From: Candidatus Woesearchaeota archaeon
GTDB lineage: Archaea; Nanobdellota; Nanobdellia; UBA10117; GCA-020343615
Length of the DNA: 64,000 bases
Reading direction: 5' to 3'
NCBI GenBank assembly: GCA_020343615.1
Contig: CP070803.1
Coordinates: forward strand, 855,273 to 919,272
In this document: in pieces, positions 1 through 64,000 of the stretch
Numbering within the stretch: the stretch's first letter is position 1
How the letters are laid out: each line of letters begins with the position of its first letter
Program-made: the position numbers and the translations under genes
The notes under the pieces: generated by a model
The model's database searches: none
Told to the model about the DNA's origin: nothing
The model's input: the letters and a program-made list of their open reading frames with translations, nothing else

Positions 1-33
1 AAATTTAAGTAATTGGAATTGTAAAAATTATTT

Positions 34-1158
34 ATGAAAAAATTCATTGTGACTCCGTGGGAAGTTTCTGGAGACATAGATTATGATAAACTAATAAAAG
101 AATTTGGGACTGAAAAGATAACTGATAAGTTACTTAAACGTATAGAAAAGCACACAGGTGAATTGCATTGGTTACTTAGAAGAAAGATATTCTTTAGTCA
201 TAGAGATATGAACTGGATTCTAGATAATTACGAAAAGAAAAATAAATTCTTCTTGTATACTGGAAGAGCTCCTTCTGGATTAACGCATCTAGGCCATCTT
301 GTACCTTGGATATTTGCTCAATGGCTTCAAGAAAAGTTTAATGTTGAAATGTGGTTTCAAATCCCTGATGATGAGAAATTCCTTTTCAAGCCCAAACTAA
401 CGTTAGAGGATACGAAACATTACGCTTACGATAATATATTAGATATAATTGCTCTGGGTTTTGATCCTAAGAAAACCAAGATATTTCTTGACACTGAATA
501 TGCTAAAGTGATGTATCCTTTAGCCTTAGAGATATCTAAAAAAATTACCCTTTCTACAGCCAGGGCAGTTTTCGGTTTTAAGAATGAAATGAATATTGGT
601 GCAATATTTTACACTTCAATGCAAAGTGTTCCTGCTATTCTACCCTCAGTTTTAAAGAAAAAAAATATACCTTGTCTTATACCTCATGCTATAGATCAGG
701 ATGCGCATTTTAGGGTGAGTAGGGATGTTTTGCCTAAATTAGGATATTACAAACCTGCTGCAATTCATTGCAGGTTCCTTTCAGGACTTAGTGGTCCGCA
801 TGGTAAAATGAGTTCCTCTGATCCTAAGGACATCAACACTATATTTGCTACAGACTCTGCTAAAACTGTGGAACATAAAATAAAGAAGTATGCTTTTTCT
901 GGCGGACAGCCAACAATAAAAGAGCACAAAGAAAAAGGTGGCAATCCGGATGTTGATGTAAGTTACCAATACTTAACATTCTTTGAGCCTAGTGATAAAA
1001 AACTAAAGAAAATATATGAAGATTATAAAAGTGGGGCTATACTTACAAGTGAGTTAAAAGGTATATGCATTGAAACTATAAACAAGTTCCTTAAAGAACA
1101 TCAAAAGAAAAGAGAACTAGCTAAGAAAAATATTGAAAAATTCATGTTGAGAGCCTGA
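34..1158 (+). CDS. trpS: tryptophanyl-tRNA synthetase (archaeal/eukaryal type)
   Basis: 374 aa. N-terminal TPWEV..DYDKLI block, HIGH-like THLGH and KMSKS-like KMSSS class I signatures. Confidence 0.9.
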   Translation: MKKFIVTPWEVSGDIDYDKLIKEFGTEKITDKLLKRIEKHTGELHWLLRRKIFFSHRDMNWILDNYEKKNKFFLYTGRAPSGLTHLGHLVPWIFAQWLQEKFNVEMWFQIPDDEKFLFKPKLTLEDTKHYAYDNILDIIALGFDPKKTKIFLDTEYAKVMYPLALEISKKITLSTARAVFGFKNEMNIGAIFYTSMQSVPAILPSVLKKKNIPCLIPHAIDQDAHFRVSRDVLPKLGYYKPAAIHCRFLSGLSGPHGKMSSSDPKDINTIFATDSAKTVEHKIKKYAFSGGQPTIKEHKEKGGNPDVDVSYQYLTFFEPSDKKLKKIYEDYKSGAILTSELKGICIETINKFLKEHQKKRELAKKNIEKFMLRA

Positions 1159-1163
1159 TATAA

Positions 1164-1496
1164 ATGGATCATGTAGTTATCCTAACCATAATAGGACTCG
1201 CTGTAGCACTACTATGGTTTGTAGATGAAATCTTATCATTTAGGAACATTAAGAAATATTCTATCATTTATAACAGACCTCCTTTAATTGCTTGGCTTTT
1301 CCATCATCACGCGCAGAAATTAATATATATTAAAATGGTGGTTTATGTTGTATTTATGATATTAGCTGCAGAACTATTAAAGAAATATTTCTTGTATTTT
1401 CACTTATTTACTCTAACAATGATAGCTTTGTATTTAATATTTGATATAAAAGTACAGCGTAAAATCATTTCATTAACCTATCTAAAAAGAAAATAG
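1164..1496 (+). CDS. small hydrophobic membrane protein, unknown function
   Basis: 110 aa ORF with 3 predicted hydrophobic helices. 3' end converges on and overlaps the antiporter gene. Confidence 0.35.
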   Translation: MDHVVILTIIGLAVALLWFVDEILSFRNIKKYSIIYNRPPLIAWLFHHHAQKLIYIKMVVYVVFMILAAELLKKYFLYFHLFTLTMIALYLIFDIKVQRKIISLTYLKRK

Positions 1497-2622
1497 GAAC
1501 GAATGATGCTATTAAAGTTGTAACTAGAACTACTGAAAATATTATATTCAAGACTAACTCAGGATTCGGAAATAATGGAGCTGAAGATAAAGCTAAAACT
1601 GAACAGACTACTCCCTTGCCTCCTCCTAAAAACAAAATATTTCTTTCACCTCTGCTCTTCACAGAAGCTGAAATATACACAGCAACGTATCTTGAGAGTA
1701 GAACTAGTATGACTACAAAAAAGATTATGGCAACGTTAATGAATGTGAGTTCTACCCCTAAGAAGGTTCCAAGTATAACATAAACAAAAATAAGCAGTAA
1801 TAATTCCAATTCTCCCCCAAAGCTTTTTATTATCCGCGGTGGTGCTGGCTTTAAGTTAGCGAATATTGCTCCTAAAATCAAAACTGAAATTATGCCACTA
1901 CCTCCTACTAAGTTAGTAACTCCATATAATAGTAAGATAGCGCCTAAGGTAAGAATATGTGTTTTTACTTCTTCCTTAAATTTACAGATTATTCTGTATA
2001 TTAGATAGCCGAAAACAACACCCATTCCTACGCCTAAAAAAATCTGGTACATGAAAATCTTTATTGCTCCCGCAAACCCTGTTCTTTGTTTTAAAATGAG
2101 TAAATTAGATATAACTATAACAAACACTACAGCCACCACGGAATTAAGCATTGATTCTAGATTAATTATGTTCTTGATGTTTTCCAACTTACGACCGAAG
2201 CTTTCCAGTATTGGGCGCATTATTGTTGGATCTGTGGATGAAAGTAAAGCACCTAGTAGAATAGCAAGCTCTGCTCTAATATTTAGGAAAACATATGAGA
2301 ATAAACTCACTATGCTAATAATAATCAGTGGGCCTATTAGGGACAAGGAAGTAAAGACTAATGCTTGGCTTTTAAGTCTGGTTAAATTAACAGTGTTTCC
2401 TGCTTCAAAAATAACTATAACTAAAGCAAATGTTACTAATACATTTATTACCTGAGAAAATTTAATAGGGTCAAATAATTTGGTTACTGGTCCTAGAATT
2501 ATACCTAAAACTAAAAGTGGGAGTACTATAGGGATTTTCTTTTTATTTGCTAGAACTAAAAATAAGGCACCTAAAATGATTATTGTACCTATGACGCCTA
2601 TTATTAGAGATGAATCAGCCAT
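1465..2622 (-). CDS. cation:proton antiporter (Na+/H+ exchanger family)
   Basis: 385 aa polytopic membrane protein with the typical Na_H_exchanger pattern (..LLSSTDPT.., repeated G-rich helices). Confidence 0.75.
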   Translation of the reverse strand: MADSSLIIGVIGTIIILGALFLVLANKKKIPIVLPLLVLGIILGPVTKLFDPIKFSQVINVLVTFALVIVIFEAGNTVNLTRLKSQALVFTSLSLIGPLIIISIVSLFSYVFLNIRAELAILLGALLSSTDPTIMRPILESFGRKLENIKNIINLESMLNSVVAVVFVIVISNLLILKQRTGFAGAIKIFMYQIFLGVGMGVVFGYLIYRIICKFKEEVKTHILTLGAILLLYGVTNLVGGSGIISVLILGAIFANLKPAPPRIIKSFGGELELLLLIFVYVILGTFLGVELTFINVAIIFFVVILVLLSRYVAVYISASVKSRGERNILFLGGGKGVVCSVLALSSAPLFPNPELVLNIIFSVVLVTTLIASFVPIFFLDRLMK

Positions 2623-2666
2623 TAAGAAATAATAAGCTATACTAGTTTAAAATATTATTTAACTAT

Positions 2667-3671
2667 CTAAAAGAACTCATCTAGACCTTCTTGTGACCTT
2701 TCACCTTTAGCTTCAGAAAGCTTCTTCAATGCGTTCTCAACTCTTGTCTTGGAAAAATCATGCTCATTGCAGAGAATATGAAATATATCATTCTTTTTTG
2801 GCTCTGTCCAAACTAGATCAAAGTCTTTAGCTATTGGTGGCTCTAAGAACATTTGCTCGACCCTTTTCCAGTGTTTTATTTCATTAGTATATTTTGCAAA
2901 TTGTAGGTCCTTAACAATTTCTAATGCTTTCTTGGGTCCTATTCCTTTGACTCCTTTGTTATAATCTGTCCCTAGTAGAATCGCCAGTTTTATCAACTGT
3001 TCTTTAACTATTTTCAGGTTATTTAAAGTTTCAACTAGACTAATCTTTTGCGGTTTTACTTCCACATAGGCTTGTTTTCCAGGAAGTTTTCTTTTTCCTG
3101 AAACTGAAAGGTTTCTGATTAACAGTGGTGCGCCGAAAAGTAAGGAATCATAATCCTGGCTTACTACTGCATGAACCATCCCTTCCTTTACCATCCATGC
3201 AGCCTGAGCTTCACCTTCACCAATTGCTTGAACATATGGTAAACCCATTGCTACAATAAGTTTCTTACTTTCAGAAACCATTTCCTTGGTTAATCTAGAA
3301 GTCTGCTGAGCCCACTTTCTAGCTTCTTCTACGTCGCCTTTTTCAAGTGCTTTTTTATGCTCCTCTGTTGCTTTTTCCTTAATAGCTCTCCGTTGTTCTT
3401 GTACGTCTGCTTTTAATTCTGGAGCTTGACCATCAAAGACAAAGCAAGGTTTGATCCCTAACTCGAGTAAATTAATAGTTCTGTGAAATAATCCTGATAA
3501 ATGAGAAGTTACTCTCCCTTTGCTGTCCATTAGAGGTGTGCCATCTCTTTGTCTGATTATAGAAAGAAATTGGTATAATGTATTGTAGGCATCAATAGCT
3601 AATTTTTTAGTTTTCAGACTACCTAATTCGATGTCATGAGCTACAACTAAGCTACCCAAATCAACTCCCAT
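2667..3671 (-). CDS. fen: flap endonuclease 1
   Basis: MGVDLG..LAIDAYN.LYQFL..DS.GR.TSHL.G.F.R..NLLE.GIKP.FVFDG signature. I prefer the ATG at 3671, which is preceded by GGAGGTGA, over the track start at 3686. Confidence 0.9.
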   Translation of the reverse strand: MGVDLGSLVVAHDIELGSLKTKKLAIDAYNTLYQFLSIIRQRDGTPLMDSKGRVTSHLSGLFHRTINLLELGIKPCFVFDGQAPELKADVQEQRRAIKEKATEEHKKALEKGDVEEARKWAQQTSRLTKEMVSESKKLIVAMGLPYVQAIGEGEAQAAWMVKEGMVHAVVSQDYDSLLFGAPLLIRNLSVSGKRKLPGKQAYVEVKPQKISLVETLNNLKIVKEQLIKLAILLGTDYNKGVKGIGPKKALEIVKDLQFAKYTNEIKHWKRVEQMFLEPPIAKDFDLVWTEPKKNDIFHILCNEHDFSKTRVENALKKLSEAKGERSQEGLDEFF

Positions 3672-3760
3672 TTCACCTCCATTCACTAAGAGAATATAAT
3701 TCTATAAATTATTTTTGTTTGATAACAAATTTTAAAATATTTTACTTACTAAAAGTAATT

Positions 3761-4585
3761 ATGGAATTAGCATATACGGTAGTAAACGGAAAAATCGTCT
3801 ATAATGATGGTGGTGCTGTTGAAAAAAAAATGCTATATAAAGTGAACAGAGGAGATGTTCTACATTTTGCTTTGCTTGACACTGAAAAAAAATATTCTAA
3901 CTTGACCTTAGAAGATATTGTCGTTAATTTATGCGATTTTGGTATTGATGTTTTGTTAATTGGTGGTTCAACTGGAGTTACTGATGAGGGTATAACTAAA
4001 ATCACAGATATCAAAGAGAGAAATGGGATAGATGTCCCGACAATTGTTTTTCCAAGAAGTGTTGGTGATCTAAAAGGAAGAGCAAATGCTGTGTTATATA
4101 TGCGATGCACTAATTCAAGGAAAATGAAATACGTAAAAGATGAAGCTATTGAAGGGGCAGCCTATTTATTAAATGGAAATATAGAAGAGATTCCTTTAAC
4201 TTATCTTATTGTCGAACCAGGCGGTATGGTGGGACAAATAGCAGATGCTCAATTAATTCCTAGAGATAATCCTAAAATAGCTATAATGCATGCTAGAGAA
4301 GCAAAAGCAAATGGTTCTCGTTGGTTTTATCTTGAAGCTGGTTCTCATGCAAGCCCGGCTATTCATGAAGAAAGAGGGCCTGAATTAATAAGTGCTGTCA
4401 AGAAATATGTTAATCTTCCGCTTATTGTTGGTGGTGGAATTAGAAGTCCTGAGGCTGTTAGAATTGTTAAGAAAGCTGGGGCTAATGGAATAGTTACTGG
4501 AAATATAATTGAAAAAGAAGATATGAGTCTAATGAAGAGAATAATCGAGGCAGTTCATGAAGAAAGAGCCCCAGGCGAGAATTGA
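3761..4585 (+). CDS. geranylgeranylglyceryl phosphate synthase (PcrB/GGGPS family)
   Basis: LLIGGSTGVT, EPGG.VG and IVGGGIRSPE motifs of the GGGPS TIM barrel. Start moved to the ATG at 3761. The last 19 nt overlap tRNA-Thr on the opposite strand. Confidence 0.8.
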   Translation: MELAYTVVNGKIVYNDGGAVEKKMLYKVNRGDVLHFALLDTEKKYSNLTLEDIVVNLCDFGIDVLLIGGSTGVTDEGITKITDIKERNGIDVPTIVFPRSVGDLKGRANAVLYMRCTNSRKMKYVKDEAIEGAAYLLNGNIEEIPLTYLIVEPGGMVGQIADAQLIPRDNPKIAIMHAREAKANGSRWFYLEAGSHASPAIHEERGPELISAVKKYVNLPLIVGGGIRSPEAVRIVKKAGANGIVTGNIIEKEDMSLMKRIIEAVHEERAPGEN

Positions 4586-4638
4586 ACTCGCGACCTCGTG
4601 CTTACCAAGCACGCGCTCTACCACTGAGCCACTGAGGC
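4567..4638 (-). tRNA. tRNA-Thr (anticodon GGU)
   Basis: Hand-folded cloverleaf: GCCTCAG/CTGGGGC acceptor, GCTC/GAGC D stem, CGTGC-TTGGTAA-GCACG anticodon arm, GCGAG-TTCAATT-CTCGC T arm, U73. Confidence 0.9.
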
Positions 4639-5193
4639 TTATAAGCCTAAATCTTCACTTATTGTCTTCATAGAATTTAATGATATTTCAAAAAACTTTT
4701 CTTTTTCTATTCCTAACTTCTCACAAAGTAACATGTTTTCTCTATTGCAGTTTCTAGCAAAATCTTTTTGCTTGAATTTCTTCTTTATGCTCTTTACTTT
4801 AACATCTTCTAATTTTTTACTTGGTTGTATTAAAGCTGAAGCTATTACTAAGCCTGAAACTGCATCTGCAGCAATCAAAGCGAAGTCTATTTTTGATTCT
4901 GGATTAACTCCAGTGTTCTCAAAATTATGTGACTTTATTGCGTGCATTACTTCATCAGAAACCTTATCTTTCAGAATCTCTTCAGCAACTAATCCGTGGT
5001 TTTTATGATCATCTTTTGTTCGTTCGTAATCGATGTCATGAAGCAAGCCGCAAATTGCCCACATCTCTTCTTCTTCGTTGAGATAACTCGCTATACCCTT
5101 CATTATTGCTTCTACAGCTAAACAATGCTTGAAAAGATTTTCATTAGATAAATTATTTTTTAATAAATCTAGAGATTCATCCCTTGAAATCAT
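4639..5193 (-). CDS. HD-domain metal-dependent phosphohydrolase
   Basis: 184 aa with H..HDIDY (LLHDIDYE) HD signature. The stop codon directly abuts the tRNA-Thr 5' end. Confidence 0.7.
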   Translation of the reverse strand: MISRDESLDLLKNNLSNENLFKHCLAVEAIMKGIASYLNEEEEMWAICGLLHDIDYERTKDDHKNHGLVAEEILKDKVSDEVMHAIKSHNFENTGVNPESKIDFALIAADAVSGLVIASALIQPSKKLEDVKVKSIKKKFKQKDFARNCNRENMLLCEKLGIEKEKFFEISLNSMKTISEDLGL

Positions 5194-5196
5194 ATT

Positions 5197-5222
5197 AAAA
5201 AAAGCCTATCGTAAAGATAGGC
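5197..5222 (-). terminator. hairpin plus T7 terminator-like element downstream of the 47-aa zinc-ribbon gene
   Basis: On the minus strand, GCCTATC-TTTAC-GATAGGC (7-bp stem) is followed immediately by TTTTTTT. Confidence 0.4.
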
Positions 5223-5232
5223 AAAGATAGAT

Positions 5233-5376
5233 TTATCCGCCTATTCTGTACATCCCCGCGCCACATGTTGGGCAGGTGCCTTTGGTAGCTTTTCTACCAT
5301 TCTTCATCGTAACTTGTTTTGGATCCTTCATTTCAACGTTCTTTTTCTTACATTTTACACAATACCCTTTTACCAT
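5233..5376 (-). CDS. small zinc-ribbon protein (DUF5679-like), 47 aa, not in ORF track
   Basis: Translates to MVKGYCVKCKKKNVEMKDPKQVTMKNGRKATKGTCPTCGAGMYRIGG, with two CxxC pairs. A GGTGA Shine-Dalgarno sequence lies upstream. Confidence 0.6.
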   Translation of the reverse strand: MVKGYCVKCKKKNVEMKDPKQVTMKNGRKATKGTCPTCGAGMYRIGG

Positions 5377-5437
5377 TTTTTTCACCTTGAGTGTCTTTTA
5401 AGTGGTGTATAACTTATAAAAAGATTTCTATAGTGGA

Positions 5438-5857
5438 TTATTTCATCTTTTTTGTTATATTTATCTTAAAATTGCAGTGTTCACACTCAAAAACAACGGC
5501 GTCTGCTCTTGATTTCTTTCCAGAATTCGGGTCCGTAATCGTGATTTTTTGCCTTTTGAAAGGAACTTGAGTTGATCCCTGTTTCTTACAATTTGGACAA
5601 GTATATTCGATGTTGGCTGTCAAAGTATCTTCATATTCTTCTTTTTCTGCAGTATATCCGCACTCTGGGCAAATATATTCAGTTGCTCTAGTTTTTGGCT
5701 TTCCTGTCTTTGGGTCAATTGGTTTTCCCATTAGACCCTTTTTACAACTTGGGCATTCACTTCTAAAAACCCAGACCTTTGCTTTTCCATCTGGAAGAAT
5801 AGTTCTCTGAGTAAAGTATACTAATTCACTCATTGACTTTGGTTGTCTTAGTTCCAT
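5438..5857 (-). CDS. multi zinc-ribbon protein, unknown function
   Basis: 139 aa with four CxxC pairs (CPSC, CPEC, CPNC, CEHC) arranged as two ribbon modules. Confidence 0.45.
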   Translation of the reverse strand: MELRQPKSMSELVYFTQRTILPDGKAKVWVFRSECPSCKKGLMGKPIDPKTGKPKTRATEYICPECGYTAEKEEYEDTLTANIEYTCPNCKKQGSTQVPFKRQKITITDPNSGKKSRADAVVFECEHCNFKINITKKMK

Positions 5858-5882
5858 AGAAAAAGTATAGCAATCGTCGTCT

Positions 5883-6623
5883 TTAAAAAATTTTAGAAGT
5901 TTCAGTATTTAGATTATTATATAAATTAAAAATAATACTTTTTCGTTCTTTAAGATTTGATCTTGGAAGTCCTTTTCCTATTTTTTTCCAAATGTCTATT
6001 TTAGAAGTATGTTTCGGATTGTTAAATCCTATCTCTTTAATCCATCGATTTATGTCTTCTTTTTTGTATAATACGAGTGAATAGACTGGATTTAAATCTC
6101 GTTTACCTTTGTATGGTTTTTTAAAATATGGTCTAAATCCTAATTTTTCAGATATTTGTTTTATCTGAAATATAAGATTTTTTGAAGTACTACTAATTTT
6201 TATTCTTGGTTGCGTGTGTTTACCGGAAGTACTTTTATTGAAGTAAACTGTACCATCTGTATCAAATATTCCTCGCAATACATTTCTAATTAAAGATTCT
6301 GTCATAAGTCTTTCTGGTATTTCTATATTCGTTTTCTTACCGGGTTTCAAACCAATATTTCTTAAGTAATCTACAACTGCTTTATTAAATATTTTAAATC
6401 CGTAGACTCCATTTTTTGAATAATCTCTTCCACTTAATTTATAATCCAATAAAGGTTTTCCAATAGTTTTGTTAAACAAAGGAATTACTGTTTTATCATA
6501 GTACTCTCTTTCTTCTATTGAATCTCCACATACTGAAAGTTCACTATATCTTTTGTTTACGCTAATGCAACCATCTCCAATACATATTCCTATAAACTCT
6601 GCCAAATCTTTGGTTAGTTCCAT
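5883..6623 (-). CDS. LAGLIDADG homing endonuclease (double-motif, free-standing)
   Basis: 246 aa with two LAGLIDADG-type motifs (FIGICIGDGCIS and LRGIFDTDGTVYF). The ATG lies 6 nt after the tRNA-Leu 3' end on the same strand. Confidence 0.85.
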   Translation of the reverse strand: MELTKDLAEFIGICIGDGCISVNKRYSELSVCGDSIEEREYYDKTVIPLFNKTIGKPLLDYKLSGRDYSKNGVYGFKIFNKAVVDYLRNIGLKPGKKTNIEIPERLMTESLIRNVLRGIFDTDGTVYFNKSTSGKHTQPRIKISSTSKNLIFQIKQISEKLGFRPYFKKPYKGKRDLNPVYSLVLYKKEDINRWIKEIGFNNPKHTSKIDIWKKIGKGLPRSNLKERKSIIFNLYNNLNTETSKIF

Positions 6624-6629
6624 TTAAAA

Positions 6630-6769
6630 TGCTGGGAACCGGATTCGAACCGGCGAAGACACTAAGTCACAGGATGACTTACCACCTTAATGAGCGGTCT
6701 TAAGTATGGCAGATGTCATAAAATTTTTATCGACATCTCCTGCCCCTTTGACCACTCGGGAATCCCAGC
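6630..6769 (-). tRNA. tRNA-Leu (anticodon UAA) with two introns (33 nt at 6706-6738, 23 nt at 6676-6698)
   Basis: GCTGGGA/TCCCAGC acceptor, A73, 3-bp D stem with GAGTGGTCAAA loop, long variable arm, GCCGG-TTCGAAT-CCGGT T arm. After removing two BHB-bounded introns the anticodon arm is CAGGA-CTTAAGA-TCCTG. Confidence 0.8.
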
Positions 6770-6822
6770 AGTGATTATATTTAGTTTTCTATTCATTTAA
6801 AAACTTGATGGTAACTAGAATA

Positions 6823-7254
6823 CTATTGAATGTAATGAGAAATACGTTCTCTTGCTATAAGTTCACGTATTTCTTTTGAGTTTTCATGTAAATCATCTTT
6901 AAGTTTTGCTAGGTCTTTTAAAATTCTATTATTACTGACATTAGATTCACCTATCATAAGAGTATATGCACGCCCTATTCTATCTATCCTATAGTAAATA
7001 CGATTAACAATATTGAATACCTCTTGTATCTCCTTTAAATTTGCTTTTCCATTTCTTATTCTTTCAGAATGCTCCTTTGCCATGGTAATATACTTTAAGG
7101 CTTCTTCTCCAATGGCTTCTAATTCGTGTACTATTGTTTCTTTTGTTATTAAGTCCTTTTCATTTTTTCTTAAGTCTTCTTCTAATTTTCTCAATTGACT
7201 TAACTCTTTTTTTGTGAGATTTATCTCATGATTCAAAAGTTTTAGTGTATTCAT
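6823..7254 (-). CDS. hypothetical coiled-coil protein
   Basis: 143 aa ORF rich in charged and heptad-like sequence. No recognisable motif. Confidence 0.4.
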   Translation of the reverse strand: MNTLKLLNHEINLTKKELSQLRKLEEDLRKNEKDLITKETIVHELEAIGEEALKYITMAKEHSERIRNGKANLKEIQEVFNIVNRIYYRIDRIGRAYTLMIGESNVSNNRILKDLAKLKDDLHENSKEIRELIARERISHYIQ

Positions 7255-7318
7255 GATATAATATAATTCACTTATCTTTTAATAAATTTTATAATTGTAT
7301 AATTATAATATATATATT

Positions 7319-7663
7319 ATGGGAGTTATCTCAAAACTTGATCTAATGCGTCATAAGAAGATTATGGAGGATATATTAGAAATAGATAGACAAAAGGCTG
7401 AAATAGTTGCTCAGTTAGTACCTCTGATTAAAGATTTTTATGAAACATGGCATAGTAGAGAAGCTAATGAAAAAAGATTGTACAAGTTATTCTCCAAACC
7501 TCAAAAGAATGAAACAGTTAAAGAAGAAGAACTTGCTTATAGGAGAGACTTAGAAGATTTAGAAAAAGAAAAAGAAGATCTAAGACAAATTAAAAGATTA
7601 ATAAGAATATTAGAATCCTATGATGAAGATCTAATAAGAGAATTAAACTTACTAAATTCTTGA
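7319..7663 (+). CDS. hypothetical coiled-coil protein
   Basis: Track ORF starts at a TTG (7295). The first ATG is at 7319 (MGVISKLDL..). Helical and charged. Confidence 0.4.
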   Translation: MGVISKLDLMRHKKIMEDILEIDRQKAEIVAQLVPLIKDFYETWHSREANEKRLYKLFSKPQKNETVKEEELAYRRDLEDLEKEKEDLRQIKRLIRILESYDEDLIRELNLLNS

Positions 7664-8230
7664 TTATTTTGAAACAAATTCATTATTTTTAATAAAGAAT
7701 CTTAGATGTTTTGGTAGATCTCTAGTTACTCCGATTCTATGTGAGGTTTCTATGTTTTTTATTTCTTTACTTCTTATTATTACTAGATCTAAATTAGCTA
7801 AATTTCCGTGAAATTCTTCTTTTGTAATTTTAAAGGCTCGTGTTAATTTACCTGGTCCTGAACACAAATCTTTTAGCTTATCTTTGCAACGATATTGTTT
7901 CATCAAATCTACTCCTTCTATTGGTTCTAGTGCCCTTATGAGAACAGCTTGAGCTTCATTTTCTTTACCTGTTACGAAATTAAGCATCCAGTGATTATGA
8001 ACATTGTATATAAAAATTGTTCCTGGTTTAGACCACATCCCTTCGCTTAAGTTTGTTTTTCCCTTATAAGCCCTAGAAGCTGGGTCTTTGTAACCATAAT
8101 ATGCTTCAGTTTCTACTATTTTTCCTTTCAGAATTTTTCCATTGATTTCCCTTACAAGATAATTTCCTAGTAAATCTTTAGCTACTTCTTCTGCATCTCT
8201 TGCATAAAATTCTGGATTTAATTTTTTCAT
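7664..8230 (-). CDS. DNA-3-methyladenine glycosylase (MPG/AAG family)
   Basis: 188 aa. Shows F..DA..VA..LLG..L......G.IVETEAY....D.ASRAY.GKT and PG..FIY..HNHWMLN, typical of the Mpg family. Confidence 0.85.
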   Translation of the reverse strand: MKKLNPEFYARDAEEVAKDLLGNYLVREINGKILKGKIVETEAYYGYKDPASRAYKGKTNLSEGMWSKPGTIFIYNVHNHWMLNFVTGKENEAQAVLIRALEPIEGVDLMKQYRCKDKLKDLCSGPGKLTRAFKITKEEFHGNLANLDLVIIRSKEIKNIETSHRIGVTRDLPKHLRFFIKNNEFVSK

Positions 8231-8285
8231 ATTTATTACAATAAAGAAAAAGTTAAAAAAGACTTTGATAAATTAGTAGACTGAA

Positions 8286-8957
8286 ATGGTAAAAATAATA
8301 TTCCTTGGACCTCCTGGTTCCGGCAAAGGGACCTACTCTTCTAGAATCGGACCAGAATTAGTAATACCGCATATATCTACAGGTGACTTACTAAGAAACG
8401 AAGTTAAGGGAGATAGTGAGCTAGGGAAAAAAGCTGCTGAGTACATGAATAAAGGAAATTTAGTTCCTGATGATTTGGTCATTGAAATTCTCAAAAAAAG
8501 AGTAGAGAAACCTGATTGTGAAAGAGGATTCATACTTGATGGTTTTCCAAGAACTCTTAACCAAGCAAAAGCATTAGACAAAATAACAAACATAGATATG
8601 GTAATTAATCTGTATTTGCCTGATGATATACTCATTACTAAATTATCAGGTAGAAGAGTTTGTAGGAACTGCGGAGATAACTACAATGTCACAGATATTA
8701 AAGACGATGAAAGAGGGATATACATGGCTCCACTTTTACCAAAAAAAGAAGGAGTATGTGATAAATGTGGTGGTGAGCTTTACCAGAGAGATGATGACAA
8801 ACCTGAAGTTATTAAAGAAAGATTAGAAGTATACTATCAAAAAACAAAATCTCTAATTGATTATTACACCGAAAAAGGAATTTTAAAACAATTTAATGTT
8901 AATGCAGTTCCAGATATAATGGTCCCGAAAATTTTAAAACTTATACGTTCTGGGTAA
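8286..8957 (+). CDS. adk: adenylate kinase (long, zinc-lid type)
   Basis: P-loop GPPGSGKGT, GFPRT, and lid with CRNCG...CDKCGG cysteine pairs. Confidence 0.9.
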   Translation: MVKIIFLGPPGSGKGTYSSRIGPELVIPHISTGDLLRNEVKGDSELGKKAAEYMNKGNLVPDDLVIEILKKRVEKPDCERGFILDGFPRTLNQAKALDKITNIDMVINLYLPDDILITKLSGRRVCRNCGDNYNVTDIKDDERGIYMAPLLPKKEGVCDKCGGELYQRDDDKPEVIKERLEVYYQKTKSLIDYYTEKGILKQFNVNAVPDIMVPKILKLIRSG

Positions 8958-8964
8958 ATTCTAT

Positions 8965-9090
8965 GGGGCCGTGGGGTAGTTTGGACCATCCTCCCAGCCT
9001 CGAGTGTATATTTATCAATAATTACACTCGCTGGAACGGGGACGGATTGCCGGAACGCTGGTGACCCGAATTCAAATTTCGGCGGCCCCA
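8965..9090 (+). tRNA. tRNA-Pro (anticodon GGG) with two introns (37 nt at 9000-9036, 14 nt at 9042-9055)
   Basis: GGGGCCG/CGGCCCC acceptor, A73, TGGGGTAG D-arm pattern, CCGAA-TTCAAAT-TTCGG T arm. Two nested BHB motifs give the anticodon arm CCAGC-C(C/U)GGGGC-GCTGG. Confidence 0.7.
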
Positions 9091-9154
9091 TTTTTTAAAA
9101 GCTAAGACATAGAAAGATTTATATAGTGTTACTAGATAGTGATTACTAGTTAAA

Positions 9155-9619
9155 ATGGAGAGACTAATCATATTGCTCATTGGGATAATCATTGGAGGAA
9201 TAGCATTCCCTATTATAGGTAATGGTGTTAGTATGGAATCTCCATTTGGCTTGACATTAGAAAAAAATTCTCCTTCTGATTGGGTTCCTGAAGAAAAAAT
9301 TAGTGTAAAAAATGACGTAGTCATAATAAAAGTTGAAAATGCCAGATTAAGTAAATATGCAGACACTAACAGTATGGATCCTGTCTTAGATAAAAATAGT
9401 AATGGTATTGAAATAAAGGCTGAGAATCCTAATCAAATACAAGTAGGTGATATAATAACTCATGAAAAGAATGGTAACTTGATTGTGCACCGAGTTATTG
9501 GTATAGGTAGTGATGAAAAGGGATGGTATTGTATAACTAAAGGAGATAACAACTCTTCTAACGATGGTAAGATTCGTTTTGAAGACGTAAGATATATTAC
9601 AGTAGGAATTATTTATTAA
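9155..9619 (+). CDS. signal peptidase I (S26 family, archaeal/Sec11 type)
   Basis: N-terminal TM helix, SMDP (Ser box), HRV (His box) and KGDNN motifs. Confidence 0.7.
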   Translation: MERLIILLIGIIIGGIAFPIIGNGVSMESPFGLTLEKNSPSDWVPEEKISVKNDVVIIKVENARLSKYADTNSMDPVLDKNSNGIEIKAENPNQIQVGDIITHEKNGNLIVHRVIGIGSDEKGWYCITKGDNNSSNDGKIRFEDVRYITVGIIY

Positions 9620-9620
9620 A

Positions 9621-10103
9621 ATGAAAATAAATTATAATAGTATAGGTAAAATTCCGCCTGTGCATGAAGGAAAATTAAGAGAAGATCACGTAAGACCTAC
9701 AGGTAGATATGTTGATGGGACTCTGGTTCTTAAACTATATCATATGGCAGCAAATATGCCTAAGAAAAGAGACTTAAACTGTAAGGGTAGGGAATTACAA
9801 TCTCTTATATTAGATAAGCGACATAAAGGTGAAATAGAAAGTTACAGCGGTATGGGTTTTGCTGTATCTACTGAGAATATCAGCGACATACTTGTATGGA
9901 ATGGTAAAGATCTTTGGTTAAAAATATATTCTAATAATGTTTATAAAGGTAATCGTGAAATAACTCGTGAAAAATCTCCAATTACAGATATATCTGAAAT
10001 AGAAATATATTTTTTTGAAAAAAAGGCTTGGAATCAATATCTTAACTCGAGCAGGACGATTAAAGATAAAAAGGCATATCTTAGTGAAATTTTCAAAAAG
10101 TAA
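9621..10103 (+). CDS. hypothetical protein
   Basis: 160 aa ORF directly following the signal peptidase gene. No recognisable motif. Confidence 0.35.
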   Translation: MKINYNSIGKIPPVHEGKLREDHVRPTGRYVDGTLVLKLYHMAANMPKKRDLNCKGRELQSLILDKRHKGEIESYSGMGFAVSTENISDILVWNGKDLWLKIYSNNVYKGNREITREKSPITDISEIEIYFFEKKAWNQYLNSSRTIKDKKAYLSEIFKK

Positions 10104-10154
10104 TTCTTCTTAAAAACAAAAAATTTATTAGTATTACTCAATACAAAATTAGAT

Positions 10155-11585
10155 ATGCTGAGGAAAATTGCTCTTAGTTGTTTGATGTTATGTGTTCTCT
10201 TAAGCATAAGCACTGGCGTATTAGCAGTTAGATCTCCCCTAGCAATTGATTCTGAAATAATAAATGATAGGATAAAGTCTAATGAAACTGCTGAGTTTGT
10301 TGTTTTTGTAGAAAACATTAAGTTACAAACAGATACTATAAAAATAGATCATGATTTCTTAAATTGGCAAGTAACGGCATCACCATATTTTTTTGAAATT
10401 CCTCCTCGTCAGACTAAGGCTGTAAGTGTAAGAATCGCTCCTCCCTCAAATATTGAAGAGGGTTCTTATTCATTGACTTTAAAATTTGAATCAAAGAATT
10501 ATCCGGAAACTATTAAGAAACATACACTTGTGGTAACTGTCACTGAAAACGTGAAAAAAGATGCTGTGACTATGAGTTTAGTTCTACCATCAAAATCAGA
10601 ACCTGGGGCTATTGATTCTATTCTAAACATAAAAAACATAAGAACAACTCCATTAGAAGACGTATCTATAACAATCTCTTCTCAGTTATTATCAGAACCT
10701 TACTCTTTTACCATTGATGAATTAAACCCTGGTGAAGAAAAAAGTATTGAAAATAAACTTACTTTGTTGTCTAAATCTGCAGGAAATTATGGTATAAATG
10801 TTGAAGTGAAGAGAGGCGGAAAGATATTAGCTTCTAAATCCTATAATTTAGAACTTTATATTCCTGAAGAACCAGAAGCAATGCTTTCTTTCAGAAAAGA
10901 GTCAACTGGTGGTTTTCTTAAAGTTGAATATAAAGTAGTCATAGAAAATACTGGAAATAAAGAAGCAAAGAAAGAACTAAAAGCTACTTTTGGATCTCTT
11001 GAAAAATACTTTGTGAGTTCTACTCCTGAGCCTAATGTTAAAAATAAGGTCGTTGGTGGGGAGGAATTCTTCTGGATATACTCTGTAGCACCTGGTGGTA
11101 TAACAGTAATCACATATACTGTATCTTATCAAAAATTATTTGCAGCATTTATTATAATTATATTAGTAATAATATTTGCGTATTTCTACTTAAAGGAAGA
11201 GGTACCTATTAGTAAAAGTGTTCTATTTACTAGAACAAAGGAGCATAAAAAATACATAAAAATAATGCTGCAAATTAAGAATAATTCCAAAAAACCAATT
11301 CATCATCTAAAAGTTGTAGACTGGATAAAAACGCCATTAATGTTAGTAGAACAATTTGATACTCTAAAACCTAATTTAATTAAGAAAAAAGAGGGCAAGA
11401 TAAAATTAACTTGGGATATTCCTACTCTAGCTCCTAAAGAAGTAAAAGTAATCTCATACGGAACTAAATCCAAATTAAAGATAATCGGGAATTTAAGATT
11501 ACCTAGGGCGGCTGTACATTATAGGAAAGACAAAAAAACAAAGGAATTCTGGTCTAGTTCTCCAGTTATTTTTGGAAAAGAATAA
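10155..11585 (+). CDS. secreted/membrane-anchored protein with repeated beta-rich (CARDB/Ig-like) segments
   Basis: 476 aa with N-terminal signal peptide, an internal TM helix (AAFIIIILVIIFAYFYL) and repeated 'pattern ... K.I.N.G' beta segments. Confidence 0.45.
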   Translation: MLRKIALSCLMLCVLLSISTGVLAVRSPLAIDSEIINDRIKSNETAEFVVFVENIKLQTDTIKIDHDFLNWQVTASPYFFEIPPRQTKAVSVRIAPPSNIEEGSYSLTLKFESKNYPETIKKHTLVVTVTENVKKDAVTMSLVLPSKSEPGAIDSILNIKNIRTTPLEDVSITISSQLLSEPYSFTIDELNPGEEKSIENKLTLLSKSAGNYGINVEVKRGGKILASKSYNLELYIPEEPEAMLSFRKESTGGFLKVEYKVVIENTGNKEAKKELKATFGSLEKYFVSSTPEPNVKNKVVGGEEFFWIYSVAPGGITVITYTVSYQKLFAAFIIIILVIIFAYFYLKEEVPISKSVLFTRTKEHKKYIKIMLQIKNNSKKPIHHLKVVDWIKTPLMLVEQFDTLKPNLIKKKEGKIKLTWDIPTLAPKEVKVISYGTKSKLKIIGNLRLPRAAVHYRKDKKTKEFWSSSPVIFGKE

Positions 11586-11618
11586 ATTTAAAAAGCAATA
11601 GTTCTGGTTTTTTAAAAT

Positions 11619-11714
11619 CCCGGCTTAGCTCAACTTGGCAGAGCGTGCGGCTGTAGATTGCTTATCAGCGTAGCTGAAACCGCAAGGTTCCTGGTTCGAT
11701 TCCGGGAGCCGGGA
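11619..11714 (+). tRNA. tRNA-Tyr (anticodon GUA) with 22-nt intron (11657-11678, position 37/38)
   Basis: C1-G72 pair and A73 as in archaeal tRNA-Tyr, GCTC/GAGC D stem, TGCGG..CCGCA anticodon stem, loop CTGTAG|intron|A, CCTGG-TTCGATT-CCGGG T arm. Confidence 0.85.
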
Positions 11715-11744
11715 CTCTAATTTTCAATAGAGGGGGAGCCTGTT

Positions 11745-11786
11745 TTAGAATTGGTAGAACTGTACTTATAGTTCTGGTTCCGGGAG
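11745..11786 (+). pseudogene. degenerate, internally deleted copy of tRNA-Tyr
   Basis: Collinear matches to the tRNA 30 nt upstream: TTAG, A.TTGG.AGA, CTGTA, CTTAT (intron-derived), GTTCTGGTTC, CCGGGAG. Confidence 0.45.
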
Positions 11787-11789
11787 AAT

Positions 11790-11814
11790 TAAGAAGAAAT
11801 AAGCTCTGGTTTTA
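11790..11814 (+). repeat. 25-nt repeat family, copy 1 (TAAGAAGAAATAAGCTCTGGTTTTA)
   Basis: Starts right after the stop (11815-11817) of the minus-strand M23 peptidase gene. 28 nt (11787-11814) are identical to copy 3. Confidence 0.8.
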
Positions 11815-12297
11815 TTACTTATCTTCTATACCCTGAAAACTTCCTATAGGAGTTTTCCAGCGGATTTCAAGAGTTTTATAATTTTTTAAATCCTTCAAGT
11901 ATTTATGAACCTCAAAATGAAGATGTGGACCTAAATGTGCAATCCAACCAGTTTCTCCAGAATACCCTATAATCTGTCCTTCTTTTACTTCTTGCCCTTT
12001 TTTTACTAGAGCTCCATCCTTTCTTATATGTTCATATATTGAATATTCCTCATTTTGATGTCTGAGTTCTATAAAGTTGCCATATTTATCGTACTTTTTA
12101 TCAGGTCCGCCAGTATCTGAATCTTGATTAACATCAACTACAATACCATCTAAGGATGCTTTGATCGGTGTTCCTATTGGAACTATAAAATCAACTGCAT
12201 TTTTTAATCTACCGACATGTGCGGGGGACTCGTTATATTTTATTTTTACAGTATTGTTCAATTCAATAGGACAGCTGTACTCATTTTTTGTTTTCAT
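11815..12297 (-). CDS. M23 family metallopeptidase (LytM domain), no signal peptide
   Basis: 160 aa. H..(x)..D (HVGRLKNAVDF), GYSGETGW and HLHFEV zinc-ligand motifs. Confidence 0.8.
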   Translation of the reverse strand: MKTKNEYSCPIELNNTVKIKYNESPAHVGRLKNAVDFIVPIGTPIKASLDGIVVDVNQDSDTGGPDKKYDKYGNFIELRHQNEEYSIYEHIRKDGALVKKGQEVKEGQIIGYSGETGWIAHLGPHLHFEVHKYLKDLKNYKTLEIRWKTPIGSFQGIEDK

Positions 12298-12325
12298 AAA
12301 TAAGCATTAATAATTCTTTTTATTT

Positions 12326-12346
12326 GAGAAGAAATAAGCTCTAGGC
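12326..12346 (+). repeat. 25-nt repeat family, copy 2 (degenerate: GAGAAGAAATAAGCTCTAGGC)
   Basis: Abuts the stop (12347-12349) of the minus-strand ORF 12347..12688. Forms an 11-bp hairpin with the ORF 3' end. Confidence 0.6.
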
Positions 12347-12688
12347 TTATTCTTCCTTTTTAGGTAACTTACATATATATGTTAAAGAATCTAGTTCTAA
12401 TTTACCTTGTTCTGCTAATATCTTGCTACGATTCCGTATTATACTGGTAAAGTTATTATCATAAACAGCCTCTAAATATTTTATTTTTTGCTCAGACCCT
12501 GCATATAGTTCTAATACATCTTTAACAGGTCTATCAATTGAAGATAGTGATGCGTGTGAGTCTTCTTCTAAAGTTTTTAATATTAGCGCATCTAGAATGG
12601 GATCTATTTCGCTTGTGTTAGGTATAGTATCTTTAATTTTCCCCAATAGTTTTCTTGTATCTACTTTATTTAGGTCTATCTCTTTCAT
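12347..12688 (-). CDS. hypothetical protein
   Basis: 113 aa ORF. No recognisable motif. Confidence 0.35.
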   Translation of the reverse strand: MKEIDLNKVDTRKLLGKIKDTIPNTSEIDPILDALILKTLEEDSHASLSSIDRPVKDVLELYAGSEQKIKYLEAVYDNNFTSIIRNRSKILAEQGKLELDSLTYICKLPKKEE

Positions 12689-12746
12689 TTTTACAGATTA
12701 CTACTAAATAATAAGGTATATAAAGATTTCTTTGAAGAGAAAAATT

Positions 12747-13298
12747 ATGAAAATCCGAAAATACAGGAGGAAAGAACTCTTAGGAATAATACCTAATCTA
12801 AAGAATAAGACTTTATTAGATATTGGTGCAAGCAATTGTTACTCATTTAATTGGGCTTATAATAGATTAGCTAAAAATAATGGAAAGAATATAATTCTAG
12901 TTGATATAAATTATGGAAAGGAAATTAATAAATACATATTCTCCGAAAATGCTATTTGTGCGGATGCAAAGGATTTACCTTTTAAAAATAATAATTTTGA
13001 CATAGTTACAAGTGGTTGGCTATTAGACTATTTTAAGGGTAAAGAACTGGAAAAAGTAGTAAATGAATCATCAAGGGTTATCAAACCAAAAGGATATTTT
13101 ATTGGTGATGTTCCGGTACATCCTGAAAAAACTGAAGAAGATATTATATTATTTACAAGAAAGTTTCAACCACAAATAGAAGAATATAGAAAACTAATGC
13201 AGAATAATAATCTTAAAATCTTGCAAGATGGTTTAGGTTTTGAAAATTATGAGATTGTTAATCATTTGGTTTATTATTTTGTAGCACAGAAAGCATAA
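12747..13298 (+). CDS. class I SAM-dependent methyltransferase
   Basis: LLDIGASNC (motif I), DAKDLPF.NN.FDIV (motifs II/III) and VIKPKGYF. First ATG is at 12747 (the track uses TTG at 12732). Confidence 0.7.
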   Translation: MKIRKYRRKELLGIIPNLKNKTLLDIGASNCYSFNWAYNRLAKNNGKNIILVDINYGKEINKYIFSENAICADAKDLPFKNNNFDIVTSGWLLDYFKGKELEKVVNESSRVIKPKGYFIGDVPVHPEKTEEDIILFTRKFQPQIEEYRKLMQNNNLKILQDGLGFENYEIVNHLVYYFVAQKA

Positions 13299-13344
13299 CA
13301 AGAAATAAGTAAAATTTTTATTAATAAATAACGTATAAATTAAA

Positions 13345-13704
13345 ATGAGCGGATATTTTAATGGCAAGGATGAATATTTTATACAAGACGAGTATAAATT
13401 AATTAAAGAAGTAATAAAAAGTAAAGATAAGGAGTTATCAGAAATAATGAAGGCGATTAAAGAGGTCGGCATTATTTTAGATACTGCTCTCACGGTCATA
13501 GAATATTTAGAAGGCTTACCACATGTAAGCGGAAGAAAACTAAAACATTCGCTAAAAAAAATAAGAGAATATACTGAGTTTCTAGAAGAAGAGTCAAAAA
13601 AAGCTGCGGTAGACGAAAAACATGTTTTAAGGTTCAATAAGATTAGCTATAAGCTACTTGAAAGAGCAAAAAAAGATTTAGAACAAAATAAAATAAGACT
13701 ATGA
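13345..13704 (+). CDS. small helical protein, tandem paralog A
   Basis: 119 aa. The C-terminal half (..EE.KKA...E.......KLLERAKKDL) resembles the next ORF. Overlaps the next ORF in an ATGA. Confidence 0.4.
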   Translation: MSGYFNGKDEYFIQDEYKLIKEVIKSKDKELSEIMKAIKEVGIILDTALTVIEYLEGLPHVSGRKLKHSLKKIREYTEFLEEESKKAAVDEKHVLRFNKISYKLLERAKKDLEQNKIRL

Positions 13705-14030
13705 AAGAAATAAAAGAATTAGAGGATATAAGGAAATGTGCAGATGCTGAGCTAGTAGAACTAAAACGAGCATTAAAATTGATACGAGACATAGAATTTA
13801 TTTCTTATGATGTAATCCAGCAATTAAGATTCTTTCCATGTAGAAATAAACAGGAACTAAAGGAAGTACTTGAAGACTTAGAGAAACATATAAGACGTCT
13901 TGAGGAATATAATAAGAAAGCATTCATAGAAGAGCGAGGTGCCTTTAAATTAGAAAATACAATAAGAAAATTAGTTGAAAGGGCTAATAGAGATATAGCT
14001 CATTATGAAAATAAACTTAAAACATTTTAA
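13701..14030 (+). CDS. small helical protein, tandem paralog B
   Basis: 109 aa. ..LEEYNKKAFIEE......KLVERANRDI aligns to paralog A. Confidence 0.4.
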   Translation: MKEIKELEDIRKCADAELVELKRALKLIRDIEFISYDVIQQLRFFPCRNKQELKEVLEDLEKHIRRLEEYNKKAFIEERGAFKLENTIRKLVERANRDIAHYENKLKTF

Positions 14031-14142
14031 CCTTTTTCTTAGATTCTACCCAGTGTTTAGGGAACCGGGATTTTTATTCTTACTATCTAATTAAAAAAAA
14101 CCTTTTTACATAATATTATACTATTATATTAATGTTAATGTA

Positions 14143-16866
14143 ATGATTGGAGAAGGAAAGATAAAATTATTTGGTTCTGAAGACTATAAAAAAAGCGTAG
14201 AAGAAATAATCAAACAACTAGATAGTTCTGTAACTAAAGGTTTACCTAAATTCGAAGTTGATGAAAAAAGGAAAAGATATGGTTTTAATAGGGTAGAAGC
14301 TGAAAAACCTCCTTCATTTACTTATTTTTTCTTAGACCACGCTCTTGAATTTGTATCAATTCTTTTGATTAGTATTTCTATAGTATCTTTTTCAACTTAT
14401 GTTCTGTTTACCCCAACAATTGAAAGACTAGCTGAGGGATTTATAGTAACTACAATAGTATTGATTAGTATATTTTCTGGAGCTTATCAAGACCATAAAT
14501 CAGAGAAAACTGCTCATAAACTTAAAAAAATGGTTATGATGAGTAAAGTTACCGTACTCAGAAATGGATCTTATAAAGAAGTTGATTCTGAAGAATTAGT
14601 TCCAGGAGACATTGTACTGTTAAAAACTGGTGATAAAGTGCCTGCGGATATTAGATTAATTAAAGCTGACGATTTAGAGATTCAAGAATCTAATTTAACT
14701 GGAGAAGGTAGACCTTCAATTAAGCATTCTAGGATTATTACTGAAGATAAACCTATTTCTGGAAGAGAAAACATGGCCTACATGAATACATATGTAACTA
14801 GAGGAAACGGTAAGGGTGTAGTAGTCGCCATTGGTACAAAAACTGAGTTTGGATTAATCAGTGAACAAAGCAAGGAGGTACCCAAACATAGAGCTCCATT
14901 TCTAGATGAAATTCAGAGTGCTGCTAGAAAAATAAGTTACTTTGCATTAGTACTTGTGTTTTTATCTTCAATAACATTTCATTTCTATGGTAGAACTAAC
15001 TATCAAGTATTTATGCTAGCTGCGGCTCTGGTAATTGGAGCAATTCCTGCTGCACTTCCTATTACTGTGACTTACTCTCTTACTCATTCTATGAAGATGC
15101 TGGCTCGTAAGAATGTCTTAGTAAAGAACCTTCCTTTCTTGACGTCAGTAGGAAGTGTGGATGTTATATGCACTGCAAAAACAGGGACTTTAACTGAAAG
15201 TAAAATGAGTGTACAAAAAATATTTCTACCAGGACATAAGGAAACATTAAATCCGAAAAGCTTTGATAAAGATGAAAGCTACGAGCTTATTAGATGCGCT
15301 CTCCTAACAAATGAGGCTGAATTTAATTGCGAACGTAAGGAGTATATCGGGGATCCAAAAGACATAGGTTTACTTGAATTCTTAAAATCTAAAGGTGTAA
15401 ATGTAGATGATATATTAAAAGAATACTACGTTAAGGGTTTTTTGCCTTTTTCATCTGATAAAATGATTACTCAAGCTCTAGTTAAGCTTGATAAAGATGT
15501 AATAAGATATAGTAAAGGACGTCCAAAAACTATAGTTAGTAGATGCAGTAAAATACTCGTGAATGGTGAAATTAAAGATTTTACAGATGGGTGGAAGAAT
15601 AAGGTAAAAAAAGTAGTTAGTGAATTCTCAAAGTATTCTCTAAATAACTTAGCTTTTTCCTGTAAATATGTAAAAAAAGAAGGTTTAGGTGAACATACTA
15701 AAGGAGATGTGTTCATAGGAGTTGTTGGGGTAAGGGACTCTGTCAGACATGGAGTAAGAGATGCTATTGAAACTTGTTATGGTGCGGGAATAGAGATAAA
15801 AATGATTACTGGTGATGATAAGAAAACAGCTATATCTGTAGCTAAAGAATGTGGTTTTAGGAATATAAGGGCTATAAATTGGAATGAAATAAAGAACGCC
15901 TCTGAAGAAGAATTAAAGGAGATTGTGAGTAATAACAACGTCTTCGCTGAGATGGATCCTATGTTCAAGATAGAAGTTGTTAAGACTCTTCATAAGATTG
16001 GTAAAAAGGTTGCAATTACTGGTGATGGTATTAATGATACTCCTGCAATGCATGCTGCTGAAGTAGGTATCGCTATGGGTAAACATGGAAGTGATATTGT
16101 AAAGGATGCTGCAGATATAATATTACTTGATGATTCTTTCCCATCAATAAAGGAAGCAATAAAATACGGGAGAACTTCATTATCAAATGTAAAGAAATTA
16201 ACTAATTATTTATTAACTGCTAATTTTTTCGAAGTTATTGTATTATTCTTAGCTTCATTGGCTGGCTTTACACCTCTAAGAGCAATACAAATCTTATGGG
16301 TCAACTTCGCTACTGATGTATTCCCTGCCGTTGGGTTGAGTACAGACCCTCCTCATCCAGACATAATGAAAAAAAAGCCAGTTGGTAAGAGGGAGAAGAT
16401 ACTAACTAAAAGAGTACGTTATATGTTAGTTGGAATGGGTATTAAAAAAGTGGCCATTGTCTTCCTAGTTTTCTTCATCATACTTTTCTTATCTAATGGG
16501 GAGACTACGATATTCGGTATACGCGGGGACCTAGTTCTTGCGCAAGCTTCTGTATTTGCGTGGTTAGGAGTATTTCACATAGACAGGATAATTGCCATAA
16601 GATGGGACGAGGGGTGGAAGTGGAAAGACGTATTTATCAACAAAACAGTAAACTACGCTCTCCTATGGCCTATATTAACTAAGTTTATAATCTTATACAC
16701 TCCTCTATGCGGTTTCGCATTGTCTGGTTTCTTCCATGCGAAACCTTTACCTATTTGGGTTTGGGCTATAATAAGTATACTTCTCTTATTATCGGTTGTT
16801 TTAGCTGTAATATTAGTGAAGATAATCACTAAACAATTGGGAAAATATAGCGATATAGAGTATTAA
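14143..16866 (+). CDS. P-type ATPase (type II cation-transporting-like) with AKTGT in place of DKTGT
   Basis: 907 aa with TGE(G), ICTAKTGTLT, KGRP, MITGD and TGDGINDTPAM motifs and about 10 TM helices. Confidence 0.85.
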   Translation: MIGEGKIKLFGSEDYKKSVEEIIKQLDSSVTKGLPKFEVDEKRKRYGFNRVEAEKPPSFTYFFLDHALEFVSILLISISIVSFSTYVLFTPTIERLAEGFIVTTIVLISIFSGAYQDHKSEKTAHKLKKMVMMSKVTVLRNGSYKEVDSEELVPGDIVLLKTGDKVPADIRLIKADDLEIQESNLTGEGRPSIKHSRIITEDKPISGRENMAYMNTYVTRGNGKGVVVAIGTKTEFGLISEQSKEVPKHRAPFLDEIQSAARKISYFALVLVFLSSITFHFYGRTNYQVFMLAAALVIGAIPAALPITVTYSLTHSMKMLARKNVLVKNLPFLTSVGSVDVICTAKTGTLTESKMSVQKIFLPGHKETLNPKSFDKDESYELIRCALLTNEAEFNCERKEYIGDPKDIGLLEFLKSKGVNVDDILKEYYVKGFLPFSSDKMITQALVKLDKDVIRYSKGRPKTIVSRCSKILVNGEIKDFTDGWKNKVKKVVSEFSKYSLNNLAFSCKYVKKEGLGEHTKGDVFIGVVGVRDSVRHGVRDAIETCYGAGIEIKMITGDDKKTAISVAKECGFRNIRAINWNEIKNASEEELKEIVSNNNVFAEMDPMFKIEVVKTLHKIGKKVAITGDGINDTPAMHAAEVGIAMGKHGSDIVKDAADIILLDDSFPSIKEAIKYGRTSLSNVKKLTNYLLTANFFEVIVLFLASLAGFTPLRAIQILWVNFATDVFPAVGLSTDPPHPDIMKKKPVGKREKILTKRVRYMLVGMGIKKVAIVFLVFFIILFLSNGETTIFGIRGDLVLAQASVFAWLGVFHIDRIIAIRWDEGWKWKDVFINKTVNYALLWPILTKFIILYTPLCGFALSGFFHAKPLPIWVWAIISILLLLSVVLAVILVKIITKQLGKYSDIEY

Positions 16867-16873
16867 ATTCTTC

Positions 16874-17314
16874 TTAGCTTAACTTCTTTGCACGATATAA
16901 TAAGTCAATATCTAGTGATTTTGGCTTAAAACATTCAATTGCATATTTAACAGCAGTTTCTATATCAAATGGTTTACATGAAAAGATATTTACAAAAGCG
17001 CCATCTGTACGATAAAAGACTGTCGCCTGACTTTCTTTAAGAAAAATGTATCCGTTATCTTTAAGAAAAATAAACTTACTATTTTTAATAATGTAGTTAC
17101 CACAGGATTGCATTCCAATTTTTTGTGGTAATTCTTGTAAAAAGTTCTCTAAACTTTTTTGATTATTTAAACTATCATATAGCCTTAATGTTAAAGTAGG
17201 CATATTTCTGTATGCATGCTCATCAATCTTTACGCAATCTTTAGAAAGCTTATCTGTAATGTCCTTTAAGAAGACAGTCATATTAGAATCTCCAACTTTA
17301 AAATACTTTTCCAT
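16874..17314 (-). CDS. pyruvoyl-type decarboxylase-like protein (AdoMetDC/SpeH-like fold), tentative
   Basis: 146 aa. ..FLKESQATVFYRTDGAFVNIFSCKP.. resembles the ..ESH.S.HT.PE....A.D.F(T/S)CG.. core of SpeH. Confidence 0.4.
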   Translation of the reverse strand: MEKYFKVGDSNMTVFLKDITDKLSKDCVKIDEHAYRNMPTLTLRLYDSLNNQKSLENFLQELPQKIGMQSCGNYIIKNSKFIFLKDNGYIFLKESQATVFYRTDGAFVNIFSCKPFDIETAVKYAIECFKPKSLDIDLLYRAKKLS

Positions 17315-17315
17315 T

Positions 17316-18245
17316 CTAAGAATGAATTTGGCCTAAGGCTTCTTTAAATTCTGAGCGGTAAGGCTTAAAAGGACCTCCTAATATCTCCTCAAGATGTGGA
17401 AACTGGCTGTGTATTTCCAGTTGTGGCCAAGAAGGATCATATCCTGATAATTTATGACCTATTTTTATATTCTTAATAAGATCCTTTACTTTAGCTAATG
17501 GTAGTTTTGTTATCTCAGACATTTCCTTAGGACTCTTTTCATGCCACATATACATGTAATATAAATCATCCAACTGTCTAATTGTAGCACCATAGATTTT
17601 TTCATCTGTACTGTCTCCTACAAATCCGCTATGAGGTGCTTTTTTGATTATTTTATCAGGTACTCCTAAGTGTTTTGCAACATCAAATAAAACAGATTTG
17701 AACATTGCACCTGTTGGATAGATAGTGGCAAATCCTGTACCCTGAACAAAACCATAAGCCCATTCAGTATAATTATCTGTACCTGCAGTAATATATTCAA
17801 TTTGGTCAGCATAGTAATTTTGTATTATACATCTAGCTCTTTGTACTAAGAACCCATCAGCTTTCTTTTTAAGTACGCTATTTTCACGCCCAAAACTAAA
17901 TTTATCTATATACTGACTTACTTCGTTACTAATATCTATTAAACTATAACCAACTCCCGCAGTTCTAGCAGTTAGTAATCCGTCTTCAGTCTCTGATTCT
18001 AGAGTAATTAGTGAGTCTTCATCGGACGGGTCTTCATCAGACCAAATATGACAAGGCATTAATAGAGCATAAACCTTTTTAGGACCTAAAGCATCTTTAC
18101 ATAGATACAGAGTAGTAGCAGAGTCGATACCGCCACTCAGAGAAACAATAATTCCTTTTGCTCCAAGTTCTTCAGTTCTAGTTCTGATGAAGTCAACACA
18201 TTCATTCGTTATTTCTTTAATATTTTGACTTGGTAAATTTTCCAT
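17316..18245 (-). CDS. nadE: NAD+ synthetase (PP-loop ATP pyrophosphatase, divergent)
   Basis: SLSGGIDSATT PP-loop, QRAR, GTDNYTEWAYGF and K.PHSGF..DSTDE blocks matching the NadE layout. Confidence 0.7.
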   Translation of the reverse strand: MENLPSQNIKEITNECVDFIRTRTEELGAKGIIVSLSGGIDSATTLYLCKDALGPKKVYALLMPCHIWSDEDPSDEDSLITLESETEDGLLTARTAGVGYSLIDISNEVSQYIDKFSFGRENSVLKKKADGFLVQRARCIIQNYYADQIEYITAGTDNYTEWAYGFVQGTGFATIYPTGAMFKSVLFDVAKHLGVPDKIIKKAPHSGFVGDSTDEKIYGATIRQLDDLYYMYMWHEKSPKEMSEITKLPLAKVKDLIKNIKIGHKLSGYDPSWPQLEIHSQFPHLEEILGGPFKPYRSEFKEALGQIHS

Positions 18246-18615
18246 GATTTAATGATACAAATCTTATTCTATCTTTATACATTATTGCTCCGTAATCACC
18301 CTTAGTAAATATACCTATATCTTCACCTTCATTTAACTGTTTTAATGTGTATTCTTCTTTAGATACTAATAAATAACGGTCATCTTTTATTGCAGCTTGT
18401 ACTTCAGACGTATTGTCACAACTTAGTCCTTTGTGAATATTTGTAGCATCTATTAGTTCCATACCGTCAGCTGTGAATCTATCCTTCCGGTGCTCTCCTC
18501 CTATATGACATATTACATCTAGGGTTTTATACTTGCTAAGATCCACGTCAACTTTTTTGAATATTCTCACCAATAAACCATTCTCAGTTATATCAAACTC
18601 TTTCATATTTATCAC
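18217..18615 (-). CDS. hypothetical protein
   Basis: 132 aa ORF overlapping the nadE start by 29 nt. No recognisable motif. Confidence 0.35.
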   Translation of the reverse strand: MINMKEFDITENGLLVRIFKKVDVDLSKYKTLDVICHIGGEHRKDRFTADGMELIDATNIHKGLSCDNTSEVQAAIKDDRYLLVSKEEYTLKQLNEGEDIGIFTKGDYGAIMYKDRIRFVSLNHGKFTKSKY

Positions 18616-18758
18616 CAGTCTAAATGAACAGTGTAAAAATTAATAAATATTTTGAATATTTATTGAGTGAGGCTTAAATCTTAGAAAAGTTTTTTAAACC
18701 CATAAATTACGTATTCTCTTTACCCGAAATTATCGAAAAAGTTATAAAGGGAGGAAAT

Positions 18759-18832
18759 GCCTTGGTAGTGTAGTTGGTTTATCATATGAGCCTGTCGAGC
18801 TCATGACCCGGGTTCAAATCCCGGCCAAGGCG
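18759..18832 (+). tRNA. tRNA-Asp (anticodon GUC)
   Basis: GCCTTGG/CCAAGGC acceptor, TGAGC-CTGTCGA-GCTCA anticodon arm, CCGGG-TTCAAAT-CCCGG T arm, G73. Confidence 0.9.
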
Positions 18833-18844
18833 CTTTTGATTAAA

Positions 18845-19087
18845 ATGGGTAAGGGTTTAGATTTGCAAAAACATGACTTAGTTCCTCTTCACAAAAAATT
18901 AACACCTGAAGAAGCGAAAAATTTTTTAAAAGAATACAATGTTTCTCCTCAACAACTTCCAAAACTTTTTTCAGGTGATCCCATAGCTAAACAAATGGGC
19001 TTTAAGGCTGGCGACATAGTGAAGATTGAAAGAGAAAGCAAAACTGGAAAAAATGTCTATTATAGACTTGTAATTAATCATGCGTAA
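18845..19087 (+). CDS. rpoH: DNA-directed RNA polymerase subunit H (Rpo5)
   Basis: MGKGLDLQKHDLVPLHKKLTPEEAKNFLKEYNV...GD.VKI.R.S.T......YR.V pattern. The track ORF start inside tRNA-Asp is rejected. Confidence 0.85.
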   Translation: MGKGLDLQKHDLVPLHKKLTPEEAKNFLKEYNVSPQQLPKLFSGDPIAKQMGFKAGDIVKIERESKTGKNVYYRLVINHA

Positions 19088-20573
19088 AGGGAAAATATTA
19101 TTGGATGACTATTTCAAGAGAAATAGTTTAGTCGAAGCTGATATAAATTCTTTTAATGAATTTGTAGACTGGAGATTGCAAAAATTAGTTGATGAGTTAG
19201 GCTCCCCAACTCCAGCAGTAGTTCCTGCAGAAACTGAAGAAGTTAAAATTGAATTCGGAAAAATCCGAATTGGTAAACCTTCGGTAATCGAAGCTGATGG
19301 TGTAAGAAGATTGATACTTCCTTCTGAAGCAAGATTGAGAAAATTGACATATGCTGCCCCACTATACTTAGAGATAGGTTTAGTTATAGATGGAATAGAA
19401 AGGGAAAGAAGAGAAGTAAGAATCGGAGAAGCACCAGTTATGATAAAGTCTAAGATCTGTCCTCTAAGCAAAATGAGCAGAGAGGAGCTTATTGATGTGG
19501 GAGAAGATCCTTATGATACTGGCGGATACTTTATAATTAATGGAACTGAAAGAGTAATAATTTTCCTAGAAGACTTAGCACCTAATACTTTATTCGTAGA
19601 AAAGAGCATGGGTGCTTCTACACATTCAGCAAAGATTTTTTCAGAAAGAGGGTTATACAGAATTCCTCATACTGTAGAAATTAAAAAAGATGGAATGATA
19701 CTCGTGTCCTTTACATCTCTACACAAGGTACCTATTTTTGTATTGATGAGGGCATTAGGTCTTAAAAGCGATGCAGATATAATCAAAGCGATCAATTCAG
19801 ATCACGGTGAAGAAGAAATATTCTTGAACTTATATGAATTCTTAGAGATAAAAAACGAAAATGATGCTAAACAATTTATTGCAAGAACTATGGGTCTTGG
19901 TTCCCAACCAGATGAAAGAAAAATAGAGAGGATTAATTATCTAATAGACAGCTTCCTATTCCCGCATATTGGAGGCAGTGAAAAGGATAGGATAAAGAAA
20001 GCTTACTTCTTGGGAAACATGGTTCGTAAGTTGCTCTTGCTGAAGCATGGCGAAATCGAAGAAGATGATAAAGACCATTATATGAACAAAAGAATAAGAT
20101 TATCCGGTGACTTGCTTGAGGATCTTTACAGAAAAAGTCTAAAAAGTTTTGTTAAGGATATGCTTTATGTTTTCCAAAGAGGAGTTAGAAGAGGGAAGAT
20201 ATTACCTATAAGTTCTATTGCTACAACTCGCGTAGTCACTTCTAGAATAAGGAGAAGCATGGCTACTGGAAGCTGGTCTTCTGGTAGAGAAGGTATTAGT
20301 CAGAGACTAGACAGAGAAAATGCTCTTTCATCTCTATCACACTTAGGAAGAATCGTATCTCCTCTGCCTGCTTCTCAGGAGAATTTTAAGGCGAGAGAAT
20401 TACATCCTACTCATTGGGGAAGATTGTGCCCAGTAGAATCTCCAGAAGGAAAAAATATTGGCTTAAGAAAAAATATATCTTTAATTGCGGGAAACACACC
20501 TGAAATAAAGGAAGAAGAACTAAAAAAGAATCTAAAAGTTATAAAAGAACTTGGACTTGAGGAAATTGGTTAA
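19080..20573 (+). CDS. rpoB2: DNA-directed RNA polymerase subunit B'' (Rpo2N)
   Basis: 497 aa. N-terminal half of the B/Rpb2 homolog (..GYFIINGTERVI.., ..HP.HWGR.CP.E.PEG.NIGL.KN..). Confidence 0.9.
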   Translation: MRKGKILLDDYFKRNSLVEADINSFNEFVDWRLQKLVDELGSPTPAVVPAETEEVKIEFGKIRIGKPSVIEADGVRRLILPSEARLRKLTYAAPLYLEIGLVIDGIERERREVRIGEAPVMIKSKICPLSKMSREELIDVGEDPYDTGGYFIINGTERVIIFLEDLAPNTLFVEKSMGASTHSAKIFSERGLYRIPHTVEIKKDGMILVSFTSLHKVPIFVLMRALGLKSDADIIKAINSDHGEEEIFLNLYEFLEIKNENDAKQFIARTMGLGSQPDERKIERINYLIDSFLFPHIGGSEKDRIKKAYFLGNMVRKLLLLKHGEIEEDDKDHYMNKRIRLSGDLLEDLYRKSLKSFVKDMLYVFQRGVRRGKILPISSIATTRVVTSRIRRSMATGSWSSGREGISQRLDRENALSSLSHLGRIVSPLPASQENFKARELHPTHWGRLCPVESPEGKNIGLRKNISLIAGNTPEIKEEELKKNLKVIKELGLEEIG

Positions 20574-20574
20574 A

Positions 20575-22374
20575 ATGACTGATGTATTCTTAAACGGGAC
20601 ATTAATAGGAACCGTGAAGAACGGTGAGGAATTTGCTAGAAATTTAAAAGAAAAAAGAAGAGATGGTAGTTTATCAAAATACCTCAACGTACATGTAGAT
20701 GAAGCTCTAAATACTGTTAATATATTTCTAGATAAAAATAGAGTAATAAGGCCTTTAATAAGAGTAGAGAACGGAAAGTCTCTATTAACTGAAGAGCATC
20801 TCGAACAAGTAGAAAGAGAAGAACTAACGTGGGAAGACTTAGTGAATCAAAATATTGTAGAATACCTTGATCCTTCTGAAGAAGAAAATGCGTATATTGC
20901 TCTTGATGAAAAAGATTTGAGTAAAGAACATACTCATTTGGAAATAGACCCTGTTGGTATTTTTTCAATATGTACTTCTCTAGTTCCTTATGCCAACTTT
21001 AACATGAGTTCAAGATTAAATAGAGGTCAAAAAACTCAAAAACAGGCTATGGGAGTTTATGCTCTTAACTTCTTAACCAGACTTGATACTAGTGTAAATA
21101 TTTTACACTATCCTCAGAGACCTCTTGTTAGAAGTTATACTGAAAAATTACTAGGAGAAGGTAAGTTAGCTGGCCAGAATATAGTCATAGCAGTAACAAA
21201 TTATGAGGGATACAACATGTCAGATGCCATTGTCCTCAATAAATCATCTATAGAAAGAGGTTTTGGATTATCTACTTATTATAGACCATATGAAGCTACT
21301 AAGTCTAAATACCCTGGAGGTCAGACTGATAGAATATGCATTCCTGACAAAGAAGTTAGAGGTTATGGTATAGAAGAAGAATATCGTTACCTTGAAGAAG
21401 ATGGAATAATCTATCCTGAAGTTGCAGTTAAAGATGAAGAAGTATTAGTAGGTAGAACTTCTCCACCTAGATTCTTAGGAAAACTAAGAACCTTTGGTAA
21501 TGCTACTTCAACAACAAATGATACTTCTGTAAGAATAAGAAGTGGTGAAGATGGAATCGTTTCTAAAGTAATCGTAACTGAAAATGAAGAGGGAGATAGA
21601 ATAATAACTGTTAAAATAAGGGATACGAGAAAGCCTGAAATTGGAGACAAGTTCGCATCAAGACACGGACAGAAAGGAGTCGTAGGAAGAATTGTGTCTA
21701 GAGAAGACTTACCTTTCACTGCTTCTGGAATTGTTCCTGATGTTGTTTTCTCACCTAATAGTCTTCCTAAAAGAATGACTTTAGGACACATTATTGAAAT
21801 ACTTGCTGTCAAGGTAGGAGCATTAAATGGAAGGTAAATTAATGGTACTAGTTTTGATTCTGAAAATGTTGATGACTTAAGAAACGAATTGCTTTCTCTA
21901 GGTTTTAGGGAAGATGGAAGCGAGACTATGTACGATGGAAGGACTGGTGAAGAATTTGAAGCAAGAATTTTCATAGGTAACATGTACTATTTAAGATTAA
22001 AACACCAGGTTAGTGATAAAATACAAGCTAGATCAAGAGGTCCTGTTCAATTATTAACAAGACAGCCAACAGCTGGAAAGGCTAAACAGGGTGGTCTAAG
22101 ATTCGGAGAGATGGAAAAAGAAGCGTTAATTGCTCATGGTTCATCTATGTTGATGAAGGAGCGGTTCAGTTCTGATAGAGCCGAATTTTATGTATGCAAT
22201 AAATGCAAGAATTTAGCTATATTTGATGAATTTGATAACAGAGCTAAATGCGATATTTGTGGAGAGAAGACGAATATATCTAAGATAGAGCTAGCTTATG
22301 CTTTTAAGCTCTTACTAGATGAATTGAAAAGCTGTGGGATAAACCCAAAGTTAATATTAAAGGATAAATTCTAA
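20575..22374 (+). CDS. rpoB1: DNA-directed RNA polymerase subunit B' (Rpo2C), frame interrupted by one in-frame TAA at 21835-21837
   Basis: Track ORFs 20551..21837 and 21889..22374 share a frame. Conserved blocks (GDKFASRHGQKG, ARSRGPVQLLTRQP, GGLRFGEME, C-terminal Zn ribbon) run straight across the stop. Confidence 0.85.
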
Positions 22375-22375
22375 A

Positions 22376-26276
<3,901 letters not shown>

Positions 26277-26280
<4 letters not shown>

Positions 26281-26717
26281 TACAAATAAAATATGATGTA
26301 TCAATGATAAAGTATTTCTCCTTATTTGAGAGTGTTACTCATGTACCTGCTAAGGACTGTTTCCCTGTAAACGAGACTATTATTTTCTTCGTTAATTCGG
26401 GTAAAGCAAAAATCGCAGTAGGTAAACAAGGAATGAACATCAAGAAATTAAGCTCAATGATCAATAAAGATGTAAGGGTTGTCGAATTCTCTAAAGATAT
26501 TGTTGGTTTAGTCAGAAATGTCGTATTCCCTCTTAAACCGAAAAGTGTTGAAATAGTTAATAATGAGGATAAAAACAGAATAATTAATATTGAGTTTAAA
26601 TCGCCAAAGGAAAGAAGAGTTTTATTGGATAATAATCAAAAAAAATTAAAGTTGTTAAAAGATGTAGTAAATAGGTATCACAAAGATATAAATGACATCA
26701 GGATCCTCCAAATCTAA
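26277..26717 (+). CDS. nusA: archaeal NusA-like termination factor (two KH domains)
   Basis: 146 aa with GKQGMNIKKL KH GxxG motif. Conserved position after L30e. Confidence 0.7.
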
Positions 26718-26766
26718 ATAGAAAGCTTTAAAATAGGAAATTACTACTTATTAAGAGGTGATTATA

Positions 26767-27192
26767 ATGGAAAATAAGGAAAAAGAGCAGAATTTAGAAG
26801 AAAAACCAAAAGAGTTAGAAGAAAATATCGCAGAAGAAGCTTGCGAGGAAGAAGAAGATGATGATACTCTCCCTTTCCCTAATGCTCGTGTAGTTAAAAT
26901 AATGAGAAAAACCATAGGTACAGATAAACAAATACGTAGTTCTGTAAAAAAAGAGATGAACCTATGGTTGGGTGACCTGTTAAAGAGAATATCAAAAGAA
27001 ATGGGTAATACCCAGTATGGTTCTGTAAGCCTAGCAGATTTCAAAAGAGCTACAAAGCCATATGACCAGATTGAAGATATCCTCAAGGATGAGGAAAGAC
27101 TATTATTATCTCTTGAAAAAATAAGAATGGACTCTGATCATGTAATCAGGGAGATGCAACGTTTTTTCGAGAGTTTAAAAAATAATGAATAG
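26767..27192 (+). CDS. histone-fold protein with acidic N-terminal tail and C-terminal extension
   Basis: LPFPNARVVKIMRK...IRSSVKKEMNLWLGDLLKRISKEM......VSLADFKRA matches the histone fold (alpha1-L1-alpha2-L2-alpha3). ATG at 26767 follows AGAGGTGA. The 3' end overlaps the polB start by 8 nt. Confidence 0.6.
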   Translation: MENKEKEQNLEEKPKELEENIAEEACEEEEDDDTLPFPNARVVKIMRKTIGTDKQIRSSVKKEMNLWLGDLLKRISKEMGNTQYGSVSLADFKRATKPYDQIEDILKDEERLLLSLEKIRMDSDHVIREMQRFFESLKNNE

Positions 27193-29635
27193 TCAGGAAA
27201 TAAAATTTTTCCCTCTAGATATAAGTTATCAAATTTCTGAAGAAGGAGGAGTTGAGATAAGTATCTTCGGAATAACCTTAGATAGAAAAAAGATTAGGAT
27301 TTTCGACTCTTTTCTTCCATATTTTTGTGCTATAGTTGATAAAAAAGCAGATGCTGAAAAATTAATCCAAAAAATAAGGGAAACTGAATTAGTTGTTGAT
27401 GTAAAATTAGAAAGCAAGAAGTATATACAGGACAACGTAAAGGCGATTAAGATATTTGCGAAAAATCCTTCTGATCTTAGACAAATAAGAGAAAAATTGA
27501 GAAATTTTGAGGGGATATCTGAAATAGCAGAAGGGGATATCTCGTTAAGGAAGAAGTATCTGATAGATAACAACATAACCCCTTATACCCTATGTGGGGT
27601 AGAAGGTAGAATAGAAAGAAGAGGCTTTGGAGATATAGATCTAACAGTTATTGCAGAAAAAATTACGCGGATTAGTTCTGACTTGATAGGGAATCCAAGA
27701 GTTCTTGCCTTTGATATTGAAACACTCTGCATGGGATCTGCCCCAAACGCAAAAGAAGATCCTGTGATTATGTGCTCTTTCTACGGTTCTAATAATTTTA
27801 AGAGAGTTATAACTTGGAAACCAATAAGAAACGCTCCTGAATATATGAGATTCGTAGGTGGAGAACAGGAACTAATAAATGAAATAATAAGAACTATAAG
27901 GGAATTCGACCCGGAGATACTAGTAGGTTATGGCTCTGACTTTTTTGACTTTCCGTACATCATTAATCGTACCAAGAAATACAAGATGCCTCTAAACATT
28001 GGCTGGGACGGTTCTGAACCCATGACTAGGTTAAGATTAGGGAGAGGAACAACTAAATTAAAGGGAATAGTTCACTTGGATATATCTCAATTTATAAGAA
28101 ATGTGCTAAGCCCTAACTTAGAATCTGAGAGGCTCGATTTAAATAGAGTGGGCAAGGAACTTGTAGGTATAGGTAAGTCCTTAGATCTTAAAGATACAAG
28201 TATAAATGTCCTTTGGGATGGCACTAATGAAGATTTACTTAAATTAGTAGAATATAATTTAAGAGACTCTGAAATAGTTTTTAAGATAGTTGAAAAAGTA
28301 CTTCCTACACAATTCCAATTAGCAAAGATAATTAATCTACCTTTGTTTGATGTAAATCGTATGACTTATAGTCAATTAGTAGAGCAATTCTTACTAAAAA
28401 ATGCTCCAGATTTTAACCAGGTTATTCCTAGAAGACCACTGTATTCTGAAATAAAAAAACGAAGACAGCAGACTTATGTTGGTGGTTTTGTATTTGAACC
28501 TGAGGCTAATCTTTATGAAAACATAGGAAGTTTTGACTATAGATCTCTATACCCTTCATTAATATCTGCTTACAATATCGGACCAACTACTCTTAATTGT
28601 GATTGTTGTGGTCCTTCATCTGAAAAGGTGGAGGTTGATGGTGAAGAATATTGGTTTTGTGGCAAGGAAGATGGATTCTTGTCTATATTAATACGGGATT
28701 TAGTAGATAGAAGAAAGAGAATAAAGCAAATACTGAAGGACACTAAAAAAACTGATTCAAGTTATCAAGAATTAAACGCCCTATCCTATGCTCTAAAGAC
28801 TTTAGCTAATGCTACTTACGGTTATTTAGGCTTTGCAGGAGCTAGATGGTATTGCTTAGAATGTGCAAGAGCAATTACTGCCCTAGGAAGAAAGTATATT
28901 GATCAAGTAATAAAAACTGCGCATAAATTGGGCTTTGAACCTATTTATGCAGATACTGATGGTGCTTTTATTCTCTTAAAAAATAAAGAAGGTCAAGTTG
29001 ATAAGTTTCTAAAAAAGATTAATTCTACGTTGCCCGATCCTATGGAATTGGAATATCACGGTAAGTATAAAAGAGGTTTATTCTTGGGTAAAAAATCCGG
29101 GGCTGGTGGTGCAAAAAAAAGATACGCATTGCTCTCAGATGACGGAGATATTATCCTAAAAGGAATAGAAGCGATTAGAGGAGATTGGTCTCCAATAGCA
29201 AAAAAAACGCAAAGAGAGGTTGTTGAAATTATATTAAAAGAAAAATCAGTAGATAAGGCTGCAGAATACGTAAAGAATCTGATAGATAAGCTGAAAAGTA
29301 GAGACGTTCAGGTATATGACCTTGCAATTGAGGCTACTTTAACGAGAGACCTTAGAAACTATGAGTTCAAAGGTCCGCATGTAGCTGCAGCAGAAATCGC
29401 TAAAAGAAAGGGCTATTTTGTAAGACGGGGTTTCATCGTATCGTATATTGTTTGTAGTGGTTCTGGTAAGATAAGTGAGAGGGTAAAATTAACAGAGGAT
29501 GCTAGAGTCCAAGATTATGATATAAACTATTACATAAATCATCAAATTATAAGGTCTGTTTACAAGATATTTGAATTATTTAATTATCCAATAGAAAAAC
29601 TAAAATCAGGCCAGTCCGAGCTTACTAACTGGTAA
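27185..29635 (+). CDS. polB: family B DNA polymerase
   Basis: 816 aa with Exo I FDIET, Exo II/III blocks, motif A DYRSLYPS, motif B K.LANATYGY and motif C YADTDG. Confidence 0.9.
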   Translation: MNSQEIKFFPLDISYQISEEGGVEISIFGITLDRKKIRIFDSFLPYFCAIVDKKADAEKLIQKIRETELVVDVKLESKKYIQDNVKAIKIFAKNPSDLRQIREKLRNFEGISEIAEGDISLRKKYLIDNNITPYTLCGVEGRIERRGFGDIDLTVIAEKITRISSDLIGNPRVLAFDIETLCMGSAPNAKEDPVIMCSFYGSNNFKRVITWKPIRNAPEYMRFVGGEQELINEIIRTIREFDPEILVGYGSDFFDFPYIINRTKKYKMPLNIGWDGSEPMTRLRLGRGTTKLKGIVHLDISQFIRNVLSPNLESERLDLNRVGKELVGIGKSLDLKDTSINVLWDGTNEDLLKLVEYNLRDSEIVFKIVEKVLPTQFQLAKIINLPLFDVNRMTYSQLVEQFLLKNAPDFNQVIPRRPLYSEIKKRRQQTYVGGFVFEPEANLYENIGSFDYRSLYPSLISAYNIGPTTLNCDCCGPSSEKVEVDGEEYWFCGKEDGFLSILIRDLVDRRKRIKQILKDTKKTDSSYQELNALSYALKTLANATYGYLGFAGARWYCLECARAITALGRKYIDQVIKTAHKLGFEPIYADTDGAFILLKNKEGQVDKFLKKINSTLPDPMELEYHGKYKRGLFLGKKSGAGGAKKRYALLSDDGDIILKGIEAIRGDWSPIAKKTQREVVEIILKEKSVDKAAEYVKNLIDKLKSRDVQVYDLAIEATLTRDLRNYEFKGPHVAAAEIAKRKGYFVRRGFIVSYIVCSGSGKISERVKLTEDARVQDYDINYYINHQIIRSVYKIFELFNYPIEKLKSGQSELTNW

Positions 29636-29981
29636 TTTCTGATACTTTTCTTAAAGCTTGTAAGGTTTCACCTACTAAATAAGCTTCTTTGCCATTTTTC
29701 CAGATCACGTATCTCTTTGTTTTTAATTCTCTACTACCTGTTATGCTTGCGGCAATGGAGGGTAGTGCGATACCTTTTTCGATTAACTCTATGTTTTTCT
29801 TAATTGACTCGCTTATTATCGAGTTAACCTCATGATAAGAATTATCAGATGCTCTAAAAGAGAGAACAAAATTACTAGGTGATTTTATAAATTTAGTTAA
29901 TTTTTTAGTAGGGTTGTCTATCTCGGCGATATTTTCTATTCTATAAACCCCTTTATTTATTTCTTTTATAGCGATTATCAT
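29625..29981 (-). CDS. hypothetical protein
   Basis: I prefer the ATG at 29981 (MIIAIKEINKG..), which is preceded by GAGGT and a TTTATAAAATATA box. No recognisable motif. Confidence 0.35.
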   Translation of the reverse strand: MIIAIKEINKGVYRIENIAEIDNPTKKLTKFIKSPSNFVLSFRASDNSYHEVNSIISESIKKNIELIEKGIALPSIAASITGSRELKTKRYVIWKNGKEAYLVGETLQALRKVSEITS

Positions 29982-30084
29982 AGTGTTACCTCTAAGTGGT
30001 GTATATTTTATAAATCTTTCTACTGCGTAAGCTTTGCATAATAAATGCATCCTGCATATTTATTTATACATCTTGCATATTAAT

Positions 30085-30109
30085 TAAGAAGAAATAAGCT
30101 CTGGTTTTA
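30085..30109 (+). repeat. 25-nt repeat family, copy 3 (orphan, not behind a gene end)
   Basis: TAAGAAGAAATAAGCTCTGGTTTTA. 30082-30109 is identical to 11787-11814. Lies between divergent gene starts. Confidence 0.8.
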
Positions 30110-30121
30110 GTAAAAGAAAGG

Positions 30122-30131
30122 TTTATAAATA
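30122..30131 (+). promoter_or_regulatory. TATA-box candidate for the 30170 gene
   Basis: TTTATAAATA about 40 nt upstream of the ATG. Confidence 0.3.
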
Positions 30132-30169
30132 GAATTTTATCACGATATAGTGTTTATAGCAAATAAAAA

Positions 30170-30700
30170 ATGGTAGATAAGTATGTAGCTAGTAAAGAAG
30201 GAAAAGACCATAATACCACTATTAGCAACTTTAGCAACTTAGCTACGAATTTATCTGATAGAAGACATCAAAGTCTTGAAAGGAAAGTGAATGATTTCTA
30301 TGGAGATGTTTTAGGAGTAGCTATGGGTGTTTTATTGAGCTCAACCAATGCCAAAAAAGAAGTAGCGGATTATTTAAAAACTGTCATAAACGGAGTTAAA
30401 AACAGTTACGATGCTATAGAAAAAAGTGATTTACAAACCGCTCGTCAAGAATTTGAGAAAACAGGTAAAGAAATTTTTAAGATTGCGGATGTTCTCGATA
30501 AAGCTGATTCAGGAAGTCGAAAAATACGAAACATCGTATACAATAATTATTTTATTTTACTAATAGATGATCAGAGTAAGCATCAATTTGATTCAATAAA
30601 TCAAATAGACATGTCAAAAATTAATAAAGAGCAAGTAATCGGTGAAGGTGGTATAATTGATACTTATGAAAACTATATTTTACCTAAGCTAAATAATTAA
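30170..30700 (+). CDS. hypothetical helical protein
   Basis: 176 aa ORF. No recognisable motif. Confidence 0.3.
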   Translation: MVDKYVASKEGKDHNTTISNFSNLATNLSDRRHQSLERKVNDFYGDVLGVAMGVLLSSTNAKKEVADYLKTVINGVKNSYDAIEKSDLQTARQEFEKTGKEIFKIADVLDKADSGSRKIRNIVYNNYFILLIDDQSKHQFDSINQIDMSKINKEQVIGEGGIIDTYENYILPKLNN

Positions 30701-30702
30701 TT

Positions 30703-31299
30703 CTAATCAAATTTAACAGATAGAGCTTTTAGTTCCTTTTTTAATTGATTTATTGATTTAAACAGAATAGTTTTCATTCCTAACTCTTTTGCAGGAATTA
30801 AATGGTCCTCTTGATCATCAATAAATACACATTCTCTTGCAACTACACCTATTCTCTCTAAGGTCATTTCATATATTCTTTTTTCGGGCTTTATTATTCC
30901 TAACTCGTGTGAAAGAACAAGTACATCAAATTGAGAATACCATCCGAGCTTATTGAATCTTACTGTATGGTTTTTCTCTGAATTTGAAAGAATTGCAAGC
31001 TTATAATTTTTCTTGAGTTTTGAAATAAGTTCGGTCATCTCTTTAGTCGGTGCCCAAGTTGTTAGCCATATTTCTTTTATTTCTTTCATTTGTTTTTTAG
31101 AAATCGGAACCTGAAAGAATTTTCTAAAACACTCTTCAAGAGATTTACGACCTCTATTTAAATCCAAATCAAGTATAACTTTCTTATTAGAATTAAATTT
31201 TTTATTAATTCCTAGAATTTTATGAGAATTATTTACAAAATCAGCAACATTTCCTTTTAAATATACCTTTCCGACATCAAATATTATTGCTTTTATCAT
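30703..31299 (-). CDS. HAD-superfamily hydrolase
   Basis: IIFDVGKV (motif I), LSNS (motif II) and FIDD (motif IV). Confidence 0.7.
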   Translation of the reverse strand: MIKAIIFDVGKVYLKGNVADFVNNSHKILGINKKFNSNKKVILDLDLNRGRKSLEECFRKFFQVPISKKQMKEIKEIWLTTWAPTKEMTELISKLKKNYKLAILSNSEKNHTVRFNKLGWYSQFDVLVLSHELGIIKPEKRIYEMTLERIGVVARECVFIDDQEDHLIPAKELGMKTILFKSINQLKKELKALSVKFD

Positions 31300-31515
31300 A
31301 ACAACTTAAATACATTATAAATATAAAAATTTTCTATCTAGCCTTTTCTTTCCAGAATCCTAGAACACTGGTTCATATCAATTTCAACATCATGCTCGTA
31401 AACTGTTTTAACCAATACGCATAGATTATAACAAATACTTTTAAGGTATAGTTCATTAACTTGAGCCTGAAAGTTCCTAGATAGATTTTTATAAGATATT
31501 AGGAATCATTAAGTT

Positions 31516-32040
31516 ATGATTGAAGGAAGAGCTATTATTGAGAGTATAAAAAAGACAAGAGCCTCGGTAGAATCCTTAGGAGGTCAGTTCAAGAGTAATT
31601 ATATTGGAAGAGATATAATCTTTCTTCCTGAAAGAGAAGACTATAATTTAAGTGATGATTTCGTGAGAGTAAGAGTAAATATCAAAAGTAATTGGCCAAC
31701 TAAGAGGGTTATTTTAACTAGAAAACAGACAGACTTCAGAGAAATTGGAAAAGTGGATAATGTAATTCTCAGTGAAGAATTTGATACTGAAGAAGAAGCC
31801 TTTTCCTTTATAGAAAAGAACCTGCCAGAATTTCAAAAAGGATTTGAATACGAAAGAGAAGGCTGGCAATATCAACTTAAGCATAATAGAATCTTCATAG
31901 AAGATATTAAAGGTTGGAGACCTTCTGTTGAGATTGAAGCAAAGAGTGAGGAAGAATTGAAAGAGCTTTTTGATAAAATTGGAATTCTAGAATTAGTCAA
32001 AGATTCTATCCCTAAAATTATGAGACGAATTCTCAGATAG
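31516..32040 (+). CDS. CYTH-like (triphosphate tunnel) protein, tentative
   Basis: 174 aa. The C-terminal ..FIEDIKGW..SVEIEA.. resembles the CYTH terminal strands, but the N-terminal ExExK motif is not clear. Confidence 0.3.
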   Translation: MIEGRAIIESIKKTRASVESLGGQFKSNYIGRDIIFLPEREDYNLSDDFVRVRVNIKSNWPTKRVILTRKQTDFREIGKVDNVILSEEFDTEEEAFSFIEKNLPEFQKGFEYEREGWQYQLKHNRIFIEDIKGWRPSVEIEAKSEEELKELFDKIGILELVKDSIPKIMRRILR

Positions 32041-32073
32041 GTTTTTATAATTATTTAGACACTCATTATAATC

Positions 32074-32601
32074 ATGAGAAATTGGCTAGCTAAAACTAAA
32101 ACAAACCTCTCAGAGAAACTTAAAGATAAACCTACAGACAAAGAAAAAGATGAGAGACTTAAGTTAGAGAAATCAAGTAGAGATGGTTTTCTTGAGTTTA
32201 TTGTAAGTTATGCTAAGCTAGATGAAAAAACAAATGAAGGGTATGTTATGGGTTTTTATAAAGATACATATGTAATAAGCTTTGTGGGGAAAGAGTTATC
32301 TGAAAGTGAAAGTACAGATATAATTCCTTATGAAAACATTAAGAAAAGAATTAGTAAGGTCCCAGATTTTCTTTTCGTTATAGGAAGGGGAATAAAGGGA
32401 GCAAGTGTAGCTAAATATTTTACTGAAATGTTGGACGAGATGGAAATTAGTGATAAAGCTTCATGGGATTTTAAGGATTCCAACTATAAAACACCAGAGA
32501 GAAGTATCACGGAAGCTGAACTAAAAGAAGCTAAAAATCCAGTGGTTATATATCATTTAGAAAAACTAAAGAGATTATGCCCTAAAAAAGATTTAGATTA
32601 A
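32074..32601 (+). CDS. hypothetical protein
   Basis: 175 aa ORF. No recognisable motif. Confidence 0.3.
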   Translation: MRNWLAKTKTNLSEKLKDKPTDKEKDERLKLEKSSRDGFLEFIVSYAKLDEKTNEGYVMGFYKDTYVISFVGKELSESESTDIIPYENIKKRISKVPDFLFVIGRGIKGASVAKYFTEMLDEMEISDKASWDFKDSNYKTPERSITEAELKEAKNPVVIYHLEKLKRLCPKKDLD

Positions 32602-32609
32602 AAGAAGAC

Positions 32610-32634
32610 TAAAACCAAAGCTTATTTCTTCTTA
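32610..32634 (-). repeat. 25-nt repeat family, copy 4
   Basis: Reverse complement TAAGAAGAAATAAGCTTTGGTTTTA. Sits 9 nt after the stop of 32074..32601, between convergent genes. Confidence 0.75.
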
Positions 32635-32651
32635 TTTAGGATTAAAAAAAG

Positions 32652-33185
32652 TTAATTATTCTCTATTTCCTTCAGCACTTCTAATATGTGCTTCACAAAT
32701 ACTATACCTTCATCCTTACATTGTGTATTTCCAGATATTAAAATAGATTTACTATTCGTTATATCTGAGTCAACATAGTCAAAATTAATGAATGTGTCCC
32801 TTTTTGGCGGATTTGTTCTTGTCAGAGTCCATAACTCTGCTTCACCCACACTAAGTTTTTTAAAATATTTATCTTTGTCGGACATATCTTCAGTCTTACC
32901 AGGTATGAATACATATGTGTTCTCGTCTTCTTTAGATAATTTTCCAGGACCGAGATATAATATTTTTTCAGAAATTGAGTTACCACCTTTTATATTAACC
33001 ATCAAATACGCTCCTTTTGTACATGGGTGAAAAACTCCATGTTGAGCTCCATTTATAATTGAATCATTGTAGAACTTAAGTGCGTCGTCATATAATATTC
33101 GGATAATGTTTGTTGGACCTATATTCTTATGTTCAATCACATCTCCAAAGTTTTTCAATTTATTCTCTAGACTATCCTTTACCAT
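32652..33185 (-). CDS. hypothetical beta-rich protein
   Basis: 177 aa ORF. No recognisable motif. Confidence 0.3.
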   Translation of the reverse strand: MVKDSLENKLKNFGDVIEHKNIGPTNIIRILYDDALKFYNDSIINGAQHGVFHPCTKGAYLMVNIKGGNSISEKILYLGPGKLSKEDENTYVFIPGKTEDMSDKDKYFKKLSVGEAELWTLTRTNPPKRDTFINFDYVDSDITNSKSILISGNTQCKDEGIVFVKHILEVLKEIENN

Positions 33186-33236
33186 CTTACATCTTATTAT
33201 CTTCAGGTAAGAAATCTTTATATATTTTATTGGTTA

Positions 33237-33872
33237 GTGATAAATATGATGGAAACTAATGGTTCTAATCTTCCAGCTGCAGATCCTTCACCTTATCTTA
33301 TTCAATTAGATAAATTATTAGATAGTTCTGGGAATGATGAACTTATTCTGTATAATATCCAGCAATTCGCTAAAGACTTCTATGCTGGTGTAAAGGTACC
33401 ACGAACTATCTCACCGATGGAGGGATTAGCATTATTAGTTGATATGTACTCTAGAATTCCAGAAATTGAACCAGTAAAAGATATTAGAGGAGTAGTAAAT
33501 TTTGTTCTTGCCTGCCTTCACGATGTAACTAATGATGATGTCCTAGGAATGCCTGTAACTATATTTAGAAAAGAAGACGATGAACACCCTTACGAACTCG
33601 GATGGTTAGTGAATAGGCAAGAAGAAGGCAGAGTTGATTTATTTCTTCCTGACAACTATTCAATTTTAGATATATACAAAAAAGACAATTTAGGAAGTAA
33701 ACATCTAATGCTAGATGCGAAAGCTCTAAAGAAAGTCGGACCGTATGGAAAAGTAAAATTTAGTGAGAGAAGAGAAAGACCGCCAGAGTCCATAATGTTC
33801 AGAGGATTTGCAATTGCAAATGAAGATATTGGAAAAACATTAGATCAATTTTATAAGGTTGATAAAAACTAA
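33237..33872 (+). CDS. hypothetical protein
   Basis: 211 aa ORF. No recognisable motif. The stop codon is embedded in repeat copy 5. Confidence 0.3.
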   Translation: MINMMETNGSNLPAADPSPYLIQLDKLLDSSGNDELILYNIQQFAKDFYAGVKVPRTISPMEGLALLVDMYSRIPEIEPVKDIRGVVNFVLACLHDVTNDDVLGMPVTIFRKEDDEHPYELGWLVNRQEEGRVDLFLPDNYSILDIYKKDNLGSKHLMLDAKALKKVGPYGKVKFSERRERPPESIMFRGFAIANEDIGKTLDQFYKVDKN

Positions 33873-33893
33873 ACCAGAGCTTATTTCTTCTTA
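33870..33893 (-). repeat. 25-nt repeat family, copy 5
   Basis: Reverse complement TAAGAAGAAATAAGCTCTGGTTTA (one T shorter). Overlaps the stop TAA at 33870-33872. Confidence 0.75.
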
Positions 33894-33948
33894 GAAAGCT
33901 TTTTAACATTTATTCTTATGTAAGATTTTACCATAATTAAATAACAAA

Positions 33949-34344
33949 ATGGTAGAATTCACTAATGTAAATAATAAATTAGTTACAATGGCAGATTTAC
34001 CTATTAAGAATATGGTAAAGTTTCGGAAAAATTTAGAGAATATGCTAAAAGAAGAGTTTACATTTGAAAAGAATACTGATCGTCTATCTTTATATACTAT
34101 AAAAATTACTGGGATTAAAGAAGAGGGATCAACAAACATATTACTCCCTCCAATAAATTATAATATATCTGTAGGTCCGATAGAAATAGAACATAATAAA
34201 AGACTAAAGATAGAAGAACATAATAAAAGACTAAAGATAGAAAGATATAATCCTGAAGTTACTGATATCTTTAGTTACGGGATTGAAGAGTATATACGGA
34301 GATTAGCAAAAATAACATCTGATGCTGCTGATAAGTCAAATTAA
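33949..34344 (+). CDS. hypothetical protein containing a perfect 9-aa duplication
   Basis: 131 aa ORF. EHNKRLKIE is repeated twice, encoded by the 27-bp tandem repeat. Confidence 0.3.
   Translation: MVEFTNVNNKLVTMADLPIKNMVKFRKNLENMLKEEFTFEKNTDRLSLYTIKITGIKEEGSTNILLPPINYNISVGPIEIEHNKRLKIEEHNKRLKIERYNPEVTDIFSYGIEEYIRRLAKITSDAADKSN
34189..34242 (+). repeat. perfect 2 x 27-bp tandem duplication
   Basis: GAACATAATAAAAGACTAAAGATAGAA occurs at 34189-34215 and again at 34216-34242. Confidence 0.9.
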
Positions 34345-34345
34345 A

Positions 34346-36271
34346 CTAGAAAAATATACTGATAATTCCTACTGGCTCTGCATCAATATCTCTAATAAGT
34401 TCCATAACAAGTGTGAATTTCTTACTCCTGCCTTGTTTATCTTTTAGAACTACTTTTTTTACTAGCGGTGTTCTGCTAAGAGCTGTTTCTTTAATCCACT
34501 TCTTTAAGTTCTCTCTTTCTTTCTCATCAGCCATAAGCTCTTCGATACCTTTTGGTGCATTTTCTTCCTCGTTAAAGAAGTCAGCTAACTTATATCCTAA
34601 CTCTGAGGTAACTTGATTGTTTAAAGATGAAATATTTCCTTCTTCATCAGTCAGAATCACTAGAGCATTAGCATTAAGCTCTACTGGTGCTTCTTTAATT
34701 ACTGGTTTTTCTTCCTTAATTTCTGGTAATTCTTTTGGTACTTCTTTAGGTAATTCCTCTGGTTCTTCTTTTGGTACTCCCTTGGGTTCTTCTTTATGCT
34801 GTTTTTTTAATTCTTCTATTTCCTTTGATTTTTCTTTCGTTGCTTTTTCGTGTTCTTTTTTTAAGCCTTCTATTTCACTTACTTTCTCTTTTGTTACTCT
34901 TTCAGTTTGTTTTTTAAATTCATCTATAGCCTTTGATTTTTCAGCTACTAATTTCTTTAAACTCTCAATCTCATAAACTTTATCTTTTAGAGAATATCGT
35001 AGGTCTTCTATTGTTTCTTCAGATTCACTTAAGTCTTTTCTATGGGAAATATCTCTCAGTATTAAAATCAAAGAAGGTTTTTTATTATATAGAACCTTGG
35101 TCATTCTAACTTCTAGATACAGTTTTTTCCTATTCTTGGTTCTTGCTTCTAATTCAAAATCAGACCTTTCTTCTTCACTACTTAATTGTTTTTTGAGTAA
35201 TTTCTGGGATGTCTTTATTAGTACTTTATATACATCTTTTAATTCATCTTTACTATAGCCGAGCATATTATAAAAATAATCATTTGCAAATACTACTTTC
35301 TTTGATTGAAATATTAATACACCTACAGGTGTATTTTGGGATAAAAACTGGTATTTTCTCTTAAAGTTATCAATTAATTCTTCGTATTTATATTTATAAT
35401 TTTCAGCTTCTTCTTTTTCTTTTTTAATTCGTAGAAGTAACTGCTTTAGAGCCTTATCATCAAGTTTTAGGTTAGAACCATGTTTTTTTGTATAATCTTT
35501 ATAATCTTCTTCAAGTCCCTTAAATTCTTCTCTTATTTTATTTATATTCTCTTCTTTTTCTTTTAACTTAGCTGTTGTTTTTTTGTATTTTTCTCTTAAT
35601 TCATCTAACTTTATGGAAGTTTCATGAAATTTTTCCTTGTAAGAATATAGATCATTATCAGTGATTTTCAAGTTATCTGATCTCTCCTTAAGTTCGTCTT
35701 TTATTTTATTGTAATCGTCTTTTATTGCATTCAATTCAGTAGAAACTTTAGCATACTTTTCTTTGAGTAGATCCAATGTGTTTTTTATGACTTTTAATTT
35801 CTCTACTTTCGCTTTAAAATTATCTTTTAACTTTTCGTGTTCTTCTTCTATTTTATTTAATCTCAGAGAAGATCCTTCATATTTCAGAGTAGTTTCTTCT
35901 AATGCTTTTTCAGTGGAATCTAGATTCTTTGACTTTTCTTTGAGTTCTTCCTCTGTTTTTTTGTTTTTCTCTTTGAGTTCCTTCAGATTTGAACTTGACT
36001 CTTCGTATTTTTGCTTATAGGAATCAAGTTCTTCTTCAACTTTGTTTAATCTTTCGTAGGCTTTATCTCTAACTATTTTTGTCCTTCTATTAATAACCTC
36101 TAACTCTTTTTCTAGAATGGATAATTGTTTACGCTCTTCACTTATCTCTATTTGATTATTAATAGCCTCTTCTAGAAATTCAGAAATATGCTGATTATTT
36201 ATCTTAGCTGCTTCTATCGCTGCTTTATAAACTCGGGGGTTTATTATTACATCAGAATCTTTATCCCTCAT
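34346..36271 (-). CDS. large coiled-coil protein with PAS-like domains
   Basis: 641 aa. Long E/K heptad region plus two PAS-like segments (..VVFANDYFYNMLGYSKDEL.. and ..ISSLNNQVTSELGYKLADF..). Confidence 0.5.
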   Translation of the reverse strand: MRDKDSDVIINPRVYKAAIEAAKINNQHISEFLEEAINNQIEISEERKQLSILEKELEVINRRTKIVRDKAYERLNKVEEELDSYKQKYEESSSNLKELKEKNKKTEEELKEKSKNLDSTEKALEETTLKYEGSSLRLNKIEEEHEKLKDNFKAKVEKLKVIKNTLDLLKEKYAKVSTELNAIKDDYNKIKDELKERSDNLKITDNDLYSYKEKFHETSIKLDELREKYKKTTAKLKEKEENINKIREEFKGLEEDYKDYTKKHGSNLKLDDKALKQLLLRIKKEKEEAENYKYKYEELIDNFKRKYQFLSQNTPVGVLIFQSKKVVFANDYFYNMLGYSKDELKDVYKVLIKTSQKLLKKQLSSEEERSDFELEARTKNRKKLYLEVRMTKVLYNKKPSLILILRDISHRKDLSESEETIEDLRYSLKDKVYEIESLKKLVAEKSKAIDEFKKQTERVTKEKVSEIEGLKKEHEKATKEKSKEIEELKKQHKEEPKGVPKEEPEELPKEVPKELPEIKEEKPVIKEAPVELNANALVILTDEEGNISSLNNQVTSELGYKLADFFNEEENAPKGIEELMADEKERENLKKWIKETALSRTPLVKKVVLKDKQGRSKKFTLVMELIRDIDAEPVGIISIFF

Positions 36272-36329
36272 GTATAATAAAAGAAATATGTTAATATATT
36301 AAGTTTTGCTATGACTACTAAAAAACAAA

Positions 36330-36602
36330 TTAACCTATAGCCCTTCTTACATCCTGTACTTCAATTGTTGAAACTTCAGGTATTGATTCTAATGCTTCTT
36401 CTAGACTTGTGATTCCCTTGCTTTCTTCACTTATTACTATCAACATTAGTGCATTAAGTCCAAAAGCAACTGGTTGAATTTCATGTTGTGCTATTGTTGC
36501 TCCCTGTTCTGCTGCCTTCTTATCGCAAGACTCTAGTAATTTTTTTATATTGGTCTCAGCGTCTTCAGGCATTACTTTTATTTTTATCAACACTTCTGCC
36601 AT
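36330..36602 (-). CDS. translation elongation factor aEF-1 beta
   Basis: 90 aa. ..IKVMPED.......L...........I.P.AFGL.AL......E.........E..E....V...EV..V.R pattern. Confidence 0.85.
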   Translation of the reverse strand: MAEVLIKIKVMPEDAETNIKKLLESCDKKAAEQGATIAQHEIQPVAFGLNALMLIVISEESKGITSLEEALESIPEVSTIEVQDVRRAIG

Positions 36603-36772
36603 TAGGGTCCCTCAAACTTACATTTCGAGCATCTGTATTTTATAGCTTTTTTTCTGCATTCTCCACATCTTATTATAATTACTTCTAAACAATTCGGACA
36701 AGTAAAGGATACAGAACTAGGATCATTTATTATTCTCTTTTTACAACTTGTGCACTCTTTTTCTTTTACCAT
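36602..36772 (-). CDS. zinc-ribbon protein (COG2888-like), 56 aa, not in ORF track
   Basis: MVKEKECTSCKKRI..FTCPNC...IIRCGECRK....YRCSKC. Its stop overlaps the aEF-1beta ATG (TAATG), the gene pairing usual in archaea. Confidence 0.65.
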   Translation of the reverse strand: MVKEKECTSCKKRIINDPSSVSFTCPNCLEVIIIRCGECRKKAIKYRCSKCKFEGP

Positions 36773-36803
36773 TAGAGAAAGAACGGATTAATAGGTATTA
36801 AAA

Positions 36804-37325
36804 ATGTTTCGATATTTTGTGTATCCTAAGAGAGCATTAGTAAGTTTTATTAATCGTGCTTTGTTTTTATTTGAAATTATGTTAACAAAATACTTTATTA
36901 CATTTATTCTAAGCGGAACTCCTGTTTCTGAATGCAGAGGAGCCATAATTTATGGTCTAGCTAATGGTCTTAATCCGTGGTTAGTCTTGATACTCGCTAT
37001 AATTGGGAATATTATAGTGATACCTATAACCTTCTGGCTTCTGAAGCTTGCTCATTTCAGGAAGATAATTTTTCGCTTATTTAAGGAACGGGCTGTGTCT
37101 AAAATAAAGAAATACAGGAAGAAATTCGAATTATATGAAGAGCTAGCCCTTCTATTCTTCGTTGCTATACCTTTACCAGTAACAGGAGGATTTACAGGTA
37201 TACTTATTTCAGAAATTTTAGATCTTAATAGAAAAAAAGCAACTGTGGTAATAAGTATAGGCGTAATACTTGCTGCAATAATTGTGTTTATAGGCTCAGA
37301 ATTAGGCTTATTATTTTTCAAATAA
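36804..37325 (+). CDS. small polytopic membrane protein (COG2426-like), tentative
   Basis: 173 aa with 4-5 TM helices and a ..SECRGAIIYGL.. motif. The true start may be the internal ATG. Confidence 0.4.
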   Translation: MFRYFVYPKRALVSFINRALFLFEIMLTKYFITFILSGTPVSECRGAIIYGLANGLNPWLVLILAIIGNIIVIPITFWLLKLAHFRKIIFRLFKERAVSKIKKYRKKFELYEELALLFFVAIPLPVTGGFTGILISEILDLNRKKATVVISIGVILAAIIVFIGSELGLLFFK

Positions 37326-37360
37326 ATTAATTTTTAAAGATTAGTCTTTATTCTTAATCT

Positions 37361-38515
37361 ATGAAAATAAAACAACAAGTAGATGATTTTAAAGTAGAAG
37401 AACTAATAGATATAAAAGAGTCAAAGGAAGGAGATTATACTTATTTCTGGCTTGAAAAGAAAAACTGGAATACTACTCGAGCTATAAAGCAAATATCAAG
37501 AAAATGTGGAGTTAGTATAAAGAGATTCGGTTGGGCAGGCACAAAAGATAAGACAGGAGTAACAAAACAATTAGTTTCTGTTTGGAAAATTGAACCTAAA
37601 ATTCTTAAGAATATAAAATTAAAAGATATAGAAATAAGCATTAAAGGTAGGGGTAATAAAAGAATAAATCTTGGTGACCTAAAAGCTAATAGATTCAATA
37701 TAGTTATAAGAGGTCTTACTGATGATAATTTATCTATTTTAGAAAATCAGATTAAATTTGTAAAAAAACATGGTTTTCCTAATTATTTTGGAGAGCAAAG
37801 ATTCGGTAGAGGTAATACACATTTAGTTGGAAAAGAAATCATAAAGGGTAGAATACAGCGCGCTGTAAAATTAATTTTAACATATTCTTCAACTGAGAGT
37901 GAAGAGGGTAAAAAAGCAAGAAAATTTGCTGAAGAGAAATGGGGGAAATGGAGTGAGATTATTAAAATTATGCCTAAGTGGTTCCATATTGAGAAAGCAA
38001 TATTAAATCATCTAATACAACATGAGAATGATTTTGCTGGAGCCATACGATGTCTTCCTAAAAAAACCTTAAAACTCTATGTTCATGCTTACCAAAGCTA
38101 TTTTTTTAATTTGATATTGTTTAAAATACTTTCAGAAACAAGCAATAATAAGAAGATAAAAATAAAGGGTCTGGGAGTTTGCTTTCCATTAAGTAAATTT
38201 AAGGTTCCTAAAGAACTCCCTCTTCCTGGATACGAAACTAAATTAAAAAGTGATGCTTGTTCTAAAATATTAAAGTCTCTGTTAAAAAAAGAAGAAATAG
38301 AGTTAGAAGACTTCAAATGTAAAAGAACGCCTGAACTAAAATCAGAAGGGACCAAAAGGGAAACGTTTGTAAAGCCTTTAAAGCTTAAGGTAGGAAAAAT
38401 GGAAAAGGACGAATTAAATTCGAAAAAGAAAAAAATAAGTTTAAAATTTGACCTACCTTCAGGAAGCTATGCTACTGTATTAATAAGAAGTTTGTTCTTA
38501 GAGGATCTAAGATGA
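37361..38515 (+). CDS. truD: tRNA pseudouridine synthase TruD/Pus7 family
   Basis: FKVEE near the N-terminus, GTKDK.GVT.Q catalytic motif (WAGTKDKTGVTKQ) and NYFG.QRFG. Confidence 0.85.
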   Translation: MKIKQQVDDFKVEELIDIKESKEGDYTYFWLEKKNWNTTRAIKQISRKCGVSIKRFGWAGTKDKTGVTKQLVSVWKIEPKILKNIKLKDIEISIKGRGNKRINLGDLKANRFNIVIRGLTDDNLSILENQIKFVKKHGFPNYFGEQRFGRGNTHLVGKEIIKGRIQRAVKLILTYSSTESEEGKKARKFAEEKWGKWSEIIKIMPKWFHIEKAILNHLIQHENDFAGAIRCLPKKTLKLYVHAYQSYFFNLILFKILSETSNNKKIKIKGLGVCFPLSKFKVPKELPLPGYETKLKSDACSKILKSLLKKEEIELEDFKCKRTPELKSEGTKRETFVKPLKLKVGKMEKDELNSKKKKISLKFDLPSGSYATVLIRSLFLEDLR

Positions 38516-38931
38516 AGTATTGGAGGAGAATTGCTATATTTACTTTGAAAGATGAAAAAGGAAGGTTTCTTCTTCTATTGAGAGACAAAAATGTTAAAGA
38601 CTTAACTCATTACTGGGCCTTTATTGGAGGCGGTATAGAAGAAGGGGAAACGCCTGAAGAAGCAGTTATGAGGGAGGCTGAAGAAGAAATAGGGATTAGG
38701 CCTAATTTAAGGTCCTTTAAGGAGTATGATGATCTTCATTACAAAGATAATCTTTACCAAGCATTTGTTTTTATTGGGAAGCTAGAACATCCTTTAGAGC
38801 AACTTAAAAAACAACAGACTGAAGGAGAGGATTTAGGATTATTTTCAATTGACGAGATTAAAAAGTTAAAAATTCATGATGGTGATATGACTGTCTGGAA
38901 GGATATATTCAAAAATGAAGAAGAAGAATAG
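38512..38931 (+). CDS. NUDIX hydrolase
   Basis: Nudix box GGGIEEGETPEEAVMREAEEEIG. Confidence 0.8.
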   Translation: MKYWRRIAIFTLKDEKGRFLLLLRDKNVKDLTHYWAFIGGGIEEGETPEEAVMREAEEEIGIRPNLRSFKEYDDLHYKDNLYQAFVFIGKLEHPLEQLKKQQTEGEDLGLFSIDEIKKLKIHDGDMTVWKDIFKNEEEE

Positions 38932-39847
38932 AATATTGGTTTTCGGATTGCTTGCATTCGCTTCTATACTCAGATTTATTCCTCTGTACAGAAGTAGGGG
39001 TCTAATGAATCTTGAAAATTTCATATCTAATCTATTAGCTATAGTTATGGGAATACCTATATTAATTTTGATATACTTAATTGCCAAGAAAGCGAGCAAA
39101 AATGAAAAAGCTGCTTTGTTCAGTCTTGCTCTAGCAAGTGTAATTCCTTTTTATTCTTGGATAATAAGTAATGCTCTAAGTAGTGCTATAGGGATCTTCT
39201 TTTTCTTTTTGATTGTTTATTTACTGCCTCGACTAAAGGAGAAGAAAGTCTATCTTATACTTATAGGTTTACTTCTCTTATACACCTTATTTAATCCTTG
39301 TTCATGGATTATGATACCTCTCTTGATTATCTACTATATTCTAATAAGAGTGGAACATCTTAAAAAAGATAAAATAGAGGACTATTTTTTATATATAGCT
39401 ACTATTGGTCTTGTGTTGCTGACTCTTGCGCTCTCTTATTCCGGGTCAATACTTTATGTTTTTAGAACCGAGTTCTTAAAATTTTTACATCTAAGCTACT
39501 CTTTAGGCGCGATTAATAAATTCAATCTAGATGATTTATTTTATCTAATCGGACCATTGCCAGTATTATTTGGATTAATAGGCGCATATTTAGCCATGAA
39601 GAAGAATGACAGAATAGCTTTATTGCTTTTTTCTGCAATAGGAAGTTCTTTTATAGTCACTCTATATCTTGGAAGTATATTTGCATATGTTATTTTTAGC
39701 TTATCAATGGCCTGTTTAGCTAGTTTTGCATATTTATTCATAAAGGACAGACTAGAGCAGTCAAGACTTACTAAATTTACAAATAGTATTCTAATAGTTA
39801 TAGTGTTACTAATACTTATATTTGGAATAAACAGATGGATCCTATAG
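38915..39847 (+). CDS. polytopic membrane protein, unknown function
   Basis: 310 aa with about 9 hydrophobic helices. Confidence 0.4.
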   Translation: MKKKNRILVFGLLAFASILRFIPLYRSRGLMNLENFISNLLAIVMGIPILILIYLIAKKASKNEKAALFSLALASVIPFYSWIISNALSSAIGIFFFFLIVYLLPRLKEKKVYLILIGLLLLYTLFNPCSWIMIPLLIIYYILIRVEHLKKDKIEDYFLYIATIGLVLLTLALSYSGSILYVFRTEFLKFLHLSYSLGAINKFNLDDLFYLIGPLPVLFGLIGAYLAMKKNDRIALLLFSAIGSSFIVTLYLGSIFAYVIFSLSMACLASFAYLFIKDRLEQSRLTKFTNSILIVIVLLILIFGINRWIL

Positions 39848-40519
39848 GAACTTATCAATTTCTTCTATTATTTCATTTTTATTGTGTAACCCTTGCATAA
39901 CTGTTTCTTCATTTATCAATAATGCAGGATACTCGGTTATATTATATTGATTCACAACTATGTCTATAGTAGATATATTCAAGTCTACTGCGAGTGGGAT
40001 AAGCATGATTTCTGGACCATATCCTTGTTTTATCTCAAATAACATTCCGCTCATCACATTCTGGTCTGTATTAACATCAAAATCTTCTGATTTTTGTTTA
40101 TAGAAATAAACCACATTTACGTAATCTGCATAACATTTTTTCTTAAGAGAAATCGCATTAAGCCAGAACTGTGTCTTGAATAGAATATATTCTTTTTGAT
40201 TTATCAGTAAATCTTTAGTTATCTTATTAGCATTAAGATATCTTTCTATTTTTACTCCTTCTTCGTATAATTCATCTGCGAATTTTATGTTTTCGTCTAT
40301 TGCTACCTCACAGAATTTACTATCTTGTATAACCATATTATTATAATAAAGTGTCTGTAGATTAGCATCAATCTGTCTCAATTTCATTATGTTATAATCT
40401 TCTTCAATCTCAAAGACCCTGCCCCTCTCAAATGAATAACCTATAAACATTCCTAATGAAAAAACTGCAATTGTGAGTATTGCTGCCTTCCAAAAAACAT
40501 CTTTTTGAGACTTTACCAT
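39842..40519 (-). CDS. single-pass membrane-anchored protein, unknown function
   Basis: 225 aa with one N-terminal TM helix. Overlaps the GT2 gene by 7 nt. Confidence 0.35.
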   Translation of the reverse strand: MVKSQKDVFWKAAILTIAVFSLGMFIGYSFERGRVFEIEEDYNIMKLRQIDANLQTLYYNNMVIQDSKFCEVAIDENIKFADELYEEGVKIERYLNANKITKDLLINQKEYILFKTQFWLNAISLKKKCYADYVNVVYFYKQKSEDFDVNTDQNVMSGMLFEIKQGYGPEIMLIPLAVDLNISTIDIVVNQYNITEYPALLINEETVMQGLHNKNEIIEEIDKFL

Positions 40520-41745
40520 CTTCTGTCTTTTTTTACTAACCTTATTATTGAGTGAAGGAATACTAGTGGAAATAGTATATGATATACTAGATTATACGCT
40601 GCTCCACTTATACTTGCTATTTTAGTATATTTACTATACTTATTAAAATCTTTTATTGCTATATAAAATAGAGCTATTCCTATTATAAGCATGAGTAAAC
40701 CGAAAAAAACAAACATTTCTGGAAGTAGGATATTTAGTTCTCCTGGGAAAATCTTAGAGGAAGTAGCTATATGTTTAATAATAGTGGACTCTAGAAACAA
40801 GCCTTTACTTGTGAATATATAACTTATTACACTGAATCCGAATACTGAAATAATCATAAATGATAAGAATAGGGGTATAACGAAAACACCGAACATATCA
40901 TACTTTCTGCTAAACATAAACCTCTTGTACTTTCCAAGTGTTTGCATACCTCCTATATTCCACCTAGTCCTTTGTTTCCACCATTTTCTTAAAGTATCTG
41001 GAGTTTCTACATAGGTTATTGCGGATAGGCACATTTTTACTGAATAATTATATTTTAGTATCCTCCAAGCTATTTCTATGTCTTCTGTGAGGTTCTTTTC
41101 GTCAAATTTTCCTACTTCTAAGAGCACAGATTTCCTATAGAGACTTAGAGGTCCAGGAGTAACATAAACAGCGTTAAGGAAGTGCAATAATTTTCTGTTC
41201 CAGGCGATGATTCTGTATTCAAAATTCTGTAGTTTTTGCAGGAAAGTTTTTGGGTCTTTTGCTAGATACGCTCCTGTTACTGCTCCTGTTTTTTTATCTT
41301 TGAAATAGGGAACCATATAGAGAAGGGCTTCTTTTTCAGGATAGCTATCTGCGTTCATTATTGCTACGATCTCGTTCTTAGCAGCATCTATCCCAGTGTT
41401 AATGGGGATTGCTGCGTATCCTGAGTTTTTTTCGTGTCTTATGATTCTGACTTCTTTAAACTTCTTAACTATCTCTGAAGTACGATCTGTTGATCCATCG
41501 TCTACAACTATAACTTCTAATTTGTCTTTAGGGTACTCCAGTTCTCTTATTTTTCTTAAGGTTCTACCAATATTTTTTCCTTCGTTATAAGCAGGCATAA
41601 CAATACTAATTCTTGGAAAGAAATCTGTAGATTTCTTATCATTGAACATCTCTTTTCTGTTTCTGAAGAATAAGAGACTGAATAGGAATAAGAAATACAT
41701 GGAAATAAAAATCAAAGTTAGATATATTCCCGTAAGTAGATACAT
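40513..41745 (-). CDS. family 2 glycosyltransferase, membrane-integrated processive type
   Basis: VMPAYNEG, VVDDGSTDRT, NADS and Q(R)xRW (QRTRW) motifs with flanking TM helices. Confidence 0.8.
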   Translation of the reverse strand: MYLLTGIYLTLIFISMYFLFLFSLLFFRNRKEMFNDKKSTDFFPRISIVMPAYNEGKNIGRTLRKIRELEYPKDKLEVIVVDDGSTDRTSEIVKKFKEVRIIRHEKNSGYAAIPINTGIDAAKNEIVAIMNADSYPEKEALLYMVPYFKDKKTGAVTGAYLAKDPKTFLQKLQNFEYRIIAWNRKLLHFLNAVYVTPGPLSLYRKSVLLEVGKFDEKNLTEDIEIAWRILKYNYSVKMCLSAITYVETPDTLRKWWKQRTRWNIGGMQTLGKYKRFMFSRKYDMFGVFVIPLFLSFMIISVFGFSVISYIFTSKGLFLESTIIKHIATSSKIFPGELNILLPEMFVFFGLLMLIIGIALFYIAIKDFNKYSKYTKIASISGAAYNLVYHILFPLVFLHSIIRLVKKDRRW

Positions 41746-42407
41746 TATATTTTTACCCCCACTAAATTCATTCCTAATTTATCTGAGGCTTCTATTAATT
41801 CATCTGCGTTTTTTCCTCTTACATATATGCAATTACCTTCTGAAATTATCTCTGTAGTATCGGTAATTTCAAGAAATATGATTGGTGTTAGCTCTGTTGC
41901 ATCTTCACATGTTTTTAAAGGAACATTTGGATCCACAGGATCTGCATCTTCAGTATACGCTTCTACTGATGGAATTCTAAAAACATTTCCAGTTAATCTA
42001 ACAATTTCTATACCTGCTATTGCTATTTTACTCAGATTCTCTTCATTTGGATTATAGGCTAAGTATATTTTATTTGAATTTAAGATGATATCTACCACAT
42101 CTTCATCTAGATTGATAGAAGATATGTTTCTAGGATCTCCTCTAAAAGCAAACCTAGTAGTTGCATCTTTTACATCAGTTATGTACTCTATACGATTATC
42201 TTCTATCTTTGCGAATATAGAATAAGAATTTTCTATAGGATCATAATAAAAAGTATATCCCTCGAATTCTATTTTTTCTTTACCTTCAATTATTTCTGGA
42301 CTGTCATCACTTAAACTACGAAGACCTATTGCAAGTGTACTGCCTATAAATAGTATTATTACAATCACGCCTCCAGTCTTGCTCAAATTTTTCTTTTTCT
42401 TAGCCAT
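41745..42407 (-). CDS. single-pass membrane-anchored protein, unknown function
   Basis: 220 aa with an N-terminal TM anchor. Its stop overlaps the GT2 start by 1 nt. Confidence 0.35.
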   Translation of the reverse strand: MAKKKKNLSKTGGVIVIILFIGSTLAIGLRSLSDDSPEIIEGKEKIEFEGYTFYYDPIENSYSIFAKIEDNRIEYITDVKDATTRFAFRGDPRNISSINLDEDVVDIILNSNKIYLAYNPNEENLSKIAIAGIEIVRLTGNVFRIPSVEAYTEDADPVDPNVPLKTCEDATELTPIIFLEITDTTEIISEGNCIYVRGKNADELIEASDKLGMNLVGVKI

Positions 42408-42490
42408 TTCTTTATTTTCTATTTAACAAATAATTATAACTTTTTCTATGTTTTAACTCTACTACTTTAAAATTAGTTTTTAATTAAAAG

Positions 42491-42520
42491 AAAAAAAGGG
42501 AAAAAAGCCTAATGGCTCTT
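42491..42520 (-). terminator. hairpin plus T-run downstream of the S-layer-like gene
   Basis: On the minus strand, AAGAGCC-ATTA-GGCTTTT (7-bp stem including one G-U) is followed by TTCCCTTTTTTT. Confidence 0.4.
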
Positions 42521-42536
42521 TTGTTTCTTAAGCAAT

Positions 42537-45248
42537 TTACTCAGTTGTCTCTTCAACGTAAGGTTCTACGACTGGTGATGTTTGGGTTCCTGTAACTTTC
42601 ATACTCATTCCACTTAATGAGTAGTCGCTAAAGTCCTTTATAACCTTAGTTGCTCTTCTTGTGTCTGCTGCAGTAGTTCCTGCTACAACCATAGCTACGT
42701 TAGTTCCACCGAATGCATTTTCAGCTAGCTCAATGATTCCGAAGTTGGATCCTGGCCAGTCAACACATCCGTATCTAAACTTACCATCTGCGGCTAGTTC
42801 AGCTACAAGATCGTTTGCACATGGACCACCAACTAATATCATTGGTTTAGCTGTCTTGTCGCTTACTTCAGTATCTAACTTAGCTACATCTACTCCACTT
42901 ACTGAGTGTACAGTTACTCCAGCAGTTGATGCTGTTGTTGTGGTTGTTGCTTCAATAGGTGATATAAATACACTTGCATACATTTGACCTTCTGGTACTG
43001 TAATTGTAATTATATCTTGGTCACCAGCAGTGTCTAATAATGCATATGTTCCAAATGTATCTATATATCCTGTTAAATCACTATCGTCGAATCCTTGATT
43101 ATCTTCAGCATCTGTAAAGAACGGTGCTAAGACAGTTAGGTCATCGTTAGTTCCACCAGTGTCATTTACATTTATTATTAGTGCATTTGCAACATCTGCT
43201 GAATCTTGTTCCTCAACGATTAACAACATAGGATTGATTTGTCCTGCACTTGCTGCACCTGGTTCTGCTAGAGATACATTACATAGTACAGTTGCTGCTG
43301 CTGCGTCACAGTCAAATGTATAGTTTACAGTTCCTATTAGTACATTAGTTGAACCACCAAGTGTTAACTCATCTGTTTCTACCCATACTCCTTCTGTAAC
43401 ATTAGCTTCACTATCGTTGTATGTTACATCAACTTCTCCAGTTGGGAATATATATGTACCTTCAGCTAAAGATGTATCGTTGTCATCTCCATAATCTGTA
43501 GTTGCATTAATTAAAGCCACAATCTCGTCTGTGAGCGCTACTCTATGGTCATATCCGCTGTATAATTCGATGTATGGGAATACATTCGTTTTTGTATCTG
43601 TTGAATCTACAATTGTAATTCCAGCACCATCTGCACAACTTACAGTATATGTCTTCCCTCTAAATGAGAAATCCTTTGTAGCATCTGTGTTCTGATTACT
43701 CCAATCAACAATAGTGTCTCCAGTAATTATATCTTTTATGTCTAAGTCTGTTTCAGTACAATCGTCATCATCTAAGTTATCAATTTCTATCATACCAGAA
43801 TACTCAGCGTTACTGTTTAATATGGTATAAACAGCTCCACCACTAGCTCCTCCAGACTCGTCTAAGGTAGCTCCTTCCACTACTGCAATTGAATTATTGT
43901 TAGAATCAGCTAAGCGTATATTCTCTTCGCCTGAGTTTTGTGGATCTTCGTCATATATCCATTCTATTGTCTCAGAATTTCCATTTGAATCTGTTAGTTC
44001 CATCTGTAATGTGTCTGCGTCTGCTGCTGATATGTCTATGGTTCTTCTAGCAGCATTTGTATCTATTCCTGTTCCTATAGTAATTGTTGGACCGTCTACA
44101 GCATCTGCGAATGTTACTTTTATTGTTCCAAACACTGGGTCTGTAAATGATTCGCCCACTAGTAAGTGATCGAAATCATTGTCTTGTGCACTTACATTCA
44201 CTCTAATTTGTGTGCAATCTTCAGGATCTCCAGCTATGTTTACTCCAGTATTATCTATTTCATCTTGATCTGAACCTACAGAAACTTCCTGGCCAGTCTC
44301 TAGCCATACTTCGTCAGCTCCTAGACTAATTATACAGTCTCCAGGATATGCATCTAAACCGTAGTAGTTTACTTGGTCTGCATATACATCTACACCACCA
44401 ATCTTCTTGGTGCCTCCTTGTGCTATTGTTTCTGAATCTCCGTTGATTCTTATTGTAGCCTCATTTGGGTTTTCATCCTGTACACCGACAAGAGTAATTT
44501 CATAATCTTCTCCTTCGAATGTAACAGTCTTGGTTTCTCCCCAATCAAGAGATACTGGTAATGCTCCACCAAGTAATTGAAGAGCTGTCGTAGTTGTCTC
44601 AGATCCTATAGTATAGGTCTTTCCGAACATAGTAATCTCTTCTCCTATAGAGTCTGTTGCACTTAGGTTTACTGCTTCATCAAAGTCTAGAACAAACGTA
44701 TATATTGGAGTTGATGGTACAGTTCCCAGATTTATTAACAACATTGGGTCATCTAAATCATTACCAGATGTACCGAATCCAAAGTTAGCGAATGTCTCAG
44801 TTCCTATGTCAATTTTCTGGGTAAAGTCGTAGTCTGTTCCAGCATCATCTGTAAATGTACCATCTGCAAGTATTGTCGCAAAATCGGCGTCAGTTAGAGA
44901 AGTCAATCCAGCATCTCCTAGTTGGTCTCCATAGAAGACCTTATCGTCTCCACTTGCTAGATTTACTCCACCTGAAACCGTTGTTGTCGTTGTTGTAGTT
45001 GTGTAAGTTGTTGTTGCCTGTTGTGACAGAGTTGCACTTATGTCTATTGCTCCAGCTATGTCTGAGGCTGCTGCATCAGCGCCTACAACTATAACAGTAT
45101 TCCATAGTCCGTCCTCTACGAATGGACTTGGGTAATCTGCTAAATCAGCTGCTACGGCTCCAAATAATGTGGAACCTACCATTGCTGCTCCTACTGACAT
45201 TGCTGCAACTTTCTTTATTGCTTTTTTTGCCTTAATTGCAAAAGTCAT
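42537..45248 (-). CDS. S-layer-like surface protein
   Basis: 903 aa with a signal peptide, then ..ADYPSPFV..VIVVGADAAASDIAGAIDI.. typical of archaeal S-layer N-termini. T/D/G-rich and acidic. AGGTGA Shine-Dalgarno sequence. Confidence 0.6.
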   Translation of the reverse strand: MTFAIKAKKAIKKVAAMSVGAAMVGSTLFGAVAADLADYPSPFVEDGLWNTVIVVGADAAASDIAGAIDISATLSQQATTTYTTTTTTTTVSGGVNLASGDDKVFYGDQLGDAGLTSLTDADFATILADGTFTDDAGTDYDFTQKIDIGTETFANFGFGTSGNDLDDPMLLINLGTVPSTPIYTFVLDFDEAVNLSATDSIGEEITMFGKTYTIGSETTTTALQLLGGALPVSLDWGETKTVTFEGEDYEITLVGVQDENPNEATIRINGDSETIAQGGTKKIGGVDVYADQVNYYGLDAYPGDCIISLGADEVWLETGQEVSVGSDQDEIDNTGVNIAGDPEDCTQIRVNVSAQDNDFDHLLVGESFTDPVFGTIKVTFADAVDGPTITIGTGIDTNAARRTIDISAADADTLQMELTDSNGNSETIEWIYDEDPQNSGEENIRLADSNNNSIAVVEGATLDESGGASGGAVYTILNSNAEYSGMIEIDNLDDDDCTETDLDIKDIITGDTIVDWSNQNTDATKDFSFRGKTYTVSCADGAGITIVDSTDTKTNVFPYIELYSGYDHRVALTDEIVALINATTDYGDDNDTSLAEGTYIFPTGEVDVTYNDSEANVTEGVWVETDELTLGGSTNVLIGTVNYTFDCDAAAATVLCNVSLAEPGAASAGQINPMLLIVEEQDSADVANALIINVNDTGGTNDDLTVLAPFFTDAEDNQGFDDSDLTGYIDTFGTYALLDTAGDQDIITITVPEGQMYASVFISPIEATTTTTASTAGVTVHSVSGVDVAKLDTEVSDKTAKPMILVGGPCANDLVAELAADGKFRYGCVDWPGSNFGIIELAENAFGGTNVAMVVAGTTAADTRRATKVIKDFSDYSLSGMSMKVTGTQTSPVVEPYVEETTE

Positions 45249-45263
45249 TTTTTCACCTTCTTA

Positions 45264-45282
45264 CATTGGTCTTTGACCAATG
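45264..45282 (-). promoter_or_regulatory. perfect 8-bp inverted repeat in the S-layer gene leader
   Basis: CATTGGTC-TTT-GACCAATG lies between the TATA candidate (45309-45318) and the Shine-Dalgarno sequence (45253-45258). Confidence 0.35.
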
Positions 45283-45444
45283 AATTAATATATACATGTT
45301 ATCTGTTTATTTATAAATATTATGGTCTGATTTTACCGGTATCTTGCGTTTTTTAAATTTTGGATTACAAAATATGTATTTACTGAGTAATAGTTAAAAA
45401 AACCAAATTATTTTTATACTGAAATGTAGTTTAGAATAATAGTA

Positions 45445-45765
45445 ATGGATGAGGAAGAAGTAAAAACCAGCAAAAGAGATGCTAATAATTTTATTAGAGA
45501 CTTGAAAATAATCACTGCTATCTCTTTGGGTAAGAATAGAAACAAAGACTTAGCAAGGTTTCTCGATACTGATAAGTCTCATGCTTCCAAAAAAATTAGG
45601 GAGCTTGAGGAAAAAGGTCTAGTTACAAGAGTTAAGGAAAGAAGAAGTGTAACTTATAGAGTAAATCATTCAGCTGTAACTAGATTATTACAATCTAGAG
45701 TAGTAATTGTTAGAGGAGGTAAAAAAAATGGAAGAGAAAAAGAAGGAACAGAAAGTGGAGATTAG
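45445..45765 (+). CDS. winged-helix DNA-binding protein (MarR/ArsR-like)
   Basis: 106 aa. ..LARFLDTDKSHASKKIRELEEKGLVTRV....V.Y.V. is an HTH plus wing pattern. Confidence 0.55.
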   Translation: MDEEEVKTSKRDANNFIRDLKIITAISLGKNRNKDLARFLDTDKSHASKKIRELEEKGLVTRVKERRSVTYRVNHSAVTRLLQSRVVIVRGGKKNGREKEGTESGD

Positions 45766-46051
45766 TTATGAGGTAAAGATGTATCAGTTGTTGATATTGT
45801 TTGTAGTGAGTATTTTTGTAGCAATAGGTCTTGGTCTTTGGTTAGGGAACAACACTGGTTACAGTATAGGTTATTCTGCAGGAATAGACGCTGTAACTAT
45901 AGAAACTCCAGATTATTGCTATGCGGAAAATGAGGGTCATGAAGATGTAACTATAGTATGTAATGAATTAGAAAATGTCACTGTAAATGATTTATGCAAG
46001 ACATTATCTAAACCTTTAGAACACGCAGTAAAAATACTAATAACTGGCTAA
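45728..46051 (+). CDS. small single-pass membrane protein
   Basis: The ATG at 45728 is preceded by GAGGAGGT (the track uses TTG at 45707). One TM helix. Confidence 0.4.
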   Translation: MEEKKKEQKVEISYEVKMYQLLILFVVSIFVAIGLGLWLGNNTGYSIGYSAGIDAVTIETPDYCYAENEGHEDVTIVCNELENVTVNDLCKTLSKPLEHAVKILITG

Positions 46052-46482
46052 TCCTTTTTTTCCACTTTCTTATTTAATAAGGCGTTCATAGCCTTTAATC
46101 TTATTATAGCTTCACTACTCTGGTGTAATCTTGTAGCTAGATCATTAAGTATTTCTGTCAATAATTGAGTATCTTCTGTAATTTCTTCAGGTTCTAATAT
46201 TTCAACAGAGGAAGGCATATAATCAAATATAAAACCCATTAGTGAAGATAAGTCGGAGAATAATACTTCTGCTTCTATAAAGGAAGAGTAAAATTTTTCA
46301 CTTACTTTTTGAGGTTCAGCCAATTCCTTTTCTATAACTTCAAACTTTTCTTCTATTTCCTTTAGTTTTCCTTCTATAGTCTTCTTTACGTGTTCTTCAG
46401 GGCTGCCTACTATTTCTATTATCAGTCTTGCTTTTAGGGCTCCTTCCCTTATCTTTTCGTTTATCTCTGAGCTTTCCATCAA
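46048..46482 (-). CDS. hypothetical acidic helical protein
   Basis: 144 aa ORF. No recognisable motif. Confidence 0.35.
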   Translation of the reverse strand: MMESSEINEKIREGALKARLIIEIVGSPEEHVKKTIEGKLKEIEEKFEVIEKELAEPQKVSEKFYSSFIEAEVLFSDLSSLMGFIFDYMPSSVEILEPEEITEDTQLLTEILNDLATRLHQSSEAIIRLKAMNALLNKKVEKKD

Positions 46483-47992
46483 AATTAAGGAATTCTCTTA
46501 CTTTTAAAAAGTTATCTTTTCTCGAACCTAATAAAGTAGCAAAGGATATTAGTACAATAATAATTATAAGATACTTTGAAAAATCTAAATCTCTTTCTTT
46601 ATCTGAAACATAGATAGTATTGCCGTCAAGTTCGTTATCCTTAGCATATACTGACTTGTCCTCTAAGGTTTGATATTTTTCTTGTTCCTTCTCCTCAAAG
46701 ATTTTTTCATTAATTTTTACTTCATCTTTAGCTTCTATCTCTTCCTCGTCAAATTTAACTTTCACCTTTATATTCCAAAAAGTTGGCTCTGCGCTTTCTT
46801 TTATTCTATTTTTAAGTTTAATTACAGTTTCTTCGCCTTCTTCTAAATCGACTAATTTTCTATTAGGAACCCAACCCTGTTCACTAGCTAATTGTTGACC
46901 AAAATAAACATAGGAGTAGACATACAGTTCTTCATCTCTATCTGTAGGGTTCTTTAATCTAATTGTTATTGTTAAATTATCGCCTTGCTTGACTTCATTG
47001 GGAAATTCTAAAATTTCTAAAGTAATTTTCTTTTTTTCTTCTTTATCTTCTTCATCTGTTTCTTCTATTTCAGGTTCTTCTTCTCCTTTTACACCAATTA
47101 GAAACTCTGCTCTATTATTGCTGGAGTTTGAATCACAACTCTCATCAATAATGTTAGCTTTAATTAGGTAGACTTCTGATCCATAAATTTTCGGGGGTGT
47201 AAAACTCCTACTCTTGTTTTCTTTTGAGTCAATATTCGTGTTTCTTGGTTTACGGATGTAATTACCAAATAGGTCTTCAATCCAGTATCTAACCGTAGCA
47301 TATTGATTTTCCATATTGGAGAATAAATATAGGTAATAATTAGATCTAATCTCAGAATTCAATAACCTTATAGTATAAATTCTAATACCTGTGTCACATT
47401 CTGTTTCTGAAATATTTATAGAATTGCTGAAGCTATCGTTGTTCGTAGTATCATTTTGATTTGTGTCATTAACTGGTTCGATAATGCACTCGTACCCTGG
47501 TGTTGGTTTCGCTGAAATCCAAGTTCCATTAAATAATTGTAATGAATTACCGTCCCCCTCAGCACCTATTTCAGGATCATAGGTAATGTTTTTAGAGTTA
47601 AGGAAAATTGTTTTTCCGGAATTAGTAAGACCTCCACAAATACTACTTGAAGAAATGTGTAATGCTAAAGAAGAATTACTTACATTAAAAATATCATAAA
47701 CTTCTGTTCCTGACCCGCCGTCTGTTATTAAGGCAAATGAATCTAGTGTTAAATTCAGCGAAGTATTAAGATGGACCGTTTTATTTGTTTTATTTATGTA
47801 TCCAGTATAAAGCTTAGAGTCGCAAATAGTATAATTGACCAAATCTACAGTCTCGTTCCCCGAATTATAGATTTCAATGTATTCATCATATGTATCTGGT
47901 CCATTAGGATTGTACATTATTTCCGTGATAATTACCTCTGCATTACATATTGGAAACGAAAGTAATAATATTATTAGAGCATATTTTTTCAT
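46397..47992 (-). CDS. secreted protein with lamin-tail (LTD) domain and C-terminal TM anchor
   Basis: Signal peptide, then ITEIMYNP.G.D..DEYIEIYNSG...VDL..Y.I.D (LTD signature), an acidic linker and a C-terminal TM helix. Confidence 0.55.
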   Translation of the reverse strand: MKKYALIILLLSFPICNAEVIITEIMYNPNGPDTYDEYIEIYNSGNETVDLVNYTICDSKLYTGYINKTNKTVHLNTSLNLTLDSFALITDGGSGTEVYDIFNVSNSSLALHISSSSICGGLTNSGKTIFLNSKNITYDPEIGAEGDGNSLQLFNGTWISAKPTPGYECIIEPVNDTNQNDTTNNDSFSNSINISETECDTGIRIYTIRLLNSEIRSNYYLYLFSNMENQYATVRYWIEDLFGNYIRKPRNTNIDSKENKSRSFTPPKIYGSEVYLIKANIIDESCDSNSSNNRAEFLIGVKGEEEPEIEETDEEDKEEKKKITLEILEFPNEVKQGDNLTITIRLKNPTDRDEELYVYSYVYFGQQLASEQGWVPNRKLVDLEEGEETVIKLKNRIKESAEPTFWNIKVKVKFDEEEIEAKDEVKINEKIFEEKEQEKYQTLEDKSVYAKDNELDGNTIYVSDKERDLDFSKYLIIIIVLISFATLLGSRKDNFLKVREFLNFDGKLRDKRKDKGRSPKSKTDNRNSRQP

Positions 47993-48104
47993 TTTATTTA
48001 TAGAAGTAAATACTGCTATAATAATGAAGGCAGGTGAATACTGCTGAAAAGATATTCAGCTATACGAGAATTTATAAATACTATTTACTACGAATTCATT
48101 AATA

Positions 48105-48521
48105 ATGGAATTTTTCTACGGAGATAGCTTTGATAATCTCAAAAGAAAAGGCTATGAGCCTACTGGAAAACCTGCTCCTTATGAAATAAATATTAAGTTA
48201 GTAAGTGATAAAAAACCAGAGGAGTTGGATGATCTTGAAAAAATATTAAATAAAACCGATGTACTAAATAATAAAACATTAATTAAGAAAAGTGATTTTG
48301 AGAAGGTATTAATAAGAGAAGTTACAGCGGAAAATAGTCCTTACTTTAAATTTGTTAAATCTAGAGATGAGAAAGTAGAAAGACCATTTATAAAATGTGT
48401 TGGAATTGTCGTTTATTTTAATTATGGAGATGAAAAACATAATCCTTGTTTTATGGTTGGAGGTCGTAGAACTGGAAAGGATTATCTAACTATAGTCGCT
48501 CTAAAGGAACTAGAAGACTAA
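48105..48521 (+). CDS. hypothetical protein
   Basis: 138 aa ORF. No recognisable motif. Confidence 0.3.
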   Translation: MEFFYGDSFDNLKRKGYEPTGKPAPYEINIKLVSDKKPEELDDLEKILNKTDVLNNKTLIKKSDFEKVLIREVTAENSPYFKFVKSRDEKVERPFIKCVGIVVYFNYGDEKHNPCFMVGGRRTGKDYLTIVALKELED

Positions 48522-49726
48522 TTCTCTCCTTCAATAATTGCTATGGCATAAGGTTTGGAAAAGTACTCTTTTACTGCCTTTTTAACGTCATCAAGAGAAA
48601 CCTTCTTGATTTTTTTAACGTAATCGTTCAGATCTTCACTTTTGCTTGTTTGCTCCCAAAATCCTATAATATCCGCAAGATGTTCTGTGTTTTCAATAAC
48701 TAGGTAAAAATTCCCCTCAATAAAATCCTTGCTTTCCTTCAACTCTTTTTCTGTAAGATTTCTTAATTTTAATTCCTTATTAATCAAATCCTTAACTTTC
48801 TGTATATTCTTTTTTTGTACGTTGGCGTAGACTGTGAAATATGCATAATCTCTTTCAGAGATATAGGCAGAACCAACATCGTAGGCTAGACCTCTTTTAT
48901 TTCTTATCTCATCAAAAAGTCTTCCACTCATTCCTTTACCAAGAATTGAATGAATTATATCAAGAACATAACTATCATTCTCTGTTCTTTTTGGAGCTCT
49001 GTATCCTAAAACTAAATAAGAACTTGCAATTTTTCTTTTTTCTATAATCTCTTTAACTTTTTTTAGGGGTTTTGCTTCTATTGTTATCTTCTCCTGCTTA
49101 TTTTCTTTTAATTTGAACTTTCTCTCTATTTTATTTTTTATGTTCGATACTTTCCCGACTACTATTATGATTATATTTCCTGGCTCGTAATATTTGAGGT
49201 AATGATCTAAAATATCTTTTTTAGTTAGCTTCATTATGATTTCTTTACTGCCGTATGTAGGAACTGCTATCGGAGAACCTTCGTATAACGTTCTATTCAA
49301 GAGAATCCATTGATAAAAACGAGGATCATCAAAAACTATATCTATTTCTCTAGAAATTATGTCTCTCTCTTTTTCTATGTCTTTTTCCCTGAATAAGGGA
49401 TTCTGAACAACTTCTAAAAGTACATCTAATGCTTTATCAAAATGTTTATTCAAGATTTTTATATGGAAACAAGTTCTTTCCTTAGAAGTATAAGCATTTA
49501 TGTACCCTCCTAGTTTTTCTATTTCATGTGTAATTTCTTTATTTGTTTTGAATTTTTTTGAACCTTTGAATAGGAGATGCTCTATAAAATGAGAAATACC
49601 GTTATTATTCTTATTTTCATTTATACTTCCCACATTAACAAGAACTTGTAAGGCAACAGAGTTTGTTTCTGTTGGTACGTGGACTATTGTTGGACCATTA
49701 GCTAATCTGTATTTTTTAATTTCCAT
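48518..49726 (-). CDS. M16 family zinc peptidase (pitrilysin-like)
   Basis: Inverted zinc motif HFIEH (HxxEH) followed by ..E.. downstream. 402 aa. Confidence 0.8.
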   Translation of the reverse strand: MEIKKYRLANGPTIVHVPTETNSVALQVLVNVGSINENKNNNGISHFIEHLLFKGSKKFKTNKEITHEIEKLGGYINAYTSKERTCFHIKILNKHFDKALDVLLEVVQNPLFREKDIEKERDIISREIDIVFDDPRFYQWILLNRTLYEGSPIAVPTYGSKEIIMKLTKKDILDHYLKYYEPGNIIIIVVGKVSNIKNKIERKFKLKENKQEKITIEAKPLKKVKEIIEKRKIASSYLVLGYRAPKRTENDSYVLDIIHSILGKGMSGRLFDEIRNKRGLAYDVGSAYISERDYAYFTVYANVQKKNIQKVKDLINKELKLRNLTEKELKESKDFIEGNFYLVIENTEHLADIIGFWEQTSKSEDLNDYVKKIKKVSLDDVKKAVKEYFSKPYAIAIIEGEN

Positions 49727-49763
49727 AAACTTTTTTTATACCTTACGTTTTATAAGTATATTC

Positions 49764-50801
49764 ATGAGAATAAAAAAATTTCAGGAAATATTAAATAAAG
49801 AAAAAATAGACGCGGCAATTCTATTTAGAGGTAACCCAAACATAAATTACTTTTCTCAGAATCCTGACATAGGTTCCTCTAGTCTGGTAATCCCTAAAGA
49901 TAAGGATCCTTTTTTCATATCTAAGAAACTACGATTTGAGAATTTAGACAATGAGGCTAAAATAAAGGGGATAAATCTGGACGGAAAACTTGGAGATTTT
50001 ATTAATAAAGGATTCTATGGGAAAACCATCGGCTTAGATAAACTTAATTTAAGCTCTCTTATTTTTGACAAATTTAAGAAAGAATGGAAAGTAAGAATTG
50101 TAGATGTTTCTAAAATTTTGAGTGAATTAAGAGTTGTAAAATCAGGTGATGAAATAGATAAAATAAGTAAGAATTGTAAAATTCTTTCAGAAACTTTTAG
50201 AGAAGTTTTAGATAACTTTGACTTCAAAACAGAAAGAGAAGTTGAGGTTGCATTGAGTAATATATCTAAAGAGAAAGGCGGTGATTTTTGCTTTAAACCA
50301 ATTGTTGCTTCAGGAGTAAACTCAGCTACACCTCATTATATGGCAAACTCTTCTAAATTAAAAAAAGGATTCTGCATAATTGATTTTGGAGTTAAATATG
50401 AGGGATATTGCTCGGATATGACGCGAACGATTTTCATAGGAAAGCCTAAGAAAGAACATTTAGAAGCATATAACAAAGTCTTAGAAGCTCATAATCTAGC
50501 TGCTGAGATTACTAAACCAGAAATGAAAGCTGAAGCTCTTCATAAGAGAATACTTGAGTACTTTGGAAAATCAAAAGATTATTTTATACATAATTTAGGT
50601 CATGGAGTAGGAATTGAAATTCATGAATTACCAAGTCTAGCTCTCGAAAGTAAAGATATCCTCAAGAAAAACAGTTGCTTTACTATAGAACCTGGATTGT
50701 ATTTTCCTAAGAAATTTGGAATAAGAATAGAAGAATTATATCTATTGAAAAACAAGGTTATTCCACTAACAGATTATAGTAAGGAGTTAAAAATTCTTTA
50801 A
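49764..50801 (+). CDS. M24 family Xaa-Pro peptidase
   Basis: DFG..Y.GY.SDMTRT and H.LGHGVG.E.HE metal-ligand blocks. Confidence 0.8.
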   Translation: MRIKKFQEILNKEKIDAAILFRGNPNINYFSQNPDIGSSSLVIPKDKDPFFISKKLRFENLDNEAKIKGINLDGKLGDFINKGFYGKTIGLDKLNLSSLIFDKFKKEWKVRIVDVSKILSELRVVKSGDEIDKISKNCKILSETFREVLDNFDFKTEREVEVALSNISKEKGGDFCFKPIVASGVNSATPHYMANSSKLKKGFCIIDFGVKYEGYCSDMTRTIFIGKPKKEHLEAYNKVLEAHNLAAEITKPEMKAEALHKRILEYFGKSKDYFIHNLGHGVGIEIHELPSLALESKDILKKNSCFTIEPGLYFPKKFGIRIEELYLLKNKVIPLTDYSKELKIL

Positions 50802-51860
50802 TTGTACTTTTCCTTTTTTCATGAAAACTTTGTCATCAACTAGAACCTCTCCTTTTTTTCTGAGGTCTTTAATCATGTCCCAGTGTATTGCTGAGTCGTT
50901 TTTTCCACCTACTTCTTTGTAAGCATGACCTAATGCTAGATGAATTGTCCCGCCAATTTTCTCATCGAAAAGAATTTGCTTTACAAATTTTTTTATGTTA
51001 TAATTCAAACCAATACCCCACTCTCCTAAAATCTTTGCACCAGAATCAGTATTGAGCATCTTTTTTAGATAATCTTCGTTTTTATCTGCAGTTGCTTTCA
51101 CAACTTTTCCTTTCTTGAATTCTAATCTAACCCCATCAACCACTTTTCCATATCTAGCTGGGAAAGAATAAGCTATTTTTCCTTCTGTTGAGTTTTCAAC
51201 TGGTGATGTAAAAACTTCACCATCTGGCATATTGTAGTGACCATCACATTTTCTTCCTATTCTTCCTCTGATACTAAAGGATATATCTGTATCTTCTCCG
51301 ATAATTCTAACATTTTTACCCTTATCTACTATTTTTTTGATTGCATCCTGCTTTTTACCTTCCTTTTTCCAATCCTGAATGCATGCTGAGAATACAAAAT
51401 TTTCGAATTCTTCAAGACTCATCTCTGCATCTTGAGCTAATGCGTTTGTAGGGTATTCAAATAATACCCAATTATTCTTTTTTATTCGAGCATCAAAAAT
51501 AGGTTTTGTTAATTTTGACCTCAAAGACATTTTTTTAGGGTCAATAGATGTTAGTTCTTGTGTATTAAAATCTCCTCCCAGGTAAATATGTCCATCTGTG
51601 TTTTTAATAATAAAATCTTCAATTATTGGATAAGTATTAAGTTGTTTTTTATTTGCTAGAGTATAATAAGCATACGCATAACCTTGAAGGTTTGGTCTCA
51701 TTACTGGAAATGCTCCGTTTTTCAAGATTAGTTTATATATCTCTAAAGCTAAAGGATTTGCTTCTGAAGTAAAGCGAACCATTATCCTGCTGTTTGGTTT
51801 AACCTTTATAGAATAGTCTACTAATATTTTTGCAATCTTCTTTATTCTCTCGTCTACCAT
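50787..51860 (-). CDS. M29 family aminopeptidase (AmpS/PepS-like)
   Basis: 357 aa with ..KIAKILVDYS.KVK.. N-terminus and ..HLALG.. C-terminal block, as in thermophilic metalloprotease M29. Confidence 0.7.
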   Translation of the reverse strand: MVDERIKKIAKILVDYSIKVKPNSRIMVRFTSEANPLALEIYKLILKNGAFPVMRPNLQGYAYAYYTLANKKQLNTYPIIEDFIIKNTDGHIYLGGDFNTQELTSIDPKKMSLRSKLTKPIFDARIKKNNWVLFEYPTNALAQDAEMSLEEFENFVFSACIQDWKKEGKKQDAIKKIVDKGKNVRIIGEDTDISFSIRGRIGRKCDGHYNMPDGEVFTSPVENSTEGKIAYSFPARYGKVVDGVRLEFKKGKVVKATADKNEDYLKKMLNTDSGAKILGEWGIGLNYNIKKFVKQILFDEKIGGTIHLALGHAYKEVGGKNDSAIHWDMIKDLRKKGEVLVDDKVFMKKGKVQLKNF

Positions 51861-51861
51861 T

Positions 51862-52773
51862 TTAGAAAATATTATTACACTTTTCTAGATTTTCTAATTT
51901 TTTGTAAGATTCGTTAATAATTTTTTGGATATCTTTTATTTCTTTGTCATTAAGATGTTTAAATCTTCTTTGCGGGGAAAGGTATTTTTTTACAGGAATT
52001 GTTTTGTCTGGTTTCATTGTGAATTTTAATTTTCCATTTTCAATTTCATATATCGGAGTAATTTTTGCTTGATACGCTAGTCTTGCCATTTCCACAGTCA
52101 TGTTTGTAGGATAGTTCCATCCCGTAGGACATGGAGCAAATACTTGAATATAAGAAGGTCCTTTATGTGCTAAACCTTTCTTTACTTTGTTTATGAAATC
52201 ATGAATATGCGCTAAACTAGCCGTTGCAACATATACATAACTTCCATGAGCTGCTACAATTAGAGGCATGTTTTTCTTTTGTTCTTGCTTTCCGTGTATC
52301 TTCTTGCCTGCTGGTGAGGTGGTTGTAGCTGCATATGGTGGAGTTGCTCCTGATCTCTGTATTCCTGTGTTCATATATGCGCCGTTGTCGTAACATATAT
52401 AACAGAATCTATGCTGTCTCTCTATGGCTCCACTTATAGCTTGTAGCCCTATATCGAATGTTGCACCGTCTCCAGCAATTACAAGTATATTTACCTTGTC
52501 TCTTTTGTTTAGTTGCTTTAATGCGCTATCAATTCCTGAGGCTATAGCAGCTGAATTTTCAAAAGCTCCATGAATATATGGAACCTTCCAAGAAGTGAAA
52601 GGATATAGTGTAGAAACTACTTCCATGCATCCTGTAGCTCCTACAACAATGGTATTTTTACCTGCTGCTCTTATTGCATGCCTTAATACAGTTGCTGGTC
52701 CACAACCTGCACATGCGTTGTTTCCGGCAGTGAATAACTCTTCTTCAGGCAATCCTTGAATCATAATAACCAC
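51862..52773 (-). CDS. 2-oxoacid:ferredoxin oxidoreductase beta subunit (PorB/VorB-like, TPP-binding)
   Basis: ..CAGCG.. N-terminal cysteines and GDG...DIG TPP motif. Confidence 0.85.
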   Translation of the reverse strand: MVIMIQGLPEEELFTAGNNACAGCGPATVLRHAIRAAGKNTIVVGATGCMEVVSTLYPFTSWKVPYIHGAFENSAAIASGIDSALKQLNKRDKVNILVIAGDGATFDIGLQAISGAIERQHRFCYICYDNGAYMNTGIQRSGATPPYAATTTSPAGKKIHGKQEQKKNMPLIVAAHGSYVYVATASLAHIHDFINKVKKGLAHKGPSYIQVFAPCPTGWNYPTNMTVEMARLAYQAKITPIYEIENGKLKFTMKPDKTIPVKKYLSPQRRFKHLNDKEIKDIQKIINESYKKLENLEKCNNIF

Positions 52774-53897
52774 TCCTTTTTTGTTTTTTTAGCCCATTCA
52801 ATTTTCTTGAATATTGTACGAATGTGCTTAGGTCTAACGTCTCTTCCTCCGAGACCTGCTATGAAAGAATGAACTGGAATATCTGCTATACTTTTTACTT
52901 CTGTAAAAACAGCTCCCTCTTGACCTACTGAGATATCTCTATCTATTACAGCCACTCCTTTGAGATTATCTAATTCTTTCTTTAGTCTTTCTTCTGGGAA
53001 AGGTCTGAATGTTTTTAATTTAATCAAACCTACGCTCTTTCCTTTTTTTCTGAATTCATCTACAACTGTTCTTATTGTTCCACATATAGTACCCATTGCA
53101 ATAATTGCAAAGTCTGCATCTTTGGTTTTGTAACCTTCTATTAAACCATCTCCGTATTTTCTTCCAATTATTTTTTTGAAATCAGAATTCGCTTTTTTAA
53201 TTAGAGGTAAGGCGCTATTCATAGCCGCATGTTGCTCTTTTTTAATCTCCATGTAAATATTAGGTGGGGCAATAGGCCCCATCGTTAAAGGTTTTTTTGG
53301 ATCTAATTTGTACTTAGGTGTATATTTTGGCAGGAAAGAATCAACTTGTTTTTGACTAGGAATATCTACAGGTTCATAAACATGAGAAAGTGTATAGCCA
53401 TCTAGGCAGACCATTGCTGGTGTTAGAATCTTATGATCTTCAGCTATCTTGTAAGCCATTATTACAGTATCCAGAGCTTCCTGTGGTGTCTCAACGTAGA
53501 ATTGCATCCATCCTGAATCCCTCGCTGAAATAGAATCCTGATGATCGTTCCATATTGATATTGGTGCTGATAGAGCTCTGTTTGCTATGGCCATTACAAC
53601 AGGTAAGCGCATTCCAGATACTACGAAAAGAATCTCATGCATTAATTCTAGGCCTTGTGAAGCTGTTGCAATGAATGTTCTAACTCCTGTTGCTTGAGCT
53701 CCTAGACATACAGAAAGAGCTGAATGTTCTGATTCTACATTAACTAATTCTGCATCAAATTCCCCATCGTAAACAAAATCAGCGATTCTCTCAGGAATCA
53801 TGGTTTGAGGAGTGATCGGATATATAGATACAACTTTGGGATTACATAGCTTTACCCCCAGTGCTATTGCTTCTGATGCAGATATTATCTTTTTCAT
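52761..53897 (-). CDS. 2-oxoacid:ferredoxin oxidoreductase alpha subunit (PorA/VorA-like)
   Basis: 378 aa with ..YPITPQT.. and ..E.EHSA.. blocks. Confidence 0.85.
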   Translation of the reverse strand: MKKIISASEAIALGVKLCNPKVVSIYPITPQTMIPERIADFVYDGEFDAELVNVESEHSALSVCLGAQATGVRTFIATASQGLELMHEILFVVSGMRLPVVMAIANRALSAPISIWNDHQDSISARDSGWMQFYVETPQEALDTVIMAYKIAEDHKILTPAMVCLDGYTLSHVYEPVDIPSQKQVDSFLPKYTPKYKLDPKKPLTMGPIAPPNIYMEIKKEQHAAMNSALPLIKKANSDFKKIIGRKYGDGLIEGYKTKDADFAIIAMGTICGTIRTVVDEFRKKGKSVGLIKLKTFRPFPEERLKKELDNLKGVAVIDRDISVGQEGAVFTEVKSIADIPVHSFIAGLGGRDVRPKHIRTIFKKIEWAKKTKKEWLL

Positions 53898-54202
53898 TTT
53901 ACTTCTTTATTTATCCATTCAAGATAATGAGGATCAACTTCTTCTACATCTATGCATTCTATACTTGGAACTCCGTAAGAATGAAGTTTTTTAATTACTT
54001 CCATCACCTCTCCGACTCTTTCATCTTTTGTTTTACAAATCATCATAATTTCTTCATCTACGTTTATTCTTTCTTGCCACCAGTATATACTCCTAATCTT
54101 CGGAATTATATTTACACAAGCTACTAATCTTTGTTTCACTAATTCTTCTCCTATCTCTTTTGCTTCCTTCTGGTCTTTTAGTGTGCTCATAATTATTTTC
54201 AT
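53894..54202 (-). CDS. cutA: CutA1 divalent-cation tolerance protein
   Basis: 102 aa with ..LV..RL.ACVN......S.Y.W......DEE......KT.. pattern. Confidence 0.75.
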   Translation of the reverse strand: MKIIMSTLKDQKEAKEIGEELVKQRLVACVNIIPKIRSIYWWQERINVDEEIMMICKTKDERVGEVMEVIKKLHSYGVPSIECIDVEEVDPHYLEWINKEVK

Positions 54203-54315
54203 TTTTCTTCTATAACTGTCTTCTTGTCAGCTTTTTCTATAAACGTGTTAAGGTCGGTACTAACCCATCCGAATTCTCTAAAAAGTTTTTTTAAGTCCTT
54301 GTTTTCTTCTTCCAT
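54199..54315 (-). CDS. 38-aa ORF translationally coupled on both sides, not in ORF track
   Basis: MEEENKDLKKLFREFGWVSTDLNTFIEKADKKTVIEEK. Its ATG overlaps the delta-subunit stop (TAATG) and its TGA overlaps the cutA ATG (ATGA). Confidence 0.35.
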   Translation of the reverse strand: MEEENKDLKKLFREFGWVSTDLNTFIEKADKKTVIEEK

Positions 54316-54569
54316 TATTTTTCCTCCTTAATCATTTTTATTGCCTTAGCTGGGCACTCATATGCACAAATACCACAACCTTTACAGTAGTCATAATCTA
54401 CTGTTATTTTTCCTTTTTTTAGATATATAGCTACAGCGGGACACTGAAGCCAGCAAGTTCCACATTTAATACATTTTTTTTGATCTATTATTGGGCGCAT
54501 GGCTCTCCATCCGCCTGTTTTGTTCCTTATACTGCTTCCTGGCTTGTCTATTACTGCTCCTTCTTTCAT
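54315..54569 (-). CDS. 2-oxoacid:ferredoxin oxidoreductase delta subunit (2x[4Fe-4S] ferredoxin-like)
   Basis: CIKCGTCWLQCP and CKGCGICAYECP cluster motifs. Confidence 0.8.
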   Translation of the reverse strand: MKEGAVIDKPGSSIRNKTGGWRAMRPIIDQKKCIKCGTCWLQCPAVAIYLKKGKITVDYDYCKGCGICAYECPAKAIKMIKEEK

Positions 54570-55087
54570 TTTTCTATAAACTCTTCAGTATCATAAAATT
54601 CAATTTCCGGCCTTGTATTTTTAAGGTCCTCAAATGTGAATTCTTGTAGTTCATCTGAAAAAGCAATACAGCAATCTTTGATCACTGTGATCTTATAATC
54701 TTTATCGTAAGCATCGGATATTAAACTTCTAACACATAAGTTGGTTGATATCCCTGCTATGATTAATTCTTTTGCCCCTAACTTGTCTAATTTTTTCTCT
54801 AATTGTGTCTTGTAAAAAGGTGAAATTTTATTCTTTCTAATTAGAGTATCTTTTCCTTCTTTATAATCAACTTTTGGGATTATCTCTACATTTCTAGTTC
54901 CTTTTACAAAGTCCTTCTCTGATTTTAATTCTATGTGTGTTGTAAAAATAATAGGAGTATCCCTATCTCTACAATAACCAATTACTTCATTTAAATTCTT
55001 AATTTGTTTGGAAATGTTTCCCACATAGTAATCTGATTTTTTGTTTATCCATTGGTTTATATAATCTACTATTATTAAAGCTTTCAT
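54566..55087 (-). CDS. isochorismatase-family cysteine hydrolase (nicotinamidase-like)
   Basis: ALIIVD (Asp), ..RKNK.. (Lys) and GISTNLCV (Cys) catalytic triad pattern. Confidence 0.7.
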   Translation of the reverse strand: MKALIIVDYINQWINKKSDYYVGNISKQIKNLNEVIGYCRDRDTPIIFTTHIELKSEKDFVKGTRNVEIIPKVDYKEGKDTLIRKNKISPFYKTQLEKKLDKLGAKELIIAGISTNLCVRSLISDAYDKDYKITVIKDCCIAFSDELQEFTFEDLKNTRPEIEFYDTEEFIEK

Positions 55088-55638
55088 TTTAACTTTTCAT
55101 AAACCTCCTTTATTGCTTGCTTATTTTTTTCTATCATACCTTTCCTTCCTGCAAATCTATCCTCTACTGCCCTATTCAGAGATTTTAAGTCTATGATATC
55201 AGATACGGCTGCTAATGCACCAAGCATAGCAGTATTCACTATGTCTCTTCCAAAGATCTTTAGAGCTATAGCAGTTGCATCAACATGATATGTGGTAAAG
55301 CCATTTGGTTTAGTCTTCTTTGAAGAGTTGATAATTATGAAGCCATTTTTCTTTAAACCTTTGGTAACGTCGACTGATGATAAAAGTGAGGGATCCAGAA
55401 CAATAACAATATCTGGTCTGTACACTGCTGATCTGATTAATATTGTTTTAGTATCTATCCTCGTAAATGATTCTACAGGAGCGCCCCTTCTCTCTGTACC
55501 GAATCTTGGGAACGCTTGGCTTTTTTTACCCTTATAAAAAGCTGCTATTGCAAGAATTTGAGCCGCTGTAACTGCTCCTTGACCACCACGACCATGTATT
55601 CTAATCTCGTACATTTTCATTAGATGACAAGTTTCCAA
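55084..55638 (-). CDS. 2-oxoacid:ferredoxin oxidoreductase gamma subunit (PorG/VorG-like)
   Basis: IRIHGRGGQGAVTAAQILA signature. The true start may be one of the internal Met codons near the N-terminus. Confidence 0.85.
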   Translation of the reverse strand: METCHLMKMYEIRIHGRGGQGAVTAAQILAIAAFYKGKKSQAFPRFGTERRGAPVESFTRIDTKTILIRSAVYRPDIVIVLDPSLLSSVDVTKGLKKNGFIIINSSKKTKPNGFTTYHVDATAIALKIFGRDIVNTAMLGALAAVSDIIDLKSLNRAVEDRFAGRKGMIEKNKQAIKEVYEKLK

Positions 55639-55698
55639 ATAAAAAGATTTGTATGCTAAAAAACAAGTAAAAGCAATTACGGTATAGGGATAACTATA

Positions 55699-56229
55699 CT
55701 ACTTCATAAATTCATCTATATATTTATAGAGGTCTTTGAAATCAGAGTTATTTTCTATGACTTTATCAGCTAATTCTATAACCTTTCCTAAACCTTTTAG
55801 TTCTTTATCTCTTTTATCTCTTTCAAAAAATTCTTCTTCAGTCTGAGGATCTTCCTTTCTTCTTCGTTTCCATCTTAATTCAGGATCAGTTCTTATTTCA
55901 ACTAATGTAAAATCATCAACATGGTTTCGAATATAATCTACTTCTTCTGGGCTTCTAAAATTAGTAATTACAATCTTATCTTTCTTTGATTTATTTATTT
56001 TATTTAGAATTTTTATTGCTAGTCCACCCATACCGTGCTTTTTTCTATAGTCGTCTCCGATTTTAGATAAATTCATTTTAGTAGGCTCTATTTTTTTCTT
56101 CTTCGCTTCTTCTATTAGAATATCACTAAAGCTAAGAACTTCAAAATTGTATTTCTCTTTGAGATAGTTGCCTACTGTATCCTTACCGGCACTAGCCATG
56201 CCAGTGATGCCTAATACTTTCTTTTCCAT
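55699..56229 (-). CDS. P-loop nucleotide kinase (dephospho-CoA-kinase/UPF0200-like)
   Basis: ITGMASAGKDTV Walker A near the N-terminus. 176 aa. Confidence 0.5.
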   Translation of the reverse strand: MEKKVLGITGMASAGKDTVGNYLKEKYNFEVLSFSDILIEEAKKKKIEPTKMNLSKIGDDYRKKHGMGGLAIKILNKINKSKKDKIVITNFRSPEEVDYIRNHVDDFTLVEIRTDPELRWKRRRKEDPQTEEEFFERDKRDKELKGLGKVIELADKVIENNSDFKDLYKYIDEFMK

Positions 56230-57382
56230 ATTTTAATATGTTAGTGAGATATGTGGACGCTAATAGTGTCCCAATAATTCCTATTACACTCATAATCTTA
56301 AATAATGTTTCGATGTTTAAAAATTGAACTATCACTCCACTTACTATAAAACCGAAAAAAGCACCAATTTTAGCAATAGAAATATAGGACCCTACTACGC
56401 TTCCTTCCCTCTTCATTTTTTCTCCAACAGTTGACATTAGACTCCATGCTGAGACATTCCACATAGCTCCACCAGTACCAATTATTCCTAAGATTAAGAT
56501 TAAAAGAGGATACGAACCTGCAGTTGCTACAAAGAATAAACCTCCAATTCTTAATGCTATTCCGATTAATACAGTTCTATTTGCTCCATAAGTATCTGAT
56601 AAATTTCCGAATACTCCTTGAAGTAAATGTGTGATTCCAAATACAAACATTGCAAAACCAATATAACTATAGGTTAGATTGTATTTTTGAATTATTAGTA
56701 GAGGTAAGAAAACTAATTCAGCGGAATTAGCAAAATGAGCAGTTATTCCTAAAATAGCCATACCTTTAAGTTCTCTAGCGGAAATAAAATTTCTAAGTTC
56801 TTGTAGTATATGTATTCTTTGTCTTTTAATTTTGATAGTATGTGAGCTCTCTTTATAGAAAAATAAAACTAAAATAAGTAAGAGAAAAATAGCTAATATG
56901 AATGGTGCTTTAACAAAAAATCTATCTGCTATGATTCCTCCGACTAGAGGAGCAACAAGTATTCCTACAGAATTCATACTTAAGGACCATCCTGTAAACT
57001 TTCCTCTTTTGGTATCATCTACTAAATCTGAAATTCTGGCTATAACAATTAATTGTACGCAACCTATTGCTACAGCGTCAAAAATTCTACCTAGAACTAT
57101 GAAAATCCATGGTGTCCCAACCATATAGAAAAAAATAGCGACTATTTCTAGAGCGAAACCGATGATTATAACTCTCTTTCTACCTACTTGGTCAGATAAC
57201 TTACCAAAATATACTGAAGAAAATATTAAGGCTAATGGGAAAACTGAAAAAAACAATGATAATTGAATTGGGTTGAATCCAAAGCTTTCAATATAAGGGG
57301 CTAAAACCGGTTGTAGTAAATAAACTGTGCTTAGAAAATAAGTACCTATTCCAGTTACTCTTAAATAATCTTTATAATGCAT
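56192..57382 (-). CDS. MFS transporter
   Basis: 396 aa with 12 predicted TM helices and G.LSD..GRK motif between TM2 and TM3. Confidence 0.8.
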   Translation of the reverse strand: MHYKDYLRVTGIGTYFLSTVYLLQPVLAPYIESFGFNPIQLSLFFSVFPLALIFSSVYFGKLSDQVGRKRVIIIGFALEIVAIFFYMVGTPWIFIVLGRIFDAVAIGCVQLIVIARISDLVDDTKRGKFTGWSLSMNSVGILVAPLVGGIIADRFFVKAPFILAIFLLLILVLFFYKESSHTIKIKRQRIHILQELRNFISARELKGMAILGITAHFANSAELVFLPLLIIQKYNLTYSYIGFAMFVFGITHLLQGVFGNLSDTYGANRTVLIGIALRIGGLFFVATAGSYPLLILILGIIGTGGAMWNVSAWSLMSTVGEKMKREGSVVGSYISIAKIGAFFGFIVSGVIVQFLNIETLFKIMSVIGIIGTLLASTYLTNILKYGKESIRHHWHG

Positions 57383-57579
57383 TATGCTTTCTCTATCTTA
57401 ATACATTGAACTGGGCAAACTTGTGCTGCTTTTTCATTACAACCAACTTCATTTAACTCTGTCTTCTTTGGTTTAGATTTTCCATCGTCTTTTATTTCCC
57501 AGTTAACGGGACAAACTGCTACACAAGAACCGCATCCGATACACTTTTCTCTGTCCATAATAATTTTTACCTTTGCCAT
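57382..57579 (-). CDS. small [4Fe-4S] ferredoxin
   Basis: 65 aa with CIGCGSCVAVCP plus a distal C...CP motif. Confidence 0.75.
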   Translation of the reverse strand: MAKVKIIMDREKCIGCGSCVAVCPVNWEIKDDGKSKPKKTELNEVGCNEKAAQVCPVQCIKIEKA

Positions 57580-57638
57580 AATAATTAATATTATAATACC
57601 TCAATATTTAAATATTATTTGGGTATCATATAGTTAAA

Positions 57639-58226
57639 ATGGAAGATTCAAAATTTAGTCTAGAAAGTAAATTAAAAGCCATGAATCCTGAAGAAAGAGA
57701 AAAAGTAGTAGAAGAGATAAAGAAGAAGGCAATCCAAGATTGTATTTTCTGTAAGATACTTCGTGGAGAAATCCCTGCTAAGAAAGTGTTTGAAAGTGAA
57801 GATGTTCTATCTTTTTTAGACATAAATCCAGTAAATCCAGGTCATACTCTAGTGATTCCTAAGAAGCATTATCTTTTCATAACTCAAATTCCTGATGGTG
57901 AATTATCAGCACTTATGTCTGTAGTTAAGAAAATAGCTGGAGTCGTATTAGACGCTACAAAAGCAGAAGGTATCACTATATCTCAATTAAATGGGAAGGC
58001 TGCAGGACAAATTGTTCCTCATGTTCACTTTCATATAATCCCAAGATATGAAAATGATAAAATGGATAACCATTGGCCCACTCAGAAACTCGATGATGAA
58101 CAATTTAATAACATTCAAAGAAAGATTATTGAGTTAGTAAAAAAACTCTACGAACCTAAAGAAAATACAGAGGAGAAGGTTGAAGATGAGGATGAGGAAT
58201 ACGAGTTTAAGCCTCGCCTTCCTTAG
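57639..58226 (+). CDS. HIT-family nucleotide hydrolase/transferase
   Basis: Histidine triad HVHFHIIPR, with an acidic C-terminal tail. Confidence 0.8.
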   Translation: MEDSKFSLESKLKAMNPEEREKVVEEIKKKAIQDCIFCKILRGEIPAKKVFESEDVLSFLDINPVNPGHTLVIPKKHYLFITQIPDGELSALMSVVKKIAGVVLDATKAEGITISQLNGKAAGQIVPHVHFHIIPRYENDKMDNHWPTQKLDDEQFNNIQRKIIELVKKLYEPKENTEEKVEDEDEEYEFKPRLP

Positions 58227-59128
58227 TATAGTACTGTTGTGAAAAGCTTAAAGAGAATATCTCCAAAAATTAAGCTAAAAAGAATTCCTGCTAAAAACGC
58301 GGGTAAAAAAGGAAGACCTTCTTTTATGATCACTTCTTTTAGTTTACCTTTCTTTTCCAATTCTACAAGTCTTTTTATGTCCTTTATTTCTATACCTGTT
58401 CTTTTTTGCTTGTAGATTATCTCTTTGTCAACTTTTACGTCTTTAGCTATCCAGTCTCCTTCTGTTAGTTGTGATGGTTTGATTTTTTTAAACATTGATA
58501 TCTTCTCAACAGCCATGGATAAAATTAAACTATAAAATAATAGGATAACCATGGTCCATAAGAAAACTATGATGCCTGAGAACTCTCTAAAGAAAAGCAA
58601 AGCTAAGAAAATTAATATCGCTGATGATAGTAGAACTGCTCTTGTTATAATTATACTCTTTCTCTTTAGTATCAGTACAATCTCTTTTCTAACTTTTTCC
58701 CAGTTTTTTACTGCTTTATAACCTGTGTATAGGATACCTAAAATGGCTCCGAATAAGAGAGTATTAAAAAATAGAGTAATAACAAATGGCCATTCTGCTA
58801 TCGTTGGATTGAGTAACTTAAGAAAAGTTTGTGGATAAATTGGCATTAGAGCACCTAAGCCTACTAAGAACTTAGCGTCTCCTCCTCCCCAGCTCCCAGT
58901 GTAATACATTACATTAGCAACTATAAAAAATATGAAGGCTACTGTTGCAGAACAGAGTAGAGGCTTAGGAGAATTCTGTATCAGAGAAATTATAGCGTGC
59001 CCTAGCAAACCAGTTATGATCAGAAAATAGTTTATCCAATCTGGAACTTCTCTTCTCTTAAAATCAGTGTATACTGCTGTTATACTGCCGAGTATCAGGA
59101 TGCTCACGAAAAAAATATCTGCAAACAT
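58223..59128 (-). CDS. A24-family prepilin/preflagellin peptidase
   Basis: Polytopic. First Asp in ..REVPDW.. and second in GGGDAKF (GxGD motif). Confidence 0.7.
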   Translation of the reverse strand: MFADIFFVSILILGSITAVYTDFKRREVPDWINYFLIITGLLGHAIISLIQNSPKPLLCSATVAFIFFIVANVMYYTGSWGGGDAKFLVGLGALMPIYPQTFLKLLNPTIAEWPFVITLFFNTLLFGAILGILYTGYKAVKNWEKVRKEIVLILKRKSIIITRAVLLSSAILIFLALLFFREFSGIIVFLWTMVILLFYSLILSMAVEKISMFKKIKPSQLTEGDWIAKDVKVDKEIIYKQKRTGIEIKDIKRLVELEKKGKLKEVIIKEGLPFLPAFLAGILFSLIFGDILFKLFTTVLY

Positions 59129-59165
59129 AGAAATAAAATTAAAAAGTGAAGATATAAAAATTATT

Positions 59166-60140
59166 CTACTTTTGTTCCAGGTCTTCGATTCCTTTTGTAG
59201 ATACCTGGAAGACTGCTTCTCCTTCAGGCAGGTATGGTGAATCTATTAACCTAGCTATTCTCTTGCCAGCTTTACCTTTTCTTAAGTAGACTCTGAATTT
59301 CGAAGCGTGACCTAAAATATGTCCGCCTACAGCTGCTGTAGGGTCACCAAAGAACATATCAGGTTTTGCCATAACCTGGTTTGTTACAAATACTGCGGCA
59401 TTGTAAACTTCAGCAATTCTCTGAAGATCTCTTAAATGTAGATTCAACTTTTGCTGTCTTTCAGCCAATGTTCCTCTTCCAGAGTACTCTACTCTGAAAA
59501 GAGCCATCAAAGAATCAACAACTACTAGACGAATATTATTCTCTTTCTTCTTCACTAATTTTTCTGCTTTCTCTGCAAGAAGTATTTGATGATCAGTTGT
59601 ATAAGCTCTTGCTACTCTTATGTTTTTTAAGACCTTGTCAGGATCCAGTCCTACGTTTTCAGCCATTTGTTTTATTCTTTCAGGTCTGAATGCTTTTTCT
59701 GTATCAATGTAAATTGCACTGCCTCCTAAGCCGCCTTTTTCTACAGGTAGCTGGCAGTTTACACATAACTGCATACCTATCTGTGATTTTCCTGAGCCAA
59801 ATTCTCCGAAAGCCTCGAATATATTCTGTGTTTCTATGCCTCCGCCAATTAACTTGTTAAGCTCATCACTTCCTGTGGTTAACTTCTGAGCTTGCTTTAT
59901 GATTTCTAGAACTTCATCTCCGGTCTTGAAACCCATATTCAAACTATCTCTTGCTATTTTGATTATCTTTTCTGCTGTTGCTTCACCCAAACCACCAATA
60001 TCTGCTAGCTCCTTTAAGGGAGCCACAGCTATTGCAGTCAGAGAATCATAACCTGCTTCCTTGAGTTTTTCTGCTGATTTAGCGCCTATTCCGGGCAAAT
60101 CCTCAATTGATTTTTCCGTTTCTAATTTTTCTTTTGCCAT
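59166..60140 (-). CDS. radA: DNA repair and recombination protein RadA
   Basis: N-terminal HhH (LPGIG...A.KL..AGY), Walker [10 protein letters not shown] and Walker B LVVVDS. Confidence 0.9.
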
Positions 60141-60142
60141 TT

Positions 60143-61153
60143 TTATTTTTGAGAGAGTAAATTAGCTAGTTCTTTTGCATCTATATTCACTCGAGAGCGG
60201 TTGATAATTACTTCAAGCCTTTCGTAAGCTTGATTTTCTCTTACTATACCTTCAACTATAATTTCTTTACCAAGTAAAAAATTATTAATCTTTTCCTTTA
60301 GTTCTTCAGGATTCTCTTCAGATAATTTGTCAAGTTCTTCATTTAAACCCATTAAAATCTGAGCTGTTTTTCCAAAAGATACGCATCTCACTGTGGCTGT
60401 ACCATCATCTAAAACGAAATTAAAGACCACTGAAGTTCCGGGTTCTACCTTTCCGTGTTCTTCACACTCTCCTTCATCATCTACTCTTTTTCTGCATTCA
60501 GGACACATTTGATAGAAATAAGGATCAAATAATTGAACAACTACGCCTCTGGTTTTAATAGAATCGCCAACTTCTATGTCTTTTATTTCCACTTCTTTGG
60601 ATTCTGGTACTTCTCTTTCTTTTATGTCTGCTACTTCTACTTTAACGTTTTCAGGATTTATTATTATTTGACTGTTCATGTTGAGGTGTATTTCTCTCTC
60701 TCCTCTTAGGTTCTTCTTAGCGTAACCATTCTTCACTCGAATAATATCTCCTTCCTTTATTTTCCCTTGACCAATTAATTCAACTCTTTCATCCCATATG
60801 ACTATTCTTATTGTCCCTGTTTTGTCTGCCATGATAAAAGAAGCAACTGTGCCTTTCTTTCTTCCTTTCTCCCAATGCCTTGGTTGAAATACTCTGGTAA
60901 CTTTACCAACAATATCTACAGACTGCATTCCGCCAGAAACATTTTCTACTTTTATCTGGCTCTTTTTTATGCTATCTAATAAACTAACACCTAATTCATT
61001 GGCTACTATATACGCTGCTCCTTCTTCAGAAACTAATCCCTCGAGGCTGTTTATTTTTTCCTTAATTTTCGAGTTTATCTCTTTTTCAGATAGATTAGTC
61101 TCTTTTTTTATTCTACTAATTACCTCAGAAACTGGTATCTGTAGCATTATCAT
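60143..61153 (-). CDS. replication protein A-like ssDNA-binding protein (OB folds plus zinc finger)
   Basis: 336 aa with OB-fold-like segments and CPECRKRV...CEEHG zinc motif. Confidence 0.65.
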
Positions 61154-61187
61154 CTAGCAATTACTACTTAAGTTTAAAAAGTTTTGT

Positions 61188-62537
61188 TTAGAAAACCTCA
61201 CTAAATTTTCTTATTTTGCTTCTTATGGCTGAGGGATCTTCTCCTCCGTGCCATGAAAATCTTGGTCTTGTTCTCATAGGATATATCTTTTCTGAATTAT
61301 CATCAAGGATTATACCTGCTCCTTTAACTCTTGGAAGATTATCTATGTATCTAGTGATATTAAAAGTCAAATAATTCTGCATTATTTCATCAAGTGCATC
61401 TAAATCCAGCTTAGCAGTTAGTCTATGTGATAAAACTATATCTGCCTGCGTTAATACATCTGTATGAATTTTTCCGGGTTGCTGGGTTGCTAATACCATA
61501 CTTATTCCAGGTTGCCTTCCTTCCCTCAATAATTGAACTAAACTATATGTTGCTAAGGTTTCTCCTACTCTTGGTAGGAATTCATGAGCTTCGTCTATCA
61601 TTACCCAAACCATTGGGGCCTTTTTCCCTGCCGAAGCTCCGATCTCTCCTGTTAAAAAAGAACCCTCTGAAATTAATTCTACTTCTTCTCCTTTTCTTGC
61701 TACTAATCTTTTCTGCAATATTTTTTTACACACTATGCCTATAACTAGTGCTTTAATTGTTTCTCCTCCTTCTACTTCTGAATATGCAGATAAATCTAGA
61801 ACTGTTAATTGACCTCCTTTTAACATATCTTCTGTATCTGTTGCTTTTTCTGAAAAAATACCCCAATTTTCTATTGACTCAAACCTGTTTATTAGCACTT
61901 TTTTTATTCTTTCTGTTGGAGCCTTTTTTTCAATTAGGTTAATTATATCTAAAAGTGAAAATGTATCCCCGTGCTCTTCTTTTGCTGTGTCTAATATCTT
62001 TTGTAAAAATAACCCTTCTTCAGATAATAGGTTTATATCGAAAATTTTACAAAATTGTTCTGCTCCTAATTCTGCTGGTCTTATTGAAAATGGTTCATCT
62101 ACTGCGACTCCTTTATCTTGATACTCATTGAATAAATCAACAGGACAATAGATTATAGGATTTAGTTCCTTAGGCTTCAAATCCCACTCATTTATCATTT
62201 TGTCATCTTTGTAATTAGGATATTTCATTGTCCAATAAATTCCCATGGTGTCAAAAATTAATGTGCTTATATTTTGAGCTATTTCTTCTGGTAACTTAGC
62301 TAAACCTTCTGCTATAACTCCCATACTATAAGACTTGCCTGCTCCTCTTTTACCATCTATAAGAATTATATGCGGTCTAACAGCATCTAGATAAATAGGA
62401 GTTGATAAGGATTTGATTTTACCCATAGTCACGTATTGCTTTCCTATGTAAATAGTGCCTTCTTCACCGAATTTCTTCAAGTCTGTTTCATTACGACCAA
62501 TAATAATTTTTCTAGTCATTAAATAAAAGAAGCTCAT
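61188..62537 (-). CDS. HerA/DUF87-like P-loop ATPase
   Basis: Walker A GKRGAGKSY, Walker B ..VWVMIDEAHEF.. and ..VLSHRL.. sensor-like block. Confidence 0.6.
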   Translation of the reverse strand: MSFFYLMTRKIIIGRNETDLKKFGEEGTIYIGKQYVTMGKIKSLSTPIYLDAVRPHIILIDGKRGAGKSYSMGVIAEGLAKLPEEIAQNISTLIFDTMGIYWTMKYPNYKDDKMINEWDLKPKELNPIIYCPVDLFNEYQDKGVAVDEPFSIRPAELGAEQFCKIFDINLLSEEGLFLQKILDTAKEEHGDTFSLLDIINLIEKKAPTERIKKVLINRFESIENWGIFSEKATDTEDMLKGGQLTVLDLSAYSEVEGGETIKALVIGIVCKKILQKRLVARKGEEVELISEGSFLTGEIGASAGKKAPMVWVMIDEAHEFLPRVGETLATYSLVQLLREGRQPGISMVLATQQPGKIHTDVLTQADIVLSHRLTAKLDLDALDEIMQNYLTFNITRYIDNLPRVKGAGIILDDNSEKIYPMRTRPRFSWHGGEDPSAIRSKIRKFSEVF

Positions 62538-62607
62538 CTAAACATAAAAAAGTTTTTTGTTCTTAATGAGTAAACATTAAAAAAGAGTATTATTAAAATT
62601 CTTACGT

Positions 62608-62690
62608 GCCGTGGTGGCAGAATGGCTAATGCGCTCGATTCGAGATCGGGTGTCCTTACGGACGTGCAGGTTCGAGTCCTGCCCACGGCG
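62608..62690 (+). tRNA. tRNA-Ser (anticodon CGA)
   Basis: GCCGTGG/CCACGGC acceptor, G73, 3-bp D stem, CTCGA-TTCGAGA-TCGGG anticodon arm, long variable arm GTCC-TTAC-GGAC, GCAGG-TTCGAGT-CCTGC T arm. Confidence 0.9.
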
Positions 62691-62792
62691 CCTTATAAAG
62701 CGTTAGAGGTCGCTTAAGTCTAATAATTAACGGTGTTGAATTCTAATAATCTAATCAAAAATCTTTTATTGTTTATTACCGATTAATCTACT

Positions 62793-63617
62793 ATGGCAAT
62801 GATGCAAGTACCTATCCATGTACCTGGCGATAGGGAAGCAGTTATTGAATTTCTGAAGAAGAACAATATAAAGTATGTTACTCGTGGCGGGCAGATTATA
62901 GTCAAGAATACTTACATACATCTTGATGCTTACGGAGCATTTGGTAACAGGCTGGGTTTTTATTCTGATTTTGCCAGAGACGGCGAAGGTAGACCCGTGA
63001 TAATAGGCCGTGTCAATTATGGAAAATGTATGCCATTCAGAGAGCAGGTTAAATTATTCAATGCTATGAAAGGGGCGATTATGAAGAGCAGAGAGGAACA
63101 TTACAAAGAAACAGAAGAGAAATTAAAAAAAGCTAAAGAAGTGATGGGTTTTGAGAATAACATTCTGAATGAAGAGCACCAGCTTGAAGAACAGATTAGA
63201 AAAACAATTGGTTTTATTTCTCATCTTCAGAAGATTCTACCAAAGGCAACATTTTTTGAAGGAAATCATAAAAACATAGACCATGGTGTTCTAGCTGGAC
63301 ATATCTCGATGTTAAATGATATTCTTAATTATCTTAAGGATGAGGAAATAGAGTCAGTGCATATCTTCAAAGATACTCGTAAGTCTATAACAATAAAAAA
63401 AGAGAAAAAAGAATTGAAAATACAGAAGAAACACTTGAAGAAATTATTGTCAAAATTGAATAAGTTTGTTAAAGAAGTAAAATACTTCTTGAAAGTGTGG
63501 GTAAAGGATTTCCAGATTACTGCTCCAATGCGTAAGGACCTTAGAGAATACTACGAAAAGGTATTATATGTATACAGTCACTATGTTGAATTATTTGCAA
63601 AAGAAATTAAAAAATAG
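62793..63617 (+). CDS. hypothetical protein (N-terminal part with atypically GC-rich codons)
   Basis: 274 aa ORF. No recognisable motif. Confidence 0.3.
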   Translation: MAMMQVPIHVPGDREAVIEFLKKNNIKYVTRGGQIIVKNTYIHLDAYGAFGNRLGFYSDFARDGEGRPVIIGRVNYGKCMPFREQVKLFNAMKGAIMKSREEHYKETEEKLKKAKEVMGFENNILNEEHQLEEQIRKTIGFISHLQKILPKATFFEGNHKNIDHGVLAGHISMLNDILNYLKDEEIESVHIFKDTRKSITIKKEKKELKIQKKHLKKLLSKLNKFVKEVKYFLKVWVKDFQITAPMRKDLREYYEKVLYVYSHYVELFAKEIKK

Positions 63618-63624
63618 GTTTTGG

Positions 63625-63987
63625 TTACTTTGTGAAGTCAGACATATCATTCACTAAGTCTTCTATTTTGTGCTTAAGACTAAAGTTACTTCCTGTTTCA
63701 GAAACATAAAACTGCATATCAACACAGTGAGTTAGACTTAACATATTCAGGATATTGCTAAGGTTACTTACTGTTTTTTTATCCTGTTTTGTAACAATTT
63801 TATCAGAACCATATTGTTTTTTTATCCCTTCATAAGATTTTTCAATTACTCCATAAATCTCATTTGCTTTATTTAGAGGTAATGACCCTAGAATCCCTGG
63901 ATAGATATTATCATAAGAAGGTGTTTCACATTCTAAGAGTTGTTTAGTTAATTCTTTTGTTTCACCAGAAAACATAGTCTTTTGCAT
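63625..63987 (-). CDS. hypothetical protein
   Basis: 120 aa ORF. No recognisable motif. Confidence 0.3.
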   Translation of the reverse strand: MQKTMFSGETKELTKQLLECETPSYDNIYPGILGSLPLNKANEIYGVIEKSYEGIKKQYGSDKIVTKQDKKTVSNLSNILNMLSLTHCVDMQFYVSETGSNFSLKHKIEDLVNDMSDFTK

Positions 63988-64000
63988 CCTAATATATCAC

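Follow-up and report, generated by a model that had tools for sequence, protein, structure and literature searches.

Genes for tRNA that carry several bulge-helix-bulge (BHB) introns are said to have been described by Marck & Grosjean in 2003 and by Sugahara et al. in 2007/2008 from Thermoproteales, Thaumarchaeota and Korarchaeota. In archaea, the splicing endonuclease EndA recognizes the BHB motif and cuts both of its bulges, and a ligase joins the exons (PMC3239211, PMC4090602). It has long been known that a single archaeal tRNA gene can hold several introns, that introns can occupy non-canonical positions, and that general tRNA finders fail on such genes (PMC4033280, PMC4090602). Within the DPANN superphylum, ARMAN-2 has tRNA genes with two introns (PMC3239211), and a survey of Woesearchaeota, Pacearchaeota and Nanohaloarchaea reported endonucleases with an extra loop as well as many disrupted tRNA genes (PMC5829648). 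The predicted tRNA sets of DPANN genomes are incomplete, and undetected disrupted genes remain that call for manual curation (PMC5829648). Nested archaeal tRNA introns have also been mentioned, and RT-PCR has demonstrated ordered processing in a red alga, Cyanidioschyzon merolae (PMC3728597).

Here we describe a 140-nt tRNA-Leu(UAA) gene with two introns at positions 6630-6769, minus strand, of the window, by which we mean the whole 64,000-nt stretch of DNA that was analysed. The host is a tiny, uncultured member of DPANN, and we put at roughly 90% the probability that its gene is a functional tRNA-Leu(UAA) of class II, with an anticodon arm interrupted by two predicted protein-spliced archaeal introns.

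Like other multi-intron archaeal tRNAs, which have up to three short introns, the gene has a 3-4-3 motif at each junction and one intron at position 37/38, and it is missed by general tRNA finders. Unlike the multi-intron tRNAs of the TACK archaea, it belongs to a DPANN host labelled Woesearchaeota, both of its motifs are strict rather than relaxed, and its close relatives differ in the introns they carry (0, 1 or 2). With the disrupted tRNAs of DPANN it shares the superphylum, non-canonical intron positions and the occurrence of two-intron genes. However, the ARMAN-2 introns lie in the T loop (53/54 and 59/60), whereas here an intron at 30/31 splits the 5' strand of the anticodon stem. As with nested introns, one intron has to be removed before the motif of the last can be complete. 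Two differences separate the locus from C. merolae: the order proposed here is read from the sequence alone, and the precursor would have to switch its fold between the cuts, because motif 1, the motif of the 30/31 intron, needs the D stem open. An earlier judgement that the arrangement is unusual but not unprecedented agrees with the literature, in which multiple and non-canonical introns, their abundance in DPANN and nested motifs are all on record (PMC5829648, PMC3239211, PMC3728597). We regard the gene as a well-supported new example of a type already known in archaea, one that leaves the current picture of archaeal tRNA splicing unchanged.

Gene layout and predicted spliced product

The features of the locus, listed in the direction of transcription, are as follows.

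6795..6803, minus strand: TATA-like box TTTTTAAAT, at -34 to -26 from the first tRNA base; a probable promoter
6739..6769, minus strand: exon 1, tRNA positions 1-30 (acceptor 5' strand, D arm, G26 and C27-G30), colinear with intronless orthologs
6741..6744, minus strand: 5' strand of the motif 1 central helix, GGCA (positions 25-28), which pairs with UGCC at 6708-6711 in intron 1
6706..6738, minus strand: predicted intron 1, 33 nt, at the non-canonical position 30/31; hairpin GAUGUC...GACAUC, with UGCC pairing with exon G25-A28
6699..6705, minus strand: exon 2, 7 nt, A31 plus C32-G37, with the anticodon UAA at 34-36
6676..6698, minus strand: predicted intron 2, 23 nt, at the canonical position 37/38; hairpin CCGC...GUGG, with UAAG pairing with C32-A35
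6630..6675, minus strand: exon 3, comprising A38, the anticodon-stem 3' strand, the long variable arm, the T arm, the acceptor 3' strand and A73
6626..6629, minus strand: TTTT run directly 3' of A73; probably a transcription stop

Read in order on the minus strand, positions 6630-6769 consist of GCTGGGATTCCCGAGTGGTCAAAGGGGCAGG / AGATGTCGATAAAAATTTTATGACATCTGCCAT / ACTTAAG / ACCGCTCATTAAGGTGGTAAGTC / ATCCTGTGACTTAGTGTCTTCGCCGGTTCGAATCCGGTTCCCAGCA, where the second and fourth pieces are the proposed introns. The layout given in the original prediction holds throughout: the acceptor stem (GCTGGGA/TCCCAGC), D arm, variable arm T-GAC-TTAGT-GTC-TTC, T arm (GCCGG-TTCGAAT-CCGGT) and A73 all read as claimed, and a string search recovered both intron intervals, 6706-6738 and 6676-6698. 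The gene has the marks of a class II tRNA-Leu, namely the variable arm GAC-UUAGU-GUC, A73, the anticodon UAA and a 3-bp D stem. The 3' CCA is not encoded. Splicing in silico, with junctions ...GGGGCAGG / ACUUAAG / AUCCUG..., produced the expected 84-nt mature tRNA-Leu(UAA), which ARAGORN calls as tRNA-Leu(taa) with a normal class II cloverleaf. When either intron alone was removed in silico, ARAGORN in intron mode detected the other as an intron. The splicing of the precursor itself is inferred.

We coded a strict BHB rule, in which two 3-nt bulges flank a central helix of 4 bp and each bulge is cut after its second nucleotide. Both of the motifs that had been drawn by hand satisfy it. At 30/31, the intron 1 motif has 4/4 central base pairs (GGCA/UGCC), flanked by a 7-bp inner helix and by a 3-bp outer helix in which A22-G24 pair with C32-U34. 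At 37/38, the intron 2 motif (motif 2) has 4/4 central base pairs (CUUA/UAAG) and an inner helix of 5 bp. Shuffled introns yielded a strict 3-4-3 motif at rates of 6e-4 (intron 1) and 1e-3 (intron 2) in 200,000 trials each, and we therefore do not attribute the motifs to chance. Enumerating BHB motifs over two rounds of excision gave the originally predicted solution the longest helices, along with weaker alternatives that include a register-shifted motif 2 leading to an 82-nt product with a 5-nt loop. No box C/D motifs were seen by eye in introns 1 and 2.

The tRNA-Leu(UAA) gene was called neither by ARAGORN in its default mode nor by the Rfam tRNA model, whether at the gathering score or at E-values up to 10; at the latter setting, Rfam matched only an 18-nt fragment of the T arm. 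Across 34 long ORFs of the window TTA is the commonest leucine codon (43%), and the gene at 6630-6769 is the sole UUA decoder found within the window. An annotation based on general finders such as ARAGORN or Rfam would falsely report this decoder as missing.

The window also encodes proteins of an archaeal host, including FEN-1 (XPG) and a member of the PcrB family. An adenylate kinase (Adk) gene adjoins the tRNA-Leu locus, and its closest relatives are 70-77% identical. Relatives recognized by their neighbouring proteins are named Woesearchaeota, Aenigmatarchaeota or Nanoarchaeota, with Aenigmatarchaeota among the more distant Adk relatives.

Related genomes with no, one or two introns

The strongest evidence for the predicted exon/intron structure, and the evidence that decides it, comes from comparison with related genomes. 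We reached orthologous loci through the neighbouring Adk and Zn-ribbon genes, whose order is kept on the related contigs, and obtained six orthologs. Contigs L157-L159 stop short of the Leu locus, and L160-L164 are not syntenic. Four relatives (L168, L153, L155 and L166) have intronless tRNA-Leu genes of 84 nt, the same length as the predicted spliced product. L167 carries only a 37/38 intron, which at 50 nt differs from intron 2 of the window, and L156 carries both introns, with an intron 1 of 32 nt. Intron 1 is thus present in L156 and absent from 5 of the 6 orthologs. The proteins that neighbour these genes are 70-84% identical in the relatives, which carry 0, 1 or 2 introns, and such a set at one syntenic locus provides a small natural series on the gain and loss of archaeal tRNA introns.

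In a MAFFT alignment, the intronless genes show gaps exactly 33 and 23 columns wide where the window gene has its predicted introns. The anticodon arm of L168, CAGGACTTAAGATCCTG (CAGGA-CTTAAGA-TCCTG), is identical to the predicted spliced arm, and the L168 gene scores 59.5 bits with the Rfam tRNA model. Exon 2, ACTTAAG, is invariant in all seven genes (the window gene and its six relatives). Cloverleaf pairs are standard in 161 of 161 cells (23 pairs in 7 mature sequences); 9 of the 23 pairs change on both sides, and none of 500 shuffles reached such pairing and covariation. A pair in the variable arm covaries across the orthologs, from A-U to G-C. Upstream of the gene, the TATA-like box is kept at an equal distance, as ACCATCAAGTTTTTAAATGAA in L156, L155 and L168 and as TTTTTAAATGAA in L153.

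We rejected alternative splice registers, which leave loops of 5 nt or anticodons that make no sense and which conflict with the intronless orthologs. The comparison with these orthologs is the sole ground that excludes the 82-nt register.

The two-intron ortholog in L156 makes it possible to compare the introns with sites under little constraint. Between the window and L156, the Zn-ribbon and Mpg genes agree at only 53-54% of their four-fold degenerate sites. All differences in intron 1, a single substitution and a single deletion, fall within the hairpin loop, and its stem and bulge positions are identical. Intron 2 has five changes, two in the loop and three in the hairpin stem. All three stem substitutions keep pairing: a C-G pair becomes U-A through changes on both sides, and a G.U pair becomes G-C. 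The central-helix strands and bulges of both motifs are unchanged. As judged from this alignment, purifying selection acts on the intron helices, which lends the predicted splicing indirect support. We also sought paralogs of the introns, as expected from transposition, in 1.27 Mb of sequence and found only the L156 ortholog.

These comparisons bear on the suspicion that the locus is a decaying tRNA pseudogene with two insertions, its motifs drawn by wishful thinking. The failure of both ARAGORN in default mode and the Rfam tRNA model (E up to 10) to find the gene would fit such a history, as would a minimum-energy fold of the full-length RNA that is not a cloverleaf. However, the exons and the intron helices are kept in L156, with compensatory changes, despite about 47% divergence at neutral sites, and the exons fit the intronless orthologs, with cloverleaf pairing complete (100%). 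The shuffle probability of about 1e-3 per motif, the conserved promoter box and the standing of TTA as the commonest leucine codon count against decay as well. We consider a pseudogene very improbable, and untenable in view of how well the introns are conserved against a neutral identity of 53-54%.

A free-standing ORF resembling LAGLIDADG_3 homing endonucleases (Pfam E-value 2.7e-12) occupies window positions 5883-6623 on the minus strand. It starts 6 nt 3' of the tRNA-Leu gene and lies between this gene and that for the Zn-ribbon protein (5438-5857). The 10 nt with which it opens, ATGGAACTAA, recur at the start of the Zn-ribbon ORF and look like the footprint of an insertion. At the Leu site, L153 and L165 have the ORF, but L156, L155 and L168 do not. 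No record matched the window protein exactly.

A homing endonuclease gene so close downstream could suggest that the inserts are self-splicing group I or group II introns, or a mobile element, rather than substrates of the splicing endonuclease. Three observations weigh against this. No Rfam family matches the tRNA-Leu region. The tRNA gene does not contain the endonuclease gene, and the latter occurs independently of the tRNA-Leu introns, all four combinations being found across the relatives. Finally, ribozyme introns are far larger than 33 or 23 nt. We give the idea next to no credence and retain the reading of two protein-spliced BHB introns.

Anchoring on the T arm and acceptor stem, a scan of genome contigs returned no ortholog, its matches being mostly bacterial tRNAs and archaeal tRNA-Met genes. 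A scan of metagenomes anchored on the D arm yielded, among the matches listed, mostly intronless tRNA-Leu genes of 81-84 nt; also among the matches listed were L114 and the multi-intron genes L151, L040 and L097, which the strict solver failed to splice. The gene in L114 (SL_8KL_010_SEDDRAFT_10010211, 2547-2668, plus strand) is a tRNA-Leu(UAG) whose single intron, of 38 nt, also falls at 30/31 and has a central helix that uses positions 25-28. It differs from the window gene in being another isoacceptor, in its unrelated intron sequence and in having no second intron, and its contig is unrelated.

Mutually exclusive motifs and a proposed order of splicing

As had been proposed, the outer helix of motif 2 depends on the loss of intron 1. 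Its length rises from 1 bp in the primary transcript to 6 bp without intron 1, so that the intron 2 motif is strict only in the spliced intermediate. Because motif 2 is complete only after intron 1 has gone, the two introns fall within the definition of nested introns.

The complete motifs 1 and 2 exclude each other because they share C27, A28 and C32-U34. In motif 1, C27 and A28 belong to the central helix and C32-U34 to the outer helix. In motif 2, C32-U34 lie instead in the central helix, and C27 and A28 lie in the anticodon stem that acts as its outer helix. Besides C27 and A28 from the anticodon stem, the central helix of motif 1 recruits G25 from the D stem, and the motif as a whole withdraws G23-G25 from that stem.

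In the predicted ensemble of the precursor, the central-helix pairs of motif 1 have a probability of about 0.4-0.6, and its weakest pair has a probability of 0.2-0.6 at 20-55 °C in both the window and L156. Motif 2 and the anticodon stem have a probability of 0 in the full precursor ensemble of both sequences. When the intron 1 region is folded locally, motif 1 is the minimum-energy structure. In full-length RNAfold predictions, motif 2 and the cloverleaf are unpopulated while intron 2 is present, even without intron 1 (P below 0.04), and the spliced intermediate in its motif 2 fold lies 7.6 kcal/mol above the minimum.

The structures predicted for the precursor contain two 8-bp helices that compete with motif 2 and recur in L156. 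The first, at window positions 6663-6681 (minus strand), is the perfect hairpin UAAGUCAU-CCU-GUGACUUA, in which the 3' end of intron 2 and A38-U39 pair with G43 and the variable arm. The other joins 6692-6699 with 6750-6757 (minus strand), where the D-loop sequence GAGUGGUC pairs with GACCGCUC, made up of G37 and the 5' half of intron 2. These helices would mask motif 2; they may be a real masking structure or may reflect a limit of the nearest-neighbour model. We do not take the failure of RNAfold on motif 2 as a refutation, because the comparative evidence is direct.

The following pathway would account for both introns. The gene would be transcribed from the TATA-like box, and the primary transcript would fold into motif 1, with G25-A28 in the central helix and A22-G24 paired with C32-U34 in the outer helix. 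Since motif 1 uses these nucleotides, neither the D stem nor the anticodon stem could form at this stage. EndA would cut both 3-nt bulges of motif 1, and an RtcB-type ligase would join G30 to A31. The RNA spliced of intron 1 would then refold into the cloverleaf, whose 5-bp anticodon stem would serve as the outer helix of motif 2, and the same enzymes would remove the 23-nt intron at 37/38. The ends of the tRNA would be trimmed, and CCA would be added, as none is encoded.

Removal of intron 1 first is the likelier order, though not a proven one, because the precursor ensemble contains motif 1 but not motif 2, and because the local fold is motif 1. A strict enzyme would suffice for this order, as both substrates are strict motifs when intron 1 goes first. 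The original prediction went further and held that the arrangement implies an order of splicing. The part that stands is that a contiguous outer helix for motif 2 needs intron 1 gone; to say that this implies an order exceeds the evidence, since a relaxed endonuclease could cut motif 2 without its outer helix.

Whether the order would be obligatory turns on the enzyme. If the endonuclease of this lineage needs a complete motif with both flanking helices, intron 1 must go first, and we regard the chances of this as evenly balanced. In its favour are the growth of the motif 2 outer helix from 1 to 6 bp on removal of intron 1, the sharing of C27, A28 and C32-U34 that makes the complete motifs exclusive, and the precursor ensembles of both species, which populate motif 1 but not motif 2. 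In that sequence of events each motif is a strict 3-4-3, which makes a relaxed enzyme needless, and archaeal introns are on record whose motif forms only after others have been processed (PMC3728597). Against an obligatory order, relaxed specificity is suspected for the L3-loop endonucleases of DPANN (PMC5829648), and enzymes of that kind cleave motifs in which one flanking helix is missing (PMC3239211). Compared with the fold that holds complete motif 1, one with both motifs relaxed costs only about 3 kcal/mol more, and motif 2 is not predicted even without intron 1. Nor did the locus supply an enzyme to type: a profile built from solved EndA sequences found no match in the window and about 150 kb of related loci (best E-value 0.58).

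Some weight also lies with independent cutting, in which a relaxed endonuclease would remove the introns in any order and the shared nucleotides would be without consequence. In the primary transcript, motif 2 already keeps its central helix, both bulges and the 5-bp inner helix, and a fold that combines the cloverleaf, the intron 1 hairpin and motif 2 comes to -35.9 kcal/mol, compared with -36.9 kcal/mol for the motif 1 fold. The two introns of the tRNA-Pro gene in the window, only 5 nt apart in the anticodon loop, also suggest a tolerant enzyme. All of the evidence for an obligatory order counts against independent cutting, however, as does the 33-nt insertion, which breaks the anticodon stem 1 bp from the 3' bulge of motif 2. 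Independent cutting is a serious possibility, but one that we would not ourselves back. The mutually exclusive pair of motifs offers a simple substrate for asking whether DPANN endonucleases need the full strict motif.

A broader proposal joins these threads: that a clade of Woesearchaeota is gaining and losing tRNA introns now, and that the 30/31 intron imposes a fold switch, from a non-cloverleaf precursor with its D stem open to a refolded RNA that exposes the second site only after excision, along with an obligatory order and an endonuclease that accepts only strict motifs. Taken as a whole, we consider this speculative and rather unlikely.

Other tRNA genes in the window and its relatives

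The original tally of the window, 6 tRNA genes of which 3 carry 5 introns between them, was borne out; four of the genes were found by the tools, and the tRNA-Leu and tRNA-Pro genes complete the count. No further tRNA signals appeared in the window at E-values up to 5. The two other intron-bearing genes have the following features.

8965-9090, plus strand: tRNA-Pro(GGG)
9000-9036, plus strand: tRNA-Pro intron, 37 nt, at 32/33, BHB-bounded
9042-9055, plus strand: tRNA-Pro intron, 14 nt, at 37/38, BHB-bounded, 5 nt from the first
11619-11715, plus strand: tRNA-Tyr(GUA), with a 22-nt intron at 37/38, found only by ARAGORN -i and as a 25-nt insertion in the Rfam alignment

The tRNA-Pro gene is the second that both ARAGORN in default mode and Rfam missed; ARAGORN in intron mode miscalls it as tRNA-Ser(cga) with a 51-nt intron. 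Its predicted spliced loop, CCGGGGC, equals the loop of the intronless ortholog in L155. All five orthologs found (L155-L159) lack introns, and the two introns occur in the window lineage alone, which suggests that they were gained there very recently. The tRNA-Tyr intron has one U-U mismatch in its central helix when checked by hand, so its motif may be relaxed; motif enumeration did not recover it.

An unrelated metagenomic tRNA-Leu gene in L151 (from position 6892, plus strand) has a 30/31 intron with the same GGCA/UGCC central helix and seems to hold additional introns in the variable arm and the T arm. In the more distant relative L163, whose Adk is 65% identical, intron-bearing tRNA genes form dense clusters at 2940-3460 and 19260-20572, where ARAGORN calls such as Phe(aaa) and Leu(aag) look unreliable. 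One of these clusters directly follows a LAGLIDADG ORF of 246 aa (2201-2941). In L155, a gene for an RNA polymerase subunit (19128-20672, plus strand) contains an intein that bears a LAGLIDADG domain according to precomputed Pfam annotation.

Follow-up and report, generated by a model that had tools for sequence, protein, structure and literature searches.

The 126-nt gene at positions 8965-9090 (+) of the window, by which we mean the whole 64-kb stretch of DNA that was analysed, is in all likelihood a functional DPANN tRNA-Pro(GGG) gene whose transcript would mature in two protein-catalysed rounds of BHB splicing, the order of which would be obligatory. The host sequence is AT-rich (32.6% GC) and belongs to a DPANN archaeon. 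The gene has the layout GGGGCCG TG GGGT AGTTTGGACCA TCCT C CCAGC (58 nt) GCTGG TGAC CCGAA TTCAAAT TTCGG CGGCCCC A, i.e., a class I tRNA body in which the two halves of the anticodon stem lie 58 nt apart instead of 7, with 51 surplus nucleotides inside the anticodon arm. The first-pass annotation had described the locus in these terms, as a 126-nt class I gene with a Pro-like acceptor and 51 extra nucleotides, and every element that it quoted was found where it had been placed. The features of the locus, with exon and intron boundaries as predicted here, are as follows.

8932-8939 (+): TATA-like TTTTAAAA, candidate archaeal promoter, 26-33 nt 5' of tRNA position 1 and within the 3' end of the adenylate kinase ORF
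8965-9090 (+): complete tRNA-Pro(GGG) gene, three exons and two introns, CCA not encoded
8965-8999 (+): exon 1, tRNA positions 1-32 (acceptor 5' strand, D arm, CCAGC 5' strand of the anticodon stem, C32)
9000-9036 (+): intron 1 (37 nt at 32/33), made up of an 8-bp hairpin whose 14-nt loop is AT-rich, followed by CTGG and AA
9037-9041 (+): exon 2, the 5-nt micro-exon CGGGG (C33, anticodon G34 G35 G36, G37)
9042-9055 (+): intron 2 (14 nt, ACGGATTGCCGGAA) at the canonical 37/38 site, with a CCGG that pairs with C32-C33-G34-G35
9056-9090 (+): exon 3, positions 38-73, running from C38 and the GCTGG half of the anticodon stem through a 4-nt variable loop and the T arm to the acceptor 3' strand and A73
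9091-9096 (+): T6 run directly after A73, candidate archaeal oligo-T terminator
8989-9042 (+): BHB-1 fold of the primary transcript, from the MFE fold and the BHB scorer

The spacing of TTTTAAAA agrees with the placement of archaeal TATA boxes, and T-rich trailers are also present in orthologues of the tRNA-Pro gene.

Splicing motifs were sought with a BHB scorer of our own, in which a strict motif consists of a 4-bp central helix and 3-nt bulges, each cut after its second base. Applied to the primary transcript, it finds a single strict BHB within the anticodon region, BHB-1, composed of a 5-bp outer helix (TCCTC, 8989-8993, with GGGGA, 9038-9042), a 4-bp central helix (CCAG, 8994-8997, with CTGG, 9031-9034), the 5' bulge CC^T (8998-9000), the 3' bulge AA^C (9035-9037) and an 8-bp inner helix (CGAGTGTA, 9001-9008, with TACACTCG, 9023-9030). 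The CTGG that closes the central helix belongs to intron 1 and pairs with anticodon-stem positions 27-30. Two opposed 3-nt bulges, CCU and AAC, with a 4-bp helix between them and flanking helices of at least 2 bp make this an hBHBh' motif as defined in PMC3978253. BHB-1 is also part of the MFE structure that RNAfold gives for the 126 nt (-56.6 kcal/mol, z = -3.65), so that both the scorer and the fold bear out the earlier proposal that 37 nt (9000-9036) would be removed at 32/33. Since the outer helix draws on the 3' strand of the D stem and on position 26, the D stem must presumably open for BHB-1 to form. In the nearest-neighbour model a second register of BHB-1, in which the central helix has 5 bp and the bulge is CUC, is slightly favoured (-19.9 versus -18.9 kcal/mol) and would move the 5' cut; of the two registers, only the 4-bp one is a canonical substrate.

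The second motif, BHB-2 (CCAGC-CCGG-GG^A ... CCGG-AA^C-GCTGG), was seen by the scorer only in the 89-nt singly spliced intermediate, whose MFE structure holds its central helix, its 3' bulge and the anticodon stem, and it is predicted to remove 14 nt (9042-9055) at position 37/38. Its central helix is built from C32, the end of exon 1, and C33-G34-G35 of exon 2. In the primary transcript the counterpart of this helix, CUCG/CCGG, is paired at three of four positions and the G37^A site is hidden within the BHB-1 outer helix, and for these two reasons intron 1 would have to leave first. The first-pass annotation had held that BHB-2 cannot exist before the first splice, and this stands for the motif as such, which is absent from the primary transcript and present in the intermediate, but not for its central helix, three quarters of which can already pair beforehand. 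The BHB of the last intron thus depends on prior removal of the earlier one, which is how nested introns are defined in PMC3978253. BHB-2 has a 4-bp central helix, a 5-bp outer helix and the canonical AAC 3' bulge; because its inner helix has only 2 bp and encloses a 3-nt loop, the relaxed BHL/HBh' form describes it best, effectively a bulge-helix-loop, and it would need an endonuclease that tolerates such substrates. According to PMC6379350, full-length pre-tRNA can be cut at a BHL located at 37/38.

Exactly one BHB route through the locus leads to a 7-nt anticodon loop, and it is the route that had been proposed from the sequence at the outset. Counting any strict BHB in shuffled sequence proved a weak test (6.7% of shuffles hold one) and was replaced by a test of the full route, in which 10 of 3000 shuffled 58-nt inserts (0.33%) yielded any route at all.

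The maturation that these motifs suggest would proceed in the following way. The primary transcript would have no normal anticodon arm; instead, UCCUC-CCAG (the D-stem 3' strand, position 26 and positions 27-30) would pair with GGGGA, formed by exon 2 and the first base of intron 2, and with CUGG, the 3' end of intron 1, to give the strict hBHBh' motif. EndA would cut at CC^U and AA^C, between the second and third bases of each bulge, releasing 37 nt, and RNA ligase would join C32 to C33. The anticodon stem CCAGC/GCUGG could then form, and the now contiguous C32-C33-G34-G35 would pair with the CCGG of intron 2, creating a second fold with a 4-bp central helix, the canonical AA^C 3' bulge and the GG^A 5' site in a loop (bulge-helix-loop). 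A second round of cleavage and ligation would remove 14 nt at 37/38 and leave a 75-nt tRNA with the loop C32-C33-G34-G35-G36-G37-C38, to which CCA would be added after splicing. That the gene is transcribed, where and in which order the transcript is cut, that the exons are ligated, that the tRNA is aminoacylated and that the mature RNA keeps C33 are all inferred from sequence.

The product of this route assembled in silico is a 75-nt tRNA with the anticodon arm CCAGC-CCGGGGC-GCTGG and C33, and ARAGORN calls it tRNA-Pro(ggg), 75 nt. With the introns removed, it shows a 7-bp acceptor stem, a D arm, a 5-bp anticodon stem with a 7-nt loop, a short variable loop and a T arm. It also carries G35, G36, G37 and A73, which we take to be the proline identity elements.

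The strongest evidence for this product comes from relatives. The nearest homologues of the adenylate kinase (Adk) of the window are labelled Aenigmatarchaeota, and the gene order Pur_DNA_glyco, Adk, tRNA, 154-aa protein, 472-aa protein is conserved among relatives. Downstream of Adk, the following loci carry intronless tRNA-Pro(GGG) genes (identity is that of Adk to the window protein; the anticodon arm is given as stem, loop, stem).

L045, tRNA at 1273-1347: Adk 73%, CCAGC CCGGGGC GCTGG, C33
L004, tRNA at 3673-3747: Adk 70%, CCACC CCGGGGC GGTGG, C33
L042, tRNA at 1209-1283: Adk 77%, CCAGC TTGGGGT GCTGG, U33
L003: Adk 75%, CCAGA TTGGGGT TCTGG, U33
L043, tRNA at 1372-1445, and L044, tRNA at 1374-1447: Adk 70%, CCAGT CTGGGGG GCTGG, U33

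The predicted product is identical at 69-74 of 75 positions to the syntenic 75-nt tRNA-Pro(GGG) genes of relatives. The best match is L045 (74/75), from which it differs at one D-loop base, a single mismatch in exon 1, and with which it shares the whole anticodon arm; the micro-exon equals positions 33-37 of the L045 and L004 genes, and the T arm and acceptor of exon 3 are the same as in orthologues. In a structure alignment of eight orthologues 95% of the cells are paired, with compensatory changes in five pairs; for the anticodon stem all cells are paired across the eight genes, with compensatory double changes in three of the five pairs. Because this covariation fixes the register of the anticodon stem, the C takes position 33 in a loop of 7 nt. 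The base at this position does not follow from orthology alone, since the sister lineages L042, L003 and L043 carry U33; in the window C33 depends on the predicted junction, whereas in the intronless C33 orthologues it is read directly from DNA. We consider it highly probable that ordered two-step splicing yields a mature tRNA-Pro(GGG) with the loop CCGGGGC. The loop, GGG anticodon, G37 and C33 predicted for the RNA by the first-pass annotation are thus supported by the L045 match and by the C33 loops encoded in relatives.

Other variation was seen in the same clade. The loop CTGGGGG of L043 and L044 has a potential C32-G38 Watson-Crick pair together with a U31·G39 closing pair, which makes it another unusual variant, and positions 32, 33 and 38 shift jointly across the clade (CC..C, UU..U, CU..G). 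In L001 (3663-4133) and L002 (Adk 73%) the syntenic gap holds a 106-aa membrane-like ORF and no tRNA-Pro, so that even within the close clade not every genome has its tRNA-Pro downstream of Adk; around the more distant adenylate kinase homologues P0008, P0009 and P0016 the synteny differs and no tRNA was found.

Introns 1 and 2 are absent from all sampled tRNA-Pro orthologues, and two metagenome scans, one with a long-gap pattern for intron-containing relatives and one with a 3'-side pattern for relatives with C33 or intron 2, gave 0 matches; the covariation evidence thus concerns the helices of the mature tRNA, as distinct from those formed by the introns. The rule by which the cuts were placed can be examined on two other disrupted tRNA genes of the window.

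6630-6769 (-): tRNA-Leu(TAA), 140 nt, two introns, overlooked by ARAGORN and Rfam and found by the T-arm/acceptor scan
11619-11714: tRNA-Tyr(GTA), one 22-nt intron at 37/38

In tRNA-Leu a strict BHB (GGCA/TGCC, 7-bp inner helix) is predicted to remove 33 nt at 30/31 (6706-6738), and exon 2 supplies A31. A second strict BHB at 37/38 (CTTA/TAAG, outer helix 6 bp, inner helix 5 bp) forms only after the first splice and would remove 23 nt (6676-6698). The resulting 84-nt product is called tRNA-Leu(taa) and aligns gap-free with its syntenic Leu(taa) counterparts in L001 and L004, which are intronless, and has the same core GGA CTTAAGA TCC. This fit bears out the cut rule, which the first-pass annotation had said to give perfect loops for tRNA-Leu and tRNA-Tyr. 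The tRNA-Tyr intron follows the same AA^N 3'-bulge rule, with a relaxed BHB whose central helix is paired at three of four positions, with a U·U mismatch, and whose 3' bulge is AA^A. It is kept in L004 (5778-5874) with one substitution, and this conservation indicates that it is old. The Pro and Leu introns, for which the sampled relatives are intronless, look like recent, lineage-specific gains; the lineage of the window would then offer a recent-looking gain of BHB introns outside Crenarchaeota that could serve the study of how such introns spread. Directly downstream of the disrupted tRNA-Leu lies a free-standing 246-aa ORF with a LAGLIDADG_3 domain (5883-6623 (-), Pfam E = 2.7e-12). It is not intron-encoded, since the same adjacency is found in L001, where the tRNA is intronless.

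In one rival reading the same two introns are removed but both cuts of intron 1 fall 1 nt further 3' (CU^C ... AAC^G), keeping U33 in the loop CUGGGGC. U33 is near-universal (PMC5041475), the sister orthologues have it (L043 reads CUGGGGG), and the 5-bp register of BHB-1 puts the 5' bulge at CUC and hence the 5' cut after U. The corresponding 3' cut, however, lies outside the canonical 2|1 position of the bulge, no BHB of such geometry was found, and shifting the 5' cut alone would give an 8-nt loop. The 2|1 rule was validated on tRNA-Leu and tRNA-Tyr of the same genome, the match to L045 drops from 74/75 to 73/75, and CUGGGGC occurs in none of the orthologues, while CCGGGGC is a recurrent genomic loop. 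We therefore regard the shifted cuts as very unlikely, and this scheme (scheme X) was rejected for its lack of a supporting BHB geometry and its 73/75 match. Another scheme, giving CUCGGGC and a Pro-CGG anticodon (scheme Z), was rejected as well; it too has no supporting BHB geometry and matches L045 at 72 of 75 positions.

Default ARAGORN called four other tRNAs in the window and none at 8965-9090, and Rfam gave no match at the unspliced 8965-9090 at either gathering or permissive thresholds, which is expected given the 51 extra nucleotides. A scan for T-arm and acceptor complementarity recovers both the tRNA-Pro and the tRNA-Leu genes. With the Rfam tRNA model RF00005 (cmscan) the U33 orthologue L042 scores 47.2 bits; the same model gave no match at E<=10, possibly as an effect of its filters or of the score itself, for the intronless C33 orthologues L045 and L004, both of which ARAGORN calls tRNA-Pro(ggg). 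At the gathering threshold on whole relative loci, Rfam missed all tRNA-Pro genes. It may be that tRNA-Pro genes with the CCGGGGC loop are under-annotated, perhaps systematically. Automated pipelines would report this genome as having no tRNA-Pro(GGG), and probably no tRNA-Leu(TAA) either, which would give a wrong picture of its translational capacity. DPANN genomes are known to be rich in disrupted tRNA genes and to have predicted tRNA sets that are incomplete, and gaps of this kind have been flagged (PMC5829648).

The failure of default ARAGORN and of Rfam to recognise the locus, and the intronless state of sampled relatives at the same site, are also what one would see if the locus were a decaying pseudogene, a former tRNA-Pro broken by insertions and neither expressed nor spliced. 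This is improbable to a high degree, for the exons are intact and 74/75 identical to L045, the precise BHB route is absent from 99.7% of shuffles, the tRNA-Leu of the window shares the architecture, and the gene has a TATA-like element on one side and a T-run on the other. Moreover, CCT accounts for 265 of 510 proline codons in window ORFs of at least 200 aa and is the commonest of them, and no other tRNA-Pro was found within the 64-kb window by ARAGORN or by the acceptor/T-arm scan. Because a GGG anticodon would be expected to read CCU by G·U wobble, tRNA-Pro(GGG) probably serves this commonest proline codon.

The presence of C33 in the predicted functional tRNA-Pro(GGG) is unusual. U33 is conserved in elongator tRNAs, with exceptional cases, and the eukaryotic initiator tRNA-Met is a C33 case (PMC5041475); C33 is further described in tRNA-Cys(GCA) of Sulfolobales (PMC7668247) and in yeast tRNA-Leu(GAG), where it causes no substantial functional impairment (PMC13492127). 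No description of C33 in an elongator tRNA-Pro was found in the literature searched. A genome scan with the shared T-arm/acceptor pattern returned 37 loci, mostly from Thermoplasmata and one from Aenigmatarchaeota, of which 13 are GGG isoacceptors. Eight of the 13 read CTAGC ATGGGGA GCTAG, and the other five, intronless genes of Thermoplasmata MAGs (L012, L014, L028, L032 and L034), read CTACC CCGGGGC GGTAG. For two of these five MAGs a second tRNA-Pro, with a UGG anticodon, was found (L038 beside L014 and L039 beside L032), and in both the C33 gene is the sole GGG isoacceptor seen within reach of the search pattern. Several of the five MAGs come from hypersaline sediments, and their phylum is unrelated to DPANN; L004 and L012 share the D-loop AGCTTGGCCCA. 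A scan of viral contigs for the C33 loop pattern gave four chance matches in GC-rich DNA, none of them a tRNA.

It is conceivable, although on balance we doubt it, that CCGGGGC is a recurrent archaeal variant of tRNA-Pro(GGG), which arose or spread in at least two phyla, rather than a tolerated defect, and that it works either without the U33 U-turn or through a hitherto undescribed C33-to-U33 editing activity. If so, the presumed decoder of the commonest proline codon of the window would be a recurrent C33 variant. A genome-encoded C33 in an elongator tRNA that probably reads this codon, seen in two archaeal phyla, offers a natural test of the need for U33 in the anticodon U-turn.

Splicing could also proceed as proposed and C33 then be deaminated to U33 by C-to-U tRNA editing, giving a normal U-turn. 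Such editing occurs in archaea at another position, C8, where it is carried out by CDAT8 in Methanopyrus, and this counts in favour of the idea. The alternation of C33 and U33 among close orthologues fits tolerance and correction alike. Natural C33 tRNAs are, however, tolerated unedited, as in yeast tRNA-Leu(GAG) (PMC13492127) and tRNA-Cys(GCA) of Sulfolobales (PMC7668247), and no evidence for such an enzyme or event was found here, so that editing of this tRNA appears very improbable indeed. The weakest reading, a single 51-nt intron at 37/38 that would yield a tRNA with a CGA (Ser) anticodon, is what intron-aware ARAGORN (-i) reports (tRNA-Ser(cga), i(40,51)), just as the first-pass annotation had warned of naive single-intron readings, and it can lean on the anticodon stem and on the 3/4-paired CUCG/CCGG helix beside the AAC bulge in the primary transcript, but it was rejected as having practically no chance of being right, since the central helix contains a C·C mismatch and the motif lacks both an inner helix and a defined 5' bulge, the class I body with A73 aligns with tRNA-Pro orthologues, the syntenic orthologues are all Pro(GGG), and ARAGORN finds a genuine class II tRNA-Ser(CGA) elsewhere in the window, at 62608-62692.

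The natural C33 tRNAs known so far (Sulfolobales Cys, yeast Leu, initiator Met) resemble the present case in that a C replaces the near-universal U33, is encoded in the genome and is apparently functional. They differ in that the tRNA here would be a tRNA-Pro(GGG) with C32 and C38 in the loop CCGGGGC, and in that C33 recurs in DPANN and Thermoplasmata and alternates with U33 among close orthologues. The disrupted tRNA genes of ARMAN-2 and Nanoarchaeum likewise belong to DPANN, have non-canonical and multiple introns, and were overlooked by standard predictors, leaving apparent gaps in tRNA sets (PMC3239211, PMC5829648); the locus described here differs from them in that only cis-splicing would be involved, with no split or permuted halves.

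The closest parallel lies in Crenarchaeota, where, in the account given by PMC3978253 (citing Sugahara 2007 and Tocchini-Valentini 2009), nested introns are known whose last BHB depends on a preceding splice; PMC6379350 also summarises tRNAs with several introns and relaxed motifs. As these reviews present them from Sugahara 2007/2008 and Tocchini-Valentini 2009, the multi-intron pre-tRNAs of Thermoproteales and other Crenarchaeota likewise have two BHB introns per gene, the last BHB appearing after the earlier removal, with one intron at a non-canonical (here 32/33) and one at the canonical position (37/38), and with a strict hBHBh' motif accompanied by a relaxed BHL. Compared through the same reviews, the present gene differs in that its host is an AT-rich DPANN archaeon, in that the whole anticodon would lie on a 5-nt micro-exon, and in that its introns appear recent and lineage-specific. 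The mechanism is therefore already known and the locus is a fresh example of it in a DPANN lineage; its notable features are the 5-nt micro-exon with the entire anticodon and the C33 loop, and the recurrent C33 is the part worth following up.

Follow-up and report, generated by a model that had tools for sequence, protein, structure and literature searches.

A hairpin-less, repeated gene-end module as a candidate terminator of orphan-gene units in a Woesearchaeota genome

Bacterial REP/BIME, Correia and ERIC elements are short, dispersed intergenic repeats that often lie just 3' of stop codons and may serve as terminators, insulators or promoters; they are palindromic and fold. In archaea the efficiency of termination is reported to be set by the U-tract and aCPSF1 (PMC8716108), and halovirus HF2 carries two classes of promoter-bearing intergenic repeats, class I of 58 bp and class II of 29 bp (PMC8707807). 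The REP/BIME, Correia and ERIC elements are named in PMC3575422, which concerns putative mobile promoters. For DPANN archaea, which are uncultured or hard to grow, transcription punctuation and the acquisition of orphan genes are almost unknown. Starting from a 64,000-nucleotide stretch (the window) of a 919-kb Woesearchaeota (DPANN) genome, we followed up a 25-nt repeat that had been described there behind the stop codons of accessory genes; the observation is partly confirmed, and it is larger than first reported.

Sequence, copy number and placement of the repeat

The repeat, here called T1 (aATCTAAGAAGAAATAAGCTCTGGTTTTA), has four matches in the window at ≤3 mismatches (0 expected; 100 shuffles) and a degenerate fifth copy at 12325-12349 (+) with 4 mismatches to the 25-mer, in agreement with the original prediction, as is the 28-nt stretch common to copies 1 and 3 (AATTAAGAAGAAATAAGCTCTGGTTTTA). 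Copies 1, 2, 4 and 5 adjoin or overlap, in constant relative orientation, the stops of the four genes it had named, i.e., 11815..12297, 12347..12688, 32074..32601 and 33237..33872 (the last taken as 33246..33872 below). Genome-wide we tallied ~28 copies of T1, and each retained copy is intergenic or overlaps just the final codons of a gene, although 92% of the genome is coding. Most copies lie on a stop codon or within about 20 nt of one, and 26 of the 28 have a called gene or tRNA end within about 110 nt (the gene calls being those of a home-made ORF scorer); 7-8 copies make up almost the whole of a convergent-gene spacer (21-25 nt), and two lie downstream of tRNAs (tRNA-Arg at 11 nt and tRNA-Tyr at 75 nt, the latter being copy 1 of the window). 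The top three among the commonest non-simple 14-mers of the genome represent T1 and two modules described below, T2 and P, and the words most enriched 3' of stop codons are 9-mers of T2 and of the reverse complement of T1 (T1rc).

Both strands of T1 close genes. ORF ends were found on the T1rc strand at 18 copies, in 13 of them with the stop inside TAAAACC, and on the T1(+) strand at 14 copies, placing T1 where an archaeal intrinsic terminator is expected, namely where transcription units end; about 3% of genes are served in this way. The claim that only accessory genes use the repeat holds within the window and for one strand, but genome-wide the other strand closes conserved genes for class-II aaRS, FKBP, NUDIX, GH15 and DUF655 proteins. 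Copies behind core genes, which the original prediction had named as counting against it, do therefore occur, solely with the motif's opposite strand.

Partner modules and the bracketed units

T2 (TAACCTTCTTTTAATTCTAAAT) has about 21 copies in the genome, on stop codons, and T1rc and T2 have a common layout, TAA-(A)ACC-[T-rich]-TTCT(T)ARAT. P (15 copies, 36 nt) combines a bidirectional BRE/TATA with a leader, and P2 and P3 are additional promoter modules; all three match the archaeal BRE/TATA promoter pattern, in which an AT-only TATA box lies about 25 nt 5' of the start of a downstream gene. Pairs of the form T1>...T2>, in the same orientation and within 2.5 kb, occur 18 times vs 0.8 expected, with 0-2 for other arrangements. 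The brackets, fixed in order and orientation, enclose one- or two-gene units, and T1 is the constant left bracket of about 16-18 such compact expression units, T1> [genes] T2>. These units consist of a divergent orphan-gene pair with a common bidirectional P, of a single gene behind the stereotyped second promoter (P2 or P3) or, seen once, of a single leftward gene; the T1, T2 and P modules are grouped in 29 clusters, with ≤3 units in tandem. Twelve of the 15 P modules drive mutually unrelated ORFs (105-443 aa) whose stop lies in T1, or 13 with one pseudogene included. The boxed genes, about twenty, are small, and none of 20 unit ORFs has a Pfam family vs six of ten size-matched controls; the bracketed genes look like recent insertions.

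Within the window, the 3' end of copy 1 (11787..11817, +; 25-mer at 11790-11814) adjoins the stop of the convergent 160-aa Peptidase_M23 gene (11815..12297, -), which has its own promoter and is without a P module. Copy 2 (12322..12349, +; the degenerate GAGAAGAAATAAGCTCTAGGCTTA) overlaps the stop of a 113-aa orphan ORF (12347..12688, -) belonging to a P-ORF-T1 unit; its diverged P module (12697..12732, -; 6 mismatches) combines a bidirectional BRE/TATA, a leader and an SD, and the divergent partner ORF (183 aa; 12747..13298, +) starts 14 nt from it. The 113-aa ORF has a pseudogene paralogue at genome 256 kb with P and T1 flanks alike. Copy 4 (32610..32634, -) lies 8 nt past the stop of a 175-aa ORF (32074..32601, +; no Pfam family above cut-off) and is fused to a T2-like module (ACTTTTTTTAATCCTAAAT; 32634..32652, -; 3 mismatches) on the stop of the 177-aa partner ORF (32652..33185, -; no Pfam family), forming a back-to-back gene-end junction with convergent genes on either side. 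A P module (33209..33244, +; 3 mismatches) follows, together with a 208-aa orphan ORF (33246..33872, +) whose stop codon is overlapped by copy 5 (33869..33893, -), and for which we identified no real homologue among 5.8e9 word-indexed and 1.84e9 HMMER-scanned proteins.

Copy 3 (30082..30109, +; 25-mer at 30085-30109) alone lies in a region that is purely divergent, with a gene end on neither strand. It is fused to a P2 module (AAAAGAAAGGTTTATAAATAG; 30112..30132, +) that drives a 176-aa ORF (30170..30700, +; no Pfam family), with a spacing identical to that in 5 further loci; T1 stands upstream of a P2 or P3 promoter at fixed spacing in 6 units. This constant distance to the P2/P3 BRE/TATA (6-7 loci) is what would be seen were T1 an operator or upstream site bound by a protein, or else a weak promoter in antisense, that co-regulates an orphan regulon with P and exerts antisense control from gene ends. 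Such a role would also suit the occurrence in T1 of AAGAAAT, the BRE-like part of P, a best-conserved part (AAGCTCTGG) that is not T-rich, and the near-perfect coupling of P (5') and T1 (3') on the same ORF, which suggests joint control; however T1 itself lacks a TATA-like 8-mer and is non-palindromic, its 25-nt identity is far beyond that of usual operators, and the 7-8 copies that nearly fill convergent spacers lie where a sense promoter is unneeded, and we consider an operator quite unlikely. T1 was likewise rejected as an archaeal BRE/TATA promoter, given the lack of a TATA-like 8-mer and the copies forming convergent spacers.

Termination, folding and insertion

With moderate confidence, and judging termination from position only, we take T1 to be a terminator/insulator that is defined by its sequence, forms no hairpin and is carried by units of orphan genes prone to insertion. 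The T-rich terminator or 3'-UTR module named in the original prediction is still the best functional reading, on the evidence of the 26 copies near gene or tRNA ends and the filled convergent spacers. T1 would halt RNA polymerase on both strands with no hairpin needed: read as TAAAACCAGAGCTTATTTCTTCTTAGAT it would give the leftward unit gene its stop codon and a pyrimidine/U-rich tract, while read as ...AAGAAATAAGCTCTGGTTTTA it would give the upstream resident gene or tRNA three-frame stops and a U4-5 tract, with T2 playing an equivalent role for rightward unit genes. Stops and termination supplied on both T1 strands would thereby insulate the unit from its neighbours.

The layout common to T1rc and T2 fits archaeal terminators as reported (PMC8716108). 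The T runs of T1 are short for a classical archaeal terminator, whose oligo-U tract typically has 5 or more (on the (+) strand GGTTTT(A), longest run 4-5; on the rc strand TTATTTCTTCTT, longest run 3); T2 reads TTCTTTTAATTCT. The 25-28-nt identity of T1, including the non-T core AAGCTCTGG, exceeds the needs of an oligo-U terminator; either a dedicated protein reads T1, or the modules are of recent origin and were copied along with the units. Downstream of most tRNAs of the source genome stands a plain TTTT or TTTA rather than T1, and T was not generally enriched 3' of stop codons; because of the latter, T1 and T2 are a special case and not the house terminator. The position of T1 upstream of P2/P3 in 6 units, and copy 3 with its lack of a gene end, are covered just by an insulator or relic argument.

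The hairpins originally proposed between gene 3' ends and T1 exist on paper but do not exceed chance: the mean fold was -5.7 kcal/mol for gene 3' ends with T1 and -6.0 kcal/mol for the canonical motif appended to 1045 other gene ends (Mann-Whitney p = 0.67). As ssDNA, T1 alone gave -0.5 kcal/mol (z = +0.67), T2 gave 0 kcal/mol and the fused T2.T1 gave -2.8 kcal/mol (z = +0.23; 200 shuffles), and these computations found no imperfect palindrome, inverted repeat or ssDNA hairpin in T1, T2 or T2.T1. Structure at chance level, with or without gene ends, speaks against T1rc being an RNA-level 3'-UTR element of P-driven orphan genes (a signal for mRNA stability or for translation, or a small-RNA target), as do the equal use of the opposite strand at gene ends (14 copies), a 5'-UTR/3'-UTR complementarity of just 6 bp (by inspection) and the absence of an Rfam family (Rfam 15; four tRNAs were the sole matches at gathering score in the window, and in L025 there was no match at E ≤ 1 near T1). 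We hold such an element to be very improbable, even though the motif begins on the stop codon and is linked in a single orientation to promoters of a single class, as seen at 13 of the 15 P modules.

The original prediction had also compared the repeat to the attC position of integron cassettes. A cassette structure is strongly supported by the P-ORF-T1 coupling, the T1>...T2> grammar, the orphan content and the absence in relatives with breakpoints at the T1 edge, whereas the attC mechanism is unsupported, there being no palindrome, no hairpin and no integron integrase; overall, that interpretation is supported in part. The suggested recombinase search identified one tyrosine recombinase (the single PF00589 match, a XerA-like, 285-aa frame at 450 kb, 400 kb off and with no module nearby), 0 PF00239 serine recombinases and no IntI in a genome estimated to be 84% complete, for which reason this absence is not absolute. 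Rejected candidates include an integron attC site (no R''-L''/L'-R' fold, and no IntI-type integrase near a module), a promoterless co-oriented integron array (the units own P, P2 or P3, and the modules are scattered in 29 clusters) and a REP/MITE-type repeat (no palindrome, and just a loose inverted similarity between T1 and T2).

In the comparison with relatives proposed at the outset, the units were absent and the break fell at the outer edge of T1 in both of the two loci tested. Copy 3 is the left edge of a roughly 4.25-kb block missing in the closest relative: at this PolB locus the flanks are joined directly in L071 (73% identity), the extra DNA of the window begins at copy 3, and AATTAA(G/A), which flanks the insert, is single copy in L071. 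The other locus is that of the DNA ligase, whose conserved promoter (TAACAAAACAC...) lies immediately 3' of T1 in the source genome, and L076 (85% identity), L077 and L078 have neither T1 nor the unit ORF at the corresponding position. Empty sites in relatives keep no repeat copy, and the units look like lineage-specific insertions. There was no exact T1 in 40 genomes of the order, yet in a metagenome contig all 28 nt of T1 recur exactly on an unrelated gene's stop codon, the organism being no nearer the source genome than other families of the order are.

These comparisons bear on a further explanation, possible though rather unlikely, in which a mobile gene cassette has T1 at one end and T2 at the other, their terminator look being secondary. 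T1>[promoter + ORF(s)]T2> would excise or insert whole, its targets lying just within a resident gene's 3' end or behind it, and the fused T2.T1 would be a cassette-cassette joint or the joint of a circular form. Besides the breakpoints, the AATTAA(G/A) flanks and the distant exact T1, it draws on a polar bracket independent of inner gene orientation (T1 before the promoter in 6 units, T2 in 1), on tandem units (three consecutive behind tRNA-Arg, 696-698 kb), on a T2 end (TTCTAAAT) and T1 start (ATCTAAG) of which one TCTAAAT is retained at fused junctions, on conserved genes whose final codons T1 covers, in two frames (FKBP ...SKKK*, NUDIX ...SKNK*, GH15 ...IKK*), and on the paralogous pair, alignable from P through T1 and not beyond. 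However an enzyme is lacking, the lone XerA-like protein being distant from the units; hairpins and inverted repeats are absent from both ends and their fusion; no target-site duplication is clear except the one AT-only 6-mer flanking the PolB-locus insert; neither T1 nor P was found in IMG/VR; the source genome's proteins are on one contig only, so the comparison rests on relatives rather than strains; and a lineage-specific gene and its terminator would be jointly missing in relatives anyway. We think it unlikely that T1 on the left and T2 on the right delimit an undescribed kind of archaeal mobile cassette, i.e., a self-contained unit of 1-2 orphan genes with its own promoter, ribosome site, stop and terminators that inserts behind or a few codons inside resident gene ends, gives them all-frame stops, and passes from one Woesearchaeota lineage to another although neither an integrase nor a hairpin site can be recognised.

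Comparison with known systems

The source genome has a readable grammar of promoter module, ORF and gene-end module in a set bracket, which singles out about 6% of module-bearing genes as one class, each of them lacking known relatives and, at the loci compared, absent from sister lineages. Were T1 and T2 the sequence-specific, hairpin-less terminators that we favour, they would imply a factor reading DNA or RNA sequence in archaeal termination; were they cassette ends, they would represent a new way for reduced genomes to gain genes. On either reading the modules offer a promoter, a leader and a terminator ready for use in genetic tools for this archaeal group, and a cheap sequence tag with which to find the same gene class in metagenomes.

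Like the archaeal oligo-U terminators assisted by aCPSF1/FttA (PMC8716108; Haloferax 3'-end maps, PMC7237163), T1 lies directly behind stops and at the ends of transcription units, has a T/pyrimidine-rich sense strand, often with two T-rich tracts, and would need no hairpin. It differs from them in its 25-28-nt identity, conserved non-T core (CCAGAGC) and short T runs, in serving ~3% of genes only, and in being used on both strands, always paired with T2 in set order. Integron cassettes likewise have a short conserved element, attC, right behind the stops of unrelated accessory ORFs, and short tandem runs, but the T1 units have no palindrome, ssDNA fold or IntI, own their promoters, lie in 29 clusters rather than one array, and leave bare empty sites. 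What separates T1 and T2 from the REP/BIME, Correia and ERIC elements is their lack of a fold and their arrangement as an ordered pair around genes. The HF2 repeats (29-58 bp) resemble T1 in being near-identical, intergenic only, on an archaeal replicon and punctuating transcription units; however they are promoters of a virus genome, conserved within the virus genus (PMC8707807), whereas T1 marks gene ends on a cellular chromosome, and their closer counterpart in the source genome is the set of P, P2 and P3 modules. Finally, the putative mobile promoters and promoter reuse of prokaryotes (PMC3575422) similarly place near-identical regulatory DNA beside non-homologous genes, sometimes across distant taxa, but in the source genome both gene ends are reused, a promoter-leader module and a gene-end module that are statistically coupled.

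Copies of the T1 repeat and the genes that end at it

A search of the window for the 25-mer of the T1 repeat family (25–28 nt) returned four matches at ≤3 mismatches, versus none in 100 shuffles, at 11790–11814 (+), 30085–30109 (+), 32610–32634 (-) and 33869–33893 (-); the degenerate fifth copy claimed in the original prediction was found at 12325–12349 (+). Its placement of the element at four stop codons and in a common orientation was borne out on checking, and the gene it had called an M23 peptidase is indeed a 160-aa Peptidase_M23. A genome-wide pattern search with the core AAGAAATAAGCTCT gave 29 matches at ≤1 mismatch; the one at 87537, which has one mismatch, no flanking consensus and lies within a called gene, was dropped, and 28 were retained as T1 (aligned consensus aATCTAAGAAGAAATAAGCTCTGGTTTta, most informative stretch ATAAGCTCTGG). 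The genome is a single contig of 919,475 bp (32.5% G+C, 4600 N masked), of which the window covers 855273–919272, with intron-containing tRNAs, a family-B DNA polymerase and nearest protein relatives labelled Woesearchaeota or Nanoarchaeota. Despite a coding fraction of 92%, as scored by the home-made codon-usage ORF picker with which genes were called, all 28 copies are intergenic or touch just the final codons of a gene.

In an unbiased count of repeated 14-mers, simple sequences aside, the top places in the genome went to T1 and a few other intergenic modules, namely T2, P, P2 and the GTAAAAAGGTTTCTATTTAG family, all described below. The most enriched 9-mers within 40 nt after stop codons are words of T1rc (the reverse-complement strand of T1) and of a second gene-end module, T2 (TAACCTTCTTTTAATTCTAAAT, 19–21 copies, always with a stop codon at its start), and the two have a common plan, TAA-(A)ACC, a T-rich tract, then TTCT(T)ARAT. 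General T-richness in these 40 nt was absent genome-wide and the tRNAs end in plain T-tracts, and we therefore rejected a general house terminator.

Genes end at T1 from both sides. On the rc strand it is the end point of 18 ORFs, 13 of which are driven by the promoter module P described below; the M23 peptidase and an EamA transporter are among the rest. Another 14 ORFs terminate on the (+) strand, inside or just ahead of T1, e.g., those for a class-II aminoacyl-tRNA synthetase, DUF655, a GH15 hydrolase, a NUDIX protein and an FKBP isomerase; for the GH15, NUDIX and FKBP genes T1 itself supplies the last codons (AAG AAA TAA). As 7–8 copies make up nearly all of the spacer between convergent genes, a promoter-only role is excluded, and the simplest reading of T1 is a gene-end role on both strands.

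One T1 copy begins 11 nt past the end of tRNA-Arg, and window copy 1 begins 75 nt past that of tRNA-Tyr. Proximity to tRNAs was rejected as evidence for integration because it lacked significance: two of the 28 copies have a tRNA within 300 nt, compared with 11% of intergenic positions. Separately, the 70 nt between tRNA-Tyr and copy 1 (11716–11786) repeat the GC-rich 9-mer TTCCGGGAG of the tRNA 3' part and hold an anticodon-arm-like hairpin (GAACTGTACTTATAGTTC); this stretch may represent the remnant of a tRNA after a rearrangement, with matches to tRNA 3'-end 9-mers being present in 28% of random windows.

The hairpins that had been proposed between gene 3' ends and T1 can be drawn but carry no signal; the Lys/Glu-rich gene ends of this AT-rich genome complement CTTATTTCTTCT by composition. 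The 18 real ends joined to T1 had a mean of -5.7 kcal/mol versus -6.0 for controls (p = 0.67), the latter being 1045 other genes, each represented by its final 30 nt joined to the canonical T1 motif; T1, T2 and their fused T2.T1 form fold like shuffles. With no excess over the 1045 control ends, we rejected a hairpin with the gene 3' end.

Promoter modules and T1–T2 units

The P module (AAGAAATCTTTATATATTTTATTGGTTAGTGGTGAT, 36 nt, 15 copies genome-wide) reads as a BRE/TATA and then a short leader that holds a GGTGAT ribosome site (SD). The window holds copies at 12697–12732 (-) and 33209–33244 (+), with a third from 63996 that is cut by the window end. Twelve of the 15 copies drive an ORF of 105–443 aa whose stop codon lies within T1rc (TAAAACCAGAGC...), and a thirteenth precedes a pseudogene that still extends to T1. 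From the other side of P a divergent partner ORF starts 14–28 nt away, and T2 ends nine of 14 such partners. P serves as a bidirectional promoter of divergent orphan-gene pairs, with both starts within ~27 nt of one TATATA element.

A second arrangement, T1 followed at fixed spacing by a further promoter module, P2 (AGTAAAAGAAAGGTTTTTAAATAG, 8–10 copies) or P3, then by a gene and T2, occurs 6–7 times, window copy 3 included. Same-orientation T1–T2 pairs within 2.5 kb, with T2 3' of T1, number 18 versus 0.8 expected, the units spanning 173–2008 nt; the only other arrangements are two fused T2.T1 junctions and one opposite-orientation pair. We also considered the GTAAAAAGGTTTCTATTTAG family (GTAAAAAGGTTTCTATTTAG-CAAGGTTTTAATATAA, ~25 copies) as a terminator and rejected it; genes start 23–26 nt away on one side and 35–44 nt on the other, as for a bidirectional promoter region. 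Three regions outside the window (genome 241–245, 413–419 and 545–567 kb) hold its copies, all in minus-strand orientation.

The genes inside the units are orphans. None of 20 unit ORFs (10 cassette ORFs and 10 partner ORFs) reached a Pfam gathering score, compared with six of 10 size-matched random genes without modules. A search of 5.8 billion word-indexed proteins gave no homologue of the 208-aa window ORF (33246–33872), and one of 1.84 billion HMMER-scanned representatives gave only a single weak partial match. The possibility that paralogous genes carried a common UTR along with them was rejected, as the proteins flanking T1 are mutually unrelated, with two exceptions, one cassette pair and one partner pair. 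A pseudogene of the window's 113-aa cassette ORF lies outside the window (genome 256347–256742); it has a premature stop at codon 42 and indels and yet keeps P and T1 near-intact, its similarity to the window copy running from P through T1 with nothing beyond.

Corresponding loci in relatives and other organisms

At the PolB locus, the closest relative (L071, a contig from Logan run SRR7615342, 73% PolB identity) has PolB, a small overlapping gene, a ~100 nt spacer and a PAS gene. Its alignment upstream reaches, through a TTGCA-repeat region, window position 30090, i.e., the opening bases of T1 copy 3, and resumes at ~34346 at the end of the PAS gene; thus ~4.25 kb (30091–34345), with seven genes and three T1 copies, are extra here, bordered by AATTAA(G/A), which is single in L071. 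Since a second relative (L072, 61% PolB identity) has an NTase/HEPN pair (toxin–antitoxin-like, 12924–13938) where the T1-bounded block sits here, this spot is an accessory-gene hotspot in three lineages. The TTGCA(T/C)A repeats (3–4 at 30030–30080, 11–18 nt apart, upstream of the small gene overlapping the PolB end at 29625..30050) resemble a triple of TGCACATAAAT elsewhere in the genome, and because their position is kept in L071 (4410–4460) they are probably an operator array.

A DNA-ligase promoter (TAACAAAACACTTTTATT...) is common to this genome and the relatives L076 (85% identity) and L078 (73%). Here the outer edge of T1 (...CTTCTTAGATT) lies immediately before it, preceded by a 143-aa cassette ORF; in L076 and L077 a divergent nitroreductase gene stands before it, and in L078 an unrelated 125-aa ORF. 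T1, T2 and P were found in none of 40 order- or class-level relatives, nor in ~90 kb of closer ones (L070–L073 and L076–L078, represented by short contigs alone). T1 and P are likewise absent from IMG/VR, where the T2 19-mer gave single scattered matches in AT-rich contigs, and we rejected a viral origin.

In a single exact-match scan of metagenomes, one contig (L025, 1063 bp) carried T1 over its full 28 nt, placed on the stop of an unrelated gene of 158 aa. A GTPase fragment on that contig is 53% identical to its orthologue here, compared with 55–65% for other families of the order; over the 48 residues compared, this is weak evidence against an origin of the contig in a close relative. An unrelated bacterium, the 4.6-Mb Sedimentisphaerales MAG OY763926.1, has more than 100 copies of AAGAAAYAAGCTSNGGNTTC with a GC-rich hairpin behind it; this intergenic repeat is distinct from T1, and the exact 19–20-mer that five of its copies have in common with T1 may be due to chance, aided by purine heptad repeats.

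One in-frame TAA breaks each of two RNA polymerase genes of the window, B' (20551–22374; ORFs of 428 and 161 aa) and A' (22376–24913; ORFs of 653 and 169 aa); in L070 and L072 both are unsplit (599 aa and 845–846 aa). The split genes are compatible with read-through or recoding, or with an assembly or pseudogene problem.

Possible roles in termination, insulation and mobility

The original prediction had likened T1 to an attC site. Repeat-bounded DNA is missing from the relatives at both loci compared (PolB and DNA ligase). What speaks against an attC-like site is that the empty sites hold no copy of the repeat, T1 has no fold, the units are dispersed with promoters of their own, and the only tyrosine recombinase of the genome is XerA-sized and lies 400 kb off, with serine recombinases absent. 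A dif-like Xer site was rejected by inspection, T1 having no two-arm inverted repeat. It seems unlikely to us that marking the ends of mobile cassettes is the primary function of T1. The units themselves do bear signs of mobility: their polar grammar is independent of the orientation of the inner gene, tandem units exist, one TCTAAAT is common to both modules at the fused T2.T1 junctions, T1 covers the final codons of conserved genes in two frames, and the alignment of the paralogous cassette pair stops at P on one side and at T1 on the other.

T1 does not fit a plain oligo-U terminator well: its T runs are short, its conserved core (AAGCTCTGG) is not T-rich, and in six units it stands upstream of a promoter. 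An insulator, halting divergent or incoming transcription, or an insertion relic would explain this last position. Our reading, in which we place about even confidence, is that T1 is a terminator/insulator carried by insertion-prone orphan-gene units, and that transcription would be terminated or insulated on both of its strands. If so, rc transcripts are predicted to end in TTATTTCTTCTT, (+) transcripts after GGTTTT, and others in T2.

A limited literature search gave nothing that describes promoter and gene-end modules used as a paired vocabulary around orphan genes in an archaeal chromosome; such absence of evidence should be read as no more than that. Among known systems, the 29-bp and 58-bp intergenic repeats of Halovirus HF2 are demonstrated promoters (PMC8707807), and near-identical promoters are reused before unrelated genes across prokaryotes (PMC3575422); for gene ends, archaeal termination relies on U-tracts and aCPSF1 (PMC8716108).

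Follow-up and report, generated by a model that had tools for sequence, protein, structure and literature searches.

The analysed window, a 64-kb stretch of archaeal DNA, has a G+C content of 32.6%, is approximately 95% coding and carries about 79 gene-length open reading frames (ORFs). Its proteins group with those of DPANN archaea (Woesearchaeales-like), the matches being labelled Nanoarchaeota, Woesearchaeota or Nanobdellati. An archaeal RNA polymerase (RNAP) operon occupies positions 18803-26033 in the order rpoH, rpoB'', rpoB', rpoA' and rpoA'', and on its 3' side come an L30e/L7Ae-family ribosomal protein gene, the gene for NusA, one unnamed gene and a family-B DNA polymerase gene. The rpoB''/rpoB' and rpoB'/rpoA' junctions both read TAAAATG. 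Within this operon, rpoB' and rpoA' each contain one in-frame TAA codon, and the genes flanking this pair are intact (Table 1).

Table 1. Coordinates of the RNAP genes and of the features associated with their internal stops (positions in the window)
Feature	Position	Strand	Remarks
rpoB''	19080..20573	+	Intact, 497 aa; 5' neighbour in the RNAP operon; NCBIfam NF007175 end-to-end match
rpoB' (RNA polymerase subunit B')	20575..22374	+	599 codons including the internal TAA; NCBIfam TIGR03670
In-frame TAA, rpoB' codon 421	21835..21837	+	Aligned with Tyr (TAT in L068, TAC in L070)
17 sense codons (INGTSFDSENVDDLRNE) from the B' stop to the next possible in-frame start, TTG 21889	21838..21888	+	Conserved block continues
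rpoA' (RNA polymerase subunit A')	22376..24913	+	845 codons including the internal TAA; NCBIfam TIGR02390/NF006336 on both sides of the stop
In-frame TAA, rpoA' codon 654	24335..24337	+	Aligned with Lys (AAA in L069)
rpoA''	24888..26033	+	Intact, 381 aa; 3' neighbour in the RNAP operon; NCBIfam TIGR02389, profile 6-366 of 367

Anatomy of the two internal TAA codons

An earlier note on this DNA had proposed that the ORFs 20551..21837 and 21889..22374 are one rpoB' gene with a single TAA inside it. Translation of 20551-22374 in one frame indeed gave a complete B' subunit interrupted once, by a TAA (21835-21837) that lies in the context gca tta aat gga agg TAA att aat ggt (21820-21850, in the frame of 20551/20575). 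The archaeal RpoB profile TIGR03670 was matched at positions 1-418 on the 5' side of the stop and at positions 420-598 on its 3' side, and as the gap in the match spans one profile position, this TAA stands for exactly one residue. The invariant ARSRGPVQLLTRQP and GGLRFGEME blocks were both found downstream of the stop, as had been claimed. Alignment to solved archaeal and Pol II structures placed the break inside the conserved segment KVGALNGR/INGTSF and not in a linker; the corresponding segments, with the residue at the stop in square brackets, read ...LKGR[R]VDGTAF in the Thermococcus RNAP structure and ...LSGN[I]VDATPF in that of Sulfolobus, which bears out the suggestion that a conserved B' block continues across the stop.

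The second stop, reported 2.5 kb downstream in rpoA', was also recovered. Profile matches were obtained on both sides of it, covering positions 2-670 before the TAA (24335-24337) and 674-859 after it, and this codon likewise substitutes exactly one residue. Since the frame continues straight after each stop with exactly one residue missing, RNA editing, ribosome hopping and frameshifting were rejected. A-to-I editing of UAA would yield Trp, which is absent from both alignment columns (120 homologs each), and this form of editing was rejected as well. A six-frame scan of the window for long open segments flanking one stop returned rpoB' and rpoA' as the only single-stop-split genes. Three further candidates from same-frame pairs were discarded: 9621-10103/10155-11585 are separate genes (an orphan ORF and a 476-aa gene, the homolog of which in a relative aligns from its own ATG), 55699-56229/55084-55638 are also separate genes (a kinase-like gene and porC), and 34617-35258 is a frame inside a 641-aa PAS-domain gene.

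No restart signal was identified after either stop. As the earlier note had stated for rpoB', neither ATG, GTG nor TTG occurs in frame for 17 codons after the stop, the next in-frame start being TTG 21889; after the rpoA' stop, the same holds for 22 codons. The first in-frame start codons following both stops are TTG, both lie within conserved blocks, and an SD-like motif is absent before either of them. A single ATG occurs near the B' stop, in another frame, and the codon directly 3' of this stop is ATT; the codons after the A' stop are TTC AGA GAA, with nothing start-like among them. ATG is the start codon of nearly all clear genes of the window, and an SD-like motif precedes 8 of 64.

A hairpin starts 10 nt 3' of the B' stop (z = -2.65); it is not maintained in the relatives L068 or L070, and nothing comparable was found 3' of the A' stop (z = -0.8). 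The only Rfam matches in the window were four ordinary tRNAs (Thr-GGU, Tyr-GUA, Asp-GUC and Ser-CGA), so that the 64-kb window yielded no recoding element and, among its four tRNAs, no suppressor. With the two internal TAAs removed, the genes of the window are terminated by TAA in 43 cases, TAG in 20 and TGA in 14 (n = 77). The resulting TAA share (56%) matches that of the relatives, back-up stops after TAA-terminated genes show no excess over theirs, and an internal TAA affects 2 of 79 genes. On these grounds TAA reassignment was rejected, in agreement with the earlier argument against a global change of meaning.

Comparison with relatives

The best protein match to the rpoB' product (P0001) is intact, 599 aa long and 92% identical, and the best match to the rpoA' product (P0121) is intact, 845 aa long and 91% identical. 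The nearest relatives are a Logan contig (SRR21285571), a JGI contig (3300027917) and a 78%-identical lineage in the ERR62907xx runs; their genes are intact, of equal lengths (599 and 845 aa) and in equal order, the arrangement rpoH-B''-B'-A'-A''-L30e-NusA-...-polB being common to the window and its relatives. The closest independent DNA belongs to other species, with 88% identity in rpoB' and 83% in rpoA'. At the B' site the relatives carry TAT (L068) or TAC (L070) and at the A' site AAA (L069). Each TAA lies one transversion away from these sense codons.

Alignment of rpoB' orthologs, which had been suggested as a check, revealed that the TAA is not conserved and that the aligned residue is Tyr in 75 of 120 homologs. 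The rpoA' column is more mixed, with Lys in 29, Gln in 26, Asp in 18 and Glu in 15 of 120 homologs. The survey was extended by tblastn to 153 fetched DPANN loci from genomes and metagenomes, of which approximately 135 covered rpoB' and 106 covered rpoA', and a stop at either column was found in none of them. Nor is any of the 240 best homologous proteins that reach the sites interrupted at either one; in the relatives, B' is unbroken at 598-604 aa and A' at approximately 840-860 aa. Neither TAA is conserved, and the amino acid replaced differs between the sites, being Tyr at one and Lys at the other, which would be expected of independent point changes rather than of one decoding rule.

A second sequence of the same species was searched for in several collections. 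An exact look-up of four window proteins in the protein database gave no match, the best identity was 60% in the GTDB representative genomes and 54% among the matches listed for metagenome contigs, and the exact pattern spanning the stop was absent from viral contigs. The homology searches returned no fragment-length proteins near-identical to B' or A' (peak identities of 92% and 91%).

Sporadic single in-frame stops do occur at other positions of DPANN RNAP genes. They were found in the rpoB' genes of two loci (TAA in L052, TAG in L132) and in the rpoA' gene of a third (TAA in L149), and amount to approximately 0.7% of the RNAP genes in the surveyed public DPANN assemblies. The stops described here resemble them in that each is a lone nonsense codon, one step from the homologous sense codon, at a non-conserved position of an otherwise intact gene; however, the sporadic cases come one per locus, whereas here two lie in adjacent genes with 64 kb of clean-looking sequence around them, and two such stops in one locus were seen in none of approximately 150 other DPANN loci. 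An all-against-all locus scan yielded five credible in-frame stop events, all in RNAP genes; its use for stops outside the RNAP genes was abandoned because the output was swamped by conserved antisense frames and natural in-frame junctions. One further locus (L087) carries a frameshift in an RNAP gene.

Sequence quality, clustering and selection

Outside the two stops, the window looks clean. The other approximately 75 genes look intact, no frameshift was seen in 64 kb, and 30 further proteins span Pfam domains essentially end to end, among them a P-type ATPase, PolB, an S-layer protein, RadA, FEN1, TruD and pyruvate:ferredoxin oxidoreductase subunits. The long genes had been described as uninterrupted, and those of 907, 903, 816 and 641 aa are so. 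A generally error-prone assembly is therefore unlikely. For two random stop-creating substitutions in the coding DNA of the window, the probability that both fall within rpoB' and rpoA' is P = 0.005; that both should be TAA is unremarkable (P = 0.25). This clustering fits a local cause, and a real biological link fits equally well.

Both changes are A:T to T:A transversions. For nanopore-only complete Nanobdellota genomes, a preprint gives approximately 5.9 split or truncated genes per genome, a figure that it treats as an upper bound on assembly error (10.64898/2026.05.13.725050). The published nanopore substitution bias is A-to-G and G-to-A, not A/T (10.64898/2026.01.14.699587); long reads typically err by indels or A/G transitions, whereas the changes here are A/T transversions. 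A systematic motif-linked error was considered and rejected: 144 TATTAA and 11 TATTAAKG sites have not been converted, and the relative L070 has the same TATTAA/AATTAA ratio. Nine residues 5' of the B' stop, the subunit carries a rare substitution, G412V (G in 113 of 120 homologs), and in a sliding DNA plot identity to L068 falls mildly near the stop, to 0.83-0.85 vs approximately 0.89. A mosaic or breakpoint at this position was not adopted, the plot against L068 showing no more than this mild dip and no clear junction.

Purifying selection is evident on both sides of the stops. Compared with the closest relatives, dN/dS is 0.10 on the 5' side and 0.02 on the 3' side of the rpoB' stop, and 0.05 and 0.04, respectively, for rpoA'; the values as a whole span 0.02-0.13, with values of 0.02-0.06 downstream of the stops that are as low as those upstream. 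None of 326 near-invariant residues (138 in B' and 188 in A') is altered, and rare substitutions are no more numerous in B' and A' of the window than in the relatives. From the stop-creating mutational target of the codons downstream of the stops, we estimated how long the genes may have evolved neutrally before another stop would probably have appeared. The age of the stops is thereby bounded at 0.048 substitutions per site with neutrality confined to the downstream parts and at 0.0125 with the whole genes dead, as compared with a dS of 0.45-1.1 to the nearest relative. Taken together, the low dN/dS, the retained invariant residues and the short neutral limit indicate that the stops are extremely recent, not real, or translated through. 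An old pseudogene was accordingly rejected, the genes also being free of further stops and frameshifts.

Origin and significance of the stops

The earlier note had offered four explanations, namely readthrough or recoding, a split subunit with re-initiation, a fresh pseudogene and a wrong consensus base, and had disfavoured sequence error. The clustering argument on which it drew is valid (P = 0.005), but the comparison with relatives makes a wrong base or a fresh allele the leading reading. We propose that the two TAAs are probably non-programmed single-base changes, arising either as consensus errors or from a rare, very recent defective haplotype, and that they do not represent the genes that the population expresses. 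Codon 421 of rpoB' would have changed from TAT to TAA and codon 654 of rpoA' from AAA to TAA, two isolated events in an RNAP operon that would otherwise be fully functional. We infer that the bases are either erroneous in the consensus or unfixed, in which case the assembly may have caught a rare fresh haplotype. A consensus or polishing artefact is plausible because both stops lie at variable codons inside conserved, read-recruiting genes: RNAP genes may be so conserved that reads of related strains map to them, and a consensus called base by base at a strain-variable codon could then produce a chimeric TAA; the variable columns of both stops have conserved sequence on either side. The products of the working genes would be a normal B' of 599 aa with Tyr421 and a normal A' of 845 aa with Lys654, both full-length, and no recoding, reassignment or subunit splitting would be involved. 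Of the fresh-pseudogene option, the part that implies long decay is excluded, and a very fresh allele is retained within this leading reading.

A different possibility, which we regard as unlikely but credible, is a pair of genuine, fixed stops in a lineage that partly suppresses UAA, so that full-length subunits would still be made. The suppressor might possibly be a tRNA with a UUA anticodon encoded outside the window, or there may be unusually high near-cognate readthrough by tRNA-Tyr, tRNA-Lys or tRNA-Gln; with such a suppressor, nonsense codons at tolerant positions would be only mildly harmful and can accumulate. The same stop codon occurs twice, in essential genes under strong purifying selection on either side of it, at variable columns where Tyr, Lys or Gln would be acceptable, and in an assembly that otherwise looks clean. 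Two hits in adjacent RNAP genes are improbable as random errors, and this P value is what keeps a real, suppressed stop under consideration. Tyr and Lys codons, from which TAA is one base away, belong to the families that yield ochre suppressors, as in classical ochre mutations; in E. coli, these suppressors are derived from tRNA-Tyr, tRNA-Lys and tRNA-Gln. Here, however, none of the window's four tRNAs is a suppressor, and the stop usage of the window bears no signature of suppression, TAA ending 56% of the genes while being neither avoided nor enriched for back-up stops relative to the relatives. Only 2 of 79 genes are affected, the genes of 907, 903, 816 and 641 aa being spared, and relatives whose DNA is 88% identical lack the stops. 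Where termination has been measured, TAA-A and TAA-T, the contexts of the two stops, terminate efficiently, and neither is known to be leaky. Our search of the literature found no precedent for in-frame stops in DPANN RNAP, for archaeal UAA readthrough or suppression, or for DPANN suppressor tRNAs. A programmed version of readthrough, in which UAA readthrough or recoding would set RNAP levels or the codon would be decoded in a context-dependent manner as a specific amino acid, is in our view barely credible. The affected genes do encode the two largest subunits of a single enzyme, with 2.5 kb between the stops, and the B' stop is followed by the stable hairpin described above; but they are missing even from the closest relatives, they align with different ancestral residues, no common structure or Rfam element accompanies them, and TAA is the main terminator. 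The resemblance to selenocysteine UGA, pyrrolysine UAG, viral leaky stops and codon reassignments is limited to an in-frame stop within a conserved coding sequence that is evidently needed, whereas the stop here is UAA, has no cis element, sits at an unconserved position, lacks a dedicated tRNA in the window and is the commonest terminator. In this programmed form, readthrough or recoding from the earlier list is not supported.

The re-initiation option fares little better, and it is very unlikely that four polypeptides are made (B' 1-420 and 422-599, A' 1-653 and 655-845), with the C-terminal pieces arising by termination-reinitiation at a non-canonical codon. Such an arrangement would extend the natural B''/B' and A'/A'' splits. 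RNAP large subunits tolerate splitting, as illustrated by these two divisions in the present operon and by cyanobacterial gamma/beta', and by a rough extrapolation from NCBIfam gamma-subunit matches the A' stop lies a few tens of residues from the homologous position of the cyanobacterial split. The TAAAATG-coupled genes of the operon suggest efficient reinitiation, and an ATT immediately follows the B' stop. The natural splits (archaeal B''/B' and A'/A'', cyanobacterial and plastid gamma/beta') likewise consist of separately terminated frames in one operon, but there the downstream frame has its own ATG at the upstream stop and the split is conserved in the clade, whereas the present stops are unique, fall inside conserved blocks and have no start to use. 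The 17 and 22 codons without ATG, GTG or TTG encode conserved residues, the lone ATG near the B' stop is out of frame, the downstream TTGs lack an SD-like motif, the A' stop is followed by nothing start-like, the B' break is not in a linker, and no relative is divided at either site. It is also distinctly improbable, if less so than the four-polypeptide arrangement, that the operon copy has only just been inactivated, either because a second intact rpoB'/rpoA' pair exists elsewhere or because the contig derives from a non-viable cell or relic DNA. A second disabling hit would be expected once the first had removed selection, and a preprint notes RpoA 'paralogs' in subsets of Nanobdellota as well as multi-copy RpoA calls (10.64898/2026.05.13.725050). 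Against this stand the selection data given above, with dN/dS of 0.02-0.13, no near-invariant residue lost, no frameshifts or further stops and a neutral period of less than 0.0125 substitutions per site, together with a gene order shared with the relatives, by which the operon looks like the primary copy. DPANN genomes of approximately 1 Mb normally carry one rpoB'/rpoA' copy.

What follows differs between these readings. If the UAAs were genuine and fixed, with full-length RNAP made by means of an ochre-suppressing tRNA or leaky UAA termination, for which we see a small but real chance, this would be the first natural example of archaeal essential genes maintained through UAA suppression. 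An essential enzyme would then rely on readthrough of the codon that is also the main terminator, which could be early stop-codon ambiguity in a reduced symbiont genome. Such a case would indicate natural ochre suppression or ambiguous termination in DPANN and offer a tractable entry into how the meaning of a stop begins to shift. If the stops are instead an artefact or a stray allele, as under the consensus-error or fresh-haplotype reading that we favour, they are mainly a quality flag: both genes should be annotated as full-length with a sequence note, and not as split genes, paralogs or pseudogenes, since misannotated RNAP subunits distort marker-gene sets and the phylogenies built on them.

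As a curiosity only, a T-to-A change just 5' of ATTAA would describe either substitution.

Sequence surroundings of the two in-frame stops

Taking the nearest relatives as reference, both stop-creating changes, in rpoB' and in rpoA', were found to be a T to A substitution directly 5' of ATTAA (see table below). A systematic T to A conversion at this motif was considered and rejected, because 144 TATTAA and 11 TATTAAKG sites stay unaltered within the window.

The region surrounding the rpoB' stop was compared with L068, the nearest rpoB' relative, and DNA identity was found to fall locally to 0.83–0.85. Across rpoB' (20575–22374), the proportion of synonymous differences from L068 was 0.57 downstream of the stop and 0.34 upstream of it; rate heterogeneity or an earlier recombination tract may account for this inequality. 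Nine residues 5' of the stop, rpoB' also carries the rare change G412V, at a codon that encodes Gly in 113/120 homologs. A stable hairpin (-22.1 kcal/mol, z = -2.65) starts 10 nt 3' of the rpoB' stop; this fold was not conserved in either relative compared, L068 or the 78%-identical lineage L070, and no comparable fold was found downstream of the rpoA' stop.

Coordinates of the features discussed (window positions, or locus:position for other DPANN loci)
Feature	Gene	Position	Strand	Detail
Stop-creating change	rpoB'	21837	+	GGTA[A]ATTAATGG
Stop-creating change	rpoA'	24335	-	GAATT[A]ATTAAGG
G412V	rpoB'	21808–21810		codon 412
Hairpin	rpoB'	21845–21933		
Junction	rpoB''/rpoB'	20571–20577		TAAAATG
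Junction	rpoB'/rpoA'	22372–22378		TAAAATG
tRNA-Tyr (GUA)		11619–11715		97 nt
LAGLIDADG_3 homing-endonuclease-like domain ORF		5883–6623	-	246 aa
Orphan ORF		9621–10103		160 aa, between two conserved hypothetical genes
In-frame stop	rpoB'	L052:11111		TAA
In-frame stop	rpoB'	L132:1026		TAG
In-frame stop	rpoA'	L149:2929		TAA
Frameshift	rpoB'	L087:1844–1850		
Insertion	rpoA'	L117:13136–14562		~1.4 kb, after residue ~450; metagenome contig Ga0071330_1063896
Smaller break	A', N-terminal part	L153:12304–12608		
Smaller break	A', N-terminal part	L092:12186–12470		

Translation starts and the tRNA-Tyr gene

Both tabulated operon junctions share a layout in which the stop codon is followed by a single base and then ATG, and an SD-like motif was present at only 8 of the 64 clear gene starts in the window. 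Together these observations suggest that the operon genes are coupled by termination-reinitiation and that initiation is mostly SD-independent. Among the tRNAs of the window, only tRNA-Tyr (GUA) is near-cognate to UAA; its anticodon is normal, and the length of its gene implies that an intron is present.

RNA polymerase genes in other DPANN loci

Isolated in-frame stops were also observed in RNA polymerase genes of other DPANN assemblies, at positions differing from those in the window. The loci L052, L132, L149 and L087, the last with a frameshift, carry one such defect each. In L117, homology of rpoA' picks up again beyond the insertion, which looks intein-like. Smaller breaks were located in L153 and L092.

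Other open reading frames in the window

The LAGLIDADG_3 ORF is free-standing: no gene that would host it within an intron or intein is evident around it. The orphan ORF showed no family match, and L070 lacks an equivalent of it in its syntenic region. It is in frame with the next gene, one TAA and 17 codons lying between them; the possibility that the two form one interrupted gene was rejected, since the homolog of the next gene begins at its own ATG.
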